Notes under the pieces: generated by a model
Seen by the model: only the letters and a program-made list of their open reading frames with translations
What the model was told of the DNA's origin: nothing
Database searches by the model: none
Sequence record: SRR20825019_428
Strand: one strand, 5' to 3'
Length of the DNA stretch: 58,146 bases
Shown here: piece after piece, positions 1 to 58,146 of the stretch
Numbering within the stretch: position 1 is the first letter of the stretch
Layout: the number at the start of each line of letters is the position of its first letter
Position numbers and translations under genes: made by a program

Positions 1-972
1 CTCCAGGCTCTCGGAGCCGTCGAGATCGGGCAGCCGGGCATCGAGATCCAGTGCGATAGGGCTGTCTTCTGTGCCAGAAGCGGGCGTCACCGCAAGCACA
101 GGCGCATCCGCAACCGCTTCAACGGTGACCGTCAGGCCATCGGTCGTCGTTGCCGTGTTGCCGCTCTCGTCGATTATTGTCGCCGTGACTGTGAGGCTTA
201 TGTCACCGGAGAAGTCTGCAGGCGGTGTGATCGTAAGGCCATCGAGCTGATCTGGCGTCAATGTCCAGCTGCCGTCCGCGTTGGACGTGCCCGCAGAGAG
301 CACTGCGCCTTCGGGGATGCCGGAAATCGTTACCGAGGATGTGTCCTCGGAGACGGACAGGTTGAGCTCAATAGCCGTATCTTCCAGACCATCGGTATTG
401 CTCGTGGTCAGATCAGGTGCCTGGAGAGAGCTCTCTCCGGCAATTCCGCCGCCTGGTGTCCCGCCGCTGTCTTCACCTGTTCCTGGACCGGAGGCGCTTC
501 CGCCGGCTCCCGATCCCGTAGCGCCACTCTGTCTCGAGGATGAAGAAGTCTCCTGTTCTGATTGGGAGGCTGTATCGGGACGCCCAAGAGTATTGTCATC
601 CTGGACCTCTCGGGCCGTTGCTTGTTCCGCAGATGTTGCCGAAGCATCGGGGCTGCTGATCGGTGCGCCTTCGATTGAGGACGATGCCGCTGTCGAGCGC
701 CCTCCCGCAGTTCGTAATGATGTAGAGCCAGACCGTCCCGCGCCGCCTTCCGCAAGATCCAGTGCGCCCGGTTGGGATGCGCCTTCATCTTCGCGTTCCG
801 AGCCCTTGGCGATTTGCTCCTTGTTCGAGCCGGTGTGCAGCAGATCGTTCGTCCGCTGGCGATCTTCCGCGTTCTCATCTCCCGGGAGAACTTTCCGTTC
901 CAGGGCGTCAAGCGGGTTCTGCTTCAGGTTGGTCGAAGCGGATGCGGATACGCGTACGGGATCTTTTGCCAT
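1..972 (-). CDS. 5' part of a large T1SS-secreted repeat adhesin (Ig/cadherin-like repeats); runs off the window edge
   Basis: Not in the ORF track because there is no stop in the window. My translation from ATG 972: MAKDPVRVSASAST..., a Ser/Gly/Thr/acidic low-complexity stretch, then ...GLEDTAIELNLSVSEDTSSVTISGIPEGAVLSAGTSNADGSWTLTPDQLDGLTITPPADFSGDISLTVTAT...VEAVADAPVLAVTPASGTEDSPIALDL, typical of T1SS adhesin repeats. Lies directly downstream of the HlyD gene. Confidence 0.85.
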   Translation of the reverse strand, partial: MAKDPVRVSASASTNLKQNPLDALERKVLPGDENAEDRQRTNDLLHTGSNKEQIAKGSEREDEGASQPGALDLAEGGAGRSGSTSLRTAGGRSTAASSSIEGAPISSPDASATSAEQATAREVQDDNTLGRPDTASQSEQETSSSSRQSGATGSGAGGSASGPGTGEDSGGTPGGGIAGESSLQAPDLTTSNTDGLEDTAIELNLSVSEDTSSVTISGIPEGAVLSAGTSNADGSWTLTPDQLDGLTITPPADFSGDISLTVTATIIDESGNTATTTDGLTVTVEAVADAPVLAVTPASGTEDSPIALDLDARLPDLDGSESLE

Positions 973-1050
973 TGGGCTGTCTTTCTTCTCAGAGTATCGG
1001 GGCTGAAAAAATCAGTAACGTGTTGATTTTTTGTCCTGATTTTCAGCTAC

Positions 1051-2394
1051 TCATCTTTCGCTCATAGCTTGATCAATATTTGTGTAGATAGGCTTAAGAA
1101 GGTATTGGAGAATTGTTTTTCTCCCCGTTTGAATGTCGGCTTGAACGGTCATTCCGGGGAGGAGTTTGTTTTTTTCATTATTTTCACCGACATATGACTT
1201 CTTGAGAATGACGCGACCTTGGTAATAAGGTTCCTGGTTTTCATCCAGAAACGTCGTCGCGGAGACATATGCCAATTCACCAGGGACGGCCCCGAGCCTG
1301 GTGAAATCAAAAGTATGGACTTTCACATCCACTGACTGGCCGAGCTGAACGAAGCCGACATCCCTTGGCGAGATGCGGTTTTCGACAACGAGGGCTCCGT
1401 CAACCGGGACGATTTCAGCAATCAGCCCGCCCGGGGCCAGGACCGTTCCGATATTCTTTACCGGCAGGCTTTGTACGATGCCGCGGACAGGAGAAACGAC
1501 GTCCAGCCGGTTGACCCTGTCCGTCAGGCTTTCGATCATTTCCTCTACCTCGACGCGCTGGCCTGCGACGGAGCCGGCGTCGGCAAGAGAATCCGACCGG
1601 AACTGGGAAAGGAACTCGTCCAGTTCCTGGCGGGATTCCTGCAATGATTCCCGCAACTGTGCCTGCTCGTTCCTTAACCGTTCGGAACGCCCTTGAGCCT
1701 CGGCGAGCTTGATTTGGGTGGCGAGGAGCGTCACCCGGGGGCTGAGGCCTTTTTCGGTTAGACCGGCCCTGATTTTCATCTCTTCTTCGAGCAAGATGGC
1801 GACATGCTGTGCATTCTTCATGTCTTGCTGGCCGGTTTCTATCTGGGCCTCGATTTCGCGCACCCGGCTGGCCAGGACTTCTTTGCTCTTGTCCCGTGCT
1901 TCGATCTGGGATGCGAGAATGTCCTGCTGATCGTCAACGAGAGGCTGGAATTTGGCAGGAACGGCGAGAAACTGCGGAGGGCGGGATTCAGCCAACGCAC
2001 GCAGACGTTCTTCTTCGAGCGAAAGGGCAATGAGGCGGGCACCCATTCGCTCCAGGTCTGCCTGGGCCGCAGATGCCGCCATGCGGACGATCGGTTGTCC
2101 TATCTCGACGATATCGCCTTCCTTGACAAGGGTCTGCTCGATGATCCCGCCTTCCAGGTGCTGTATGGGCACAACATTGCCGGCCGGCACCACGGCACCT
2201 ACGGTCACCGCCGTTTCATTGACCTCGGTCACAGCGGACCAACTGATGAACAGCACCATCGTCAAGGCGACGACAAAGATCCCGAACCGGATCAGTTTTG
2301 TCGAGCCCGCGTCACTGATGGAAGGGGCCACGTCAAGACTGGTCAGAGAACGGTTTCCACGGCCTGGCGGAAGCAGTTTTGTGGCATTATTCAT
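1051..2394 (-). CDS. HlyD family type I secretion periplasmic adaptor
   Basis: N-terminal TM helix, IQHLEGGII...VKEGDIVEIGQPI motif, coiled coil, SPVRGIV, C-terminal PGMTVQADIQTGRKTILQYLLKP. Confidence 0.95.
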   Translation of the reverse strand: MNNATKLLPPGRGNRSLTSLDVAPSISDAGSTKLIRFGIFVVALTMVLFISWSAVTEVNETAVTVGAVVPAGNVVPIQHLEGGIIEQTLVKEGDIVEIGQPIVRMAASAAQADLERMGARLIALSLEEERLRALAESRPPQFLAVPAKFQPLVDDQQDILASQIEARDKSKEVLASRVREIEAQIETGQQDMKNAQHVAILLEEEMKIRAGLTEKGLSPRVTLLATQIKLAEAQGRSERLRNEQAQLRESLQESRQELDEFLSQFRSDSLADAGSVAGQRVEVEEMIESLTDRVNRLDVVSPVRGIVQSLPVKNIGTVLAPGGLIAEIVPVDGALVVENRISPRDVGFVQLGQSVDVKVHTFDFTRLGAVPGELAYVSATTFLDENQEPYYQGRVILKKSYVGENNEKNKLLPGMTVQADIQTGRKTILQYLLKPIYTNIDQAMSER

Positions 2395-4646
2395 GACGTG
2401 ATTTCCTTCTGGATTTCGCCGCTAAACGCCTCGGTGAGCTTTTCGATCACCGGGCCAGGAGGGCCGAAATAGCGGGATGCTCCGTCTTTCATGACCAGAA
2501 CCCGGTCAGCCAGACGGATATGGCTCGGGCGATAGGTTACGAGGACAATCGTGGCCTTGCCGCGAAGCTGGCTCAGGGCATCCACGAATGCGAACTCGCC
2601 TTCGAAGTCAAAGCTTCCTACTGGCTCGTCCAGCAACAGAATGGGCGCCTTGCGAACATATGAACGGGCAAGGGAGAGTTGTCCGAGCAAGCTGGATTGC
2701 AGTTTGCTGGTGCCGCCGGAATAGACTTGCGTATCAAGTCCTTCCGGCAGGGACAGCACGAGATCACGAATGCCGGCGAGGTCCAAGGCCTCTTCCAAAT
2801 CCTGGTCCGTGGCCGTGGGGGCTGCAAGGCGGAGGTTTTCACCGATGGTGGCGTCGAACAGCTCGGGCGAATGAGGTGCATAGGCAATAATCTGGCGTAA
2901 CTCGGATGGATCGAACTGCCGAACGTCACGCCCATCGATCCGGATGGCTCCACCCTGAGGAGTGTGCAGGCCGGCAATCAGTTCCAGCAGGTTTGAGTTA
3001 CCCATGCCGTTCGGCCCGGTCACGGCAATCAGCTCACCCGGTTTGATGTCCATGGCGACATTCATCAGCACCGGCGTCAGGTCCGCCGCTGGTTTGAAAG
3101 TCACCATGTCGAGCGTGATCCGGCCTTGAACACCTTCAAGCGCGGTACCCTCCACATCGGCGGGACGCTCCGGCTGAAGAGCCATAAGTCCATCGATCTG
3201 CCGGATCGATGAAAAGACCTGGAAGAGTCTGGTCGATGCCACAAACGCTGACTGCAGCGGGGTTTGCACGCGCCAACCCAGCATCATCACCGCGATAAGC
3301 GCGCCGGGAGTCATTTGCTCATTGAGGACGCCGCTGACGCCCAGTGCCAGCAGGCAGAGCATACTGAGCATCAACGCGAATTGCCCAAAGCTCTGCGCTA
3401 TCGCGGCAGTCTTGATTTGTGCGAAATTTCTTGCAATGGACGCTGCGGACAATTCCTTGAACCGCCTCCGGAAGACGGCTTCCGCGCCGGTCACCCGGAT
3501 GGAACGCATCTTATCCAGCGCCTCGACCACCAACATCTGTCGGCGAACGCCTGCCTGTGCGCTGTCCGAAGACCTGTTGTTGATGATCCAGTTGTAAAAC
3601 AGGGCAGCAAGGGCCAGGACAATGGCCGATGCAACCGGCACCACGGCAATCCAGCCCGCGACCAATGCGATGGTGACCACGAAGATGATGAGCACGGGCA
3701 GCTCAAGCATTGCCGTCGTCAACGGACCGGCGAGTACGCTGCGTACCCGTTCCAGATCCCTCATTCTTGCAATCTGTGCCGTGACGCCGGCGCGCTCCAG
3801 TAGGGCGAGCGAAAGCCCCAGCATGTGACCCAGAACTTGTGAGCCGACCAGATAGTTCAACCGCGCGGAAACGAACACCTGGATCCGCATGCGGATGTTC
3901 CGTAGGGCCAGGTCGGACAGGACCGCGAGACCGATCCCCAGAGCCAGCAGCCATATGCCATCTCGATCTCCTGTCGCAATGATCCGGTCATAGACGGTCA
4001 TCACGTATAGCGGTATCGCGAGCGCCAGAATATTTATGAAAAACCCAAGAGCGAAAGCCGCGCCGATCGGGTGCATGAACTTTGAGAAAATCGTGCTGAA
4101 CCAGCCGCTTTTGCGGCGGGCTTCCGACTGAAATCCTCCCTGAGCGGATCTGGTGTCGATAAAGACCATGGCGTCGACAGCCTCTATGGGACGATCGACG
4201 ATGGTCTGCTGACCCGTGACGGGGTCATAGATCAGCACCCCCTTGTCGGCCTGATCAAGGATGACTGCCGCAGGGGCATTTTTTCGCAGCCAGAGGGCAG
4301 GGGCCTCGATAACGGCCTGATTCCAGTTGAGACTGGCCCGACGGGAAGAGAAACCAAGCCGGTTTAGCGTGCTGGTTAAGTCGACCAGATCAAAGGGCGT
4401 TCCTTCGACAGGCATCGCTTCCAGCAGTTGCCGTGACACGCCAGCCCAACCGAGGGCGGTGACCAGCGCCGGCAGGCACCCGGCCAGATCCGACGTTTTC
4501 GCGCGATTTTGAAGCGCTGGGCTCATCAGCTCCTGGACGCGTTGCTCGAAGCTGTTCCCGGCTCCGATACCTTGCATCAACGGATCGGGGATTGCGCTGG
4601 CTGCTTCCGGCGGAAGAACATCCGTGTGTTCAACATGCGCTCTCAT
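2391..4646 (-). CDS. T1SS ABC transporter permease/ATPase with N-terminal C39-like region; degenerate NBD
   Basis: INILALAIPLYVMTVYDRII motif of HlyB-type transporters; Walker A reads GPNGMGNS, Walker B LLLDEP; 4-nt overlaps with both neighbours. Confidence 0.9.
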   Translation of the reverse strand: MRAHVEHTDVLPPEAASAIPDPLMQGIGAGNSFEQRVQELMSPALQNRAKTSDLAGCLPALVTALGWAGVSRQLLEAMPVEGTPFDLVDLTSTLNRLGFSSRRASLNWNQAVIEAPALWLRKNAPAAVILDQADKGVLIYDPVTGQQTIVDRPIEAVDAMVFIDTRSAQGGFQSEARRKSGWFSTIFSKFMHPIGAAFALGFFINILALAIPLYVMTVYDRIIATGDRDGIWLLALGIGLAVLSDLALRNIRMRIQVFVSARLNYLVGSQVLGHMLGLSLALLERAGVTAQIARMRDLERVRSVLAGPLTTAMLELPVLIIFVVTIALVAGWIAVVPVASAIVLALAALFYNWIINNRSSDSAQAGVRRQMLVVEALDKMRSIRVTGAEAVFRRRFKELSAASIARNFAQIKTAAIAQSFGQFALMLSMLCLLALGVSGVLNEQMTPGALIAVMMLGWRVQTPLQSAFVASTRLFQVFSSIRQIDGLMALQPERPADVEGTALEGVQGRITLDMVTFKPAADLTPVLMNVAMDIKPGELIAVTGPNGMGNSNLLELIAGLHTPQGGAIRIDGRDVRQFDPSELRQIIAYAPHSPELFDATIGENLRLAAPTATDQDLEEALDLAGIRDLVLSLPEGLDTQVYSGGTSKLQSSLLGQLSLARSYVRKAPILLLDEPVGSFDFEGEFAFVDALSQLRGKATIVLVTYRPSHIRLADRVLVMKDGASRYFGPPGPVIEKLTEAFSGEIQKEITS

Positions 4647-6316
4647 AACAGTGCCTCTGTCGATACGGAGTCCTGATCAAGCTGACCATCCGCCAAAACA
4701 TAAACCTGGTCTGCCACGCGCAGAAGGGAGGGTCTGTGACTGACGATGACTAGCGTGCATTGGCCCTTAAGGCGCCGGAAGGCATCCTTGACGTATTGGT
4801 CGCCGGCTCCGTCGACCGCCGAGTTCGCTTCATCGAAAAGAATGATTTTAGGCGGCACAACCAGGGCCCGTGCGATCGCGATCTGCTGGATCAAGCTGCG
4901 TGAAAGGAGCTGGGTTGTGCCTTCACCAGTCTGGGTGCGGAAACCTCTGGGCATGCGTGAGATCGCTTCCGAGATGCCGAGCACCTCGGCTACGAGCATC
5001 GCTCGCGGTTCTAGTTCGGGGCGGAATGTCGTCAGGTTTTCCATGATGGTTCCCCTGAACAGGACTTCTCTCTGAGGCAGCAGGACCACCTGCCTCCGGA
5101 GAGATTCCCGATCGATATTCTCGATCGACAGCCCGTCAAGCGTCACGGATCCGGCTGTAGGGCTTGCCAGTCCTGCCATGACTGTCAACAAGAGCGATTT
5201 TCCGGATCCGTTCGGACCGGTGATCCCGATTGCGGAGCCGGCGTGAATCTCCAGGTCAAGACCATCGAAAATGACCCGCTCGTTGTTTGACGACCGGTAT
5301 TGCAGGTTTGACAAGCTAATCGCGCCAGTCAATTCCACATCCTGTGATGCGCCGGTTCCGCTCGGGTCGGCCGGAAGATCGAAAATACTCGCGACCCGCT
5401 CTCTCGCCGCACGGACGGATTGGTACCTGACCCAGAACCCGGCGATGCCACTGAATGGAACCAGGGCGCGTCCTGCCAGCAGGGTGCAAGCAGCGAGGCC
5501 GCCTGTCGTGAGCATGCCGTCCATGACCGCAAAGGCTCCGACGGTAACCACCCCGGCCGTACTGATCTGGGAGAAGGTGTTCCCTTGATCGACCAGGGAT
5601 GTCGACAGTTTGTCTACATCGGCGGCTTTTTCTGATTTTTCCAGCTGGAATTTTTCAAAACGGCGGCAAATGCCCTTCTCGAGGGCCATGGACTTGATAC
5701 TCCTCCAGCCATTCAGGAGGCGCAGCAAGAAGCCTATTCGCGATTCTTCTGTTTGCAGATGAGCGCGAACCGCGTGGGCCAAAGCTCCGCTGGAATAGCC
5801 GACGACAGCAAGATAAAGGGCGATGAGCAGCAGGGGCACATAGACGACCGGGCCGCCGATATACCAGATAAGCAGAACGTAGATGATGGCAAACGGCAGG
5901 TCACACAGGGTCAGGATGGCTTGACCGGAATAAAATTCCTTTGCGGTCTGGAGAGCGTCAAACCTCTCCACGAGCGCGCCGGATCCGATCTGCTCATAAG
6001 CTGCCAGATCGGAATCAAGAAGGTGGTCGAAAGCGTCGCAACCAGCCTGGTACTCGTATTTCGAGGCGGCAGCGCCAAGCAGATACGACCGCCCGTAGCG
6101 CAACAGAATTTCGAGAAGAACGGCGAGGCCGACCCCAGCTATCAGAACCGTCATGGTGCCGTATGTCTGGTTCGGGATGATCCGGTCATAAACCTGCAGG
6201 AGGGCCAACGGCATTGCCAGGGCAAGAATGTTGATCACCACAGTGGAGACGAGAATATCAGAGAAATTCCCACTGAAGATTGCTGTTCTGTTCCGGGGCT
6301 GAACTGACTGAACCAT
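4643..6316 (-). CDS. T1SS ABC transporter permease/ATPase
   Basis: NILALAMPLALLQVYDRIIP; Walker A GPNGSGKS; Walker B ILFDEA; H-loop VSHRPS; RBS-like GAGAGGAAAGG upstream. Confidence 0.9.
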   Translation of the reverse strand: MVQSVQPRNRTAIFSGNFSDILVSTVVINILALAMPLALLQVYDRIIPNQTYGTMTVLIAGVGLAVLLEILLRYGRSYLLGAAASKYEYQAGCDAFDHLLDSDLAAYEQIGSGALVERFDALQTAKEFYSGQAILTLCDLPFAIIYVLLIWYIGGPVVYVPLLLIALYLAVVGYSSGALAHAVRAHLQTEESRIGFLLRLLNGWRSIKSMALEKGICRRFEKFQLEKSEKAADVDKLSTSLVDQGNTFSQISTAGVVTVGAFAVMDGMLTTGGLAACTLLAGRALVPFSGIAGFWVRYQSVRAARERVASIFDLPADPSGTGASQDVELTGAISLSNLQYRSSNNERVIFDGLDLEIHAGSAIGITGPNGSGKSLLLTVMAGLASPTAGSVTLDGLSIENIDRESLRRQVVLLPQREVLFRGTIMENLTTFRPELEPRAMLVAEVLGISEAISRMPRGFRTQTGEGTTQLLSRSLIQQIAIARALVVPPKIILFDEANSAVDGAGDQYVKDAFRRLKGQCTLVIVSHRPSLLRVADQVYVLADGQLDQDSVSTEALL

Positions 6317-6465
6317 CAGCCTTTCCTCTCGTTTTTAACGGTCTCAGGATTTCCTGTTCCGTTACCTGTCCGCGGTTGCGTCACTTGACGACAGGGGCTG
6401 CCGATGCCCAAGTTCACACTTGGTATGTTGATTGTTTCCGGTTGCCGGGAAGGACTTGAAGGCCA

Positions 6466-7644
6466 ATGAGGAACTCTGTTCGCGGAAAAGTCCTGATCGT
6501 TGATGACGTTCCGACGAATACCGAACTTCTCGGTATGGTTCTCGGCCAGGAATTCGATGTCGTTCAGGCAACTTCCGGCCCGGAAGCGATCAATATTGCC
6601 CAGACAGACAACATCGATCTCGTTCTGCTCGATATCATCATGCCTGGAATGGACGGCTATGATGTCTGTCGTGCCCTTAAGGCAGATCCCGTGACTGCCG
6701 ATATCCCGATCATTTTCATTACGGCAATGTCTGAGGAAGAAGATGAGGAGGCCGGGCTTGCGATCGGCGCGATCGACTATGTGACGAAGCCATTCAGCTT
6801 GCCTATCGTGCGGGCCAGAGTTCGAAACCATCTTCTCTCCAAAGCCCGGGCTGATGCGCTTGAAGTAAGCAACTCCAAGCTGGAACATCTTTACCGGCAG
6901 ATGAGCGATGATCTGGATGCGGCTTCCCGGCTGCAGAACAGCTTCCTTCCCAAAAAGAAAGCAGAAATCGGAAACGTTTCTTTCGGCTACATGTATTACC
7001 CGTCTCAGTATCTTTGCGGAGACACGTTGAATTTCTTCAAAATCGGGAACGATATCGTAGCCTTTTACATTGCCGATATTGCAGGGCACGGAATTCCGTC
7101 CGCTCTTCTCTCGGTCACGCTCAGCAACACCATGACTCCCGAATTCTGTACGCGTGTCAGTGGCGAAACCGACAGGGAATATGGTGTTCCTTTGCCTTCC
7201 ACTGTGGTTTCGGCCTTGAACCGGCGCTTTCTCAGCGACGGGGACAGAATGGATTATCTGACGATGATCTACGGCGTGATCAACACTGCCACCGGCGCGA
7301 CCAGGTTGTGTCAGGCGGCTCAGCCAAGCCCTATTTTGCTGAGAAAAAATGGTACTGCCGAGACAATTGGAGACGGGGGCTTTCCTGTCGGCATGTTTGC
7401 CGATGCCACATATGAGGATATTGAGTTCACCATGCGCCCGGGCGACCGCTTGGCTATTTTTTCCGATGGCATCACGGAGTGCGAGAACGCTACTGGTGTT
7501 CAGTTTGGCGAGGAGAGGCTGACGGAAGCGTTGTTTGGCGTAAATGGCACTGTTCTGAATGGATTGCAGCGGAAGATTCAGAACTGGACGGGGCAAAAAC
7601 CGCCGACCGACGATGTTTCTCTTCTGCTGATGACGCTTTCTTGA
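6466..7644 (+). CDS. Response regulator with REC domain and SpoIIE/PP2C phosphatase output
   Basis: VLIVDD...LLDIIMPGMDG...KPF receiver; CGD, ADIAGHG, FSDGITE and DDVS PP2C motifs. Confidence 0.92.
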   Translation: MRNSVRGKVLIVDDVPTNTELLGMVLGQEFDVVQATSGPEAINIAQTDNIDLVLLDIIMPGMDGYDVCRALKADPVTADIPIIFITAMSEEEDEEAGLAIGAIDYVTKPFSLPIVRARVRNHLLSKARADALEVSNSKLEHLYRQMSDDLDAASRLQNSFLPKKKAEIGNVSFGYMYYPSQYLCGDTLNFFKIGNDIVAFYIADIAGHGIPSALLSVTLSNTMTPEFCTRVSGETDREYGVPLPSTVVSALNRRFLSDGDRMDYLTMIYGVINTATGATRLCQAAQPSPILLRKNGTAETIGDGGFPVGMFADATYEDIEFTMRPGDRLAIFSDGITECENATGVQFGEERLTEALFGVNGTVLNGLQRKIQNWTGQKPPTDDVSLLLMTLS

Positions 7645-8350
7645 GCGCGCTGGTTGTACGTGGGTGTGGGCATGCAGGCGTTCGCCGGTGCGCGGATCAG
7701 AATACTGACTGCGGTTTCTCGGAGTGACCGAGAGCGGACATGTCGAGGATGCGTCGTTCATTCCTGTGAACCCGCGCGCCTCAATCCCATGCATCATCAA
7801 GTTATCTGACATTAGATTGTCATTTGAATAAAATTCAATATTCTTGGGTAGCGATGACGTTCCCTGCCGCATGACCCTCGCTCCCTAGCCGTTCCCTAAA
7901 AAATATAGAGTTAAAAGATAACCGTTCCACGTCATGGGTTGGTTTTCCCAGATTTAGTGGACAAAATTAAAAACTTAGTATGTTGTTATTCACCGCGCTC
8001 GTGGGAACAATGTCCCATGAAACGGTAAAGTTTTTATTAATTCTATGGATCAGATGTGATTTCTTGCAGAACACTTATTTGTTTGAGAAATAAGGATGAT
8101 TTTGATCGGAAAATGAATCCATTCAAAGAAACCCCAAAGGCGTTCCTTGCGTTAAATGTTTAAATTAAGCGCCATTTTCAGCAATTGTACCGTGTGTTTT
8201 GAGGACCCTGAGAAGGGCATCCTCCGGGGCTGAATGCGAGACAGGCCACGGATTGTAATCGCAATTTTGGCGGGGATTATGGAATGATAATTCCGTGGTA
8301 TGTTTTCCGCTTTGAAGCGATCAGCATTGGTTGAGATCGGATATCCTGGG

Positions 8351-11300
8351 ATGACCCACCAGAAAAAACCATATTCTGAACTCGACAGGCTGGCGGAGCT
8401 TGGACGGCTCGAGATTCTCGACACGCCGCCGGAGCGGGCTTTTGATCGCGTTACCGCTCTGGCCACGAAACTTCTCGATGCTCCCATATCTCTGGTGTCT
8501 CTGGTCGACCGGGACCGTCAATGGTTCAAGGCGAAATGCGGTATCGATGCCGTTGAAACGCCCCGGTCCTGGGCGTTTTGCGATTATGCCATCCGGCAGG
8601 ATGAGATTATGGTCGTCGAAGACGCTCGCAAGGATGATAGATTTAAGGACAACCCGCTGGTCACGGGAGACCCGTTCATCCGGTTCTATGCGGGAGCGCC
8701 ACTGAAGTCGCCAAACGGGCTGCCGCTTGGAACGCTTTGCATCATTGACAGCAAGCCGAGGTCGCTTGATGTGAAGGAGTGCGAGGTTCTAAGGGACCTT
8801 TGCGACATTGCAGCGGATGCGATCTGGTTGAGGGACCTTGCATCAAGGTCCGAAGCTGCCAGTGCCGAAGCCAGGCGTTCTTCTCAGGTTATCGCAGAGA
8901 TGATTGAGGCGGTTCCGGATGGGTTCGTCAAATATGGCGCGGATCGCAGAATTGAATACTGTAACTCAGCTTTCAGCGCATTTTTTCCTTGGGAAGATGG
9001 TGTCGTGGCTCCCGGCGCACTCCTTGACGACATCCTGAAATACGGTGTGGAACGCGGTTTTTATGCTGGAGCAGGGAAAAGAAAAGAAGATCAAGAGGCA
9101 TGGATAGAGGAGCGTTTATACCGGCACGACAAGCCCGGTGAGCCATTCCTGCAGGAAACGGCGGACGGCAGATGGATGCGGATCGTGGAATCGCGGACAG
9201 CCGATGGTGGCATTGTCGGTATCCGGTCGGATGTGACGTCGCAGAGACGGCACGCCGATGTCCTGCGCGCCATGCTGGCTGCCGTCTCGACAGGCTCAAC
9301 CAGCTTGCAGGAAAGAGTTTCCAGAATACTCGAGATTGGCTGTGAGTATCTGGAGCTGCCAATCGGGATCGTCAGCAAGATAGAAGACGGCAATTATGTC
9401 GTTGAATACGCCGTGTCACCCGATGGGGGCATCAGCCCGGGCACGGCGTTTCGCCTTGACCAGACATATTGTGAGAATGTTTTCAGTGGCTTTGATCCAA
9501 TAGGCTTTTCACATGTAGGGGGCGGCGAATTACGAACCCATCCGTGTTATCTCGCCACTGGTCTCGAATCCTATATCGGCTGCCCCGTCATAGTCTCCGG
9601 GCGCCGGTATGGCACCGTGAATTTTTCCAGCCCGTTGCCGCGGGAGTCGATCCAGGACAGTGACCTGGATCTCATGCGCTACATCACTTTGCTGGTCGGC
9701 TCGGAGCTGACCAGGACAGAGGCGGCAAATGCGTTGGAATTGGCCAAAGCCCAGGCAGAGGAAGCCAGCCAGCAGAAGTCCGAATTCCTGGCCACGATGA
9801 GCCACGAAATCCGGACGCCGCTTAATGGTCTCCTCGGGATGGTGGATTTGCTTCTTGGGAGCGCGCTCAGTGATGAGCAGGCAAGGCTGGCAGAGATTGC
9901 CAAACATTCCGGCTCCAATCTTCTGCTGATAATCAATGATATTCTGGATTTTTCGCGCCTTGAAGGTGAATGGCTTGAACTGGACGATGCCCCTCTGAGC
10001 CTGATGGAGATGATCGGCGCTGTGATCGACAATGCCTCGGCGACGGCACGCGATAAAAACCTTGAACTGATCGCGGTGATGCCACCCTCCATACCGGATT
10101 ACCGCAAGGGTGATGCAGCCAGACTGCGGCAAATTCTGTTCAATCTGGTTGGTAATGCCGTCAAGTTCACAGACAAAGGCGGGGTCGCCATCGAACTCCT
10201 TGAGGGCGCTACACCGGACCGGGTCCGGTTTCAGGTGAGAGACACCGGGATCGGGATCGCCGAGCATGACCGGGAAACGCTCTTCGATCGGTTTACCCAG
10301 GTCGATTCATCGATTTCACGCCGCTTTGGTGGCACAGGTCTCGGCCTCGCCATTTGCAAGAAACTCGTCACCCTTATGGGCGGGGAGATTGGCGTCGTCA
10401 GTGAAGAGAGCATTGGCAGCACCTTCTATTTCGAGGTGCCCCTGATGGTTCTTGATGGCCCGTCTCAACAAAACAAGGCGCCGAAACTGGACGGCAAGGT
10501 CGTTCAGCTCACTGGCTGGAGCGATTTCAGTGTTCCTTTGCTTGTGCGGCAACTGGAGGGGCTGGGGGGCCGGGTTGTCGTGGACAGCCGGTCGGCAGTG
10601 GGAAAGCCTTCCGCAGATTTAGAACAGTCTCCGGATATTTTGATGGTCGATATGGATGCAGATGATGCTCCCTCGTCCAGACAGGATGGCATGCCCGGTA
10701 ACCCTGAGCAGAATAAGCCCGCTATGCTTTATTGCACATGGCAGGATTTTCATGTTCAGTCTGCGGATCAGGTTTTACCTGCTTCTGAGCGGACCGTGCT
10801 GCGAAAACCGGTCCATCCGAGGGCATTGATTGATGCTCTTGAGGGGGCGGGAAGTGGTCCTGGCGAGAAACAGGAAGATCTGGGTAAGCCGGAAACTGCC
10901 CCCGTTCCAGGGAAGGTCGTCAGCGGGACCAGTTTGAATGTCCTTGTCGCTGAGGATAATGAGATAAACCAGATTCTGATGACGCGTGTGCTGACAAAAC
11001 TAGGGCATCAAGTCGATCTCGCCGGAGACGGACTGGAAGCCATCGAAGCCGTCCAGAAGAAGCAATACGATGTCATTCTGATGGATATCCAGATGCCGCG
11101 TATGGACGGCCTTCAGGCCACCAGAATTCTCGTGGAAAAACACCCGGACACGCGCCCCCCAATTGTCGCGCTAACGGCACATGCCCTGAAGGAGCACGAG
11201 GAAGAGTTTAGGGGAGCTGGCATCGACTCCTATCTCACCAAACCTCTGGACGTCGAAAAACTGACGGAGGTTTTGAGCAATATCAGGCCAACCGCCAAAT

Positions 11301-11356
11301 CGGGCGGCGAAATTGCTGACGTCAACGCCAAGGAGAGCGGCACCACAGACTGTTGA
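8351..11356 (+). CDS. Hybrid sensor histidine kinase (GAF-PAS-GAF-HisKA-HATPase-degenerate REC-REC), cytoplasmic
   Basis: [12 protein letters not shown]...[15 protein letters not shown]; second [19 protein letters not shown]-box; [24 protein letters not shown]-terminal REC (VAEDN, LMDIQMP). Start at 8351 preferred; ORF is open from 8300. Confidence 0.93.
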
Positions 11357-11680
11357 CCCGGTCAATCAACTCCACGGCGGCCCCACGGGACCTGACATGC
11401 TGTGTCATCTTTGTGTTATTTCCATGATAACTATCTAAAAAAATTGACAAAATGCTGCACACCCTCAACCTCATGACGGCTTGAGGAGAGCACTCGAACC
11501 GGGATTCTAAAGGATACATCCCCGTGTAATGGCTGCGGGTCTCCTGGCTCAAAAGCCGATTTGAGGCATCTGAAGGCATTCGGTTCTTGGGCCGAATTTG
11601 ATGGGGTGACTTGAGAGTGCCATGTTAACCATTACGAGACGAAATTCGGAACAGACAACGGCAGTTATGGTGCCGCGGAA

Positions 11681-12214
11681 ATGCACATGCGCAGGATTGC
11701 CTTCTTCATCATCATCGCCCTTTCCGCATGCAGCGCTAACCCGCCTGCAAAACACGGGACTGCACATGGGACTGTTCCTCCCTCGGCTTCGGCGCCCACG
11801 GCTCCTCCGCCAACGACTTCTCTCCCCGCGACTTCGGCCCCCCTTCCACTTCCCAGGCCAGCGCAACGACCTGCCTCGGCATCCGGTAAAACCGCATCAG
11901 ATGGGCAATCCGCGCCCTCTCGGGAAAATAACGATCAACCTGCACCGACAACAATCGACCCGGCCGCACTGGAAGGCGCGGATCTGGTCAGCATCGAGGC
12001 GATCATCGGGCCGGCCGACGATGTCCGCGTGCAAGCATCCGGTCTCGTCTGGGCCTATAATGATCCATCCTGCATCGTTGAATTTTATCTGTTTCCGGAA
12101 GTTTCCACCGCTGATTTCTCCGTCCTGGGGCACAAAATCCTGCCTACCGAATTATCAGAAAGCGAGAGGGCGGCATGCCTAGAGCGTCTGGCCTCGCGGA
12201 AACGGACGCCTTGA
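11681..12214 (+). CDS. Hypothetical lipoprotein with Pro/Ala/Thr-rich linker
   Basis: MRRIAFFIIIALSAC lipobox, P/A/S/T-rich linker, small C-terminal domain with two Cys; stop overlaps the next gene. Confidence 0.7.
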   Translation: MHMRRIAFFIIIALSACSANPPAKHGTAHGTVPPSASAPTAPPPTTSLPATSAPLPLPRPAQRPASASGKTASDGQSAPSRENNDQPAPTTIDPAALEGADLVSIEAIIGPADDVRVQASGLVWAYNDPSCIVEFYLFPEVSTADFSVLGHKILPTELSESERAACLERLASRKRTP

Positions 12215-12984
12215 CCCAGCCCCTCGATTTCGCACGCATTCTCGTTGTTGATGATGATCCGTTGCTGCTGGAGACATTGGCCATCAATCTTCAGGATAAC
12301 GGGCTTTCGGTCACGACCGTGGAGAGCGGAGAAAGCGCATTGCGCCTGCTGGATGAGGATGCGGGTTTCGACCTGGCGATACTGGACTGGAAAATGCCGG
12401 GCCTGTCCGGGCTCGATACGCTCAAGGAGATCAATGCGCGCGGCGTGGAGCTGCCCGCATTGTTCCTGACCAGTCTGACAGACCAAATCTTCGAGGAATC
12501 GGCTCTGGCTTCGGGAGCCATCGATTTCGTCGATAAATCCCGCAGCTTCTCGATCCTGATGCGCCGGATCGAGATCATTCTGCTCGGACTGAGACAGGGA
12601 AAAGCACGGAACGGTGCATCATCCGGCGAGAGTGCCGATCAGCAAGATGAAGAAACGGCTATCGGCGCCCTAGGCCTGGATCAGATCGCCGGGCGGGCTT
12701 TCTGGAACGGCCAGCGCGTGCCGCTGACTTTGACCGAGTACCACATCGTCGAACATCTCGCACAAAATGCCGGCCGGGATGTGAAATACCGGGAGATCTA
12801 CAACCTGGTACACGGAGAAGATTTCTATGTCGGCGCAAGCGAAGACGGCTATCGCGGTAATGTACGCAGCTTCGTGAAACGCATCCGGCAAAAATTCAAG
12901 GAACTGGATCCCGGCTTCGACCAGATCGAGAACTATCCCGGCTTCGGCTACCGTTGGCGAGAGACCGGCCGTGCCGCAGGATAA
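12211..12984 (+). CDS. OmpR-family response regulator, ChvI-like
   Basis: ILVVDDD, ILDWKMP, DFVDKS; winged helix ending VKRIRQKFKELDPGFDQIENYPGFGYRW, which resembles ChvI. TTG start at 12211 inferred from overlap with upstream stop (ORF track starts 12175). Confidence 0.88.
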   Translation: MTQPLDFARILVVDDDPLLLETLAINLQDNGLSVTTVESGESALRLLDEDAGFDLAILDWKMPGLSGLDTLKEINARGVELPALFLTSLTDQIFEESALASGAIDFVDKSRSFSILMRRIEIILLGLRQGKARNGASSGESADQQDEETAIGALGLDQIAGRAFWNGQRVPLTLTEYHIVEHLAQNAGRDVKYREIYNLVHGEDFYVGASEDGYRGNVRSFVKRIRQKFKELDPGFDQIENYPGFGYRWRETGRAAG

Positions 12985-14497
12985 GCAAGAGCGGCAAACC
13001 ACCGAGCCTGGTGTATTGCGTGCCCGCTTCGCACGCTCCATCGGCGCGAAGCTGGCATTCACTCTGGCGCTTTTTCTGATCGTTCCGGTCATCCTCTATT
13101 GGCGCTTCCAGAGTGCGGACGAAACCCACCGGGCTTTCGTGCTGGACAGCATCCGCCATCACGGCACGGCAATCGCACAGGCGCTTGCGAACGACCTCGG
13201 GGACGCGGAACCCGATATTTTCCCCAAAATTGCCCAGAAGCTGCAACTGTTCGAAAGCGATGGCGTGCGCCTGCGGTTGCTGTTCAACCCGGAAAGCGAG
13301 AGTGGAGGGGACTTCTTTTATGTTGCCTCAGCCCCCGCTGAACCACAGATCGATGGCGAACGGCAATATCTGAAGGAAAGCGGCCTGCTTGGCGATATCT
13401 GGTCTTCCTGTACCGGCGTCGCCGAAGTGAGCCGCGTTGCCGTGGCGCCGGATGCCTCGCACGAGGTCGTTGTCTCGGTGACGCCGATCAAGACCTCGCA
13501 GGGATGCTGGGTCCTGATGACATCGCTTGCCGCAGACGAACCTGCCGCCCTGTCCTTGATCGGCCCGTATTGGCAGCGCCCCGAGGTCATTGTGGCGGCC
13601 GTGATCTACTTGCTCATGGCCAGCGTCGTGATCGCCATCCTGATCGACATGCGCTCCGGCCTGCGCCGTTTTGAACGGCTGGCGCGGACCATCGCCGATG
13701 GATCCGACAAGAGGGCGTCCTTCGTCAGGATGAACCGCTTGCCGGAACTGGATGGAGTTGCGCGGCAATTCGACGAGATGGTCGGACGGCTTCAGAAGAT
13801 CGCGGCGGATGTCCGGGAAAGCGCAGAAGAACAGGTTCATGCCCTGAAAACACCGGTCGGCACCATCGCCCAATCGCTCGAGGCACTCCGTTCGGCGGTC
13901 CCCAGGGAAGACGAGCGAGCCCAGCGCATGCTCTCGATCATTGCCCAATCCCGCCAGCGCCTCAGCGCCCTGATCGCCGCCGGTCAACAATCGACGGAGA
14001 CAACCGCCAGGCTGGCCTCGCCCCCGCGGGAGATGATCCGGGTCGACACCTTGATCGAGGGACTCTGCGAGGATTTTCGCGGGCCGTGCGAGGCGCGGGG
14101 CATTCACCTTGAGCTGGTTGTGCGGCAGCCCGCCTATCTCCTCGGCAGTGAAGAGATTATTGAGACAATCCTCGAGAATATTGTCGAGAACGCCGTCGGT
14201 TTTTCTCCCGAAGGCGGGACGATCTTTGTCGAGCTAAGCCAGCACAAGGACAGCGTGACGATCTCCGTGCGTGACCAGGGTCCCGGCGCGTCCCTGGATA
14301 TCATCGATAGCCTGTTCGACAGGGGGATCACAAAGCGTCCGGCCAGCCACGCCGAAGACGGCAATGCTCATTTCGGGTTCGGGCTCTGGATCGTCAGGCG
14401 CAATGTGGCCGCACTGGGCGGGAGTATTTTCGCCCGCAACGTAAAGCCGGCCGGCCTTGAACTGGTGATCGAGATTCCCGGCTTCGTTCCCGCCTGA
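12971..14497 (+). CDS. Membrane sensor histidine kinase (2 TM, HAMP, HisKA, HATPase)
   Basis: Two TM segments flanking a periplasmic domain; H-box QVHALKTP; ENIVENAVGFSP, DQGPG, GFGLWIV; overlaps the regulator gene. Confidence 0.88.
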   Translation: MPQDKQERQTTEPGVLRARFARSIGAKLAFTLALFLIVPVILYWRFQSADETHRAFVLDSIRHHGTAIAQALANDLGDAEPDIFPKIAQKLQLFESDGVRLRLLFNPESESGGDFFYVASAPAEPQIDGERQYLKESGLLGDIWSSCTGVAEVSRVAVAPDASHEVVVSVTPIKTSQGCWVLMTSLAADEPAALSLIGPYWQRPEVIVAAVIYLLMASVVIAILIDMRSGLRRFERLARTIADGSDKRASFVRMNRLPELDGVARQFDEMVGRLQKIAADVRESAEEQVHALKTPVGTIAQSLEALRSAVPREDERAQRMLSIIAQSRQRLSALIAAGQQSTETTARLASPPREMIRVDTLIEGLCEDFRGPCEARGIHLELVVRQPAYLLGSEEIIETILENIVENAVGFSPEGGTIFVELSQHKDSVTISVRDQGPGASLDIIDSLFDRGITKRPASHAEDGNAHFGFGLWIVRRNVAALGGSIFARNVKPAGLELVIEIPGFVPA

Positions 14498-14618
14498 CTT
14501 CCGGCTGTAAACGAACTTTCCCGATCGTGAAGGGAATAGAGTGGCCGCTTTCCCTGTCTTTGTTCTGAACAAGGATATCGCGCACGGACGCGAGAGCTTC
14601 TTAAGCAGGACAGGGAAC

Positions 14619-16460
14619 ATGACGGACATTTCCATGAACCAGAACCGGAATGAGGCCTCGCCCCGGCGCGCACGCCTTCGCCCCGGGACGATCATGACGG
14701 GTATCGTCTTTCTCACCATCGTTGTCACGACGACCACGGCTCTGACGATGCTGTTCGAGGACCTTATGCCGTATCGTCCGAACGGGCCGTACGGGTTCTT
14801 CCGGCCAATGCTGATCGGCCTCTTCGCAGTGCTGACGGGCTGGATCTCCTGCAATTTCTGGCTGGCGACTTTCGGAGCGGTTTCCGTTGCCGTTCGCCGC
14901 AGGCGGCGGACCTCGCTCCCGGAACAGATGGTTGGAAACCGTCTCGCCATCCTTCTGCCTATCTATGAAGAGGATCCGCAGGCGGTCGAGGGGCATATTT
15001 CCAGCACGCTGCGTTCCCTTGCGGAACAGCCTCGTTTGCACGGCTGCCATCTCTTCATCCTGAGCGATACACGGTCGGACGAAGTCGCGCTGGAAGAGAA
15101 GCGGATGTTCGAAACGCTCTACCATGAATTTGCGGACCGGTTTTGCATCTCCTACCGCCGCCGCAAGAACAATATCGGCAGAAAGGCAGGCAACGTTCAG
15201 GACTTCGTGGAGCATTGGGGAGGGGCATACGATTACATGCTTGTCCTGGATGCCGACAGCCGCATGGATGGTGCAACGGTGGCACGTCTGGCGGACGAGC
15301 TGGACGCTGATCCGGGGCTTGGCCTGATCCAGACCTGGCCGCGGCCAGTGCGGGCGCAAACCCTGTTCGGCCGCCTGCAGCAGTTTGCGGCTTCCCTTTA
15401 CGGCCAGCAGGTCGCTGCCGGTTTTGCCCTGATCATGGGGAACGCGGCGACATATTGGGGGCATAACGCCATGATCCGGGTGCGGGCCTTCGCGGAATGT
15501 TGCGGGCTGCCGGCCTTGCCGGGCAATGCTCCCCTGGGGGGCGAGATCATGAGCCACGATTTCGTTGAAGCGGCCTTCCTGCGCAGGCGGGACTGGGCGG
15601 TCCGTATCCTTCCGGAGCGGCTTGGCAGCTACGAGGAGCCGCCACCAAGCCTGATCGCGCACGCCACCCGGGACCGGCGCTGGTGCCAGGGCAACCTGCA
15701 GCATCTTCAATTGCTCGTCGCCGACGGGATCGGCCTGAGCGGACGCCTGCATTTCCTGATGGGTTCGCTCGCCTATCTCACTTCGCCGATCTGGCTTGCA
15801 TTCCTGCTTCTGAGTGCGGGGCTGTTCGTTGCCGCCCAGTTGGGCAATCAGGGGATCGGTCCCTGGGGGTCAATCCCGTTACCCGCCGACATGGCTTTCT
15901 ACCGGAATCCGGCAATTCTGTTCGGCGCGATCCTTTGCATGCTGTTTGGCCCGAAAGTTTTTGGTCTGCTTCTGGCTTTGTCCGACGGCGAGTTGAGGAG
16001 GGGGCATGGTGGCGCCCTGCGACTGACCCTCAGCGCCCTTTTCGAGATGGCGCTCAGTGTCCTGACCGCGCCGGTCATGATGTTGCTGCACAGCCAGTTC
16101 GTTTTCGAGATTTTCGGCGGACGGGCTAGCGGATGGCGGACAGTTGACCGGGCCGGAAGCGGGGAGCCTTTCAGCAACGTCATCCGGGTGCATGCACTGC
16201 ATTTCGTGCTCGGCGCGGCGGTAACCTGCGTGATGGCGTTCTATACCCCGACGGCGATGCTCGCCGCGTCGCCGATCCTGGCGGGGCTGTTATTGTCGCT
16301 TCCGGTTTCGTATCTGGGGAGCAAACCCGCCTGGGGGCGTATCTCGCGGGCATTCGGGTTGTTTCTGATACCCGAGGAGGTTCGGCTGCCCGCCTTGCTG
16401 GTGGATCGCAGTGTGCCCCAGTCGCCGGACGCCGTCCCGGTTGCGAATACTGCAGGTTAG
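14619..16460 (+). CDS. opgH: Osmoregulated periplasmic glucan glucosyltransferase H
   Basis: LLPIYEEDP, ILSDT, RKAGN, VLDADSRM, YWGHNAMIR, SHDFVEAA, RDRRWCQGNLQH are OpgH/MdoH motifs; ATG 14619 follows AGGACAGGGAAC. Confidence 0.95.
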   Translation: MTDISMNQNRNEASPRRARLRPGTIMTGIVFLTIVVTTTTALTMLFEDLMPYRPNGPYGFFRPMLIGLFAVLTGWISCNFWLATFGAVSVAVRRRRRTSLPEQMVGNRLAILLPIYEEDPQAVEGHISSTLRSLAEQPRLHGCHLFILSDTRSDEVALEEKRMFETLYHEFADRFCISYRRRKNNIGRKAGNVQDFVEHWGGAYDYMLVLDADSRMDGATVARLADELDADPGLGLIQTWPRPVRAQTLFGRLQQFAASLYGQQVAAGFALIMGNAATYWGHNAMIRVRAFAECCGLPALPGNAPLGGEIMSHDFVEAAFLRRRDWAVRILPERLGSYEEPPPSLIAHATRDRRWCQGNLQHLQLLVADGIGLSGRLHFLMGSLAYLTSPIWLAFLLLSAGLFVAAQLGNQGIGPWGSIPLPADMAFYRNPAILFGAILCMLFGPKVFGLLLALSDGELRRGHGGALRLTLSALFEMALSVLTAPVMMLLHSQFVFEIFGGRASGWRTVDRAGSGEPFSNVIRVHALHFVLGAAVTCVMAFYTPTAMLAASPILAGLLLSLPVSYLGSKPAWGRISRAFGLFLIPEEVRLPALLVDRSVPQSPDAVPVANTAG

Positions 16461-16472
16461 GCGCAGATAGCC

Positions 16473-16518
16473 AAAAGAAAACGGCGCCGGTCAGATATGG
16501 CCGGCGCCGTTCGTCTTT
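16473..16518. terminator. Probable bidirectional intrinsic terminator
   Basis: AACGGCGCCGG (16480-16490) / CCGGCGCCGTT (16501-16511) stem with A-rich left and T-rich right flanks, between convergent ORFs. Confidence 0.7.
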
Positions 16519-16531
16519 AGCGAAAAATACT

Positions 16532-16723
16532 TCAGTGCAGAGAGCGTCTGATCCGGAGAAGAGCAAGCAAATGCACCGGGAATTCGACTGCCCGCTGCAA
16601 GAGCCCCCCCACGGTACGGACATGCTGTACCGGCATCACGAGGGGCGCGGGCGGCGGCAGTTCCGTCGGGATTGCGCGTTGTGCACCGCCGCGGTCTTCG
16701 GCTGTGTCCAACGGATTCGTCAT
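16532..16723 (-). CDS. Small (63 aa) OpgI-like protein
   Basis: MTNPLDTAEDRGGAQRAIPTELPPPAPLVMPVQHVRTVGG...; the LPPxAPLxMPVQ motif resembles, from recall, the Pro-rich motif of alphaproteobacterial OpgI / OpgH N-termini; sits between opgH and opgD and converges on a shared terminator. Confidence 0.55.
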   Translation of the reverse strand: MTNPLDTAEDRGGAQRAIPTELPPPAPLVMPVQHVRTVGGLLQRAVEFPVHLLALLRIRRSLH

Positions 16724-16805
16724 CTGCCGTTTTGGCTCGGGATGGGACGATGTCGGATAGCGCATGGGTTTCATTCCTTGGCGAAGAGTTGCTGTACTGC
16801 GGGCC

Positions 16806-16831
16806 GGAACCGACAGGTCCTTCCACGCGTT
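16806..16831 (+). promoter_or_regulatory. ECF (EcfG/RpoE2-type) promoter upstream of opgD
   Basis: GGAAC (16806-16810)-N17-CGTT (16828-16831), matching the alphaproteobacterial general-stress sigma consensus, about 120 nt upstream of the opgD ATG. Confidence 0.55.
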
Positions 16832-16948
16832 TCCTCTTCTAGACGGAATGCCGAACAACAAAATTCCCCGAGCGGTGAAATATTTTCGGGGAAAGTCCGG
16901 TCTTCCCGACGGAGCAAAATAATTAGATCAGCGTCTTACGGAGGCGAA

Positions 16949-18505
16949 ATGCGGATCAATAGAAGAGAAGTCATGGTGTTTGGAGCATCGTCCCTGGCGG
17001 CCCTGGGTATAGGTGCTCCGGCGATTGCCGAGGGTAAAGTGCCGGCCCATGGCGAGGTGCGGGGCTATGAAGATCTGCTGGTGCTGGCGCGGGCGCTGTC
17101 CACGGCTCCGTTCGAGCCGCCGCGCAAATTGCCGGAAAGGTTCGCTAAGCTGTCCCACGACGAATACATGGCCATGAGACTGGCCAAGGGCGGCAAGTTC
17201 TGGTCCGACACGGATCTGCCATTCCGTATCGCGCCGTTTCATGGCGGCTGGCTCTTCACCCGTGCGGTGGACTTGTTCGAGATCAAGCCGGACCGGACCG
17301 AGGCCATGGCCTTCGACCCGGCACGGTTCGATTATCCGGATGGTTCGCCAAGCCCCGAAGAGGCGGCACAGCTGGCCTATACCGGATTCCGTATCTTTGA
17401 CCGGTTTGATTTCGAACGGGACATGGCCGCTTTCCTTGGCGCCAGCTATTTCCGGGCGGTCGGCGGCGATATGCAATACGGCCTTTCCGCCCGGGGGCTG
17501 GCCATCGACACCAGCCGCTTCGGCGAAGAGGAGTTTCCCTATTTCACCGCCTTCTGGTTCGAGCGTCCCAAACCCGGAAATGCGGCCATGACTGTTCTCG
17601 CCTTGCTCGACAGCGGTAGCACGACAGGCGCCTATAAATTTACCATCGAGCCGGGAGGCAACACGATATTCGACGTTGCGGCCACGATTTACCCCCGGCG
17701 GGCACTTAACGGTATCGGCATCGCCCCGATCACTTCCATGTATCTCTATGGCGAAAACGATTACCGGTCGCGGGATGATTTTCGCCCGGAGGTGCATGAC
17801 TCGGACGGCCTGATGATGCGCACCGGTGCCGGCGAGTGGATCTGGCGACCGCTGCAGAACCCTTCCGTGCCGCGCGTGAACAGCTTTCAGGATACGCAAC
17901 CCAGCGGCTTCGGCCTGGTGCAGCGGGATCGCAATTTCGATCATTATCTGGATGATGGTGTTTATTACGATCGCCGCCCGAACCTCTGGATCGAGCCGAG
18001 CGGGGACTGGGGAAAAGGCCGGATCGAGCTGGTTGAACTCCCGGCGCATGACGAGACCGTCGACAATCTCGCGGCCTATTGGCGCCCGGAACAGGTTCCC
18101 GATCCCGATAACCCGATGAGCTTCTCCTACCGTATGCACTGGGGTTCGGTGATGCCTGACAGGCTCCCCGGACCGGGGCGGACGATCGCAACCCGGACCG
18201 GCCTTGGCGGCATACCCGGACAGGAGCGGAACGGAAAGATCCGGAAGTTCGTCATCGACTTCAAGGGCGGAGACCTGGACAGGCTTTCATCCGATAGCCC
18301 GGTCGAGCCCATGATCACCGCCGTCGGTGCGGAGATCATCAAACCGGCCGCCCGTCCCCTTGAGGAACTCGGTGCCTGGCGGATGGAATTCGATCTCGAT
18401 CCGATCGGTCAGGAAAGTGTCGATCTTCGTGCCTTCCTGCGCTCCCACGGTGGGGCTCTCACGGAAACCTGGTCTTACCAGTGGCGGGAAAACGACGACC
18501 TGTAG
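16949..18505 (+). CDS. opgD: Glucan biosynthesis protein D/G family, Tat-exported
   Basis: GGAGG RBS then MRINRREVMVFG twin-arginine signal; FLGASYFRAVG, YGLSARGLAIDT, EEFP, DFRPEVHDSDGL, ETWSYQW. The ORF-track start at 16535 is too far upstream. Confidence 0.9.
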   Translation: MRINRREVMVFGASSLAALGIGAPAIAEGKVPAHGEVRGYEDLLVLARALSTAPFEPPRKLPERFAKLSHDEYMAMRLAKGGKFWSDTDLPFRIAPFHGGWLFTRAVDLFEIKPDRTEAMAFDPARFDYPDGSPSPEEAAQLAYTGFRIFDRFDFERDMAAFLGASYFRAVGGDMQYGLSARGLAIDTSRFGEEEFPYFTAFWFERPKPGNAAMTVLALLDSGSTTGAYKFTIEPGGNTIFDVAATIYPRRALNGIGIAPITSMYLYGENDYRSRDDFRPEVHDSDGLMMRTGAGEWIWRPLQNPSVPRVNSFQDTQPSGFGLVQRDRNFDHYLDDGVYYDRRPNLWIEPSGDWGKGRIELVELPAHDETVDNLAAYWRPEQVPDPDNPMSFSYRMHWGSVMPDRLPGPGRTIATRTGLGGIPGQERNGKIRKFVIDFKGGDLDRLSSDSPVEPMITAVGAEIIKPAARPLEELGAWRMEFDLDPIGQESVDLRAFLRSHGGALTETWSYQWRENDDL

Positions 18506-18523
18506 TCTCAGATTTAAGAGAAT

Positions 18524-18597
18524 AGGGGCACTAAAAATACAAGCGTGGGAATAATCCCACTGCCAGTTGGTCTATTTGATCGGAGTGCCCCTTTTTT
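18524..18597. terminator. Structured intergenic element / terminator
   Basis: Outer stem AGGGGCACT (18524-18532) / AGTGCCCCT (18584-18592) followed by a T run; inner hairpin GTGGGA-ATAA-TCCCAC. Confidence 0.5.
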
Positions 18598-18619
18598 CTG
18601 GACCTTGACGTCCCGCTCC

Positions 18620-19258
18620 TTACTCGGGAGCCGCATCGTCGGCTCCCGCTTTTTTCTCTGGAGGGATATCGGCATCCTCAAGAAAATCGTCGCCGATCAA
18701 CCAGTTCAGGCCAAGAACTTCCCAATTATCGTATCCGGAAATGCCGACAACCGGCTCGTTCCGGTTCGCAAGCGATCCGTCCTGACGCCAATAGGCAGTG
18801 AAGGCGACCTTGGCGATCCCCCGTCTGCGCTCCTTGGCCACCAGCGACAGCTCTGGAACCGTCAGATCACCGGTGAGGGGGATGGGAATGCTGAAGGAGG
18901 GGACCCCGACCAGCGTGCGGTTGCCCGACGTCGACAGAGCACCGGAGCGGATCTCGACGATCACATCCGCCAACTCTCGCGTCAGCGCGATGTTCAGTCC
19001 GGCGACCAGGAAACGGTCCCGCATGACCCCAATGGCGTAATCCTCGTCATAGCCCTTGAAGCGGGAGGCATCGATATAGATGCGGGTTCCCGCCGGCAAA
19101 GAGATATCGAGTTGCCCGGCAGCCCGGTCCATGGCGGTTGAAAGCAGCAGTTGCTCGGTGGCGGTACGCTCGGGATTACTCCGGCGGGTTTCCGTACAAG
19201 CGGAGAGCGTCAGCAGAAGAAATCCGGCCGCGGCGAGTGAAATCAGCAGTCTGGACAT
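18620..19258 (-). CDS. Conserved hypothetical lipoprotein (DUF6655-like)
   Basis: MSRLLISLAAAGFLLLTLSAC lipobox; RTATEQLLLSTAMDRA and ADVIVEIRSGALS motifs recalled from this family. Confidence 0.7.
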   Translation of the reverse strand: MSRLLISLAAAGFLLLTLSACTETRRSNPERTATEQLLLSTAMDRAAGQLDISLPAGTRIYIDASRFKGYDEDYAIGVMRDRFLVAGLNIALTRELADVIVEIRSGALSTSGNRTLVGVPSFSIPIPLTGDLTVPELSLVAKERRRGIAKVAFTAYWRQDGSLANRNEPVVGISGYDNWEVLGLNWLIGDDFLEDADIPPEKKAGADDAAPE

Positions 19259-19488
19259 AAAAACTCGATTGGTATGCTGGCCGTTACACAAGGGCTCGGG
19301 AGTTACTCTGATAGACGGTGCGGAGAAAGGAAAATTCCATGCCGCAATAATCCGGAACCTCACCGCACCAAACTTGACACAGCTTTGCCTCAGGCAAGCC
19401 ATGACAGCACCACCACTTCCAATAAACCGGCGCGGCGAGCGCATCGATCCTGTTCGCAGCGGCTCGGTTTAAATTTGGGAGTACAGCC

Positions 19489-20031
19489 GTGACCGTCACC
19501 AAGATTGAAGTTCAGAATCACTTCGACTCTCTGCGCCGCACCGCCCGCATGCTCACCGCCAATCACGCCGATGCCGACGACATCGCCCAGGAAGCCGTCG
19601 TGCGGGCGATCACGTATGCGAAAGACGGCCGGCACGTCCAGAACTGGCGCGGCTACCTTACCCGGGTGGTGCGCAATGTTGCCGCGGATCACTATGCCAA
19701 GCGGGCAATGCAGGGCATCCCGGTCGAGCTGGACGATGCACATAGCGATCTCTCTGTTCTGCCGAACCAGTTTCATCACCATCGCGTGCATGAACTTGAA
19801 ACGGCCCTGACGAACCTTCCCGCGCCGCAAACCGAAATTATCCGGCTGATTGCGATTGACGGTCTTTCCTATAGCGACGCGGCCACCCGTCTCGGGGTGC
19901 CGGTCGGCACGGTGATGTCACGGCTTTATCGAGCACGGGAGAACCTGCGCCGCCGGCTTGAAGACGGCTGGCCTCTTGGCGAGGTCCAAAGCACGAAAAA
20001 AGCGCCGGCATCGGCACCCGCCATCGCCTGA
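19489..20031 (+). CDS. ECF-type RNA polymerase sigma-70 factor
   Basis: Region 2 DADDIAQEA...YLTRVVRN; region 4 LSYSDAATRLGVPVGTVMSRLYRAR; GGGAG RBS before GTG. Confidence 0.9.
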   Translation: MTVTKIEVQNHFDSLRRTARMLTANHADADDIAQEAVVRAITYAKDGRHVQNWRGYLTRVVRNVAADHYAKRAMQGIPVELDDAHSDLSVLPNQFHHHRVHELETALTNLPAPQTEIIRLIAIDGLSYSDAATRLGVPVGTVMSRLYRARENLRRRLEDGWPLGEVQSTKKAPASAPAIA

Positions 20032-20170
20032 TTCAGGCATTGATTTTCGGCGCTGCTGCGGCCGGCCGTGCCGCTGGCGCCTGAATACCCCGCGGGCAAC
20101 GGCCAAACCGGCCCCGGGTTTCATCTCCGGCCACGTTGACCGGAGCAACGCGTAACCATCGAAGGAGGAA

Positions 20171-20644
20171 ATGATGGTTCGAACAGTCAATGATCACATG
20201 AGTATCTACTCTCGATCCGCCATCCTGGCGGCCGCATTGGCAGTGATGCTGGGAATGGCTGCAACGAGGGCCGATGCGCAAACCGCAGCGCCGCCCGATA
20301 GCACGGGAGGCCCCACGAACCTTCTCCAGGATCCCCAGGCGTCTGAGCCAGTGATCCCCAGCCCCGAATTGCGGCAGGGACAGGAGCAGCAGCCTGCACT
20401 CCAGAAAAGCGATCTGAAGGGTGCCAAGGTCGTCTCGGTGGATGACAAGATTGCCGGCGAGGTGGACGACGTTGTCGATCAGCACGGCTCCAAGGTCGCC
20501 ATCGTCGAATTCGGCGGCATTCTGGGCTTCGGTAAAACCAAAGTCGCAATTCCCGTCACTGAACTGGCCCTGGTACGAGCCGGCGTTGCCGTTGTCCCGA
20601 TGACGGAAGAACAGGTCAAGAATTTGCCCGAGTACAAGGGCTAG
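20171..20644 (+). CDS. Secreted PRC-barrel domain protein
   Basis: AGGAGG RBS, signal peptide, LKGAKVVSVDDKIAGEVDDVV...VEFGGILGFGKTKVAIP. Confidence 0.88.
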   Translation: MMVRTVNDHMSIYSRSAILAAALAVMLGMAATRADAQTAAPPDSTGGPTNLLQDPQASEPVIPSPELRQGQEQQPALQKSDLKGAKVVSVDDKIAGEVDDVVDQHGSKVAIVEFGGILGFGKTKVAIPVTELALVRAGVAVVPMTEEQVKNLPEYKG

Positions 20645-20674
20645 ATACCCGCACCAATTTGTCCCGCCCACCTG

Positions 20675-20708
20675 AGGCACCCCGTTTCATAGCGGGGTGC
20701 CTTTTTTT
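20675..20708 (+). terminator. Rho-independent terminator
   Basis: AGGCACCCCG / CGGGGTGCCT stem followed by a T run. Confidence 0.85.
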
Positions 20709-21049
20709 GCGTTTTGGCTTCGGAGCGGCTCACGTGCGAAGATCTTGCGGGGAAGATGGCACCTCATACGCCCTGAAGCGGCTTTCTTGCGCACTTGATG
20801 CACCGTTGGTCAAAATAATATTTAATTACAGCTCTGTATAAGAAATCATTCTCTTAAATTATGAGAAGGAGATAAAGGGTTTTGCTCGTTGGATCAGGGG
20901 ATGCAGAGAAAGCAATCTCACAGCGTGTTTAGTCGCTTGAACAGGGTAGACGTCAGTCACCGAATTTCTAGGTGTTGCCTATATATAGTTATCGCATAAT
21001 GTATATTATGGGAAATTACAGTGATATACTCCCTGTCAACGCACGGCGC

Positions 21050-22696
21050 TTATCCCCGGCCAAGCCGCCGGTCTTCGTCGGCCAGCCCCGGATCCCGATC
21101 CTTAACGTGGCCATAGCCGCCGCCGCCCGGTGTCTTCACGCGAACCCTGTCACCCGCCTTGAGCGGAATATCCTGTTCTTTCGAAAGATGCTCCGGGATG
21201 TATTTCACGCCATCACGCCAGACCTCGACCACATTCGGCGCGCCATCCTCGCCGCCGAGCGCGCCTTGAGGGCCGAAACGTCCATGATCCATCACAAAGC
21301 TTGCCCGGGCCTCACCACGCCGGAGTTCGATTTCATAATCAAGACCGAGGCCGCCACGGTGTTGTCCGGCCCCGCCTGATCCCTCGCGGAGTGCATAGCG
21401 GTGATAAAGCACCGGGAAGTTCTGCTCCATGATCTCGACCGGCGGTGCCTTTGAAATTCCGATGGTCGAACAGCCGTTGGACAGGCCGTCGTGATCGGCA
21501 TTGCCACCATAGCCGCCACCGGAAAGCTGATACATCACGAAGTCCCGGCCTTGTTCCGGATCGTGACCGCCGAGCGCGAAGTTACCGCTGGTACCGGCCG
21601 GAGACGCAGTCACCCGATGCGGTAAGGCTTCAACAAGGGCCGCGAACACGGCTTCCGCAATGCGCTGGCTTACTTCGGCGGCACATCCTGAAACCGGTCT
21701 CGGATAATGGGCGTCCAGAAATGTGCCCTCGGGCCGGATCACCTCGAGAGGCACGAAAGCGCCGGCGCTGATCGGCACTTCGGGAAAGATATGGCGCATG
21801 GCCAGATAGACCGAAGACAGCGTGGTCGCCAGGACGGAATTCATCGGCCCAAGACAAGGCGGACTGGAATCCGAGAAATCGAACCGCAAGTGTCCCGGTG
21901 TCTTTTCGACCGTGAGATTGATCGCCAGTGGCTCATTGACGACACCGTCGCTATCGACCCATGCCGTCGCGCTGTAATTTCCATCAGGGATTTCGTCGAT
22001 CAGGGTGCGCATCTGAGTTTCAGCCCGGACACGCAGTTCGGCGATCGCACCGCGCACCACATCATCGCCATAACGATCCAGCAGTGCGTTCAGTCTCTCC
22101 TCGCCCACAGCGAGCGCGGCCGCCTGCGCCTTGACGTCACCGATCCGCTGATCCGCGACCCGAATGTTCGAACAAATGATGGCGTAGATTTCCCGGTCGA
22201 GGACGCCTTCCTTGAAAAGCCGAACCGGCGGCAGTCGTAACCCCTCCTGCTCCACGGCCGTTGCCGAGGCAGAAAAGCCGCCAGGAACCGCGCCGCCCGT
22301 ATCCGGCCAGTGTCCGGTATTCGACAACCAGCAGAAAATTTCGCCATTCCGGTAAAACGGGCGGGCAAACCGCACATCCATCAGATGCGTGCCGCCGAGA
22401 TAGGGATCGTTGACAATATAGACGTCGTCGGGCTTTGGCGCCGGGGCGGTACCTGCCGCGATCATTTCGATCAGCGTGCGGGTGGAATATTGCATGGTCC
22501 CGACAAAAACCGGCAGACCGCCAGCCCCCTGAGCGATCAGGGAACCATCGTCAGCGGCGTAGATCCCGTCGGAACGGTCATTTGCTTCCGCGATCACCGG
22601 CGAGAAAGCAGCGCGCGAGAAGCTCAGATCCATTTCGTCACAGACTTGCTGCAAGCCGGCCTGGATGACCGAGAGCGTAATGGGGTCGATGCTCAT
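21050..22696 (-). CDS. Hydantoinase B / oxoprolinase family protein
   Basis: IDPITLSVI, FSPVIAEAND, NDPYLGGTHLMD, GHWPDTGGAVPGG, EGLRLPP, TPGGGGYG. Confidence 0.93.
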   Translation of the reverse strand: MSIDPITLSVIQAGLQQVCDEMDLSFSRAAFSPVIAEANDRSDGIYAADDGSLIAQGAGGLPVFVGTMQYSTRTLIEMIAAGTAPAPKPDDVYIVNDPYLGGTHLMDVRFARPFYRNGEIFCWLSNTGHWPDTGGAVPGGFSASATAVEQEGLRLPPVRLFKEGVLDREIYAIICSNIRVADQRIGDVKAQAAALAVGEERLNALLDRYGDDVVRGAIAELRVRAETQMRTLIDEIPDGNYSATAWVDSDGVVNEPLAINLTVEKTPGHLRFDFSDSSPPCLGPMNSVLATTLSSVYLAMRHIFPEVPISAGAFVPLEVIRPEGTFLDAHYPRPVSGCAAEVSQRIAEAVFAALVEALPHRVTASPAGTSGNFALGGHDPEQGRDFVMYQLSGGGYGGNADHDGLSNGCSTIGISKAPPVEIMEQNFPVLYHRYALREGSGGAGQHRGGLGLDYEIELRRGEARASFVMDHGRFGPQGALGGEDGAPNVVEVWRDGVKYIPEHLSKEQDIPLKAGDRVRVKTPGGGGYGHVKDRDPGLADEDRRLGRG

Positions 22697-24753
22697 GATC
22701 CGGCTCCTATATGGATCAGCAGATTGCCGTCCGCCGCTCCTTCAACCCGGTCTCCGGGCGGCACAAGGGTAGTGCAATCCAGTTGTTCGATCACTGCGGG
22801 CCCCGACAGGGATACATCCGCCGGAAGCGTGTCCCGCCGATAAACCGGTGTCTCATGCGCGATTCCGTCAAAGATCACGCTCCGCGTGCCCACAGGCACG
22901 GCTTCGGCTAAACGGCCTGCCGGGTCGATCAGACCAGAGAGATCCACCGGATCGCGCTTGCCGATGACCGAGCAATTGATATTGACGACGACGGCACTGA
23001 TCTCCGCCAGCTCCACCTTGAAGCGAGCCCAATATTCCGTCTCGAACCGGCTTCTCAACTGCTCTCGGCTCGGCGTTCCATCCTCCAGCGGCACGCGAAC
23101 GACATGGCTTTGCCCCTTGAATTGCATTTCCACGCTGAATTCCTTCTGGATGTCGCGAATGGAAATGCTCTCCCGTGCCAGTGCGTCTGTCCCTGCCCGC
23201 ACCTGCTGCTCGAAGATGCCGCAAAGTTGTTCAATATCAAGAAAATCGAGCGGCTGGTTGATGGTTTGGACGAAGTCGTGGCGCAAATCGGCCACGATGC
23301 ATCCCAGGGCATTCGTGATACCGGGACGCGCCGGAATCAGAACCCGCGGTACGCCTAACTCCCGTGCGAGGGCCGCCGCATGCAAAGGCCCGGCTCCACC
23401 AAAGGCGAAGAGCGCGAAATCCCGGGGGTCAGCGCCAAGGGAAAGTGAAACCATACGGATTGCGCCTGCCATCTTGGCGTTGGCGATCCGGATCACCGCT
23501 TCGGCGGCTTCAATACCGTCAACGCCAAGCGGCTCGCCAAGGTCACGGCGGAAAATATCCTCAACCGCCGCGCGGGAGATGCCCCCCTCGACGGAATTCA
23601 GACGTTCGGGATTCAGCCGGCCGAGTAAAAGGTTGGCGTCCGAGATCGTGGGGCGGGAGCCCCCTCGTCCGTAGCAGATAGGACCAGGTTCGGCACCGGC
23701 GCTCTCGGGACCGACTTCAAGCAGGCCCGCTGCATTGACAGAGGCGATCGAGCCGCCGCCCGCACCGACCGTCCGGACATCGACCATCGGGACGTGGATC
23801 GGCATCGCATATTCGATTTCGATCTCGTTGGAGACAGGAGGATTTCCGCCACGGATCAGCGCAACATCAGTAGAGGTGCCGCCCATATCGTAGGTGAGCA
23901 AATTCACCTCGCCCGCGCGCCGTCCCGTATAGGCTGCCGCCATCACGCCCGATGCCGGCCCGGACATCACCGTCTTGGCTGCCGCGCTGGCCACCATCCT
24001 GGAGGAAACCATGCCGCCGTTTCCGTTCATCACCAGCACGTCGCCGGCATATCCCTTATCCGCCAGCTCCTTTCGAAGCCGGGCGATATAGACCTCCAGG
24101 ATCGGCTGCACAGATGCATTTACCGCCGCCGTGACCCCACGCTCGAACTCACGGGTTTCCGACAGCAGGGCATGCCCCATGGTGATGTAGCTGTTTGGCC
24201 AGACCTCGGCCGCGATCTCTGCCGCCCGGCGTTCATGGTCCGGATTGGCATAGGCATGGAGAAAATGGATAACCAGCGCTTCGCATCCGAGCCCGACCAG
24301 AGTCTTCGCGGCCTGACGCACCGCATCTTCGTCGAGCTGTGTGACCACAGCTCCCGAGGCATCCATCCTCTCGGGCACTTCAAGGCGCAGATCGCGCGGA
24401 ATGATTGGCCGGAAAACGCCTTTCATTCCATAAGCCTGAGGTCTGGTACGCCGACCAAGCTCCAGAATGTCCCGGAAGCCGGCAGTCGTGATCAGCCCGG
24501 TCTTCGCCAGTTTGCGCTCAAGGACGGCGTTGGTCGTCGTCGTCGTCCCGTGGACGATCAGATCGACGGCGCTTGGATCGACACCCGCCTCGGCAATGGC
24601 GTTCAGTACGCCAAATGCCTGATTGTCCAGTGTGGTCGCCGTCTTCGCCATCCGGATACTGCCGGTATCCGGATCAAGCATGACGAGATCCGTGAAGGTT
24701 CCGCCGACATCGACGCCGATGATTCCGCCTTTAGCCAAGACCCCGCCCGCCAT
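22693..24753 (-). CDS. Hydantoinase A / oxoprolinase family protein (ATP-binding subunit)
   Basis: GVDVGGTFTD, HGTTTTTNAVLE, SGPASG, DMGGTSTD, GAGGGSIA, GPESAGAEPGP, FGGAGPLH; ATG 24753 preferred over the ORF-track TTG at 24777. Confidence 0.93.
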   Translation of the reverse strand: MAGGVLAKGGIIGVDVGGTFTDLVMLDPDTGSIRMAKTATTLDNQAFGVLNAIAEAGVDPSAVDLIVHGTTTTTNAVLERKLAKTGLITTAGFRDILELGRRTRPQAYGMKGVFRPIIPRDLRLEVPERMDASGAVVTQLDEDAVRQAAKTLVGLGCEALVIHFLHAYANPDHERRAAEIAAEVWPNSYITMGHALLSETREFERGVTAAVNASVQPILEVYIARLRKELADKGYAGDVLVMNGNGGMVSSRMVASAAAKTVMSGPASGVMAAAYTGRRAGEVNLLTYDMGGTSTDVALIRGGNPPVSNEIEIEYAMPIHVPMVDVRTVGAGGGSIASVNAAGLLEVGPESAGAEPGPICYGRGGSRPTISDANLLLGRLNPERLNSVEGGISRAAVEDIFRRDLGEPLGVDGIEAAEAVIRIANAKMAGAIRMVSLSLGADPRDFALFAFGGAGPLHAAALARELGVPRVLIPARPGITNALGCIVADLRHDFVQTINQPLDFLDIEQLCGIFEQQVRAGTDALARESISIRDIQKEFSVEMQFKGQSHVVRVPLEDGTPSREQLRSRFETEYWARFKVELAEISAVVVNINCSVIGKRDPVDLSGLIDPAGRLAEAVPVGTRSVIFDGIAHETPVYRRDTLPADVSLSGPAVIEQLDCTTLVPPGDRVEGAADGNLLIHIGAGS

Positions 24754-24799
24754 AGTTTGTTTCCGCAGCTCGCGCAAGTTTGTTTCCGCAGCTCGCGCA
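24754..24799. repeat. Perfect 23-bp direct tandem duplication
   Basis: AGTTTGTTTCCGCAGCTCGCGCA at 24754-24776 and 24777-24799. Confidence 0.95.
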
Positions 24800-24807
24800 C
24801 CGCAGAT

Positions 24808-24823
24808 TACTTGTATACAAATA
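24808..24823. promoter_or_regulatory. Putative MarR operator, copy 1
   Basis: TACTTGTATACAAATA upstream of hydantoinase A; similar palindromes at 27071, 32220 and 38701. Confidence 0.7.
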
Positions 24824-24842
24824 AAAACGTGGCGCGCGACTT

Positions 24843-25616
24843 TTAGTCAACCTTAATCGAGATCGCGGCCGTGACCGGCGTTCCATCGACGACATAGGCG
24901 CGGTGATCGTTGGTGTTCAGTGTCACCCGGACTTCATGCAGCCCCTGCGGCAAGCCGCCTATATGTGCTTGCGGCTCATAAAGCCGCCCCAGCTTGACAC
25001 CGCCAACATAGATGTGGCCGTGCCCCATGCCCGGCACGTGGTAAAGCCCCGCAAGTTCCTTGGAAAACCGGAAATCCTCGGCATTGACCTGCAGGCGCCA
25101 ACCCTCTCCCTCCGGAGCCACCGAAAGGGAAATCTCGGGTGCCGGCTCACCCTCCCCGACAGCACAAATCTCACCGAGACCGAACAGCCCGACTTCGCTG
25201 GCCGCCCCCTCTTTCGCCGGGTCAGATAGACGGGCTTTGATCGTTATCTTGCCCGCCTTGGCAAAAGTCAGCTCTACGGGCAGCAAGGTGCCGTCGGCCA
25301 TGGGGGACTCGATATCACTCAGACGAATATGCGCCCCGTCCAGAGCAAGCGCGGCCGGGCCGGCCGGGATCGGCAGGCCGGGTGTCTCGATCGGGCTGTA
25401 AAGACTGGCCAGGCCTGCACTGCTGAAGGCCCCGATCAGGCGGTCCGGCTCACCCGTATTCTGGATATTCAGAAAGATTGCGGCATCCTGGTCATTTAAG
25501 GGTTTCGCAACAGCGTCACTGACCAGAAGATGTGTCGCGCTTCCATCTCGCATGGAGCCCCACCACAATCCGCCGGCCATCGCAGCCAAGACCAAAAAAA
25601 TCAGGATGGTTCTCAT
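24843..25616 (-). CDS. Exported protein: degenerate PCuAC-like domain plus His-containing beta domain
   Basis: N-terminal anchor; AAIFLNIQNTGEPDRLIGA...HIRL...VELTFAKAGKITI resembles PCuAC; C-terminal GMGHGHIYVGGVKLGRLY...LNTNDH. Confidence 0.65.
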   Translation of the reverse strand: MRTILIFLVLAAMAGGLWWGSMRDGSATHLLVSDAVAKPLNDQDAAIFLNIQNTGEPDRLIGAFSSAGLASLYSPIETPGLPIPAGPAALALDGAHIRLSDIESPMADGTLLPVELTFAKAGKITIKARLSDPAKEGAASEVGLFGLGEICAVGEGEPAPEISLSVAPEGEGWRLQVNAEDFRFSKELAGLYHVPGMGHGHIYVGGVKLGRLYEPQAHIGGLPQGLHEVRVTLNTNDHRAYVVDGTPVTAAISIKVD

Positions 25617-25643
25617 GACGCCACTCTCACATGGAAATACCCT

Positions 25644-27020
25644 ATGACAGTGCGGAAATTGATTTTTGCGGTCAAGCTGGCGGTCCTCTGGCCGGGAACG
25701 GCATGGGCTCACGCATCCGAGCAGGGATTCGTGCTGCTGCTGCCGACCGGCGTTTATACGGCGTCCGGTGTTGCCGTGGTCGCACTCACCGTGGCCTTGC
25801 TGATCGCCATTCCGGGCCGTTTCATTCTGACACTGTTTCGCGAGCGCAGTTTCGCGGCTCCGGCATCGGAAAATCTTCGGACAATCACCAGCCTCATATC
25901 TTTTCTGGGGATGCTGGCGGCGATCTATATCGGCCTCACCGGACCGCGCGATCCCTTGTCCAACCTGATGCCGCTGATGTTCTGGACTATCGGCTGGATC
26001 GGCTTCGTCAGCCTGACGGGATTGTTAGGAGATCTGTTTTTCTGGCTCAATCCCTGGACCGGCCTTTACCGCCTTCTCGGCCCAATACGGCCGTTGGTTC
26101 ATCTACCTTCCCGGCTTGGCGTCTGGCCGGCTGTACTGCTGTTGATCGGATTCGCTGCCTTTCTGCTTGCGGATATCGCTCCCGACGATCCGGGCCGTCT
26201 GGCCAAGCTGGTGGGGCTTTACTGGCTTGCGATGATGACGGGCCTGGTTCTGTGCGGGCCGAACTGGCTGGGGCAGGTTGAGCTCGGGTCGGTTCTGTCC
26301 GCGCGCTATGCGGGGCTGGCACCGGTACGGACCGGAAATCAGGCGGGTGCCGGTGTCCCCGGCTGGCGTCTGATCGGCCGCAAGCCTGTTCCCGCTGCCG
26401 GGATATTCGCCTTGACCCTGCTCGCCGTCGGCAGCTTCGACGGGATAAACGAAACCTTCTGGTGGCTTGGAGTCATCGGGATCAATCCACTTGAATTCCC
26501 CGGCCGCTCGGCCGTTGTCGCGCCCACGATCCTCGGTCTGTTCGGTGCGGTCATCGTATTACCCATGGTATTTGCCATAACCGTATGGCTGGGCCTGACT
26601 GCGGCCCGGGCAAAAGCAAAATTCACAGACGTGTTCGAACGGCTCGCACTGAGTTTGCTGCCGATCGCGTTTGCCTATCATATCGCCCATTACCTGACCT
26701 CCTTCCTGGTGAACGGCCAATATACCCTTGGCGCCCTGAACGATCCTTTCGCGCGCGGCGCGGATGTCCTGGGGCTTGCGCCGTTTCATGTCACCACAGG
26801 TTTCTTCAACAGTATCGGTACAGTCGAGATCATCTGGCTGTCTCAAGCGGGTGCGGTCGTCCTGGGGCATGTATGGTCCGTACTGCTGGCGCACCGGATG
26901 GCCCTCGATCTGTTTCCGGAGAACCGTCGTGCCGTTCTGGTCACGCTGCCACTCTCTATTTTCATGATTTTGTACACATTTTTAGGATTATGGTTGCTCG
27001 CGGCTCCGAGGGGAGCATGA
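25644..27020 (+). CDS. Conserved multi-pass membrane protein of unknown function
   Basis: Signal-like N-terminus ending AWAHASEQ; about 10-11 hydrophobic segments; LNPW, SLLPIAFAYHIAHY, VLGHVWSVLLAH motifs. Confidence 0.75.
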   Translation: MTVRKLIFAVKLAVLWPGTAWAHASEQGFVLLLPTGVYTASGVAVVALTVALLIAIPGRFILTLFRERSFAAPASENLRTITSLISFLGMLAAIYIGLTGPRDPLSNLMPLMFWTIGWIGFVSLTGLLGDLFFWLNPWTGLYRLLGPIRPLVHLPSRLGVWPAVLLLIGFAAFLLADIAPDDPGRLAKLVGLYWLAMMTGLVLCGPNWLGQVELGSVLSARYAGLAPVRTGNQAGAGVPGWRLIGRKPVPAAGIFALTLLAVGSFDGINETFWWLGVIGINPLEFPGRSAVVAPTILGLFGAVIVLPMVFAITVWLGLTAARAKAKFTDVFERLALSLLPIAFAYHIAHYLTSFLVNGQYTLGALNDPFARGADVLGLAPFHVTTGFFNSIGTVEIIWLSQAGAVVLGHVWSVLLAHRMALDLFPENRRAVLVTLPLSIFMILYTFLGLWLLAAPRGA

Positions 27021-27070
27021 GCGTCATCTCAGATCGACCGCACCTGTCCGGAAGAAACCGCTGGACATGT

Positions 27071-27086
27071 TGCATGTATACAAACA
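27071..27086. promoter_or_regulatory. Putative MarR operator, copy 2
   Basis: TGCATGTATACAAACA upstream of the ABC binding-protein gene. Confidence 0.7.
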
Positions 27087-27149
27087 AACTTTTCGCGAGG
27101 TTAAGCGGACCATTCAAAAACCAGCGCCTCGCCAACAGGGAGACTGCCG

Positions 27150-28427
27150 ATGTTTAACAAGTTACCAAGTCGCCGAACTCTCATAAAAGGGGCGGCGGCC
27201 AGCGGCCTTTTGGCGGCTGTTCCTTTGTCTGGCCGATTTGCCCAGGCTCAATCCTCCGCTCCGATCAAGATCGGCTTCCAGCAGCATTCAACGGGAATTG
27301 GCGCTGCCTACGGACGCTGGTACGGACGGACAACCGCTGCCGCGGTCAAGGCGATCAACGATGCCGGCGGGATCAACGGCCGTCCGGTCGAAATTGTCGC
27401 CGAGGATGACGGAACCGATCCCAAGCGTGGGGCGGAAGTGGTCGAGAAGTTTGCCAATCAGCATGGTTGCGACGTGGCGTTCGGAACACTCTTCAGCCAC
27501 GTGGTCTACGGCTCGGCCCCCGCTGCCGGGGAGCTCAAGATCCCCTATTTCGTGGTCTCCGAAGGTCATCACGTGGCCAGCGGCAAGTTGAACCGCTACA
27601 CGCTTCAACCCGGTATCACCGACGTGAAGAGCCAGGTTCAGGCCATGGCACCGTTCATCGGCAAAAATCTTGGCAAGAAGGTCACGATGATCTTCCCGGA
27701 TTTCGCCTTTGGCCACGATCATCGTGATTTCTTTACCTCGGCTATCGAGGCGCAGGGCGGCGAGGTGCTCGAGCACATTGCGATCCCGCCGAGCGAAACG
27801 TCCTTCACCAAGTATTTCCCGCGTATCCCGCGTGAGACAGAGGTGATCTACCATGTCATGGTCGGCCCGGGCGTCCTGACTTTCGTCAAGGAACTGGGAG
27901 AATTTTTCGGCCCGTCCAGGCCTGAAATCTTCGGCTTCATCGACAGCCTGGAAGCTGTCGATCTCTCCTCTCCCGGTCTGGATTTCCTGGAAGGGACTTA
28001 CTTCTGGGAAGGCAATCCACGTTATGCGCAAGCCGATCAGACCAGTTTCGACAAGAACTATCGCACAGCCGTAGGCGTCGACGAGAACGGGGCTTCGGTC
28101 TCCGATCCGAAAGACGTCTCCACTTACGCGCACATGTTCGGATGCTGGGAGACGCTGAATATCATCAAGGCGGGAATGGAATCCTCCGGTTATCAGGGGC
28201 CGTCTGATCGCCAGAAGCTGATTGAAGCCGTCGAAGCGATCACCGACATCCCGGAGAGCGACGCTCATCCGCAAGGCCCAAAACTGTTCAACGGCAAGAC
28301 CCACCAGGTCTTCGGCGTGCAGTACATCTCCCGGGTCGAAAACGGAAAGCTGGTAAAGGTTCACACCACGTCCATCGAGGACACGCTGTATCCGGACGAA
28401 GTCGACTACACGAAGATGTCCTTCTGA
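27150..28427 (+). CDS. Liv/HAAT-family ABC substrate-binding protein, Tat signal
   Basis: SRRTLIKG twin-arginine signal; IKIG...INDAGGINGRPVEIVAEDDGTDP. Confidence 0.9.
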   Translation: MFNKLPSRRTLIKGAAASGLLAAVPLSGRFAQAQSSAPIKIGFQQHSTGIGAAYGRWYGRTTAAAVKAINDAGGINGRPVEIVAEDDGTDPKRGAEVVEKFANQHGCDVAFGTLFSHVVYGSAPAAGELKIPYFVVSEGHHVASGKLNRYTLQPGITDVKSQVQAMAPFIGKNLGKKVTMIFPDFAFGHDHRDFFTSAIEAQGGEVLEHIAIPPSETSFTKYFPRIPRETEVIYHVMVGPGVLTFVKELGEFFGPSRPEIFGFIDSLEAVDLSSPGLDFLEGTYFWEGNPRYAQADQTSFDKNYRTAVGVDENGASVSDPKDVSTYAHMFGCWETLNIIKAGMESSGYQGPSDRQKLIEAVEAITDIPESDAHPQGPKLFNGKTHQVFGVQYISRVENGKLVKVHTTSIEDTLYPDEVDYTKMSF

Positions 28428-28443
28428 TCACTTTTTAGGAGCG

Positions 28444-28464
28444 CCGGAGCCCAGTGGGCTCCGG
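28444..28464 (+). other. Intercistronic stem-loop after the binding-protein gene
   Basis: CCGGAGCCC-AGT-GGGCTCCGG; such hairpins often stabilise the SBP part of the mRNA. Confidence 0.55.
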
Positions 28465-28483
28465 TTCGCTATTCCAGAGAAAA

Positions 28484-29410
28484 ATGGATTTTGGTCCTCA
28501 CCTTCTGCTCGCCTCGCTAGAGGGCGCTGTCGGCGCTGCCGTGCTCGCATTGACCGCGCTAGGCCTCTCGCTGGTGTTCGGCGTCATGCGGGTCGTCAAT
28601 GTCGCGCATGGCGAATTCTTCATGTTGGGCGCCGTTGCCACGTGGTTTGTAGCCTCGATTATTCCGGGACACCCGGCCATCGCCTTTCTGGCGGCCCTGG
28701 TGATCGCTCCCCTGTTTGCCGCCGCGCTGGCCATTGCCGCAGACCATCTGGTCCTGAAGCATGTCGATTACGATCCGGAAGCGACGATCGTCGCCACCAT
28801 CGGCATCCTCTACATTCTCCAGCAAGCAGTGCTGATGACATACGGGCCGGAAGCGCGCCCCGTCGAGCCGCCCTTCAACAGCCGCATCGCCCTGCCCTGG
28901 TTCGAATTTGGCGAAGCTGGTCTGCAACTTTATTACCCATGGGGCTTTGGCACGACGAGCTACAAGCTGTTCGTCATCGGTGCCGCCATGTTCATTCTTG
29001 TCGGGTTCTGGCTGTTGTTTTCCCGCACGCGCCTTGGACTGGTGCTGCGTGCGACCCAGCTTGACCGGGAAACCGCACAGGCTTTCGGTATCTCAGTTCA
29101 GCGGGTCTATTCGCTTGTCTTTGGCCTCGGCGCAGGCCTCGCCGCCCTGGCAGCTGTCCTGATCGTGCCGATCCAGCAGGCGCATTATCTGATGGGCGGC
29201 GACCCGCTCCTGCTGAGCTTTATCGTTGTCATCATCGGCGGCCTCGGCTCGATCCGCGGCACTGTCGTCGCCGCGATCATCATCGGCATGTCCGACGGCA
29301 TCATCTCGGTGTTTTTCAGCCCGACGCTCGCCAAGATCATCGCCACCATGCTGGTCGCGCTGATTCTGGTCTTCCGTCCGCAAGGCCTTTACGGGAAGAA
29401 ACCGTCATGA
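28484..29410 (+). CDS. Branched-chain amino acid-type ABC permease (LivH-like)
   Basis: ALGLSLVFGVMRVVNVAHGEF; VIIGGLGSIRG; RPQGL. Confidence 0.92.
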   Translation: MDFGPHLLLASLEGAVGAAVLALTALGLSLVFGVMRVVNVAHGEFFMLGAVATWFVASIIPGHPAIAFLAALVIAPLFAAALAIAADHLVLKHVDYDPEATIVATIGILYILQQAVLMTYGPEARPVEPPFNSRIALPWFEFGEAGLQLYYPWGFGTTSYKLFVIGAAMFILVGFWLLFSRTRLGLVLRATQLDRETAQAFGISVQRVYSLVFGLGAGLAALAAVLIVPIQQAHYLMGGDPLLLSFIVVIIGGLGSIRGTVVAAIIIGMSDGIISVFFSPTLAKIIATMLVALILVFRPQGLYGKKPS

Positions 29411-30351
29411 GTACCGTCAGACGCGAGACCGTACTTCATGTCGGCCTGATCGGTGTGCTTTTCTGCCTGTGCTTCCTGCTCCCCGCCTACCATCAGGGGA
29501 ATCTGGCGCGGATCATGGTGCTGGCCACCTATGCGGTCGGCTACAATGTGCTGTTCGGCTACACGGGATTGCTCAGCCTTGGCCATGCGATGTTTTTCGC
29601 CGCTGGCATGTATGGGCTTGGGCTTGCCATGCAATATGGCAGCGTCCCCGCGCTTCCGGCTTTCTTCCTGGGGATACTGGCGGCGGCGGTTCTGGCGGCT
29701 TTGGTTGCCGTGCTCGCGCTCAGAACAATCGGCGTGGCGTTCATGATCGTCACCCTGATGTTCGCGCAGGCGGCTTTTCTGACGATCCTTCATTTCGGTG
29801 AATGGACGCGCGGCGACGAAGGGTTTGTGCTGCCACAGGCAACCCGGCAGATCGCCGGACTGGACCTGACCGACCCGGTGACCCGCTATCTCGCGGCGCT
29901 GCTGCTCTTTTCAACTGTTTTGCTTATCACCGCCCGGATCATGCAGGTCTCTTTCGGTCATGTTCTCGTCGCTGTGCGCGAAAACGAAGAGCGGACGCAG
30001 ATGCTCGGATATAACGTCTTCAGGCATAAATTCGTGGCTGTGGTGATTTCGGGGTCGATCGCGGGGGCGGCTGGTGCCGGTTATGCGCTGCTGTTCGGGT
30101 ATGTCGGCGCGACTTTCGCCTCTGTCCATTACTCCATCTTCCCGCTGCTCTGGGTGTTGCTCGGCGGTGCAGGCACGACCATCGGCCCGCTGGTCGGCGC
30201 GGCCTTCATGTTCTACCTGATCGACTATTCCAGCGGTCTGACCAGCGCCTACATGATCATCGCCGGTCTGGTGCTTGTCCTTCTGACCCTGTTTGCCAGG
30301 GCCGGGATCGTGGGGGAAATCCGGCGGCGCTGGGTGCCGTGGTTGCCATGA
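29407..30351 (+). CDS. ABC permease (LivM-like)
   Basis: GYTGLLSLGHAMFF; AVRENEER; LLGGAGTTIGP. Confidence 0.92.
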   Translation: MSTVRRETVLHVGLIGVLFCLCFLLPAYHQGNLARIMVLATYAVGYNVLFGYTGLLSLGHAMFFAAGMYGLGLAMQYGSVPALPAFFLGILAAAVLAALVAVLALRTIGVAFMIVTLMFAQAAFLTILHFGEWTRGDEGFVLPQATRQIAGLDLTDPVTRYLAALLLFSTVLLITARIMQVSFGHVLVAVRENEERTQMLGYNVFRHKFVAVVISGSIAGAAGAGYALLFGYVGATFASVHYSIFPLLWVLLGGAGTTIGPLVGAAFMFYLIDYSSGLTSAYMIIAGLVLVLLTLFARAGIVGEIRRRWVPWLP

Positions 30352-31046
30352 TGTTGCTGCAGACAAAAGCCCTGAGCCGCCGCTACGGTGGATTGACCGC
30401 CGTAGACCGGGTCGATTTCTCGCTCCCGGAAGGACAGGTACATGCCCTGATCGGCCCGAACGGCGCCGGGAAGAGCACGTTCGTCGGCATGGTCGCCGGA
30501 CGGATCAAGGCCAGCGACGGCGAGGTCTGGTTCGACGGTGCGAATGTCACCCCTCTCCCGGCGCATGCACGCATCCGGCGTGGCATGGCCTACACATTCC
30601 AGATCACGGCGATCTATGCCCGTCTCAGTCTGTTCGACAATGTCGCGCTGGCGCTCGGTTCTCGCGAGGAAGCTGACGTTTTGGCGGTGCTTGACCGGGT
30701 TGGCCTCCGAGACCGGTCAGATCAGACCGCTGGCACCCTTTCCTACGGCCATCAGCGTCTTCTCGAAATCGCTATGGGCGTGGCACAAAACCCGCGTCTG
30801 CTCATTCTTGACGAGCCGACCCAGGGCCTCGCCGAAAGCGAGATCGCGGGTTTCAAGGAGTTGATCGGCCGGCTGCGGGCGGAGACGACGATCCTGCTGA
30901 TCGAACATAATATGGATGTCGTCATGTCGCTCGCCGATGCCATTACCGTGCTTGAGACCGGCCGGGTCCTGGCCTCCGGTACACCCGAGGAAGTTCGCGC
31001 CGATGCACGCGTCCAGCACGCTTATCTGGGGACGGCTCCATGCTGA
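30348..31046 (+). CDS. ABC ATPase (LivG-like)
   Basis: GPNGAGKST; LSYGHQR; LILDEP; IEHNMD. Confidence 0.92.
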   Translation: MMLLQTKALSRRYGGLTAVDRVDFSLPEGQVHALIGPNGAGKSTFVGMVAGRIKASDGEVWFDGANVTPLPAHARIRRGMAYTFQITAIYARLSLFDNVALALGSREEADVLAVLDRVGLRDRSDQTAGTLSYGHQRLLEIAMGVAQNPRLLILDEPTQGLAESEIAGFKELIGRLRAETTILLIEHNMDVVMSLADAITVLETGRVLASGTPEEVRADARVQHAYLGTAPC

Positions 31047-31735
31047 AGCTCGACAGGGTCAGTGCGGGATACGGTCCCGTTCAGGTGCTTCACGAGGTCA
31101 GTTTCGAAGTGGTCCCGGGCGAAGTGCTCTGCCTGCTCGGCCGTAACGGCGCGGGAAAGACCACGACCTTGAAAGCAATCATGGGGCTGGTGAAACCGTC
31201 CGGTGGCAAAGTGCTTCTCGACGGGCAGGACATCAGTGCCCTGCCGGCAGAGCAGGCGCCCAAGCGAGGCATTGGATATATTCCGCAAGGACGGCGTTTG
31301 TTCTCGGAACTCACAGTCGCGGAGAATATCGAAATTGGCCTGATGGCCCGCGACAAGGGAACGGAAACCCGCGAGCGGGTCCTGGAGATGTTTCCCCGCC
31401 TGCGAGAGCGCCTCGATCAGCGCGCCGAGACACTCTCCGGCGGCGAGCAGCAGATGCTGGCGACGGCGCGCGCGCTCTGCCTTGAACCATCGGTTCTCAT
31501 GCTGGACGAGCCGACCGAAGGATTACAGCCGTCGATGATCGATATCATCCGCGAGACCATCGTCGAGATGCGCACACAAGGCGTTGCCGTCATTCTGGTC
31601 GAACAGCGGATCGAGGCGGTTCTGTCTCTGGCGGATCGCGTTGCGTTTCTTGAGAACGGGCACGGACGTGAAATCGTGCCGGTGGCTGATCTCAAATCCG
31701 ATCAGGCGCTCTTGCACAAATATGTCGGCGTGTAA
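31040..31735 (+). CDS. ABC ATPase (LivF-like)
   Basis: GRNGAGKTT; LSGGEQQML; MLDEPTEGL; VEQ. Confidence 0.92.
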   Translation: MLKLDRVSAGYGPVQVLHEVSFEVVPGEVLCLLGRNGAGKTTTLKAIMGLVKPSGGKVLLDGQDISALPAEQAPKRGIGYIPQGRRLFSELTVAENIEIGLMARDKGTETRERVLEMFPRLRERLDQRAETLSGGEQQMLATARALCLEPSVLMLDEPTEGLQPSMIDIIRETIVEMRTQGVAVILVEQRIEAVLSLADRVAFLENGHGREIVPVADLKSDQALLHKYVGV

Positions 31736-31748
31736 CCGGGCCTATCGT

Positions 31749-32180
31749 TCAGACGAGTTTTGCCAGGATGGCTTCCAGTATTTCCGTCTCCTCGGCCGTA
31801 AGCGGCTCAAGCGTTTCTTCCCTGGCCCGAAGGGCTTGAGCATGCGCCGCCTCGAAGGCCGCCTGCCCTTCCTCGGTCAACTCCACGATACGGAGGCGCT
31901 GATCGTTCTGGTCCGGACGCAAAGTCAGAAAGTTCTTGGCCATAAGCCGCTCGACGACCCCCTTGATCGTTGCCGAGTCCATCGCCGTCATGCGCCCCAG
32001 TTTGTTCTGGGACAGAGGACCAAGCTCATAGAGCCGGGCAAGGGTCGCAAACTGTGTCGGCGTCATGCCGTCAACATGCCGACTGAAGATCGCGATATGG
32101 CGCTGGTTGGCCCTGCGAAGGTTAAATCCGACCTGACTTGCAAGCCGGTAGGTGTCGGCGATGTTGCTGCTTTTTCCCAT
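31749..32180 (-). CDS. MarR family regulator, NicR/BpsR-like
   Basis: YRLASQVGFNLRRANQRHIAIF...SQNKLGRMTAMDSATIKGVVERL...DQRLRIVELT; divergent from the Mo-hydroxylase genes. Confidence 0.88.
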   Translation of the reverse strand: MGKSSNIADTYRLASQVGFNLRRANQRHIAIFSRHVDGMTPTQFATLARLYELGPLSQNKLGRMTAMDSATIKGVVERLMAKNFLTLRPDQNDQRLRIVELTEEGQAAFEAAHAQALRAREETLEPLTAEETEILEAILAKLV

Positions 32181-32219
32181 CCGCTTCTATTGACAGGTTG
32201 GCGGGGTTGCCGCAACATC

Positions 32220-32235
32220 CACTTGTATACAAACA
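32220..32235. promoter_or_regulatory. Putative MarR operator, copy 3
   Basis: CACTTGTATACAAACA in the short divergent region between marR and the FAD subunit; TTGACA at 32190-32195. Confidence 0.75.
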
Positions 32236-32248
32236 AGTTTGTGTGTTC

Positions 32249-33106
32249 ATGATGACAGCCACGATGACCTATCTACGACCTGATATGTTAACGTCTGCCT
32301 TGGACGCACTGGCATCGAGACCGCTGACAGTAGCAGCGGGGTGCACTGACCTTTACCCGTCCACCGAACGTAAATCCCTTCCCTACGATGTGCTGGATAT
32401 CACCGGAATCGAGAGCCTCTCCGGAATCCGGCGGGATCAGGACGGCTTGAGGATCGGCGGAACGACAACCTGGGCCGAGATCGCGGAAGCGGATCTGCCG
32501 CCTGCCCTACGCGCCTTGCAACTGGCTGCACGGGAAGTTGGATCAAGGCAGATTCAGAACCGGGGAACAATCGCCGGCAACCTCTGCAATGCCTCACCCG
32601 CGGCGGACGGTGTGCCGCCTCTTCTGGTGCTCGATGCAGAGATCGAGCTGAGTGCATCAAGCGGTGTGCGCATTCTGCCTCTTGCGGACTATCTGACCGG
32701 CCCGCGCAAAACACAGCGGCGACCGGACGAAATCCTGACTGCGGTGAAGATCCCGGCCAAGGCTCTTACCGGAAGCAGTCATTTTCTGAAACTGGGCGCC
32801 CGCACATATCTTGTGATTTCGATCTCTATGGTAGCGGCACGTGTCGTGATCGAAGACGGCATCGTGACTGAAGCCGCTCTGTCGGTTGGCGCTTGCGGGC
32901 CCGTTGCACAACGGCTGGATGCTGGGGAACGCGCTCTGGTCGGCCAGCCACTGAACCCGGATGTGATCACAGACCAGCTCGTCGCGGAGGCGCTGAGCCC
33001 CATCGATGATATCCGCGCGGACGCTGATTATAGAAACACAAGCGCTGCCGAGTTGCTTCGCCGCACGTTGCGCGCACTACAAGCCGGTCCGGGAGACATT
33101 GGATGA
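32249..33106 (+). CDS. Molybdenum hydroxylase FAD-binding subunit (CoxM/XdhB/NdhF-like)
   Basis: AAGCTDL; QIQNRGTIAGNLCNASPAAD; SPIDDIRADADYR. Confidence 0.92.
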   Translation: MMTATMTYLRPDMLTSALDALASRPLTVAAGCTDLYPSTERKSLPYDVLDITGIESLSGIRRDQDGLRIGGTTTWAEIAEADLPPALRALQLAAREVGSRQIQNRGTIAGNLCNASPAADGVPPLLVLDAEIELSASSGVRILPLADYLTGPRKTQRRPDEILTAVKIPAKALTGSSHFLKLGARTYLVISISMVAARVVIEDGIVTEAALSVGACGPVAQRLDAGERALVGQPLNPDVITDQLVAEALSPIDDIRADADYRNTSAAELLRRTLRALQAGPGDIG

Positions 33107-35838
33107 ATGTGCATTCAAGCCGAATGATGCTGACTGTTGCCGGTGAACAGCATGCCATCCTGTCCGAGCCGGGACGTCGGCTGTCCGAGGTACTGCGGGA
33201 TGACCTCGGTCTGAAGAGCGTGAAGATCGGCTGCGATGCCGGCGATTGCGGCGCTTGCACCGTACTGATCGATGGCAGGCAGCATTGCGCGTGCCTCACC
33301 CCCGTTGCCCAGGTTGCCGGACGGCGGGTCGAGACGGTGGAAACCGCCGATCCTGCTCTGATGGGGCAGCTGCAAAAGGCGTTTCTGGCGCACGGTGCGG
33401 CGCAATGCGGCATTTGTACACCGGGCGTTCTGATGGCTTCCATGGAGTTGTTGCACAACAACCAAAATCCCGATATCGCCGAAATTGAGGACACGCTCGC
33501 CGGTGTACTTTGCCGCTGTACCGGCTACAGAAAGATCATATCCGCCATTATGGCTGTCGGATCGTCGATAGAAGAGACAGTCGCCCCCGTTGCCGGGAAA
33601 GCGGTCGGCCACCCGGTGCCGAGACTGGACGGTGCCCGGAAGGTCGACGGCACGGAAATTTTTGGCGCCGACTATGCCCCCGAAGGATCACTTGCGGTTC
33701 GAGCCGTTCGCTCTCCGCACCATCATGCCCGTTTCGAACTCGGCGACATCGTAAAATGGCAGATGGATCATCCCGGTGTCTCCGCCGTAGTGACAGCGGC
33801 GGATATTGAGGGTGAAAACCGGTTCGGTGTTATCCCCCCGCTCGCAGATCAACCGGCCATCGCCGAGGAGATCGCACGCTATCGTGGCGAGCCGGTGGCC
33901 CTGATCGTCGGCGACCCGGACCTGGTCGAGGCGATGGATCTCGAAGGCTTCCCGGTCACATGGACCGCGCTGCCCCATAGCCTGACGCAAGCCGAGGGCG
34001 GAGTGGCTGGTGCCCCCCAATTGCATGAGACCCGCTCGGAGAACACGCTGATCCGGGGCCGCGTTGCCAGTGGAGATCCGGACCAGGCCATGCAATCGGC
34101 GCCGCATGTCGCATCGGGGAGTTTCGAAACTTCCTATGTCGAGCACGCCTATATAGAACCGGAAGCCGGTGCCGCCTGGCTCGATGGCGATACATTGGTG
34201 ATTCAGGCCTGCACGCAAGCGCCTGTGATGGACCGGGACGATACCGCCAAGGTTCTGGGTCTGCCGGTGGAGCGGGTCAGGATCATCCCATCGGCTGCCG
34301 GTGGCGGGTTCGGCTCGAAGCTCGACATCACGGTTCAGCCGCTCCTTGGGCTGGCTGTTCTGAAGACGGGGCGGCCCTGCCGCATGGTTTTCAGCCGGTC
34401 GGAATCCATGCGGGCAAGCACGAAGCGCCACCCCGGTACGCTGGAAGCATCGATTGGCGCGGACGAGGATGGCCGGATCACGTCCATGATCCTGCATGGT
34501 GATTTCAATACCGGCGCCTATGCCAGCTGGGGCCCGACCGTGGCGACCCGTGTCCCCGTGCATGCTTCCGGCCCCTACCTCACCCCGAACTATCGGGCGA
34601 CCAGCCGGGCCATTCATACCAACGGGCCAACGGCAGGGGCGTTCCGGGGCTTCGGCGTGCCGCAGGCGGCCATCTGCCAGGAAGTTCTGTATGACGATCT
34701 GGCCGGGAAATGCGGGATTGATCGGCTGGAATTCCGGCGCCTGAACGCCCTTCGGGATGGCGATGCGACGCCCTCCGGCCAGGTGCTGCAGGCCGTCGGG
34801 ATTGAGGAATGCCTCGACGCGCTCAAGCCCCACTGGGACAGAGCGCTCGCAGAAGCTGCTGCGCATAATGAGGTGTCACCGGTACTGAAACGCGGCATCG
34901 GTGTCGCCTCCTGCTGGTATGGATGCGGGAACACGGCCCTGCCGAACCCGTCTACGATCCGTATCGGCATCACGTCCGGGGGCGCGCTCAAGCTGCACCA
35001 GGGCGCGACCGATATCGGACAGGGCTCGAACACCGTGATCACGCAGATCGCGGCGGATGCGATGGGCGTACCGCTCAGCTTGTTCGAGCTGATCGGTCCG
35101 GACACGGCGCTGACGCCGGATTGCGGCAAGACTTCGGCATCGCGTCAGACCTATATTTCCGGCAAGGCAGCGGAACGCTCGGGCAACGCATTGCGCGACA
35201 CCATCCTGCGCCTGACCAATTTGCCGGGAACGGCGCGTATCGAACTCGGCTCCGGCAAAATCATCGTCAGCCATGGCGATGAACGGCGCGAGATCGATCT
35301 GAACGCGCTTCCGGCAAACCCGGACGGCTATGTCCTGATGGCGGAAGAGACGTACGATCCGCCGACAACCGCACTGGACGAGGACGGTCAGGGCACGCCT
35401 TACGCAGTCTACGGTTACGGCGCGCAAATGGCCGAAGTTGAAGTCGACATGCTTCTCGGCAGGACCAGGGTCATTCGCATCACCGCGGCACATGACCTCG
35501 GGCGGGTCATCAATCCGTTGCTTGCCGAGGGTCAGGTCGAAGGCGGCATCGCGCAAGGACTTGGGCTTGCCCTGATGGAAGAGTTCATCCCGGGCCGCAC
35601 GGAGAACCTGCATGATTATCTGATCCCGACGATCGGAGACATGCCGGAAGTGCAATCGATCTTCATCGAGAAACACGACCCGGAAGGGCCTATGGGGGCC
35701 AAGGGGCTGGGTGAGCATGTGCTGATCCCGACCGCCCCCGCGATCCTGAATGCAATCAGGCACGCATCCGGTGCCCGGATCACAAAAGTCCCCGCCCTGC
35801 CCCATCGTGTGCTCGCGGCGATAAAGGCCTCGCAATGA
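33103..35838 (+). CDS. Molybdenum hydroxylase: fused 2x[2Fe-2S] and molybdopterin-binding subunit (nicotinate dehydrogenase-like)
   Basis: CDAGDCGAC, QCGICTPG, LCRCTGY; Moco motifs GGGFGSK, AFRGFG, DIGQGS, GQVEGG, KGLGE. Confidence 0.92.
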   Translation: MNVHSSRMMLTVAGEQHAILSEPGRRLSEVLRDDLGLKSVKIGCDAGDCGACTVLIDGRQHCACLTPVAQVAGRRVETVETADPALMGQLQKAFLAHGAAQCGICTPGVLMASMELLHNNQNPDIAEIEDTLAGVLCRCTGYRKIISAIMAVGSSIEETVAPVAGKAVGHPVPRLDGARKVDGTEIFGADYAPEGSLAVRAVRSPHHHARFELGDIVKWQMDHPGVSAVVTAADIEGENRFGVIPPLADQPAIAEEIARYRGEPVALIVGDPDLVEAMDLEGFPVTWTALPHSLTQAEGGVAGAPQLHETRSENTLIRGRVASGDPDQAMQSAPHVASGSFETSYVEHAYIEPEAGAAWLDGDTLVIQACTQAPVMDRDDTAKVLGLPVERVRIIPSAAGGGFGSKLDITVQPLLGLAVLKTGRPCRMVFSRSESMRASTKRHPGTLEASIGADEDGRITSMILHGDFNTGAYASWGPTVATRVPVHASGPYLTPNYRATSRAIHTNGPTAGAFRGFGVPQAAICQEVLYDDLAGKCGIDRLEFRRLNALRDGDATPSGQVLQAVGIEECLDALKPHWDRALAEAAAHNEVSPVLKRGIGVASCWYGCGNTALPNPSTIRIGITSGGALKLHQGATDIGQGSNTVITQIAADAMGVPLSLFELIGPDTALTPDCGKTSASRQTYISGKAAERSGNALRDTILRLTNLPGTARIELGSGKIIVSHGDERREIDLNALPANPDGYVLMAEETYDPPTTALDEDGQGTPYAVYGYGAQMAEVEVDMLLGRTRVIRITAAHDLGRVINPLLAEGQVEGGIAQGLGLALMEEFIPGRTENLHDYLIPTIGDMPEVQSIFIEKHDPEGPMGAKGLGEHVLIPTAPAILNAIRHASGARITKVPALPHRVLAAIKASQ

Positions 35839-37268
35839 GCCGCCCCGAAAAAATCCGCTGCGATGCCTGCCCGGTGATGTGTTTCATCGCCGAGGGCCGG
35901 GCTGGAGCCTGTGACCGTTATGCCAACGAGAATGGCAAGATCATTCGCTGCGATCCGCTGACGATCCTGGATAAACGTCTGGCCAAAGGCGATGAGATCA
36001 AGCCGTTTCTCGCCGCCGAATGGGACGGGCACACGGTTTCGGGGAACACGGTGGTTGTCTCCGCTGTCGGTGCGGGCACGACCTATCCGGATTTCAAACC
36101 GGCCCCTTTCATCGTCAGCCGGGAGATCGATGGTGCGGATTTCGTCACCGTCGTCACCGAAGCCATTTTCTCCTATTGCGGCGTCAAGGTGAAGATCGAC
36201 ACCGATCGGCACCTTGGCCACGAGGCGGCGATCGTCCGGGCGGAAGGTGAGCCGGTCGGTCATGTCATGACCTCGGAATACGGCTCGCAAATGCTGTCGC
36301 TCGGTGGCGTCGACCACCTGACCGGGGGCAGCAAGGCCGAAGGCCGCAAGACCTGCGCCGCACTTCTGAGCCTGTGCAACAAGGAGCCGGTCGAACTGAC
36401 CGTGGATGGCGGCTCAACGGTAGTCGTGCAGGCCGGAAAGCCCCCCATCGTGGACGGAACGCCCGAAGAGCGGATGCGCGTCGGCTGCGGATCCGCCGCC
36501 ATCGGCATGTTTGCCTCCCAATGGAAGGGCCTCGTGGACGATGTGGTGGTAGTAGACGATCACATTACCGGCGTTGTCTCGGAGCATCAGGCCGGCAAGG
36601 TCATAGACTGGCCGGATACGGGCATCAGCATTCTCGGGCATCGCTCGACGCCGGGCCGATATTTCCGCGTCGCTGAACCCGGCCTTGGCTGGGGCGGCAC
36701 CAATATCGAGGATCCGCTGAGTATTCTCGGCCCCTGGAAGGAAAAGAAAGGTGCGCGGCCTGGTCTGTCCATCCTCATGGTCTCTACCACCGGTGAGCAT
36801 TCGGGCTATTACGTGCTCGATGATGATTTGCAACCGGTCGCACAACAAATGCCTCAGGAGCTTAGGCGGTCCGTGGAGCTAATTTCTGAGAATTGTGAGC
36901 CCGCACTTTGCACCGTCCTGTTCATGGGCGGTGCGGGCGGCTCGCTCCGCTCGGGGGTTACCCGCAACCCCATCAATCTCACCCGGTCGGTTCAGGGCCG
37001 TAAGACGCAGGTCACGGTTGGCGGTGCCCCGGTCTATGTCTGGCCGGGCGGCGGCATCACCATTATGGCCGATGTCATGCAGACACCCGACGGCGCGTTC
37101 GGCTCCGTTCCCACTCCAGCGCTGGTCGCGCCACTGGAATTTACCGTCAGCCGCGAGGAATACCGGCAGCTCGGCGGGCATGACGATGCCGTCCGCTCTC
37201 TGGAAGACGTTCTTGCACTGGGCGGAGAATATGGCTCTGACAGCCGTATACTCGGAACTGGCGGATGA
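35835..37268 (+). CDS. 6-hydroxynicotinate reductase-like Fe-S flavoprotein
   Basis: CDACPVMC...GACDRY; GAGTTYPDFKPAPFIV, FSYCGVKVKIDTDR, RVGCGSA, WPGGGIT recalled from the Hnr family; context with Mo-hydroxylase. Confidence 0.78.
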   Translation: MSRPEKIRCDACPVMCFIAEGRAGACDRYANENGKIIRCDPLTILDKRLAKGDEIKPFLAAEWDGHTVSGNTVVVSAVGAGTTYPDFKPAPFIVSREIDGADFVTVVTEAIFSYCGVKVKIDTDRHLGHEAAIVRAEGEPVGHVMTSEYGSQMLSLGGVDHLTGGSKAEGRKTCAALLSLCNKEPVELTVDGGSTVVVQAGKPPIVDGTPEERMRVGCGSAAIGMFASQWKGLVDDVVVVDDHITGVVSEHQAGKVIDWPDTGISILGHRSTPGRYFRVAEPGLGWGGTNIEDPLSILGPWKEKKGARPGLSILMVSTTGEHSGYYVLDDDLQPVAQQMPQELRRSVELISENCEPALCTVLFMGGAGGSLRSGVTRNPINLTRSVQGRKTQVTVGGAPVYVWPGGGITIMADVMQTPDGAFGSVPTPALVAPLEFTVSREEYRQLGGHDDAVRSLEDVLALGGEYGSDSRILGTGG

Positions 37269-38110
37269 GTACCGCGCCGCAAGCAGCCATGCTACCGGAC
37301 GGTCAACGGCTGCATCTGCATCACGGTCCGATCGACCTGATTATCCAGGCTTGGGGAGTTGAGCGCCAAACCTGTTATGAGCAGGCCATCGAACGCTTCC
37401 AAACCATCCTGACGGGACTGGTGTCGGAATTGCCCGCCTTGCGCTCACCTGTCTCGCAGAAATCTGCTTTCTCCGACCCGGTTGCGCGCCGTATGGGCGC
37501 CACGGTTGTCGGATACGAGGGCTTTTTCATAACGCCCATGGCCGCCGTCGCCGGAGCGGTCGCGGATGAGATTCTGGCCGCGATGATCTCTGGCTGCAAT
37601 GTATCAAAGGCCTATGTGAATAATGGCGGCGACATCGCCTTTCATCTGTCGGGTGACGAGAACACCGTCGTTGCCGCACCGGGCGGAGCCATCCATATCG
37701 CCGCCACCGATCCGGTGCGCGGGATCGCTACTTCCGGCTGGCGCGGCCGCAGTCATTCGCTCGGGATAGCGGACGCTGTCACGGTCGCGGCCCGGTCGGC
37801 TGCCGATGCCGATGCCGCCGCAACCCTGATCGCCAACGCGGTGGACCTGCCCGGTCACCCCGCCATCGAACGGGTGCCGGCACAGGACATCACGCCTGAC
37901 AGCGACCTTGGCGACCGAAAGGTCACTGTCTCCGTCGGCGCATTGTCGGGCGCCGAGATAACCTTGGCGCTTCAGTCTGGCGAAGCGCTGGCCCAGCGTC
38001 TCGTCTCGGAAGAAAAGATCATCCAGGCATCGCTTATGCTTGAGGGTGATGTCAGGGTCGTTACAGCCAATACAGAAATCACACCCCAAGGAACGCTCGC
38101 TCATGCCTGA
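37265..38110 (+). CDS. UPF0280 family (ApbE-like) protein
   Basis: LHHGPIDL, TPMAAVAGAVAD, NNGGD, IATSG, ADADAAAT; no signal peptide. Confidence 0.85.
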   Translation: MSTAPQAAMLPDGQRLHLHHGPIDLIIQAWGVERQTCYEQAIERFQTILTGLVSELPALRSPVSQKSAFSDPVARRMGATVVGYEGFFITPMAAVAGAVADEILAAMISGCNVSKAYVNNGGDIAFHLSGDENTVVAAPGGAIHIAATDPVRGIATSGWRGRSHSLGIADAVTVAARSAADADAAATLIANAVDLPGHPAIERVPAQDITPDSDLGDRKVTVSVGALSGAEITLALQSGEALAQRLVSEEKIIQASLMLEGDVRVVTANTEITPQGTLAHA

Positions 38111-38684
38111 TTTTTCCGTCCGCAAGATGCAGATGATCATAGAGGAAGTCCGGCATGATGGTGGCCCTGCCCCTGAAACACCGAGGCGACTGGGCGCTGT
38201 TCTGGCCTGCATCCACAATCCGTTTGCCGGCCGTTATGTTGCCGATCTCCAGCCTGCGATGGGGGACTTGAAGCCTCTCGGCCTGGAAATGAGCGAACGC
38301 CTGATCGCTGCGCTCGGTGGCGCGGACCGTATCGACGGTTACGGCAAGGCGATGCTGGTCGGCGAGAATGGAGAACTCGAGCATGGCGCGCTCTGGCATG
38401 TACCCGGCGGTTATGCGATGCGCCAGCTCCTGGGTGATTCCAACGCGATCGTGCCATCCAACATGAAACGTGGCGGTGTCGGCTCGACATTGGACATCCC
38501 GCTCGGCCACATAAATGCGGCCTATGTACGGAGCCATTTCGACGGTTTCGAAGTCCGCTTGCCGGATGGACCGCGCGCGGACGAAATGGTCCTGGCACTG
38601 GCTATGTCGTGCGGCGGCCGCGTCCATAGCCGCATGGGCGGCCTGGAAGCTCGGGACGTGAAAGGCGAAGACGGTCTCAGATAG
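38103..38684 (+). CDS. Amino acid synthesis family protein (DUF1185)
   Basis: NPFAGRYV, YGKAMLVGENGELEHG, YVRSHFD, PRADE. Confidence 0.85.
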   Translation: MPDFSVRKMQMIIEEVRHDGGPAPETPRRLGAVLACIHNPFAGRYVADLQPAMGDLKPLGLEMSERLIAALGGADRIDGYGKAMLVGENGELEHGALWHVPGGYAMRQLLGDSNAIVPSNMKRGGVGSTLDIPLGHINAAYVRSHFDGFEVRLPDGPRADEMVLALAMSCGGRVHSRMGGLEARDVKGEDGLR

Positions 38685-38700
38685 GCCTGCACCCAAATAT

Positions 38701-38716
38701 TGCTTGTGTACAAGCA
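38701..38716. promoter_or_regulatory. Putative MarR operator, copy 4
   Basis: TGCTTGTGTACAAGCA, near-perfect palindrome upstream of fpr. Confidence 0.7.
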
Positions 38717-38763
38717 ATCTCTGTCACGGCAGAATATGAGCTGGATTTCGATGGAGATTTGTC

Positions 38764-39594
38764 ATGTCGGACGCGATGCAGGAAGCAGACGGTAACGAAA
38801 CGACCCATCAGGGTTTTGCGATCCCGGCAGGGGTTTATGCCGAGCCGGTCCTTTCCGTGAAACATTATACGGACCGTCTGTTCTCATTCCGGATAGCACG
38901 CCCTGCCGCCTTCCGCTTCCGGTCCGGAGAATTCGTGATGATCGGTCTTCCCAATGCCGAAAAGCCGGTCTTCCGCGCCTATTCCATCGCCTCGCCATCC
39001 TGGGACGAAGAGCTGGAATTCTATTCCATCAAGGTTCCGGACGGGCCGCTGACGGAACATCTGCAAAAGATCCAGCCGGGCGACACGGTGCTGCTGCGCA
39101 AGAAGTCTGTCGGTACCCTAGTCAACGATGCCCTGATCCCGGGCAAGCGGCTTTGGCTGTTCTCGACGGGAACGGGCATCGCACCCTTCGTCAGCGTCAT
39201 CCGCGATCCCGAAACCTACGACAAGTTCGAACAGGTCATCCTGTGTCACACCTGCCGTGAAGTGGACGAACTGACATATGGTTACGAGATCGTCGAAGCG
39301 ACCAAATCGGATCCGTTGATTGGCGAAGAAGCGACCGCGAAACTTGTCCATTACGCAACGACGACACGGCAAGACAGCCCGCATATGGGCCGGATCACCG
39401 ATCTCATTCAGAGCGGCAAACTGTTCTCGGATCTAGGCCTGCCTCCCCTCGATCCCAAGGCGGATCGCGGAATGATCTGCGGCTCCATGGATTTTCTGAA
39501 AGACACCAAACGGATCCTGGAAGAAGCCGGTCTCTCGGAAGGCGCAAACTCGAATCCTGGCGAATTCGTCGTGGAACGTGCTTTTGTCGACTGA
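38764..39594 (+). CDS. fpr: Ferredoxin--NADP+ reductase
   Basis: FRSGEFVMIGL, RAYSIAS, GTGIAPF, MICGS, C-terminal VERAFVD. Confidence 0.93.
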   Translation: MSDAMQEADGNETTHQGFAIPAGVYAEPVLSVKHYTDRLFSFRIARPAAFRFRSGEFVMIGLPNAEKPVFRAYSIASPSWDEELEFYSIKVPDGPLTEHLQKIQPGDTVLLRKKSVGTLVNDALIPGKRLWLFSTGTGIAPFVSVIRDPETYDKFEQVILCHTCREVDELTYGYEIVEATKSDPLIGEEATAKLVHYATTTRQDSPHMGRITDLIQSGKLFSDLGLPPLDPKADRGMICGSMDFLKDTKRILEEAGLSEGANSNPGEFVVERAFVD

Positions 39595-39601
39595 GCTAAA
39601 C

Positions 39602-39853
39602 TCAATCCTTCATGACGATCTTTGCTGCCGGTGCCCGGCCTTCTGAATCGACAAGCGTCTTGAAGGTCGTCCGCGTGTCTGATTTCTCAAAGCTTTTGGA
39701 GAAGCGGATCATTCCGTCCGATGTTCGCAGCAGCACGTGGTGCTGTCGGCACAGGGCGGCGAGATCACCAAGAAAAGCGGCGGCTTCCTGCTTGGTGAGA
39801 AGCAGCTTCTGATGATCTTTCTGTAACTCGCCGATCAAATTCGGGTCTATCAT
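39602..39853 (-). CDS. Hypothetical small protein (83 aa)
   Basis: Protein-like composition, fills the gap, AAGGGA RBS-like sequence upstream; no recognisable domain. Confidence 0.55.
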   Translation of the reverse strand: MIDPNLIGELQKDHQKLLLTKQEAAAFLGDLAALCRQHHVLLRTSDGMIRFSKSFEKSDTRTTFKTLVDSEGRAPAAKIVMKD

Positions 39854-39880
39854 CGGGTTCCGGTCCCTTGGTCGCGGTCA

Positions 39881-40513
39881 TTGTCTGGATCTCTGGTGGG
39901 CAGAATAGCACTTGAGGATGCTCTGAAGAAACCTGGTCGGGTGATCACTTGGCATGCAGGTGAGCACAACAGGTCACACAAGAGCTCGCAGCGCGAAGAC
40001 TATATCACGGTCGTCCCCAAGGAACTCGCGGGCATGCTGCATGCCATTGGCTCGACGACCACGCTCTATGAGTTTCTGGAAGTTTTCATCGAAGACCTGC
40101 TTTACGAGCGGTTTGCCGCTATGCCGGAATGCGCCGGTGTACCCGATGCGGGCGCCGAACCGGTTCTGGAGTTGCGCGGGTATTTCGATCGCTGGATGGA
40201 GTTCTATGTCCGTGAGGTCATCCCGCCCCTGCCCGATCCATCGGGACCGGCGGGCGCTGCGGGCTTCGTCGACGCCATGAAGCGGCAGCAGCCCCGCTGG
40301 CTTATCCTGGCAAACCAGAACGCGCGTGACGAGGCGCGCTGCATGGAAGGGTTTGAAACCTTGCTTGATGTCGCCGAAACGGTATCGAAGCGTTTCGACC
40401 TACGCCTCGATCTTGAAATGGCCCGCAACGGTTTCAGAAGTATGCTGCGCAGACGCGCGGAATCGGAGGGAAAGCCAGCTGACTGGAGCTTGCTCGATCT
40501 CGAGAAGATCTGA
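39881..40513 (+). CDS. Hypothetical protein (start uncertain)
   Basis: Longest ORF in the gap, helical acidic composition; no recognisable family. Confidence 0.6.
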   Translation: MSGSLVGRIALEDALKKPGRVITWHAGEHNRSHKSSQREDYITVVPKELAGMLHAIGSTTTLYEFLEVFIEDLLYERFAAMPECAGVPDAGAEPVLELRGYFDRWMEFYVREVIPPLPDPSGPAGAAGFVDAMKRQQPRWLILANQNARDEARCMEGFETLLDVAETVSKRFDLRLDLEMARNGFRSMLRRRAESEGKPADWSLLDLEKI

Positions 40514-40579
40514 TTCTTCCCATCAAGGAAAACAGATAACTATTTGATATAAGTAATTATTACTCTGCCTTTGACCCAT

Positions 40580-41227
40580 TTAATAGCTGGTTCTACCTTT
40601 CAAATCCTGAAACGGGATCATCACATGCTCCCGGTAAGCAGGCCGCTCCTTCAGGCGTTCATACCAGGCCTCAACGCGCGGCACGGAGGGCCATTCGAGG
40701 TCCATGCCGAAAAGCCGGTAGAGATTGGTCCCGGTCGGAATATCCGCCAGACCGAATTGTGCGCCACCAAGAAAGTCACGGCCATCCAGGGCATCATTCA
40801 GACGGATTAAACATTGGCTCGTAAGGCTCTGTTTTTCCCGGATCATCGGCCAGTCGCGCTGCGCCTCCGGTGCACGGAAATAACCCCAGAATATGCCGGT
40901 CAGAAAGGCCGGTTGAAGGCTGGTCTGGGACCAATCCATCCATCTGTCGGCCTCCGATCTTGCCGCCGGGTCATCCGGCCAAAGCGCCGCATCGCCAAAA
41001 ACGGCAGCAAGATAGCGCAGGATGGCATGGGATTCCCAGACAACCGTTCCGTCGTGATCAATCACCGGAACCTTGCCGTTCGGGTTCATGGCAAGGAATG
41101 CCGGGTCATCCAGACCGCCTGCCGCGCCGCCCAGTTCCGTGTGCTCGTGTGGCAGATCAAGTTCGCCGATCAGCCACATAACCTTCTGCACATTGAAGGC
41201 GCTGCGCCGTCCCCAGACTTTCAGCAT
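40580..41227 (-). CDS. Glutathione S-transferase family protein
   Basis: WGRRSAFNVQKV, NPNGKVP, WESHAILRYL, FGLADI. Confidence 0.93.
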   Translation of the reverse strand: MLKVWGRRSAFNVQKVMWLIGELDLPHEHTELGGAAGGLDDPAFLAMNPNGKVPVIDHDGTVVWESHAILRYLAAVFGDAALWPDDPAARSEADRWMDWSQTSLQPAFLTGIFWGYFRAPEAQRDWPMIREKQSLTSQCLIRLNDALDGRDFLGGAQFGLADIPTGTNLYRLFGMDLEWPSVPRVEAWYERLKERPAYREHVMIPFQDLKGRTSY

Positions 41228-41403
41228 CGACCCGCTCCCGGTATCCCCATTACAGAACGGTCATTGTAAGGCGCAAAGGCGAATGCGCAATCAGCCGGTC
41301 ACTGCATATCGGGAAACTCACTGACACCGAACGAGCACGCCCTTGCCTGTCATGGGGATCCTAGACTGAGGGATCGAAACCATCCTTCAGGAGATCCGGG
41401 AAT

Positions 41404-42417
41404 ATGGGCGCGGTCAGTGAGTTCGAATACCGCTACAACATGACGATCAAGGCATTTCCGTCACATGCCGAGCCAGCCTTCGAGAGCGCTGCACAGCAGG
41501 AAGAGGTCTGGGGCTGCAAGTGGGGCTGCGACAATGATGTTGGCCAGCTCCGGAAGGTGCTGATGCATCGTCCCGGCGACGAGATGAAGATCATCGACCC
41601 GAAAATGCGCCTTGAGCATCTGGGCTCCTATGGCGATGCCGAGGGCGAGACCTGGTATTGGCGCGGTGACGAGGTTTATCCGGTTGAAGAGCTGCAGGCG
41701 CAGCATGACGGGTTGGCTGATGCGCTGCGCGCCGAAGGTGTCGAGGTTGTCTATCTGAAGCGCTGCGCGCCCGGTAGACACAAGGCGGTCTATACCCGTG
41801 ATTCCTGCATCGGGGTTAAAGGTGGCGCCATCGTCACCCGGCTGGGCCCTATCGTCCGGCGTGGCGAGGAAGCACCGGTTACGGAAACGCTGGGCTCGAT
41901 CGGCATGCCGATCCTGCGCACCATCCATGGCACCGGCCTGATGGAGGGCGGTAGTTTTGTCTGGCTGAACTCGAAAACCGCCGTGATCGGCCGCTCCTCA
42001 AGGGTGAACGAGGAAGGCACGCGACAGGTCGAGGAAGTACTGAACGCTCAGGGTGTCGAGCTGTTGCGCGTCGATCTGACCGGCTACCGGCTGCATATAG
42101 ACGGCACGATGGTGATGGTGGATGTGGATACCGCCATCGTTAATCCAAGTATCCTGCCCTTCTGGTTCCTGGAAAAACTTCAGGAAATGGGTATCCGAAC
42201 CATTGAGGTTCATCCGGACGATCCAACGGGTGTCGTGAACTGCCTCGCCGTCCGGCCGGGACGTGTGATCATGCAATCCAACGTCTCGCCGCGCACGGCG
42301 GAGACCATGGACAAGCTGGGCATCGAGATTATCGAAGTGCCCTACGCCAAGATGTTCCAGGGCGGCGGCGGTATTCATTGCTCAACCTCGCCACTGATCC
42401 GGGATTCCGTGGATTGA
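41404..42417 (+). CDS. Amidinotransferase / dimethylarginine dimethylaminohydrolase family protein
   Basis: LRKVLMHRPG, YTRD, RRGEE, MEGG, LHID, GGGIHCST catalytic Cys motif. Confidence 0.88.
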   Translation: MGAVSEFEYRYNMTIKAFPSHAEPAFESAAQQEEVWGCKWGCDNDVGQLRKVLMHRPGDEMKIIDPKMRLEHLGSYGDAEGETWYWRGDEVYPVEELQAQHDGLADALRAEGVEVVYLKRCAPGRHKAVYTRDSCIGVKGGAIVTRLGPIVRRGEEAPVTETLGSIGMPILRTIHGTGLMEGGSFVWLNSKTAVIGRSSRVNEEGTRQVEEVLNAQGVELLRVDLTGYRLHIDGTMVMVDVDTAIVNPSILPFWFLEKLQEMGIRTIEVHPDDPTGVVNCLAVRPGRVIMQSNVSPRTAETMDKLGIEIIEVPYAKMFQGGGGIHCSTSPLIRDSVD

Positions 42418-42425
42418 TACATTCT

Positions 42426-42449
42426 GCGCCGGGGCTTCGGTCCCGGTGC
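42426..42449. terminator. Hairpin between convergent genes
   Basis: GCGCCGGGGC-TTCG-GTCCCGGTGC with a cUUCGg tetraloop. Confidence 0.6.
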
Positions 42450-42456
42450 GGAATTC

Positions 42457-43233
42457 CTAGATTTCGATCACCAGACCGTCATAACCGGGTTCGGCGCCCG
42501 GCGGGCACTTCGCGAGAGTTTCCTCGTAGTCGAGAGAGGCCGCCATGTGGGTGAAATATGCCCTGCCCGGTTTCACGCGTTCGATCCAGCCGAGCGCGGT
42601 CTCCAGATTGGCGTGGCTGCGGGCCGGATCAATGCGGAGACAGTCCACGATCCAGACCGGGATGTCCTGCAGCCGGTCCAGTTCCGCGTCGGTAAAAATG
42701 GCGACATCGGTCGAGTAAGCGAACACCCCGTTCACCAGCAGGCCAAGAGAGGTACCGCTGGGGCCGTGGTCCTGCTCCGACAACTCAATGGAGAAAGGAC
42801 CTATCTCTAATATATCGCCGGCCGCAATGTCTCGTGCTTTCAGTGGTGAGCGGAAATGTGGCGGGCTGTCCGGCGTTTTTTCGAACATATATTCGAACCG
42901 CTTGAACAAATCGCTCCGGGTCTTTGCATCCATATAGGTTGGGATCTGTTTGTCCGTCCCCCAGCAGAGCGGCCGGATGTCGTCTATCCCGTGCACATGA
43001 TCCGCGTGGCTATGGGTATAGATAATCGCATCCAGATCGGTGACCTGAGCATCCACAAGCTGGTCGTGCAAATCCGGCGTGGTATCGACCAGGATTGTTG
43101 TCCCGCCCTCTTCCAGCAGGATCGACGGGCGCCGTCTGCGGTTCTTCGGGTTTGCCGGATCACATGCGCCCCATCCGTCACCGACAACCGGAACGCCGGA
43201 AGACGGCCCGCATCCGAGCATCGTGATCTTCAT
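42457..43233 (-). CDS. MBL-fold metallo-hydrolase (PhnP-like)
   Basis: LGCGPSSGVP, THSHADHVHGIDD, YSTD, THM, YDGL. Confidence 0.92.
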   Translation of the reverse strand: MKITMLGCGPSSGVPVVGDGWGACDPANPKNRRRRPSILLEEGGTTILVDTTPDLHDQLVDAQVTDLDAIIYTHSHADHVHGIDDIRPLCWGTDKQIPTYMDAKTRSDLFKRFEYMFEKTPDSPPHFRSPLKARDIAAGDILEIGPFSIELSEQDHGPSGTSLGLLVNGVFAYSTDVAIFTDAELDRLQDIPVWIVDCLRIDPARSHANLETALGWIERVKPGRAYFTHMAASLDYEETLAKCPPGAEPGYDGLVIEI

Positions 43234-43241
43234 GGGTGCGA

Positions 43242-44060
43242 TCAGGCCCCGCCATTGAGGGTGATGCCCTCAGGCACAGAAGTCCGCGAGAACAGACGGA
43301 AGAAATTCTGCGTCGTCAGCTTTGCCATTTCCTCCGCCGAGACTCCGCGCAATTCGGCGAGTGCCTGATGGGTATGGGCGACATAGGCAGGCTCATTCCG
43401 TTTGCCCCGCTTTGGCACTGGCGCGAGGTAGGGAGAGTCGGTTTCGACCAGAAGACGGTCCAGCGGTACATCGCGCACCGTCGCGCGGATGTCCTCGGCA
43501 TTCCTGAAGGTGATGATGCCGCTCAGCGAGACATAGAAGCCGATATCCAGCGCCCGCTCGGCCAACCGCCTGCCACTGCTGAAGCAATGCAGGACGCCCG
43601 TGTAGGGCTTGCGGGCATATTCCGCTTCCAGCAGCGCGGCCGTGTCCTCATCCGCATCACGGGCATGGACGATAAGCGGCAGTCCGGTTTCCTGGGCTGC
43701 CCGGATATGGGTGGTGAAGCTGCGGTGCTGCGCATCACGCGGGGCGCTGTCGTAGAAATAATCGAGACCGGACTCGCCGATGCCGACGACTTTCGGATGC
43801 GCGGCAAGCTCGACCAGTTCCTCAACGGATACTTCCGGTTCCTCCCCCGCCTGATGCGGGTGAATGCCGACGGAGCAGAAGACATCGTCATACTGCTCCG
43901 CGATCATGCGGATTTTCGGAAAGGTCGTGACCCGGGTGCTGATCGTCACCATGCGGCAAACACCCGCCTGCCGGGCCCGTTCGATCACCTCGTCCCGTTC
44001 TTCCTCAAAGGTCTCGAAATCGAGATGGCAGTGGGAATCGACGATTGCCGGCGCGTTCAC
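43242..44060 (-). CDS. tatD: TatD family hydrolase
   Basis: DSHCHLD, GIHPH, IGESGLDY, HCFS, ETDSPYLAP. Confidence 0.93.
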   Translation of the reverse strand: MNAPAIVDSHCHLDFETFEEERDEVIERARQAGVCRMVTISTRVTTFPKIRMIAEQYDDVFCSVGIHPHQAGEEPEVSVEELVELAAHPKVVGIGESGLDYFYDSAPRDAQHRSFTTHIRAAQETGLPLIVHARDADEDTAALLEAEYARKPYTGVLHCFSSGRRLAERALDIGFYVSLSGIITFRNAEDIRATVRDVPLDRLLVETDSPYLAPVPKRGKRNEPAYVAHTHQALAELRGVSAEEMAKLTTQNFFRLFSRTSVPEGITLNGGA

Positions 44061-45593
44061 TCAGGCCTCCGCTACTTCCGGTTCGACATACCGCGGGAAG
44101 ACCGGGCTCGGCTTCGGCAGTTCCGTTCCGGGAACCAGCCGGTTTCCCAGAGCAGAGAATTTCCGCTCCTCCTCGGCGAGGGCGAGCTGATCCAGCATCT
44201 TCGCGGCACTGTCCGGGACGACCGGCTGCATCAGCACGCCGAGCACGCGGATGGTATCGGCCAGCACATAAAGCACGGTTGCCATCCGGTCCGGATCGGT
44301 TTTCTTCAGCCCCCAGGGAGCCATCTCATCGACATAGCGATTTGCATCACCGACGATCTGCCAGACCTGATCCAAGGCCTTGTTGAAGGCCTGCGCGTCA
44401 TATGTTTGCCGCAATGTATCGAGCAGAGCTGCCGCCGCGTCCATCAACACCTTGTCCGCGTCGGTAAACTCCCCATGAGCCGGAACTTTACCGTCACAAT
44501 TTTTGGCGATCATCGAGAGAACACGCTGTGACAGGTTGCCGAAATCATTCGCCAGCTCGCTGTTCATCCGGTTGACCATGGCCGTATGGGAATAGTCGCC
44601 ATCATTGCCGAACGGCACTTCACGCAACAGGAAGTAGCGCACCTGATCCAGCCCGTATTTCTCGATCAGCTCCAGCGGATCGATGACATTGCCGACGGAC
44701 TTGGAGATTTTCTGGCCCTCGTTTGTCCACCAGCCGTGCGCGAAGACACGCTTCGGAAGAGGCAGGTCCGCAGCCATCAGGAAAGCGGGCCAGTAGACCG
44801 CGTGGAACCGGAGAATGTCCTTGCCGACCATATGCAGGTCCGCCGGCCAGAAAGCCTTGTAATCGCTGCTCTCTGTATCCGGATATCCAGCCGCCGTGAT
44901 GTAGTTCGTCAGCGCATCAAGCCAGACATACATGATATGGGCGTCGTCGCCCGGAACCTGCACGCCCCACTTGAAGCTGGTGCGGGAGACAGAAAGATCG
45001 CGCAGGCCGGACTTCACGAAGCTCATGACTTCGTTGCGCCGCGCGGACGGAGCGATGAAATCAGGATGCTCCTCGTAATATTTCAGCAGCGGTTCCTGCC
45101 ATTTTGAGAGGTCGAAGAAGTAGCTCGGCTCTTCCACCCATTCGACAGGCGCGCCTGTCGGTGCCTTGCCGTCGACAATTTCGGTTTCGGTGAAGAATGC
45201 TTCGTCACGCACCGAATACCAGCCTTCATAGGCGCCAAGATAGATGTGACCCTTCTCCAGCATCTTGTTCCAGATGGCCTGACAAGCTTTCTTTTGGCGT
45301 TCTTCCGTCGTCCGAATGAAATCGTCGTTCGAAAAATTCATGGCGACCGCAAGGTCGCGGAAATTCTGAGACACCTTGTCAGTGAAGGTTTGCGGATCGA
45401 CGCCGGCATTGGCGGCAGCGGTCTCAACCTTCTGCCCGTGCTCGTCGGTGCCGGTCAGGAATTTGACCTCATAACCGTCGAGACGCTTGAACCGCGCCAG
45501 CGCATCACAGGCAAGCGTCGTATAGGCGTGGCCGATATGAGGCTTGTCGTTTACGTAGTAGATCGGTGTCGTCAGGTAATAATGCGCGCTCAT
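44061..45593 (-). CDS. metG: Methionine--tRNA ligase (short form)
   Basis: TTPIYYVNDKPHIGHAY, GTDEHG, YVWLDAL, GKDI, KISKS; ATG 45593 preferred. Confidence 0.97.
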   Translation of the reverse strand: MSAHYYLTTPIYYVNDKPHIGHAYTTLACDALARFKRLDGYEVKFLTGTDEHGQKVETAAANAGVDPQTFTDKVSQNFRDLAVAMNFSNDDFIRTTEERQKKACQAIWNKMLEKGHIYLGAYEGWYSVRDEAFFTETEIVDGKAPTGAPVEWVEEPSYFFDLSKWQEPLLKYYEEHPDFIAPSARRNEVMSFVKSGLRDLSVSRTSFKWGVQVPGDDAHIMYVWLDALTNYITAAGYPDTESSDYKAFWPADLHMVGKDILRFHAVYWPAFLMAADLPLPKRVFAHGWWTNEGQKISKSVGNVIDPLELIEKYGLDQVRYFLLREVPFGNDGDYSHTAMVNRMNSELANDFGNLSQRVLSMIAKNCDGKVPAHGEFTDADKVLMDAAAALLDTLRQTYDAQAFNKALDQVWQIVGDANRYVDEMAPWGLKKTDPDRMATVLYVLADTIRVLGVLMQPVVPDSAAKMLDQLALAEEERKFSALGNRLVPGTELPKPSPVFPRYVEPEVAEA

Positions 45594-45692
45594 GGAGGTA
45601 TCCGATCGGCGGTCGCTGCCCGCTTCGGCGGACAATCAGTGAATCTGGTGCATTGAGGTACCGCCCGCTCCTGTCAGTTTCAAGGCGAAACG

Positions 45693-46811
45693 TCAGGAAG
45701 CAGCATGATTCGGTGCCAGGGAATAGAACACATCCATCAACAATTGCCGCTTGTCGAGATTGAGGCCGATGCCTTTTCCGAGGAGCGACGTTATCCGGGA
45801 GCGCCGTTCCGCCACACCGGCCGGGCCGAGTGTTTCGGTGAGTTTCTGGGCGGCTGCCCCCATCCCCCTGATCCGGTCGATAGGGGCTTCTCCCGCCGCG
45901 GCATCCCGCGCGATACGCCCGAGCCACCAATCCAGAAGGTTCATCCCGGTCTCAAACGGATCGCTTTCCTCTGCCTTGACCGCACGCGTCCAGCGATCCG
46001 CCAGCTCCAGCAGCGACAGGTCCTGCAGTGACGGATAGCTGCTGAGTGCACCAAAGATGTCCTCAAGTGCGGCAATACCGCCTTCGGCTGCCAGAGCAAG
46101 CGCACGACCGATGCTTCCTTCCGAGATTGCAACCAGGGTTTCAACCGTCGCCGGATCAAGATCTGGTTTGTGAATGCTCAATAACTCGGTGATCTGACCA
46201 TCGGAGAGCGGACCAAGGCGAACGGATCGGCATCGGGATCGGATGGTTGGCAGCAAACGGCCGGGCGTGTGGCTGACAAGGATGATCAGCGCTTGCCGGG
46301 GCGGCTCTTCGAGCAATTTCAGAACAGCATTGGCGGCATTCCTGTTCATCTCGTCCGCGCTGTCGAGAATGACCACGCGCCAGCCGCCGAGCGATGGTGT
46401 CAGTCTCAGGAAGCTGCCGATCTTGCGAACATCGTCAACGACGATCTCGCCACGCATCTTTTTACGTTTCTCATCGTAACCACGCTCGACCACCAGCATA
46501 TCCGGATGGCTTCCGGCGGCGATCTGCGAGAAAACGGGATCGTCACGCGAGACATGAAGATCGGCGGCAGCGGGCGGCAAGGCATCGCCGAAAAGTCCCG
46601 GCCCCTCGTCCTGAACTCCGCCGGACAACACAAAACGGGCAAACCGGTAAGCAAGCGCGGCCTTACCAATTCCCGACGGTCCCGTGATCATCCAGGCATG
46701 AGGGATGCGTCCGGAGGCAATCGCATCATGCATCGCTGCCTCGGCTGTTTTATGGCCGATCAGCATCTCGTTTTCGCGTGGCATAGGGATTGCGCTCTCT
46801 TCGCTCATCAA
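45693..46811 (-). CDS. holB: DNA polymerase III delta' subunit
   Basis: HAWMITGPSGIGK, HPD, AANAVLKLLEEPP, LPTIRSRC. Confidence 0.95.
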   Translation of the reverse strand: MMSEESAIPMPRENEMLIGHKTAEAAMHDAIASGRIPHAWMITGPSGIGKAALAYRFARFVLSGGVQDEGPGLFGDALPPAAADLHVSRDDPVFSQIAAGSHPDMLVVERGYDEKRKKMRGEIVVDDVRKIGSFLRLTPSLGGWRVVILDSADEMNRNAANAVLKLLEEPPRQALIILVSHTPGRLLPTIRSRCRSVRLGPLSDGQITELLSIHKPDLDPATVETLVAISEGSIGRALALAAEGGIAALEDIFGALSSYPSLQDLSLLELADRWTRAVKAEESDPFETGMNLLDWWLGRIARDAAAGEAPIDRIRGMGAAAQKLTETLGPAGVAERRSRITSLLGKGIGLNLDKRQLLMDVFYSLAPNHAAS

Positions 46812-47473
46812 AGCGCTCCCAACCTGCTGTTGACCAGTTTGGCGATCGTCAGGCTTACGGATTCGGCGTCACCGGCGGCGTCGACCAGCGCGACCCTGTC
46901 CGGCTCTCCATCGGCAATCTCCCGGAATCCCTCGCGCATGCGCTGGTGAAATGCGAGTTTCATCCGTTCAAAACGGTCTTCGGCGCCGCGCCGCACCGCT
47001 TCATCCGAGACACGGGTGCGGGCAAGGCCGACTTCGGGATCAAGATCGAGGATAATCGTCAGATCGGGAGTGAGTTCTCCGAGCACGATCTTGTGCAAGG
47101 CCGCGATCTTGCCGCGATCTAGACCATGTCCGTAGCCCTGATAAGCCATGGTGGAATCGGCAAACCGGTCGCAGAGCACCCATTTGCCTTTTTCGAGCGC
47201 GGGTTCAATCAGGCGGCGGACATGGTCCCTGCGGGCGGCATAGAGCAACAGCAGCTCCGTCATCGCATCCCAGCGATCCGGATCACCGGTGACGAGAAGT
47301 TCACGGATTTGCTCCGCTCCGTCCGAACCGCCGGGCTCACGTGTCAGGCAGACCGCTTTTCCCGCCTGTTCCAGTGCCGCCGCCAAAACACGGATCTGGG
47401 TGCTTTTGCCAGCCCCCTCACCGCCTTCAAATGTGATGAAGCGTCCTCTTACAGAGGCCGCGAGATCAGCCAC
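46808..47473 (-). CDS. tmk: Thymidylate kinase
   Basis: FITFEGGEGAGKSTQ, TREPGG, CDRFADSTMAYQG; GTG start near 47473 overlapping the dacA stop. Confidence 0.96.
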   Translation of the reverse strand: MADLAASVRGRFITFEGGEGAGKSTQIRVLAAALEQAGKAVCLTREPGGSDGAEQIRELLVTGDPDRWDAMTELLLLYAARRDHVRRLIEPALEKGKWVLCDRFADSTMAYQGYGHGLDRGKIAALHKIVLGELTPDLTIILDLDPEVGLARTRVSDEAVRRGAEDRFERMKLAFHQRMREGFREIADGEPDRVALVDAAGDAESVSLTIAKLVNSRLGAL

Positions 47474-48656
47474 CACTGCCCCAGACGAGGTATTCGACCG
47501 CAGCGCCAACTTTACCGAAGACGCCAAGCTGGTCCACATCCTCAGCCGCATAAAGCGGGATCGTCACGTCATCCATATCCGGTGCCGAGACTTTCAGCAT
47601 TGCCAGTTGCGTACCGGCTGCAATCGGGGCCGGAACCGGGCCTTCATAGACCACACTGACTTTCATTTTCTGGCGAGAGGAGCGTTTCAGCGTGAGCAAC
47701 ACGTCACTATCGGTCACCAGCGGGACTGTCTTGGCATTTCCCAGCCAGACGTCGGCATCGGCGACAATGGCGCCCTTCTCAAAGAGATTGTAATTATCGA
47801 ATTCCCGGAACCCCCAGTCGAGCAGTGCCTCGCTCTCGCGAGACCGCGCGGCAACGCTGCCCAGACCATTAACGACCAGCACCAGACGGCGGCCATTTCT
47901 GACGGCGGATGCAGTCAAGCCATACCCGGCGGCTTCCGTATGGCCGGTTTTCAGACCGTCCGCGCCCATGTTCTTGTAAAGCAGCGGATTCCGGTTGCCC
48001 TGTTTGATCTTGTTGTAGGTGAACTTCGTTTCCGAATAGATCGGGTAATATTCGGGGAACCGGCGGATGGTCTCGACGGCAAGGCGCGAAAGATCGTGGG
48101 CCGTTGTCCGATGCTCCGGATCCGGCCAGCCTGTTGCGTTACGGAAGGTGCTGCTGGTCAATCCTATCTCATGCGCCCGCCGGGTCATCTCCTCGGCAAA
48201 CGCTTCTTCGGTTCCGCCAAGCGCCTCGGCCAGGGCGATTGCCGCATCGTTACCGCTCTGCACGATAATGCCGTGCAGAATGTCGTGCACAGCGACACGG
48301 GTATTCACTTTCACAAACATCTTCGAGCCGCCCTTGCGCCAGGCCTTCTCGCTGATGGCGATGGTATCGTCCATCGAAAGCCGGCCGTCCTTCAAACGCT
48401 CGAACGCCATGAAGACCGTCATGATTTTCGTCATGGAGGCTGGCGGCATCGGCTTGTCCGCATCCTTTTGATAAAGGATCGTGCCGGTGTCGTAGTCGAG
48501 AAGGATGGCTTCCCGTGCACTTGTCTCAAGCGCGGAAGCCTGTGACACCCAGAGCAGGTTGGCGGCAAGCAGGCCGGTGACAAGCAACCCGGCCCCGCCC
48601 AGGGCACGGCACGTGCTTCCGACTACTGCGTTCCATTTGCCGGTCAATATCATCAT
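47466..48656 (-). CDS. dacA: D-alanyl-D-alanine carboxypeptidase (PBP5/6)
   Basis: PASMTK (SxxK), SGN, KTG motifs. Confidence 0.93.
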   Translation of the reverse strand: MMILTGKWNAVVGSTCRALGGAGLLVTGLLAANLLWVSQASALETSAREAILLDYDTGTILYQKDADKPMPPASMTKIMTVFMAFERLKDGRLSMDDTIAISEKAWRKGGSKMFVKVNTRVAVHDILHGIIVQSGNDAAIALAEALGGTEEAFAEEMTRRAHEIGLTSSTFRNATGWPDPEHRTTAHDLSRLAVETIRRFPEYYPIYSETKFTYNKIKQGNRNPLLYKNMGADGLKTGHTEAAGYGLTASAVRNGRRLVLVVNGLGSVAARSRESEALLDWGFREFDNYNLFEKGAIVADADVWLGNAKTVPLVTDSDVLLTLKRSSRQKMKVSVVYEGPVPAPIAAGTQLAMLKVSAPDMDDVTIPLYAAEDVDQLGVFGKVGAAVEYLVWGSGG

Positions 48657-48809
48657 GAGTTCCCCTCCCGCCCGAATGACGAGACGTTTTGGTCCAACAA
48701 GTTATCGGCTTTCATAGCCCCAAGCGTTTTTCTGCATAATGCACAACTTTGATTGAAATGAGACACAGGGGGGGCTCTTTGCCAATTTTGCGCCTTGTAG
48801 CTATTGTTG

Positions 48810-49787
48810 TTACTCGACGATCACCCGCGCGCCCGGATATCCCCTGCTGATGACGGATTCAAGAATCCGGTCGGCATCCTCCGCCGTTGCCAGCGGGCCA
48901 AGGCGCACACGGTAGAAATATTTTCCATTCACCTGCCGGGGATCGATCCGAACCGGTCCGACATCGGCCAGAATTTGCGTCAGCTTGTCCGCGTTGTTCG
49001 CATTCGTAAACGCGCCGGCCTGAACGTATATTTCGGTAGGCTCCGGCTCGGTCAGAATCACCGTCTGGCTGCGGGACTGGCGCGCGAGATCAATGGCGCT
49101 GCCCTGATCGGCAGGACTTGGTGCTGTGGATACCGCAGGCGGCGGAGGCGTCAGGACGACAGCTCCGGGTATCTTTGAGACACTGCCTTTGGAAACAGCT
49201 ACGCTCGGGGCCGCTTCCGGTGTCGGAACCGGTTCGGGATTCAGGCTGGCGAGCTGCACCGGCTTACCCGACTTATAAGCTTCCGCAAGCCGGCGGCTCT
49301 CCTCCGGCAGGACTTCGACCCGGACCTTCGCGGTTCCCTGGCGTTCGAAGCCCAGAAGCTGCGCGGAACGCCGCGAGAGATCAATGATCCGGCCATGGGC
49401 AAACGGCCCCCGGTCATTCACCCGGACAACCAGGGCGCGGCCATTCTCCAGATTCGTCACCCGCACAACGCTTGGCATCGGCAGGGTGCGATGCGCGGCG
49501 GTAACGGCATTCTGGTCGAAGATCTCGCCATTGGCGGTGTCCTTATTGTGGAAATTCGGCCCGTACCAGGACGCGATGCCCGTTTCAACGTACCCGTAAT
49601 CGGCCTGAGGGTAGTACCAGACACCATTTATCGCGTAAGGAGAACCAACCTTGTAGCGGCCAACCGGCCTCCCATCGGACGTGGCGCTCTGGACCTGCTT
49701 GGCCGTATGCACCACGAACTCGGTCTCCGCACAGGCGGACAGGAACAAGGCAAGCGTCATGAACGAGAGCGTGGCGAGAGGTTTCAT
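48810..49787 (-). CDS. rlpA: Septal ring lytic transglycosylase RlpA (lipoprotein, SPOR domain)
   Basis: LSAC lipobox, GIASWYG, AAHRTLP, VNDRGPF, C-terminal VQAGAF SPOR domain. Confidence 0.95.
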   Translation of the reverse strand: MKPLATLSFMTLALFLSACAETEFVVHTAKQVQSATSDGRPVGRYKVGSPYAINGVWYYPQADYGYVETGIASWYGPNFHNKDTANGEIFDQNAVTAAHRTLPMPSVVRVTNLENGRALVVRVNDRGPFAHGRIIDLSRRSAQLLGFERQGTAKVRVEVLPEESRRLAEAYKSGKPVQLASLNPEPVPTPEAAPSVAVSKGSVSKIPGAVVLTPPPPAVSTAPSPADQGSAIDLARQSRSQTVILTEPEPTEIYVQAGAFTNANNADKLTQILADVGPVRIDPRQVNGKYFYRVRLGPLATAEDADRILESVISRGYPGARVIVE

Positions 49788-49881
49788 GTCTGTCCTTTGG
49801 GTCCGTTCGGCGCCCAGCTTACAACGGATATGCAATTTAAATTACGACACTACCATATCTCGTGGTCGATTTCGCGGTGAA

Positions 49882-50859
49882 CTATTCCTGTCCGATGGCT
49901 TCCGCAAGTGTGCCAACCGCCGTCGCGAAGTAGCTTGAGCGGTTCCATTTCAGGATGACCTCATAGTTCGAGTAGGCGAGATATGCCGGTGCCAGCTCAC
50001 CGTCACCCGGAACCACCAACTGGCTTGTCAGGTTACGGCTTGGCAACGGGCCTCCATCGCGCCTGGTGACGCCCAGCGCTTCCCATTCCCGCATGGTCTT
50101 GGTGATTTTGGAATCGACAAGAGACTTATCGAAATTAGCGGGCAGACTGACAGCACGCCCCCAGGTTTCACTGTTGTTCCAGCCGGATTTGGACAGATAG
50201 TTCGCGATGGACCCGAAGACATCGGCTTTGGTGCCCCAGATATCCTTATGGCCGTCCCCGTTATAATCGACGGCGAAATTATGGAAGCTGGAGGGCATGA
50301 ACTGACTCTGCCCCATGGCTCCTGCCCAGGATCCCTTCATGTCGCCCGGCGCGATATGGCCTTGCTCCAGGATTTTCAGCGCCAGCAGCAGCTCTTTGCG
50401 GAAGAAGGCGCTGCGGCGGCCGTCATAGGCCAGCGTCGCGAGAGAAGCGACGACAGGGAAGCCACCGGTGATACGTCCGAAATCGGTCTCCACCCCCCAA
50501 AGAGCAACAATGAAGCGCGGCTGGACACCGTATTTTTCGGAAACCTCCGTCAACAACGCCTTGTTCTCTTTCAGGAGCGCGCGCCCCTTCTGGATTCTGG
50601 CGTCCGGGACGACACGGGTCAGGTATTGCTCGAATGTCAGGGTGAATTCAGGCTGCTTTCGATCCAGCTCAACAACACGCGGGATCGGTGTGACGCCAGT
50701 TAAAGCCTGATCAAGGATGGACCGGCTTATCCCCTGCTTCTCCGCCTCGGCCTTCAGTTCCGTGACCCAGGCCTCGAACGGCTGTGTCGCGGCGGCGTAA
50801 GCAGAGGTGAAAGTGGCTGCCGAAAGCAGTCCCGCGAGTACCAGAATTTTTCTCAACAT
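49882..50859 (-). CDS. mltB: Lytic murein transglycosylase (MltB family)
   Basis: QPEF, ALWGVETDFG, GSWAGAMGQSQFMPSS, WNRSSYFA. Confidence 0.92.
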   Translation of the reverse strand: MLRKILVLAGLLSAATFTSAYAAATQPFEAWVTELKAEAEKQGISRSILDQALTGVTPIPRVVELDRKQPEFTLTFEQYLTRVVPDARIQKGRALLKENKALLTEVSEKYGVQPRFIVALWGVETDFGRITGGFPVVASLATLAYDGRRSAFFRKELLLALKILEQGHIAPGDMKGSWAGAMGQSQFMPSSFHNFAVDYNGDGHKDIWGTKADVFGSIANYLSKSGWNNSETWGRAVSLPANFDKSLVDSKITKTMREWEALGVTRRDGGPLPSRNLTSQLVVPGDGELAPAYLAYSNYEVILKWNRSSYFATAVGTLAEAIGQE

Positions 50860-51121
50860 ATCGATGCCCGATGCCCAGCCTGTGTGCCAAATGCAATAAA
50901 GTATGTTGTGGCATAGGGGACTGGCGCCCGCAACAAAGCGCCGGGTCAGCTCACAACTCATTGATCCGGGACGAGAGTTTTCAAGACGCCTTCGCCCTTC
51001 CAGCCGTCACACTTGCGAATCTGACTGAACGGGGACCGGCAACGGCTTACCGCACCAACGCTTAGAAAAAGCACCGGGGTTGAGATTCGGTCTGGACAGA
51101 TTGATCACATTAGATATCCTG

Positions 51122-51142
51122 AATATGAAAATTAATCATATT
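51122..51142. promoter_or_regulatory. Inverted repeat upstream of udh (candidate operator)
   Basis: AATATGA-N7-TCATATT containing a T-N11-A core, 13 nt upstream of the ATG. Confidence 0.5.
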
Positions 51143-51155
51143 TAAGAGATTACAA

Positions 51156-51989
51156 ATGAGACGAGTACTTCTTACCGGTGCGGGTGGAGGCATTGGCCGC
51201 CGTATGCGAAAGGCACTCGCCAACACCTATCCGATACTTCGTTCATCCGACATGGTTGAACTGGAGCCAGCGATGGATGGCGAGGAAGTCGTGCAGGCGG
51301 ACCTGACAATTCAAGAGGATCTGGAGCAGATTGTTGATGGTGTCGACGGGATCATCCATCTCGGCGGCCTGTCCGTCGAGCATGAGTGGGACGGCATTCT
51401 GCGCACCAATATTGATGGCGCATACCGCCTTTACGAGACCGCCTACAAAGCCGGGGTAAAACGGATCGTCTTCGCCAGCTCGAATCACGCAATCGGGTTT
51501 TATCCGCGCGGGCAGATCCTTGACGGATCGGAGCGCCCTCGCCCCGATTGCAGATATGGTCTCAGCAAAGTCTTCGGCGAAGCACTGTCTCAGTATTTCG
51601 CGGACAATTACGGCCTTGGCGTTCTCTCCATCCGTATCGGCTGGTGTTTCGAGAAGCCAGAAACCCAGCGGACGCTCGGATCCTGGGTCAGCATCGGAGA
51701 TCTGGCGCAACTCTGCCGGATAGGGCTGGAAACGCCGGATTTGCACCACGAAATCGTCTTCGGCATGTCCGACAATTCACGCACATGGTGGGACAACAAA
51801 ACGGCGCGCCGCCTCGGGTATCAGCCCGGGGACTCATCGGATATCTGGGCGGCGGAAGTGGATAATTCCGGCATCCCGGAGCCGGGAGACGCCGTAGGCC
51901 TTGCCGTTCAGGGAGGTCCCTTTGCCAGCGAGGGATATCAGGGCGACCCGCTCCGGGTTGCCGCCAGCAGCGCTCAACCCAAGCCCTGA
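51156..51989 (+). CDS. udh: Uronate dehydrogenase-like NAD-dependent SDR
   Basis: LLTGAGGGIG, FASSNHAIGFY, RPDCRYGLSK, IRIG, WWDN; adjacent to kdgD. Confidence 0.82.
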   Translation: MRRVLLTGAGGGIGRRMRKALANTYPILRSSDMVELEPAMDGEEVVQADLTIQEDLEQIVDGVDGIIHLGGLSVEHEWDGILRTNIDGAYRLYETAYKAGVKRIVFASSNHAIGFYPRGQILDGSERPRPDCRYGLSKVFGEALSQYFADNYGLGVLSIRIGWCFEKPETQRTLGSWVSIGDLAQLCRIGLETPDLHHEIVFGMSDNSRTWWDNKTARRLGYQPGDSSDIWAAEVDNSGIPEPGDAVGLAVQGGPFASEGYQGDPLRVAASSAQPKP

Positions 51990-52033
51990 CTCAACATCAG
52001 ACTCTCTTCTCACCCCGTCTAGGGAGAATTGCC

Positions 52034-52960
52034 GTGTCTTTATCGCCCCAGAAGCTCAAGGCCCGTATGGCCACAGGCCTTCTGTCCTTTCCTGTCACGC
52101 ATTTTGATCAGGATCTGAAGTTCGCACCCAATCCCTATCAGGATCATGTTGCCTGGCTGGCCTCTTACGATGCCGCCACCCTGTTCGCCGCCGGCGGGAC
52201 AGGTGAATATTTTTCCCTCGGTCAGGATGAATTCCCGGCCATCATTCGCGCCGCGGTCGAGGCTGCGGACGGACGCTGCCCGGTAGTTGCCGGATGCGGC
52301 GTGAATACAACCCGTGCCATTGCCGATGCGCGGGCTGCGGAAGCCGCTGGCGCCGATGGTCTGTTGCTGTTGCCGACATATCTGATGTCTGGCACCCAGG
52401 AAGGACAGATGGCCCATGTGAAAGCCGTCTGCCAATCCGTTTCCATCGGGGTCGTGGTCTATAACCGCGCCACATCCGTGCTTACGGCGGACAGTGTCGC
52501 CCGCCTCGCGGAAGAATGCCCAAATCTGATCGGCTTCAAGGATGGTGTCGGCGAAATCGACCAGGTGACCCGTATGCGGACCATGCTTGGGGACCGGCTG
52601 GTCTATGTTGGTGGAATGCCGACGCATGAGCTGTTTGCCGCCGCCTATGACGCTGCCGGGTTTAGTACCTATTCCTCGGCCGTCTTCAATTTCGTGCCCG
52701 AACTGGCGCTCAAATTCTATGCCGCCATGCGATCCGGAGATCGGCTGGTGATGGATGACATCCTGAAATCCTTCTTCTACCCCTTCGCGAATATACGGGA
52801 CAAGGTGCCGGGCTATCCGGTCAGCCTGATCAAGGGTGGATTACGTGCTGTCGGCCGGGATCCGGGAAATGTACGCCCGCCTCTTTCTGCCGCGACGGAC
52901 AAGCATGTCGAAGAGCTTGCCGCGGTTATTGAAGCATCCAGGCTGGCTGCCACCGCATAA
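52034..52960 (+). CDS. kdgD: 5-dehydro-4-deoxyglucarate dehydratase
   Basis: GLLSFPVTHF, FAAGGTGEYF, VYNR, GFKDGVG, YSSAVFNFVP. Confidence 0.93.
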   Translation: MSLSPQKLKARMATGLLSFPVTHFDQDLKFAPNPYQDHVAWLASYDAATLFAAGGTGEYFSLGQDEFPAIIRAAVEAADGRCPVVAGCGVNTTRAIADARAAEAAGADGLLLLPTYLMSGTQEGQMAHVKAVCQSVSIGVVVYNRATSVLTADSVARLAEECPNLIGFKDGVGEIDQVTRMRTMLGDRLVYVGGMPTHELFAAAYDAAGFSTYSSAVFNFVPELALKFYAAMRSGDRLVMDDILKSFFYPFANIRDKVPGYPVSLIKGGLRAVGRDPGNVRPPLSAATDKHVEELAAVIEASRLAATA

Positions 52961-53136
52961 AAGTAGGATTCATTTTTCGATAGATTGACCAATTTTTAAA
53001 AGGAGGCATACTTATCCGAGGAACACAGACGGCGCATGAACCGCCGCATTCCGCAACACGCATCGCATAAGAAAAAACAAACCAGTGATGCATCGGTTCC
53101 GGAGACACAACCGGACCAAAAGGGAGGAAATACAAA

Positions 53137-54123
53137 ATGTCGATGATTCACAAAATCGGATCTGCCGCGCTAGCAGTCGCCTTGCTCGCAAGCGTCTCCA
53201 GCAGTGTCGAGGCCGCAGAATGGAAGGGCTGGAACATTCACAAGCCCGGATATCCCAACACGGTCGCAATGGACAAGTTCGCCGAACTTCTGGTGCAAAA
53301 AACCGGCGGGCGTCACAGCCTGAAGATGTTTCATTCGGGTGTTCTCGGCAGCCAGCCGGATGCGATAGAGCAATTGCGCATCGGCGGCCTTGAAATTGGT
53401 AACTTCAATCTCGGGCCGATTGGGCCGATCGCACCGGAAGCGAATGTCGTCTCCCTGCCTTTCATCTTCAAGGACATGGAGCACATGCATCGGGCGATGG
53501 ACGGTGCTCCGGGTGATCAGATCAGTGCCGGCATGGCGAAAAAAGGCATGATCGCCCTTGCCTGGTACGATTCAGGCGCGCGATCTTTCTATAATTCCAA
53601 ACATCCGATCAACAAGCCCGAGGACGTCAAGGGCATGAAGGTCCGGGTGATGAATAACGACCTCTATTCCGGGATGATTTCCGCCCTCGGCGGCAACCCG
53701 TCCCCGATGGCGTTTTCTGAAGTCTATCAGTCTCTGAAGACAGGCGTTGTCGACGGCGCGGAGAACAACTGGCCATCCTATGAATCGACCGGCCATTTCG
53801 AGGTCGCTGGATATTATTCACTGTCCCAGCATCTGATCATTCCGGAATGTGTCTGCATCAATGCCGACGTCTATAACGGCCTCTCCGACGCGGACAAGAC
53901 CGCGGTCAAGGAAGCCGCCCGTGAGTCCGCTGAATTGCAGCGGAAATTGTGGGCTGAACGGGCCGAAGCCAGCCAGAAAATGGTGATCAAGTCCGGCGTC
54001 AAGTTCAACGACGTGGCTGACAAGGCGGCATTCCAGGATGCCATGAAGCCGGTCTTCGAAAAGTTCCTGGCAAGCAACGAGGAACTGAAGCCACTCGTCG
54101 CAGCCATTCAAGCGACGCAATAA
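53137..54123 (+). CDS. dctP: TRAP transporter substrate-binding protein
   Basis: Signal peptide, SLPFIF, GARSFY, KVRV, EVYQSLKTGVVDGAENN; GGAGG RBS. Confidence 0.93.
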   Translation: MSMIHKIGSAALAVALLASVSSSVEAAEWKGWNIHKPGYPNTVAMDKFAELLVQKTGGRHSLKMFHSGVLGSQPDAIEQLRIGGLEIGNFNLGPIGPIAPEANVVSLPFIFKDMEHMHRAMDGAPGDQISAGMAKKGMIALAWYDSGARSFYNSKHPINKPEDVKGMKVRVMNNDLYSGMISALGGNPSPMAFSEVYQSLKTGVVDGAENNWPSYESTGHFEVAGYYSLSQHLIIPECVCINADVYNGLSDADKTAVKEAARESAELQRKLWAERAEASQKMVIKSGVKFNDVADKAAFQDAMKPVFEKFLASNEELKPLVAAIQATQ

Positions 54124-54138
54124 AGCTCCTGTCCCGTG

Positions 54139-54185
54139 GCCGCCGGAATGGATCACAGATGTGAGCCTTTCCGGCGGCGCTTTTT
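54139..54185 (+). terminator. Stem-loop / partial terminator after dctP
   Basis: GCCGCCGGAA / TTCCGGCGGC stem followed by a T run. Confidence 0.6.
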
Positions 54186-54238
54186 GACATTCGTCATGCA
54201 CTGTGCCGAGCGCGGCACTTTTCGAGCCGGGAATTCAG

Positions 54239-54820
54239 ATGACCTCCATCCATTCGACCGATGCCAAGGCCGGCGCCGACACGGCATCGCCACACATGGC
54301 GTCACATAGCGGGATCGTCCTGCTGCGGTATTTTTTCCAGAGCCTGGACACGCTTTGTCGCCTCAGCCTTTGGGTTTCCGGAACAGCCATGGTCGTCTTG
54401 ACCACTATCTTCGGCTGGCTCGTATTCGGCCGGTATGTGATGAACGCGACCCCCACATGGGTGGAGCAGGTCGCCCTTTTGCTGGTTGCGCTTATCGGCT
54501 TCGTCGGAGCATCGACAGGCGTGCACGAAAGATCGCATCTCGGGGTTTCGTTTTTCCGGGATATCGCGCCTCGTCCGCTGCAGCGGATAATGGATTTCCT
54601 GGTCCATCTGATCATGGCTGTCTTTGGCTCGGTCATGATGGTGCAGACCTATTATCTCGTCCTGTTCAAATGGGACGCACAGATACCTCTCATCAACGTT
54701 CCCGAAGGTCTTCGCGCGGTGCCGCTCACCTTCTGCGGCGCTGCGTGTCTGATCTATTCGGTGGGGCATTTGATCCGGTTCTTTTTGAGCCGTGAGCAAC
54801 CCTCTTCCTCTCTACGCTGA
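54239..54820 (+). CDS. dctQ: TRAP transporter small permease
   Basis: VFGRYVMNATPTWVEQ, HLGV, four TM segments; start uncertain. Confidence 0.88.
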   Translation: MTSIHSTDAKAGADTASPHMASHSGIVLLRYFFQSLDTLCRLSLWVSGTAMVVLTTIFGWLVFGRYVMNATPTWVEQVALLLVALIGFVGASTGVHERSHLGVSFFRDIAPRPLQRIMDFLVHLIMAVFGSVMMVQTYYLVLFKWDAQIPLINVPEGLRAVPLTFCGAACLIYSVGHLIRFFLSREQPSSSLR

Positions 54821-54833
54821 CCGGGATAGTCCA

Positions 54834-56117
54834 ATGGGTCTTCTTATTCTGCTCGGCGTTTTCGCCGTATGCGTCGTCATCGGCGTACCTGTCGCTTTCG
54901 CGTTAGCTGTTGCGGCCGTGACGGCATTCTTCGTTGAGGGGCTGCCGCTTGTCGTTGCCTTCCAGCGCATCATCTCGGGCATCAACGTTTTTTCCCTGAT
55001 GGCGATCCCGTTCTTCATATTCGCCGGAGAGCTGATGTTCCATGGCGGCATCGCCATCCGGCTGGTCCGGCTGGCATCCGCGGCTGTCGGCTGGGTACGT
55101 GGTGGCCTTGGCGTGGTGAATGTTTTCTCCTCCATGCTGTTCGGCGGTATCTCGGGTTCAGCCGTCGCTGATATCTCGGCGCTTGGCTCGATCCTGATCC
55201 CCGTCATGAAGGAAAAGGGCTACGACGATGATTATGCTGTGAATGTCACCGTGACATCCTCGATCGCGGGTATCCTGGTGCCGCCATCCCACAACATGAT
55301 CCTGTTCGCCATCGCCGCGGGCGGCGGCATTTCAATTTCGCAGCTCTTCCTGGCCGGTGTGATGCCCGGTGTTCTTATGTGTATTTGCCTGGCGGCGGCG
55401 GCCTATATCATTGCTGTCCGCAGAGGATACGGGGTTGAACCGTTTCCAGGATTGTATTCGCTGTTCATCAGTTTCATCGCCGCCCTGCCCGGCCTCTTCA
55501 CTGCCGTCATAATCGTGGGCGGCGTGCTGTCGGGTATTTTCACCGTTACCGAGTCAGGGGCATTCGGTACGCTTTATGCCTTCGCCATAACGCTGATCGT
55601 CTACCGGTCATTAAGCTGGACTGCCTTCAAGACCGCCGTGCTGAACTCTGTCCGCACCACCTCCATGGTGCTGATCCTGGTCGCCTCGGCGACGGCGTTT
55701 GCCTACATGCTGACCTTCTATCAGGTGCCTACCCGGATGATCGAGTTCATGACCGGGCTCACCGAGAACCCGATCGCCATCCTGCTGATGATCAATCTCA
55801 TGCTGCTCGTGCTCGGCATGATCATGGACATGGCAGCACTGATCTTGATCTGCACACCGATTTTTTTGCCGGTTGTGATCTCGCTTGGTATGGATCCGGT
55901 GCAGTTCGGCATGATCCTGATGATGAATCTGGGGCTAGGGCTATGCACGCCACCAGTCGGTGCGTGCCTGTTTCTTGGATGTGCGGTCGGAAAAGTCCCC
56001 ATCGAACGCGCTGTGCGAACGATCTGGCCATTCTACGCAGCCATTCTCGTCGCGCTGATGCTGACGACCTTTATCCCCGCCATTTCACTAACATTGCCGC
56101 GGCTTATTGAAGGGTAA
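54834..56117 (+). CDS. dctM: TRAP transporter large permease
   Basis: AIPFFIFAGELM, GISGSAVAD, VPPS, TPPVG. Confidence 0.93.
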   Translation: MGLLILLGVFAVCVVIGVPVAFALAVAAVTAFFVEGLPLVVAFQRIISGINVFSLMAIPFFIFAGELMFHGGIAIRLVRLASAAVGWVRGGLGVVNVFSSMLFGGISGSAVADISALGSILIPVMKEKGYDDDYAVNVTVTSSIAGILVPPSHNMILFAIAAGGGISISQLFLAGVMPGVLMCICLAAAAYIIAVRRGYGVEPFPGLYSLFISFIAALPGLFTAVIIVGGVLSGIFTVTESGAFGTLYAFAITLIVYRSLSWTAFKTAVLNSVRTTSMVLILVASATAFAYMLTFYQVPTRMIEFMTGLTENPIAILLMINLMLLVLGMIMDMAALILICTPIFLPVVISLGMDPVQFGMILMMNLGLGLCTPPVGACLFLGCAVGKVPIERAVRTIWPFYAAILVALMLTTFIPAISLTLPRLIEG

Positions 56118-56135
56118 GGAGGCTCGGTCAGGCGG

Positions 56136-57041
56136 TCAGGCTCCGCAGGGCGGCGGGGCATAGCCTGTGACCCCGGGCTCGCAGATGAATACGCCGCCAG
56201 CATGCGGCTGGCGGTCCTCGCTGCCGGGGGTGATCAGGGACCGGCCCATGCTGGTGATATAAAGCTGTTCCAGCCGGGGACCGCCGAAAGCGAGACAAGT
56301 CGGCTTCTCGACGGGAACCGGAATGGTCCGGTCAACCGTTCCTTCAGGTGTCAGCCGGAGGATCTGCCAGCCATCGACACCGGCCATCCAGTAGCAGCCT
56401 TCCGCATCCATCGCCGCGCCATCCGGTCGCCCTGCCACGGCGTTCGTATCGAAGAAGATGCGCCGGTTCGATGGCGTTCCGGTTTCGGCATCATAATCAA
56501 ACACCCAGATCGTGCGGATTGGCTTGTAGCTGTCGGAGAGATACATCTGCTTGCCGTCAGGCGAGAAAGCCAGCCCGTTCTGGATATAGAGCCCGTCCAG
56601 AACCGAACGGCAGCTCCCATCGGTATCGAGGCAGAACAGCGTGCCGTCTCCGGCCTCCCCCGCCGCTGCATCGCGCGGGCCGCTTTTCGGCATGGTGCCG
56701 GCCCAGAACCGGCCCGCCGGATCGACAGCACCGTCATTGAAACGATGCGTGATAAGACCGGGCGCCATATCATTGATTATGCTCACAGATCCGTCGTCTG
56801 GATTAAATGCGCACCAGCCTTCTTCAAGGCCGACGATGGCGCCGCCAGAGCGGCGTGGCGCCACGCAACCGATGGCCGACGGCATTGGCCATGTTTCGTT
56901 TTTTCCAGTCCCGGGATGAAATCTGTGCAGAGACGGTGCCGCGATATCAACCCACCAGAGCACACCACCTTCAGAATCCCAGACAACGCCCTCACCGAGA
57001 GTCGCTCCGGCATCGAGGATGCACTCAACCGAGACAGTCAT
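56136..57041 (-). CDS. SMP-30/gluconolactonase family lactonase (probable sugar-acid lactonase)
   Basis: LGEG, RFNDG, NGLAFSPDG, PDGAAMDAEG, FGG; located in the uronate cluster. Confidence 0.9.
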   Translation of the reverse strand: MTVSVECILDAGATLGEGVVWDSEGGVLWWVDIAAPSLHRFHPGTGKNETWPMPSAIGCVAPRRSGGAIVGLEEGWCAFNPDDGSVSIINDMAPGLITHRFNDGAVDPAGRFWAGTMPKSGPRDAAAGEAGDGTLFCLDTDGSCRSVLDGLYIQNGLAFSPDGKQMYLSDSYKPIRTIWVFDYDAETGTPSNRRIFFDTNAVAGRPDGAAMDAEGCYWMAGVDGWQILRLTPEGTVDRTIPVPVEKPTCLAFGGPRLEQLYITSMGRSLITPGSEDRQPHAGGVFICEPGVTGYAPPPCGA

Positions 57042-57083
57042 TTAGGCCTCCTGTTTTTCCGGCTGGGTCCGGGGCACGACTCT

Positions 57084-57797
57084 TTATGAAGACAGGGATT
57101 TCCGATAGCGCGTGATGCTGCCACTCAGATGCGCGCGCATGGCCAGGCGGGCACCGTCCGCGTCACCGGCGGAGATGGCATCGGCAATGGCCCGGTGCTC
57201 TTTATTGACCCGTTCCAGATAGTCCCGGTCGATCAGGCGCTCGCGGTCCTGCTCCGTCAGCGTACTGCGCGGAATGGCGCCTTTACCGAGTGAATTCAGA
57301 AACGTGGAGAACAGCTCGTTATTGGTGCCCTGCGCGATGGAGAGATGAAATGCGACGTCGAGAGCGACTGCGGACGCCCCGGTCTCCACGGCACGTTCAA
57401 ACTGCTGCAGGTTTTCGCGGATACGGGCATCCTGGGAAAGACTGCGGCGCGTGGCGGCAAGCCCGGCTGCCTCCACCTCGACGGCCATGCGCAATTCAAG
57501 CAGATCAAGCGTGCTGTGCGCATCGCCCCCCGGGAAGGACGACATCCCCTTGTTGCGGGTACCATTCGGGTCGCGGACGAAAATCCCCGCGCCGCGTCTC
57601 GGCTCCACCAGACCATCCGCCTTCAGAACGGCAACAGCCTCGCGGATAACGGTGCGGCTAACACCATATTCCGCTTCCAGCTCCTTCTCCGTCGGCAACC
57701 GGTCGCCTGTTTTCATAGGCCCGGCAGCAATTTTAGCCCGGAGAGCCGCGGTTGTTTCCTGGGTAAGATTCCGCCCGCCCTGAACCTTCTGAGGCAT
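57084..57797 (-). CDS. GntR/FadR family transcriptional regulator
   Basis: RLPTEKEL...VSRTVIREA...GAGIFV HTH; FCD domain with FH and EH. Confidence 0.93.
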   Translation of the reverse strand: MPQKVQGGRNLTQETTAALRAKIAAGPMKTGDRLPTEKELEAEYGVSRTVIREAVAVLKADGLVEPRRGAGIFVRDPNGTRNKGMSSFPGGDAHSTLDLLELRMAVEVEAAGLAATRRSLSQDARIRENLQQFERAVETGASAVALDVAFHLSIAQGTNNELFSTFLNSLGKGAIPRSTLTEQDRERLIDRDYLERVNKEHRAIADAISAGDADGARLAMRAHLSGSITRYRKSLSS

Positions 57798-58109
57798 TGA
57801 TATGAGTTCCCGTCGAGGCCGTAAAGTATGACTATAGGTGATTAAATGTAGTATTAATTTTGGTGATTGATCAATTCCAATGTTGGTGCATTAACCCCAT
57901 ATATCACATAGCAAAACGGCAGCTACGGCCGTTCAGAAAAGATGCCGGGCCAAGGCCTGAGTGGTTTCGGCGATCTGTTTCCGTCTTCTCTGTTGCGGGA
58001 CGCGGCCGGGTTGCGTATAGACACTCGGCCTCACTCATTTAGGTGAGGCGGGGTTTGAGATCTGTTGTCCTTTCGTGATGGCTGTGAGGTAATCTCAAAC
58101 ACTAATTGC

Positions 58110-58146
58110 GGATGGGTGGCCGAGCGGTTGAAGGCACCGGTCTTGA
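58110..58146 (+). tRNA. tRNA-Ser(TGA), 5' part, truncated by the window edge
   Basis: GGATGGGTGGCCGAGCGGTTGAAGGCACCGGTCTTGA: acceptor 5' strand, D-arm, anticodon stem CCGGT and loop CT-TGA. Confidence 0.85.

Follow-up and report, generated by a model that had tools for sequence, protein, structure and literature searches.

A predicted nicotinate catabolism regulon in which a HyuA/HyuB pair probably takes the place of enamidase

Introduction

The upper pathway of nicotinate breakdown in Eubacterium barkeri reportedly comprises a four-gene hydroxylase (NdhFSLM), the reductase Hnr and an enamidase, whose structure is PDB 2VUN, followed by B12-dependent later steps. Enzymes of the HyuA/HyuB family, by comparison, are known for acting on 5-oxoproline, hydantoins and caprolactam. 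In proteobacteria, PMC3511419 describes an Hnr-type cluster in Azorhizobium caulinodans ORS571, Bradyrhizobium japonicum USDA110, Rhodopseudomonas palustris HaA2 and Bradyrhizobiaceae SG-6C, which encodes the first three steps, enamidase included, and which is linked there to nicotinate degradation via 1,4,5,6-tetrahydro-6-oxonicotinate (THON).

The locus analysed here lies in a 58,146-nt stretch of DNA from record SRR20825019_428, referred to below as the window. It shares with the proteobacterial cluster, so far as PMC3511419 describes it, a Mo-hydroxylase beside hnr, an Hnr homologue, a Liv/Urt-type importer, UPF0280 and DUF1185, but it has a HyuA/HyuB pair and lacks the enamidase together with the DUF1185 paralogue that accompanies it. 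Relative to E. barkeri, the chemistry that we propose as far as THON is the same and a four-Cys motif in Hnr is common to both; however, the hydroxylase is encoded by two genes rather than four, the ferredoxin domain of Hnr and the enamidase are missing, and later B12-dependent steps of the E. barkeri type were not found in the window. An earlier note on this DNA, made from the sequence alone, had called the pathway undescribed. This holds for the exchange of enamidase for HyuAB, for which we found no describing paper in the literature searched (in PMC4809877, hydantoinase and nicotinate appear only in an unrelated gene table), but not for the basic cluster without the exchange, which PMC3511419 already covers.

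Gene content of the locus

Pfam and NCBIfam scans of the window recovered every gene that the earlier note had named in the block 21050-39594, namely those for the Mo-hydroxylase, UPF0280, DUF1185, Fpr, the Liv-type importer, MarR and HyuAB, with Hnr being recognized through its named relatives. The cluster is of a marine alphaproteobacterial type, and its features are as follows.

21050-22696, minus strand: hyuB, B subunit of a HyuAB-type lactam hydrolase (PF02538 Hydantoinase_B, 1.3e-158)
22693-24777, minus strand: hyuA, A subunit (PF05378 Hydant_A_N, PF01968 Hydantoinase_A, PF19278 Hydant_A_C)
24811-24820, no strand: operator palindrome TTGTATACAA, upstream of hyuA
24843-25712, minus strand: weak PCuAC-like ORF, between hyuA and the importer
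25641-27020, plus strand: multi-pass membrane protein of 459 aa, between hyuA and the importer
26970-26979, no strand: operator-like site, 3' end of the membrane-protein ORF
27074-27083, no strand: operator-like site ATGTATACAA, upstream of the binding-protein gene
27150-31735, plus strand: Liv/Urt-type ABC importer, whole unit (PF13458, PF02653 twice, PF00005 twice)
27150-28427, plus strand: importer substrate-binding protein
28454-29410 and 29407-30351, plus strand: importer permeases
30339-31046 and 31040-31735, plus strand: importer ATPases
31749-32180, minus strand: MarR-family regulator (PF01047), divergent from ndhF
32138-33106 (ORF; likely start 32249), plus strand: ndhF-like FAD subunit of the Mo-hydroxylase (PF00941, PF03450)
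32223-32232, no strand: operator palindrome TTGTATACAA, marR/ndhF intergenic region
33103-35838, plus strand: fused [2Fe-2S] and molybdopterin (Moco) subunit of the Mo-hydroxylase (PF01799, PF01315, PF02738, PF20256)
35835-37268, plus strand: Hnr homologue, 477 aa (relatives named 6-hydroxynicotinate reductase at NCBI)
37265-38110, plus strand: UPF0280 (NF003322, 349.7 bits against a cut-off of 290)
38040-38684 (ORF; likely start 38103), plus strand: AA_synth/DUF1185 of the 'first copy' type (PF06684, 7e-67)
38704-38713, no strand: operator-like palindrome TTGTGTACAA, upstream of fpr
38764-39594, plus strand: Fpr-like ferredoxin-NADP+ reductase (PF00970, PF00175)

The PCuAC-like ORF and the 459-aa membrane protein were absent from the gene list of the earlier note. 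A relaxed Pfam scan, with E up to 1, gave no match for Hnr, UPF0280, the membrane protein or the ORF at 39881-40513. Short contigs of low depth from four runs, two of which are only guessed to be RNA, mapped to scattered places in hyuB, hyuA, the binding-protein gene and hnr.

The XDH-family Mo-hydroxylase adjoins hnr, with overlaps of 4 nt between its two genes and with hnr itself, and the ATG at 32249 of its FAD subunit sits after the operator. No NCBIfam equivalog cut-off was reached by this enzyme, which is presumed to be a nicotinate 6-hydroxylase. With respect to Hnr, no Pfam or NCBIfam model matches the 477-aa protein, and a homology search returned 1233 library matches. Four cysteines (C9, C12, C16 and C26) are invariant in all 17 proteins of an Hnr alignment (A1), 12 of which are extended at the N-terminus by a stretch containing CxxCxxCxxxCP-like motifs that the window protein lacks; the full-length homologues with this ferredoxin extension are 31-41% identical to it in the alignment (34-43% by phmmer). 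Judged from the alignment, the window Hnr is a short form that lacks the bis-[4Fe-4S] ferredoxin domain, marked by two CxxCxxCxxxCP motifs, at the N-terminus of E. barkeri Hnr.

UPF0280 adjoins hnr in 37 of 39 HyuAB-type and 21 of 25 enamidase-type loci. It matches PDB 2O34 at 2e-5 and, weakly, a three-sequence ApbE profile (hhalign probability 50%, E = 1.6e-4 over 111 columns), and the ApbE model PF02424 found nothing in the nearest genome searched (G001). The Hnr of E. barkeri reportedly carries covalently bound flavin, and UPF0280 may act in Hnr maturation as a flavin transferase of the ApbE kind. The start codon of DUF1185 at 38103 overlaps the UPF0280 stop, and its product matches PDB entries 3BYQ and 2QTP, both of which are labelled 'uncharacterized'. 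The Fpr-like protein scored 135 bits against NF008178, under the cut-off of 390, and presumably feeds electrons to Hnr.

The importer is kept beside ndh-hnr in related loci and presumably takes up nicotinate; in PMC3511419, an importer of this kind is termed a 'putative nicotinate ABC transporter'. The membrane protein is conserved: many related loci, whether HyuAB-type or enamidase-type, encode a homologue of 36-68% identity beside the binding protein, often ahead of it. It is matched by no model in Pfam or NCBIfam, and its protein Atlas neighbours are unnamed clusters together with one automatic name, 'Fenitrothion hydrolase', which we treat as a lead only. A role as an accessory to the importer is possible.

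A shared operator motif

The earlier note had described the units of the block as sharing one operator motif. This motif is real. In the window, TGTATACA occurs three times where 0.09 occurrences would be expected, a count reached in none of 100 shuffles. When one mismatch to TTGTRTACAA was allowed, sites were found at 24811, 26970, 27074, 32223 and 38704, corresponding to 9 strand-matches against 1.4 expected. Four of these five sites are intergenic, lying before hyuA, the binding-protein gene, marR/ndhF and fpr. A scan for the sigma-70 consensus found nothing at the operator sites, and gave 3 matches against 5.8 expected.

The motif is also kept upstream of hyuA in other genera. With the strict form of the motif, 50 of 61 sites in 144 related loci fell within promoter windows, which together cover 3.8% of the sequence. 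A like site precedes fpr in 13 of 19 fpr-holding loci, and hyuA in only 12 of 39 hyuA-holding loci (strict motif); the site between marR and ndhF is found here and in 19 related loci that bear marR. In distant genera the operator is again present between hyuA and fpr, and in Mesorhizobium-like loci fpr is divergent from hyuA, with an operator common to both. MarR is presumed to be a repressor acting at the palindrome, its own promoter included.

HyuA and HyuB are relatives of known lactam hydrolases

The hyuA stop and hyuB start overlap by 4 nt, so the two genes are translationally coupled, which matches the arrangement of the caprolactamase genes. The pair has the domain architecture of the HyuA/HyuB family (caprolactamase 6YRA, N-methylhydantoinase 7HK5, 5-oxoprolinase) and strong similarity to it. 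Specifically, HyuA matches PDB 7HK5 at 1e-118 and 6YRA_A at 5e-110, HyuB matches 6YRA_B at 5e-74, and the pair is nearer to these lactam and hydantoin hydrolases than to acetone carboxylases. The best NCBIfam model for HyuB is caprolactamase beta; nonetheless, HyuA and HyuB scored only 492.5 and 293.9 bits at the CapA/CapB equivalog level, where both cut-offs are 1000. By these scores HyuAB is a relative, not an orthologue, of caprolactamase, and its substrate is thus not readable from family membership. The proposed substrate of HyuAB is a cyclic enamide rather than a saturated lactam, and the pair forms an orthologue group of its own that is tied to Hnr.

Enamidase is absent from the window and from the nearest genome searched

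The block had been noted earlier as lacking an enamidase gene, and this extends to the whole 58-kb window, where a tblastn search with an alphaproteobacterial enamidase query gave a best E of 0.32. The query itself was verified against PDB 2VUN, labelled 'ENAMIDASE' (E = 7e-109). A co-regulated enamidase elsewhere in the genome had been named in the earlier note as evidence against its proposal, and an enamidase was therefore sought in G001, the nearest of the genomes searched and our proxy for the source genome (marker completeness 100%, 210 contigs). Hnr of G001 is 98% identical to that of the window, and the hyuAB stretch is 94% identical in DNA. No enamidase was found in this proxy genome, the best match having an E of 4.4e-4 over 65 residues. 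Likewise, none was found within 10 kb of hnr in 80 named loci, which comprise only Hnr of at least 70% identity (closer alignment A2).

HyuAB and enamidase are mutually exclusive among Hnr-positive genomes

When 401 genomes were sampled evenly across the class, Hnr was found in 64, and the window protein is 59-75% identical to Hnr of all 63 others. A HyuB orthologue (65-99% identity) is present in 39 of the 64, the remainder having at most 45% or nothing, and an enamidase orthologue (68-100%) is present in 25, the remainder having at most 43% or nothing; these cut-offs between orthologues and paralogues were taken from the observed bimodal distributions. No Hnr-positive genome holds both and none holds neither, a clean mutual exclusion of the kind that the earlier note had proposed to look for, although relatedness within the sample makes the counts overstate independence. 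Outside the Hnr-positive genomes the gap for HyuB is narrow, at 63% (G143) versus 58% (G010). Three genomes have a HyuB orthologue without a detected Hnr: in G248 the contig stops inside the cluster, and in G143 and G293 the HyuAB-like pairs, with 59-63% identity, adjoin a different, unrelated Mo-hydroxylase.

The two types do not reflect one old split but repeated switching. In a maximum-likelihood tree of Hnr with 61 rows, HyuAB and enamidase types interleave such that at least 10 changes are needed, and for 4 of them well-supported branches (SH-aLRT of at least 95) leave no alternative; three families (f51, f80 and f169) each hold both types. Physical linkage is variable. Among the 80 named loci, hyuA/B genes of 63-84% identity lie within 10 kb of hnr in 21, in at least three gene orders; in the class sample, hyuB falls inside the fetched stretch (up to 20 kb) in 17 of the 39 HyuAB-type loci, and in several HyuAB-type genomes it lies 54 kb to 1.4 Mb from hnr or on another contig.

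A further gene follows the enamidase. A second DUF1185/AA_synth paralogue, to which the window DUF1185 is 48% identical, was found in exactly the 26 enamidase-bearing genomes (26/26). Since it tracks enamidase, the swapped unit looks like enamidase plus the second AA_synth on one side and HyuA plus HyuB on the other.

Discussion

We consider it likely that the locus is a MarR-controlled regulon for the catabolism of nicotinate (vitamin B3) by a hydroxylate-then-reduce route in which HyuAB replaces enamidase. In the proposed pathway, the substrate would be imported by the ABC importer and converted by the two-gene Mo-hydroxylase to 6-hydroxynicotinate, which short-form Hnr, fed by Fpr and ferredoxin, would reduce to the cyclic enamide THON. 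The THON ring would then be opened by HyuA/HyuB, predicted to be ATP-dependent, instead of by enamidase, and the product, 2-(aminomethylene)glutarate, would give 2-formylglutarate and ammonia. HyuAB had been suggested as the ring opener in the earlier note, and comparative genomics strongly supports that proposal through the complementarity with enamidase, the repeated switching and the operator. It counts against HyuAB in this role that enamidase works without ATP, which makes it puzzling that an ATP-driven opener should be required.

Several alternatives bear on this assignment. The same chemistry may serve another substrate, with HyuAB opening the reduced pyridone of a different pyridine carboxylate or N-heterocycle; the missed equivalog cut-offs of the Mo-hydroxylase, the fact that the substrates of Hnr and the transporter are themselves predictions, the HyuAB-like pairs that in G143 and G293 neighbour an unrelated Mo-hydroxylase, and a Rieske/VanA oxygenase in nine related loci would all accommodate this. 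We regard it as unlikely, given that Hnr is so similar across the 63 genomes, enamidase types included, and that PMC3511419 links the enamidase-type cluster to nicotinate breakdown via THON. Moreover, a PncA-like gene above the NCBIfam nicotinamidase cut-off (221.7 versus 174) is present in 36 of the 80 named loci, which we count in favor of nicotinate. Vitamin B6 catabolism was set aside as a candidate on the grounds that its known route uses different enzymes.

It is slightly less likely still that HyuAB, although part of the regulon, catalyses a different step, for instance the hydrolysis of a side-product lactam or of some later intermediate, and that THON is opened by an unrecognized hydrolase. 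The 39/25 complementarity among 64 genomes is most simply read as a shared step, and HyuAB is the only hydrolase family found repeatedly among the 80 loci. On the other side, two genes are exchanged in each direction, so the match in function need not be one-for-one, and the cluster proteins UPF0280, DUF1185 and the membrane protein have no assigned function. We find it very improbable that the HyuAB pair is simply a 5-oxoprolinase or hydantoinase of the usual kind that happens to lie close to the cluster. Its Pfam family is generic, and two unrelated-looking genes separate hyuAB from the importer in the window; yet G001 has a separate paralogous pair (HyuB 44% and HyuA 45% identical), the operator is common to hyuAB and the cluster, the hyuAB-hnr linkage recurs in differing gene orders, and hyuAB is complementary with enamidase.

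A more specific reading, which we offer tentatively as possible but short of probable, is that ring opening is a swappable two-gene cassette, consisting either of enamidase with the DUF1185 paralogue or of HyuA with HyuB. HyuAB would then be an unrecognized ATP-dependent 'THON lactamase' and DUF1185 a partner protein. If so, ATP-driven opening would be irreversible, which would suit the scavenging of trace vitamin B3, and DUF1185 would partner the step from the enamide to 2-formylglutarate or the decarboxylation that follows. The second paralogue that tracks enamidase would offer a first functional handle on DUF1185.

Should HyuAB open THON as proposed, a cyclic enamide from vitamin B3 breakdown would be a new natural substrate class for the HyuAB family. 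The annotation of this cluster would be corrected in about one-sixth of the sampled genomes (64/401), with HyuAB as the commoner opener (39 versus 25). The two types would thus present a clean case of repeated non-orthologous displacement, between a predicted ATP-driven enzyme and an ATP-independent one.

Gene content of the cluster

ORF listing and family scans of the window bore out the gene set claimed in an earlier note (hyuAB, an importer, marR, a Mo-hydroxylase, a homologue of the 6-hydroxynicotinate reductase Hnr, UPF0280, DUF1185 and fpr), and two genes absent from that list were found between hyuA and the importer, a PCuAC-like ORF and a 459-aa membrane protein. Unrelated housekeeping and envelope genes flank the cluster.

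Features of the cluster in the window (coordinates, strand)
21050-22696, minus: hyuB, full Hydantoinase B domain set
22693-24777, minus: hyuA, full Hydantoinase A domain set; 4-nt overlap with hyuB
24843-25712, minus: PCuAC-like ORF, weak (35.7 bits), between hyuA and the membrane-protein gene
25641-27020, plus: 459-aa multi-pass membrane protein without a Pfam or NCBIfam family
27150-31735: Liv/Urt-type ABC importer, five genes
31749-32180, minus: marR
32249-33106, plus: Mo-hydroxylase FAD subunit (ndhF)
33103-35838, plus: fused [2Fe-2S]/Moco subunit (NdhSL)
35835-37268, plus: Hnr homologue, 477 aa
37265-38110, plus: UPF0280
38103-38684, plus: AA_synth/DUF1185, start read from the sequence
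38764-39594: Fpr-like reductase

In the plus-strand run of five genes from the FAD subunit to AA_synth, each gene overlaps the next by 4 nt, or by 8 nt in the case of UPF0280 and AA_synth, so that the run looks like a single translationally coupled operon. On the hyuB side, a strong GC-rich hairpin of 13 bp with a trailing T run (20674-20703) separates hyuB from an ORF without a family (20033-20680) and is a likely boundary of the cluster. Among the fetched loci, the PCuAC-like ORF was matched only in G001, the nearest genome available for comparison. In many related loci, HyuAB-type and enamidase-type alike, a homologue of the membrane protein (36-68% identity) is encoded directly 5′ of the binding protein; for the membrane protein, the Atlas lists unnamed clusters and the automatic name 'Fenitrothion hydrolase'.

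HyuAB and enamidase are mutually exclusive among sampled Hnr-positive genomes

In the known route, the lactam 1,4,5,6-tetrahydro-6-oxonicotinate (THON) is opened by enamidase (Ena). The earlier claim that the block holds no enamidase gene was found to apply to the whole window. G001, which has 23% of sampled words in common with the window, 100% marker completeness and 210 contigs, has these genes arranged in the same way, and its identity to the window is 98% for Hnr and 94% at the DNA level across the hyuAB stretch; a search of this genome for enamidase gave a best match of only E = 4.4e-4 over 65 residues.

The mutual exclusion of enamidase and hyuAB, proposed earlier as a check, was examined in one even sample of 401 alphaproteobacterial genomes with three queries. 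The enamidase query (L086:13378-14586) came from an alphaproteobacterial hnr locus and matches PDB 2VUN ('ENAMIDASE') at E = 7e-109; a second enamidase matches it at E = 4.5e-111.

Census queries and matches
Hnr, E up to 1e-30: 64 genomes, identity 59-98%
HyuB, E up to 1e-120: 66 genomes, 42 at ≥63%; in Hnr-positive genomes 65-99% or ≤45%
Enamidase, E up to 1e-20: 31 genomes, 26 at ≥68%, the remainder ≤43%

A HyuB orthologue is present in 39 of the 64 Hnr-positive genomes and an enamidase orthologue in 25; none of the 64 holds both and none lacks both, although the sampled genomes are kin and the counts are thus not independent. Orthologue cut-offs were read from the bimodal identity distributions, whose gaps are wide within Hnr-positive genomes.

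Outside the 64, G248 carries upf0280-aasynth-marR-hyuA-hyuB reaching a contig end, so that its Hnr was probably lost to assembly. In G143 and G293, where no Hnr was found, a HyuAB-like pair 59-63% identical to that of the window has as its immediate neighbour another Mo-hydroxylase, with 25-27% identity to NdhSL (L154, G143:C26, 9169-15109; L153, G293:C30, 5623-11623); these loci may represent another heterocycle pathway with the same kind of lactamase. G101, also with no Hnr found, has an enamidase orthologue (72% identity) with an internal TAG (G101:C8:31988-33172), which looks like a decaying remnant, and its enamidase-linked DUF1185 paralogue persists on a separate contig.

Repeated switching and the probable exchanged unit

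The two types interleave on a maximum-likelihood tree of 61 Hnr sequences, from which the partial rows G051, G374, G040 and G284 were left out. The type label changes at least 10 times, with four changes forced by branches with SH-aLRT ≥95; shuffled labels gave 18.7 changes on average, and none of 500 shuffles was as low as observed. The standout sister pair of opposite type (SH-aLRT ≥95) joins G170 (HyuAB) and G310 (Ena). Counted by hand from the family labels of Hnr-positive genomes, the HyuAB type occurs in 24 families and the enamidase type in 15, with both in three (f51, f80 and f169).

Of 80 contigs with an Hnr at least 70% identical to that of the window, 21 have hyuA/B no more than 10 kb from hnr, and none has enamidase at that distance. 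The placement of hyuAB varies: by marR 5′ of ndhF; on the downstream side, in divergent orientation to fpr; behind the ABC genes; or, in the order seen in the window, beyond the importer. Linkage of hyuAB to hnr is frequent and not obligatory, as hyuB is up to 1.4 Mb from hnr or on a separate contig in several genomes.

Two tandem AA_synth genes are usual in enamidase-type loci. When the second, AA_synth2 (L086:12331-12915), was searched in the 401 genomes and the lists were compared by hand, orthologues of 69-100% identity were found in 26 genomes, the same 26 with an enamidase orthologue; no HyuAB-type genome among those sampled reached 69%, the next best match being 58% in G170. On the basis of this exact coincidence, the exchanged unit seems to be Ena plus AA_synth2 versus HyuA plus HyuB. 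In all 13 loci with both genes, Ena and AA_synth2 are direct neighbours or have marR between them, joined in L094 by a Rieske oxygenase gene. The window has the first-copy type alone (38103-38684), 48% identical to AA_synth2. A Rieske/VanA-type oxygenase gene follows the upf0280 or AA_synth genes in 9 of 64 sampled hnr loci (six enamidase-type, three HyuAB-type; for example L088:11703-12833, L085:11638-12678, L094:13120-14178 and L098:6051-7247).

A common operator

The claim that the units have one operator motif in common held up. The palindrome TTGTATACAA, exact or with one base changed, occurs at 24811 (before hyuA), 27074 (before the binding-protein gene), 32223 (marR/ndhF) and 38704 (before fpr), with a further site at 26970 near the binding-protein gene. 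The core TGTATACA occurs three times in the window versus 0.09 expected, a count reached in 0 of 100 shuffles, and the 10-mer with at most one mismatch gives 9 strand-matches versus 1.4 expected.

Across 144 related loci (2.54 Mb), 50 of 61 sites fall inside promoter windows (-300 to +30 of the start of ndhF, marR, hyuA, fpr, the binding-protein gene or ena), which make up 3.8% of the sequence. Expressed per locus holding the gene, sites precede ndhF in 28/118, marR in 19/92, fpr in 13/19, hyuA in 12/39, the binding-protein gene in 5/43 and ena in 0/13. The hyuA and fpr sites come from contigs resembling Mesorhizobium, Chelativorans and Aminobacter, with the two genes as divergent neighbours. 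Far outside the genus of the window, hyuAB and the hydroxylase/Hnr operon thus have a conserved control element in common. MarR would be the candidate protein binding the palindrome.

Hnr and accessory proteins

The Hnr homologue has no Pfam or NCBIfam model, also in a relaxed family scan, and a structure search gave no solved relative. At least 8000 close relatives occur in the protein collection, and NCBI gives many of them the name '6-hydroxynicotinate reductase'; there are 1233 matches among 50%-identity representatives. In an alignment of 17 sequences, C9, C12, C16 and C26 are invariant, and 12 proteins have an extension at the N terminus that bears two Cys motifs of the ferredoxin type. 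The window protein lacks this extension, making a separate electron supply plausible, a role that the operator-linked Fpr would fit. In the complete genome G040, Hnr matches in two adjacent pieces (2969823-2971219 of C1; query residues 7-232 and 229-468), which looks like a frameshift or split gene; a HyuB orthologue lies 13 kb away.

UPF0280 adjoins hnr in 37 of 39 HyuAB-type and 21 of 25 enamidase-type loci. Its sole solved relative is 2O34, a 'hypothetical protein' (E = 2e-5), and its profile weakly matches three ApbE sequences, at 50% probability (E = 1.6e-4, 111 columns). PF02424 (ApbE) was not found in the whole genomes G001 and G265, both with Hnr and UPF0280, and the E. barkeri Hnr reportedly carries covalently bound flavin. 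A flavin transferase function for UPF0280 is a reasonable, if tentative, suggestion. Both solved DUF1185 structures, 3BYQ and 2QTP, are labelled 'uncharacterized'.

Substrate and proposed function

A nicotinamidase/pyrazinamidase-type (PncA-like) isochorismatase gene occurs in 36 of the 80 loci L005-L084 (L006:5158-5784 and 35 others) and is absent from the cluster in the window; for one copy, the score under the NCBIfam nicotinamidase equivalog NF008623 is 221.7 bits (cut-off 174). [quoted passage not shown] Based on the PncA-like neighbours and this connection, nicotinate is the likely substrate, presumably of the HyuAB-type cluster as well.

Full-text searches of a library with few subscription journals turned up no publication that connects an enzyme of the HyuAB/oxoprolinase type with nicotinate or THON. 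Taken together, the strict complementarity, repeated switching and common operator support the earlier interpretation of HyuAB in place of enamidase, and comparative genomics makes it quite probable that HyuAB opens THON by an ATP-driven mechanism. The HyuAB cluster is a variant of the known nicotinate pathway rather than a new kind of system.
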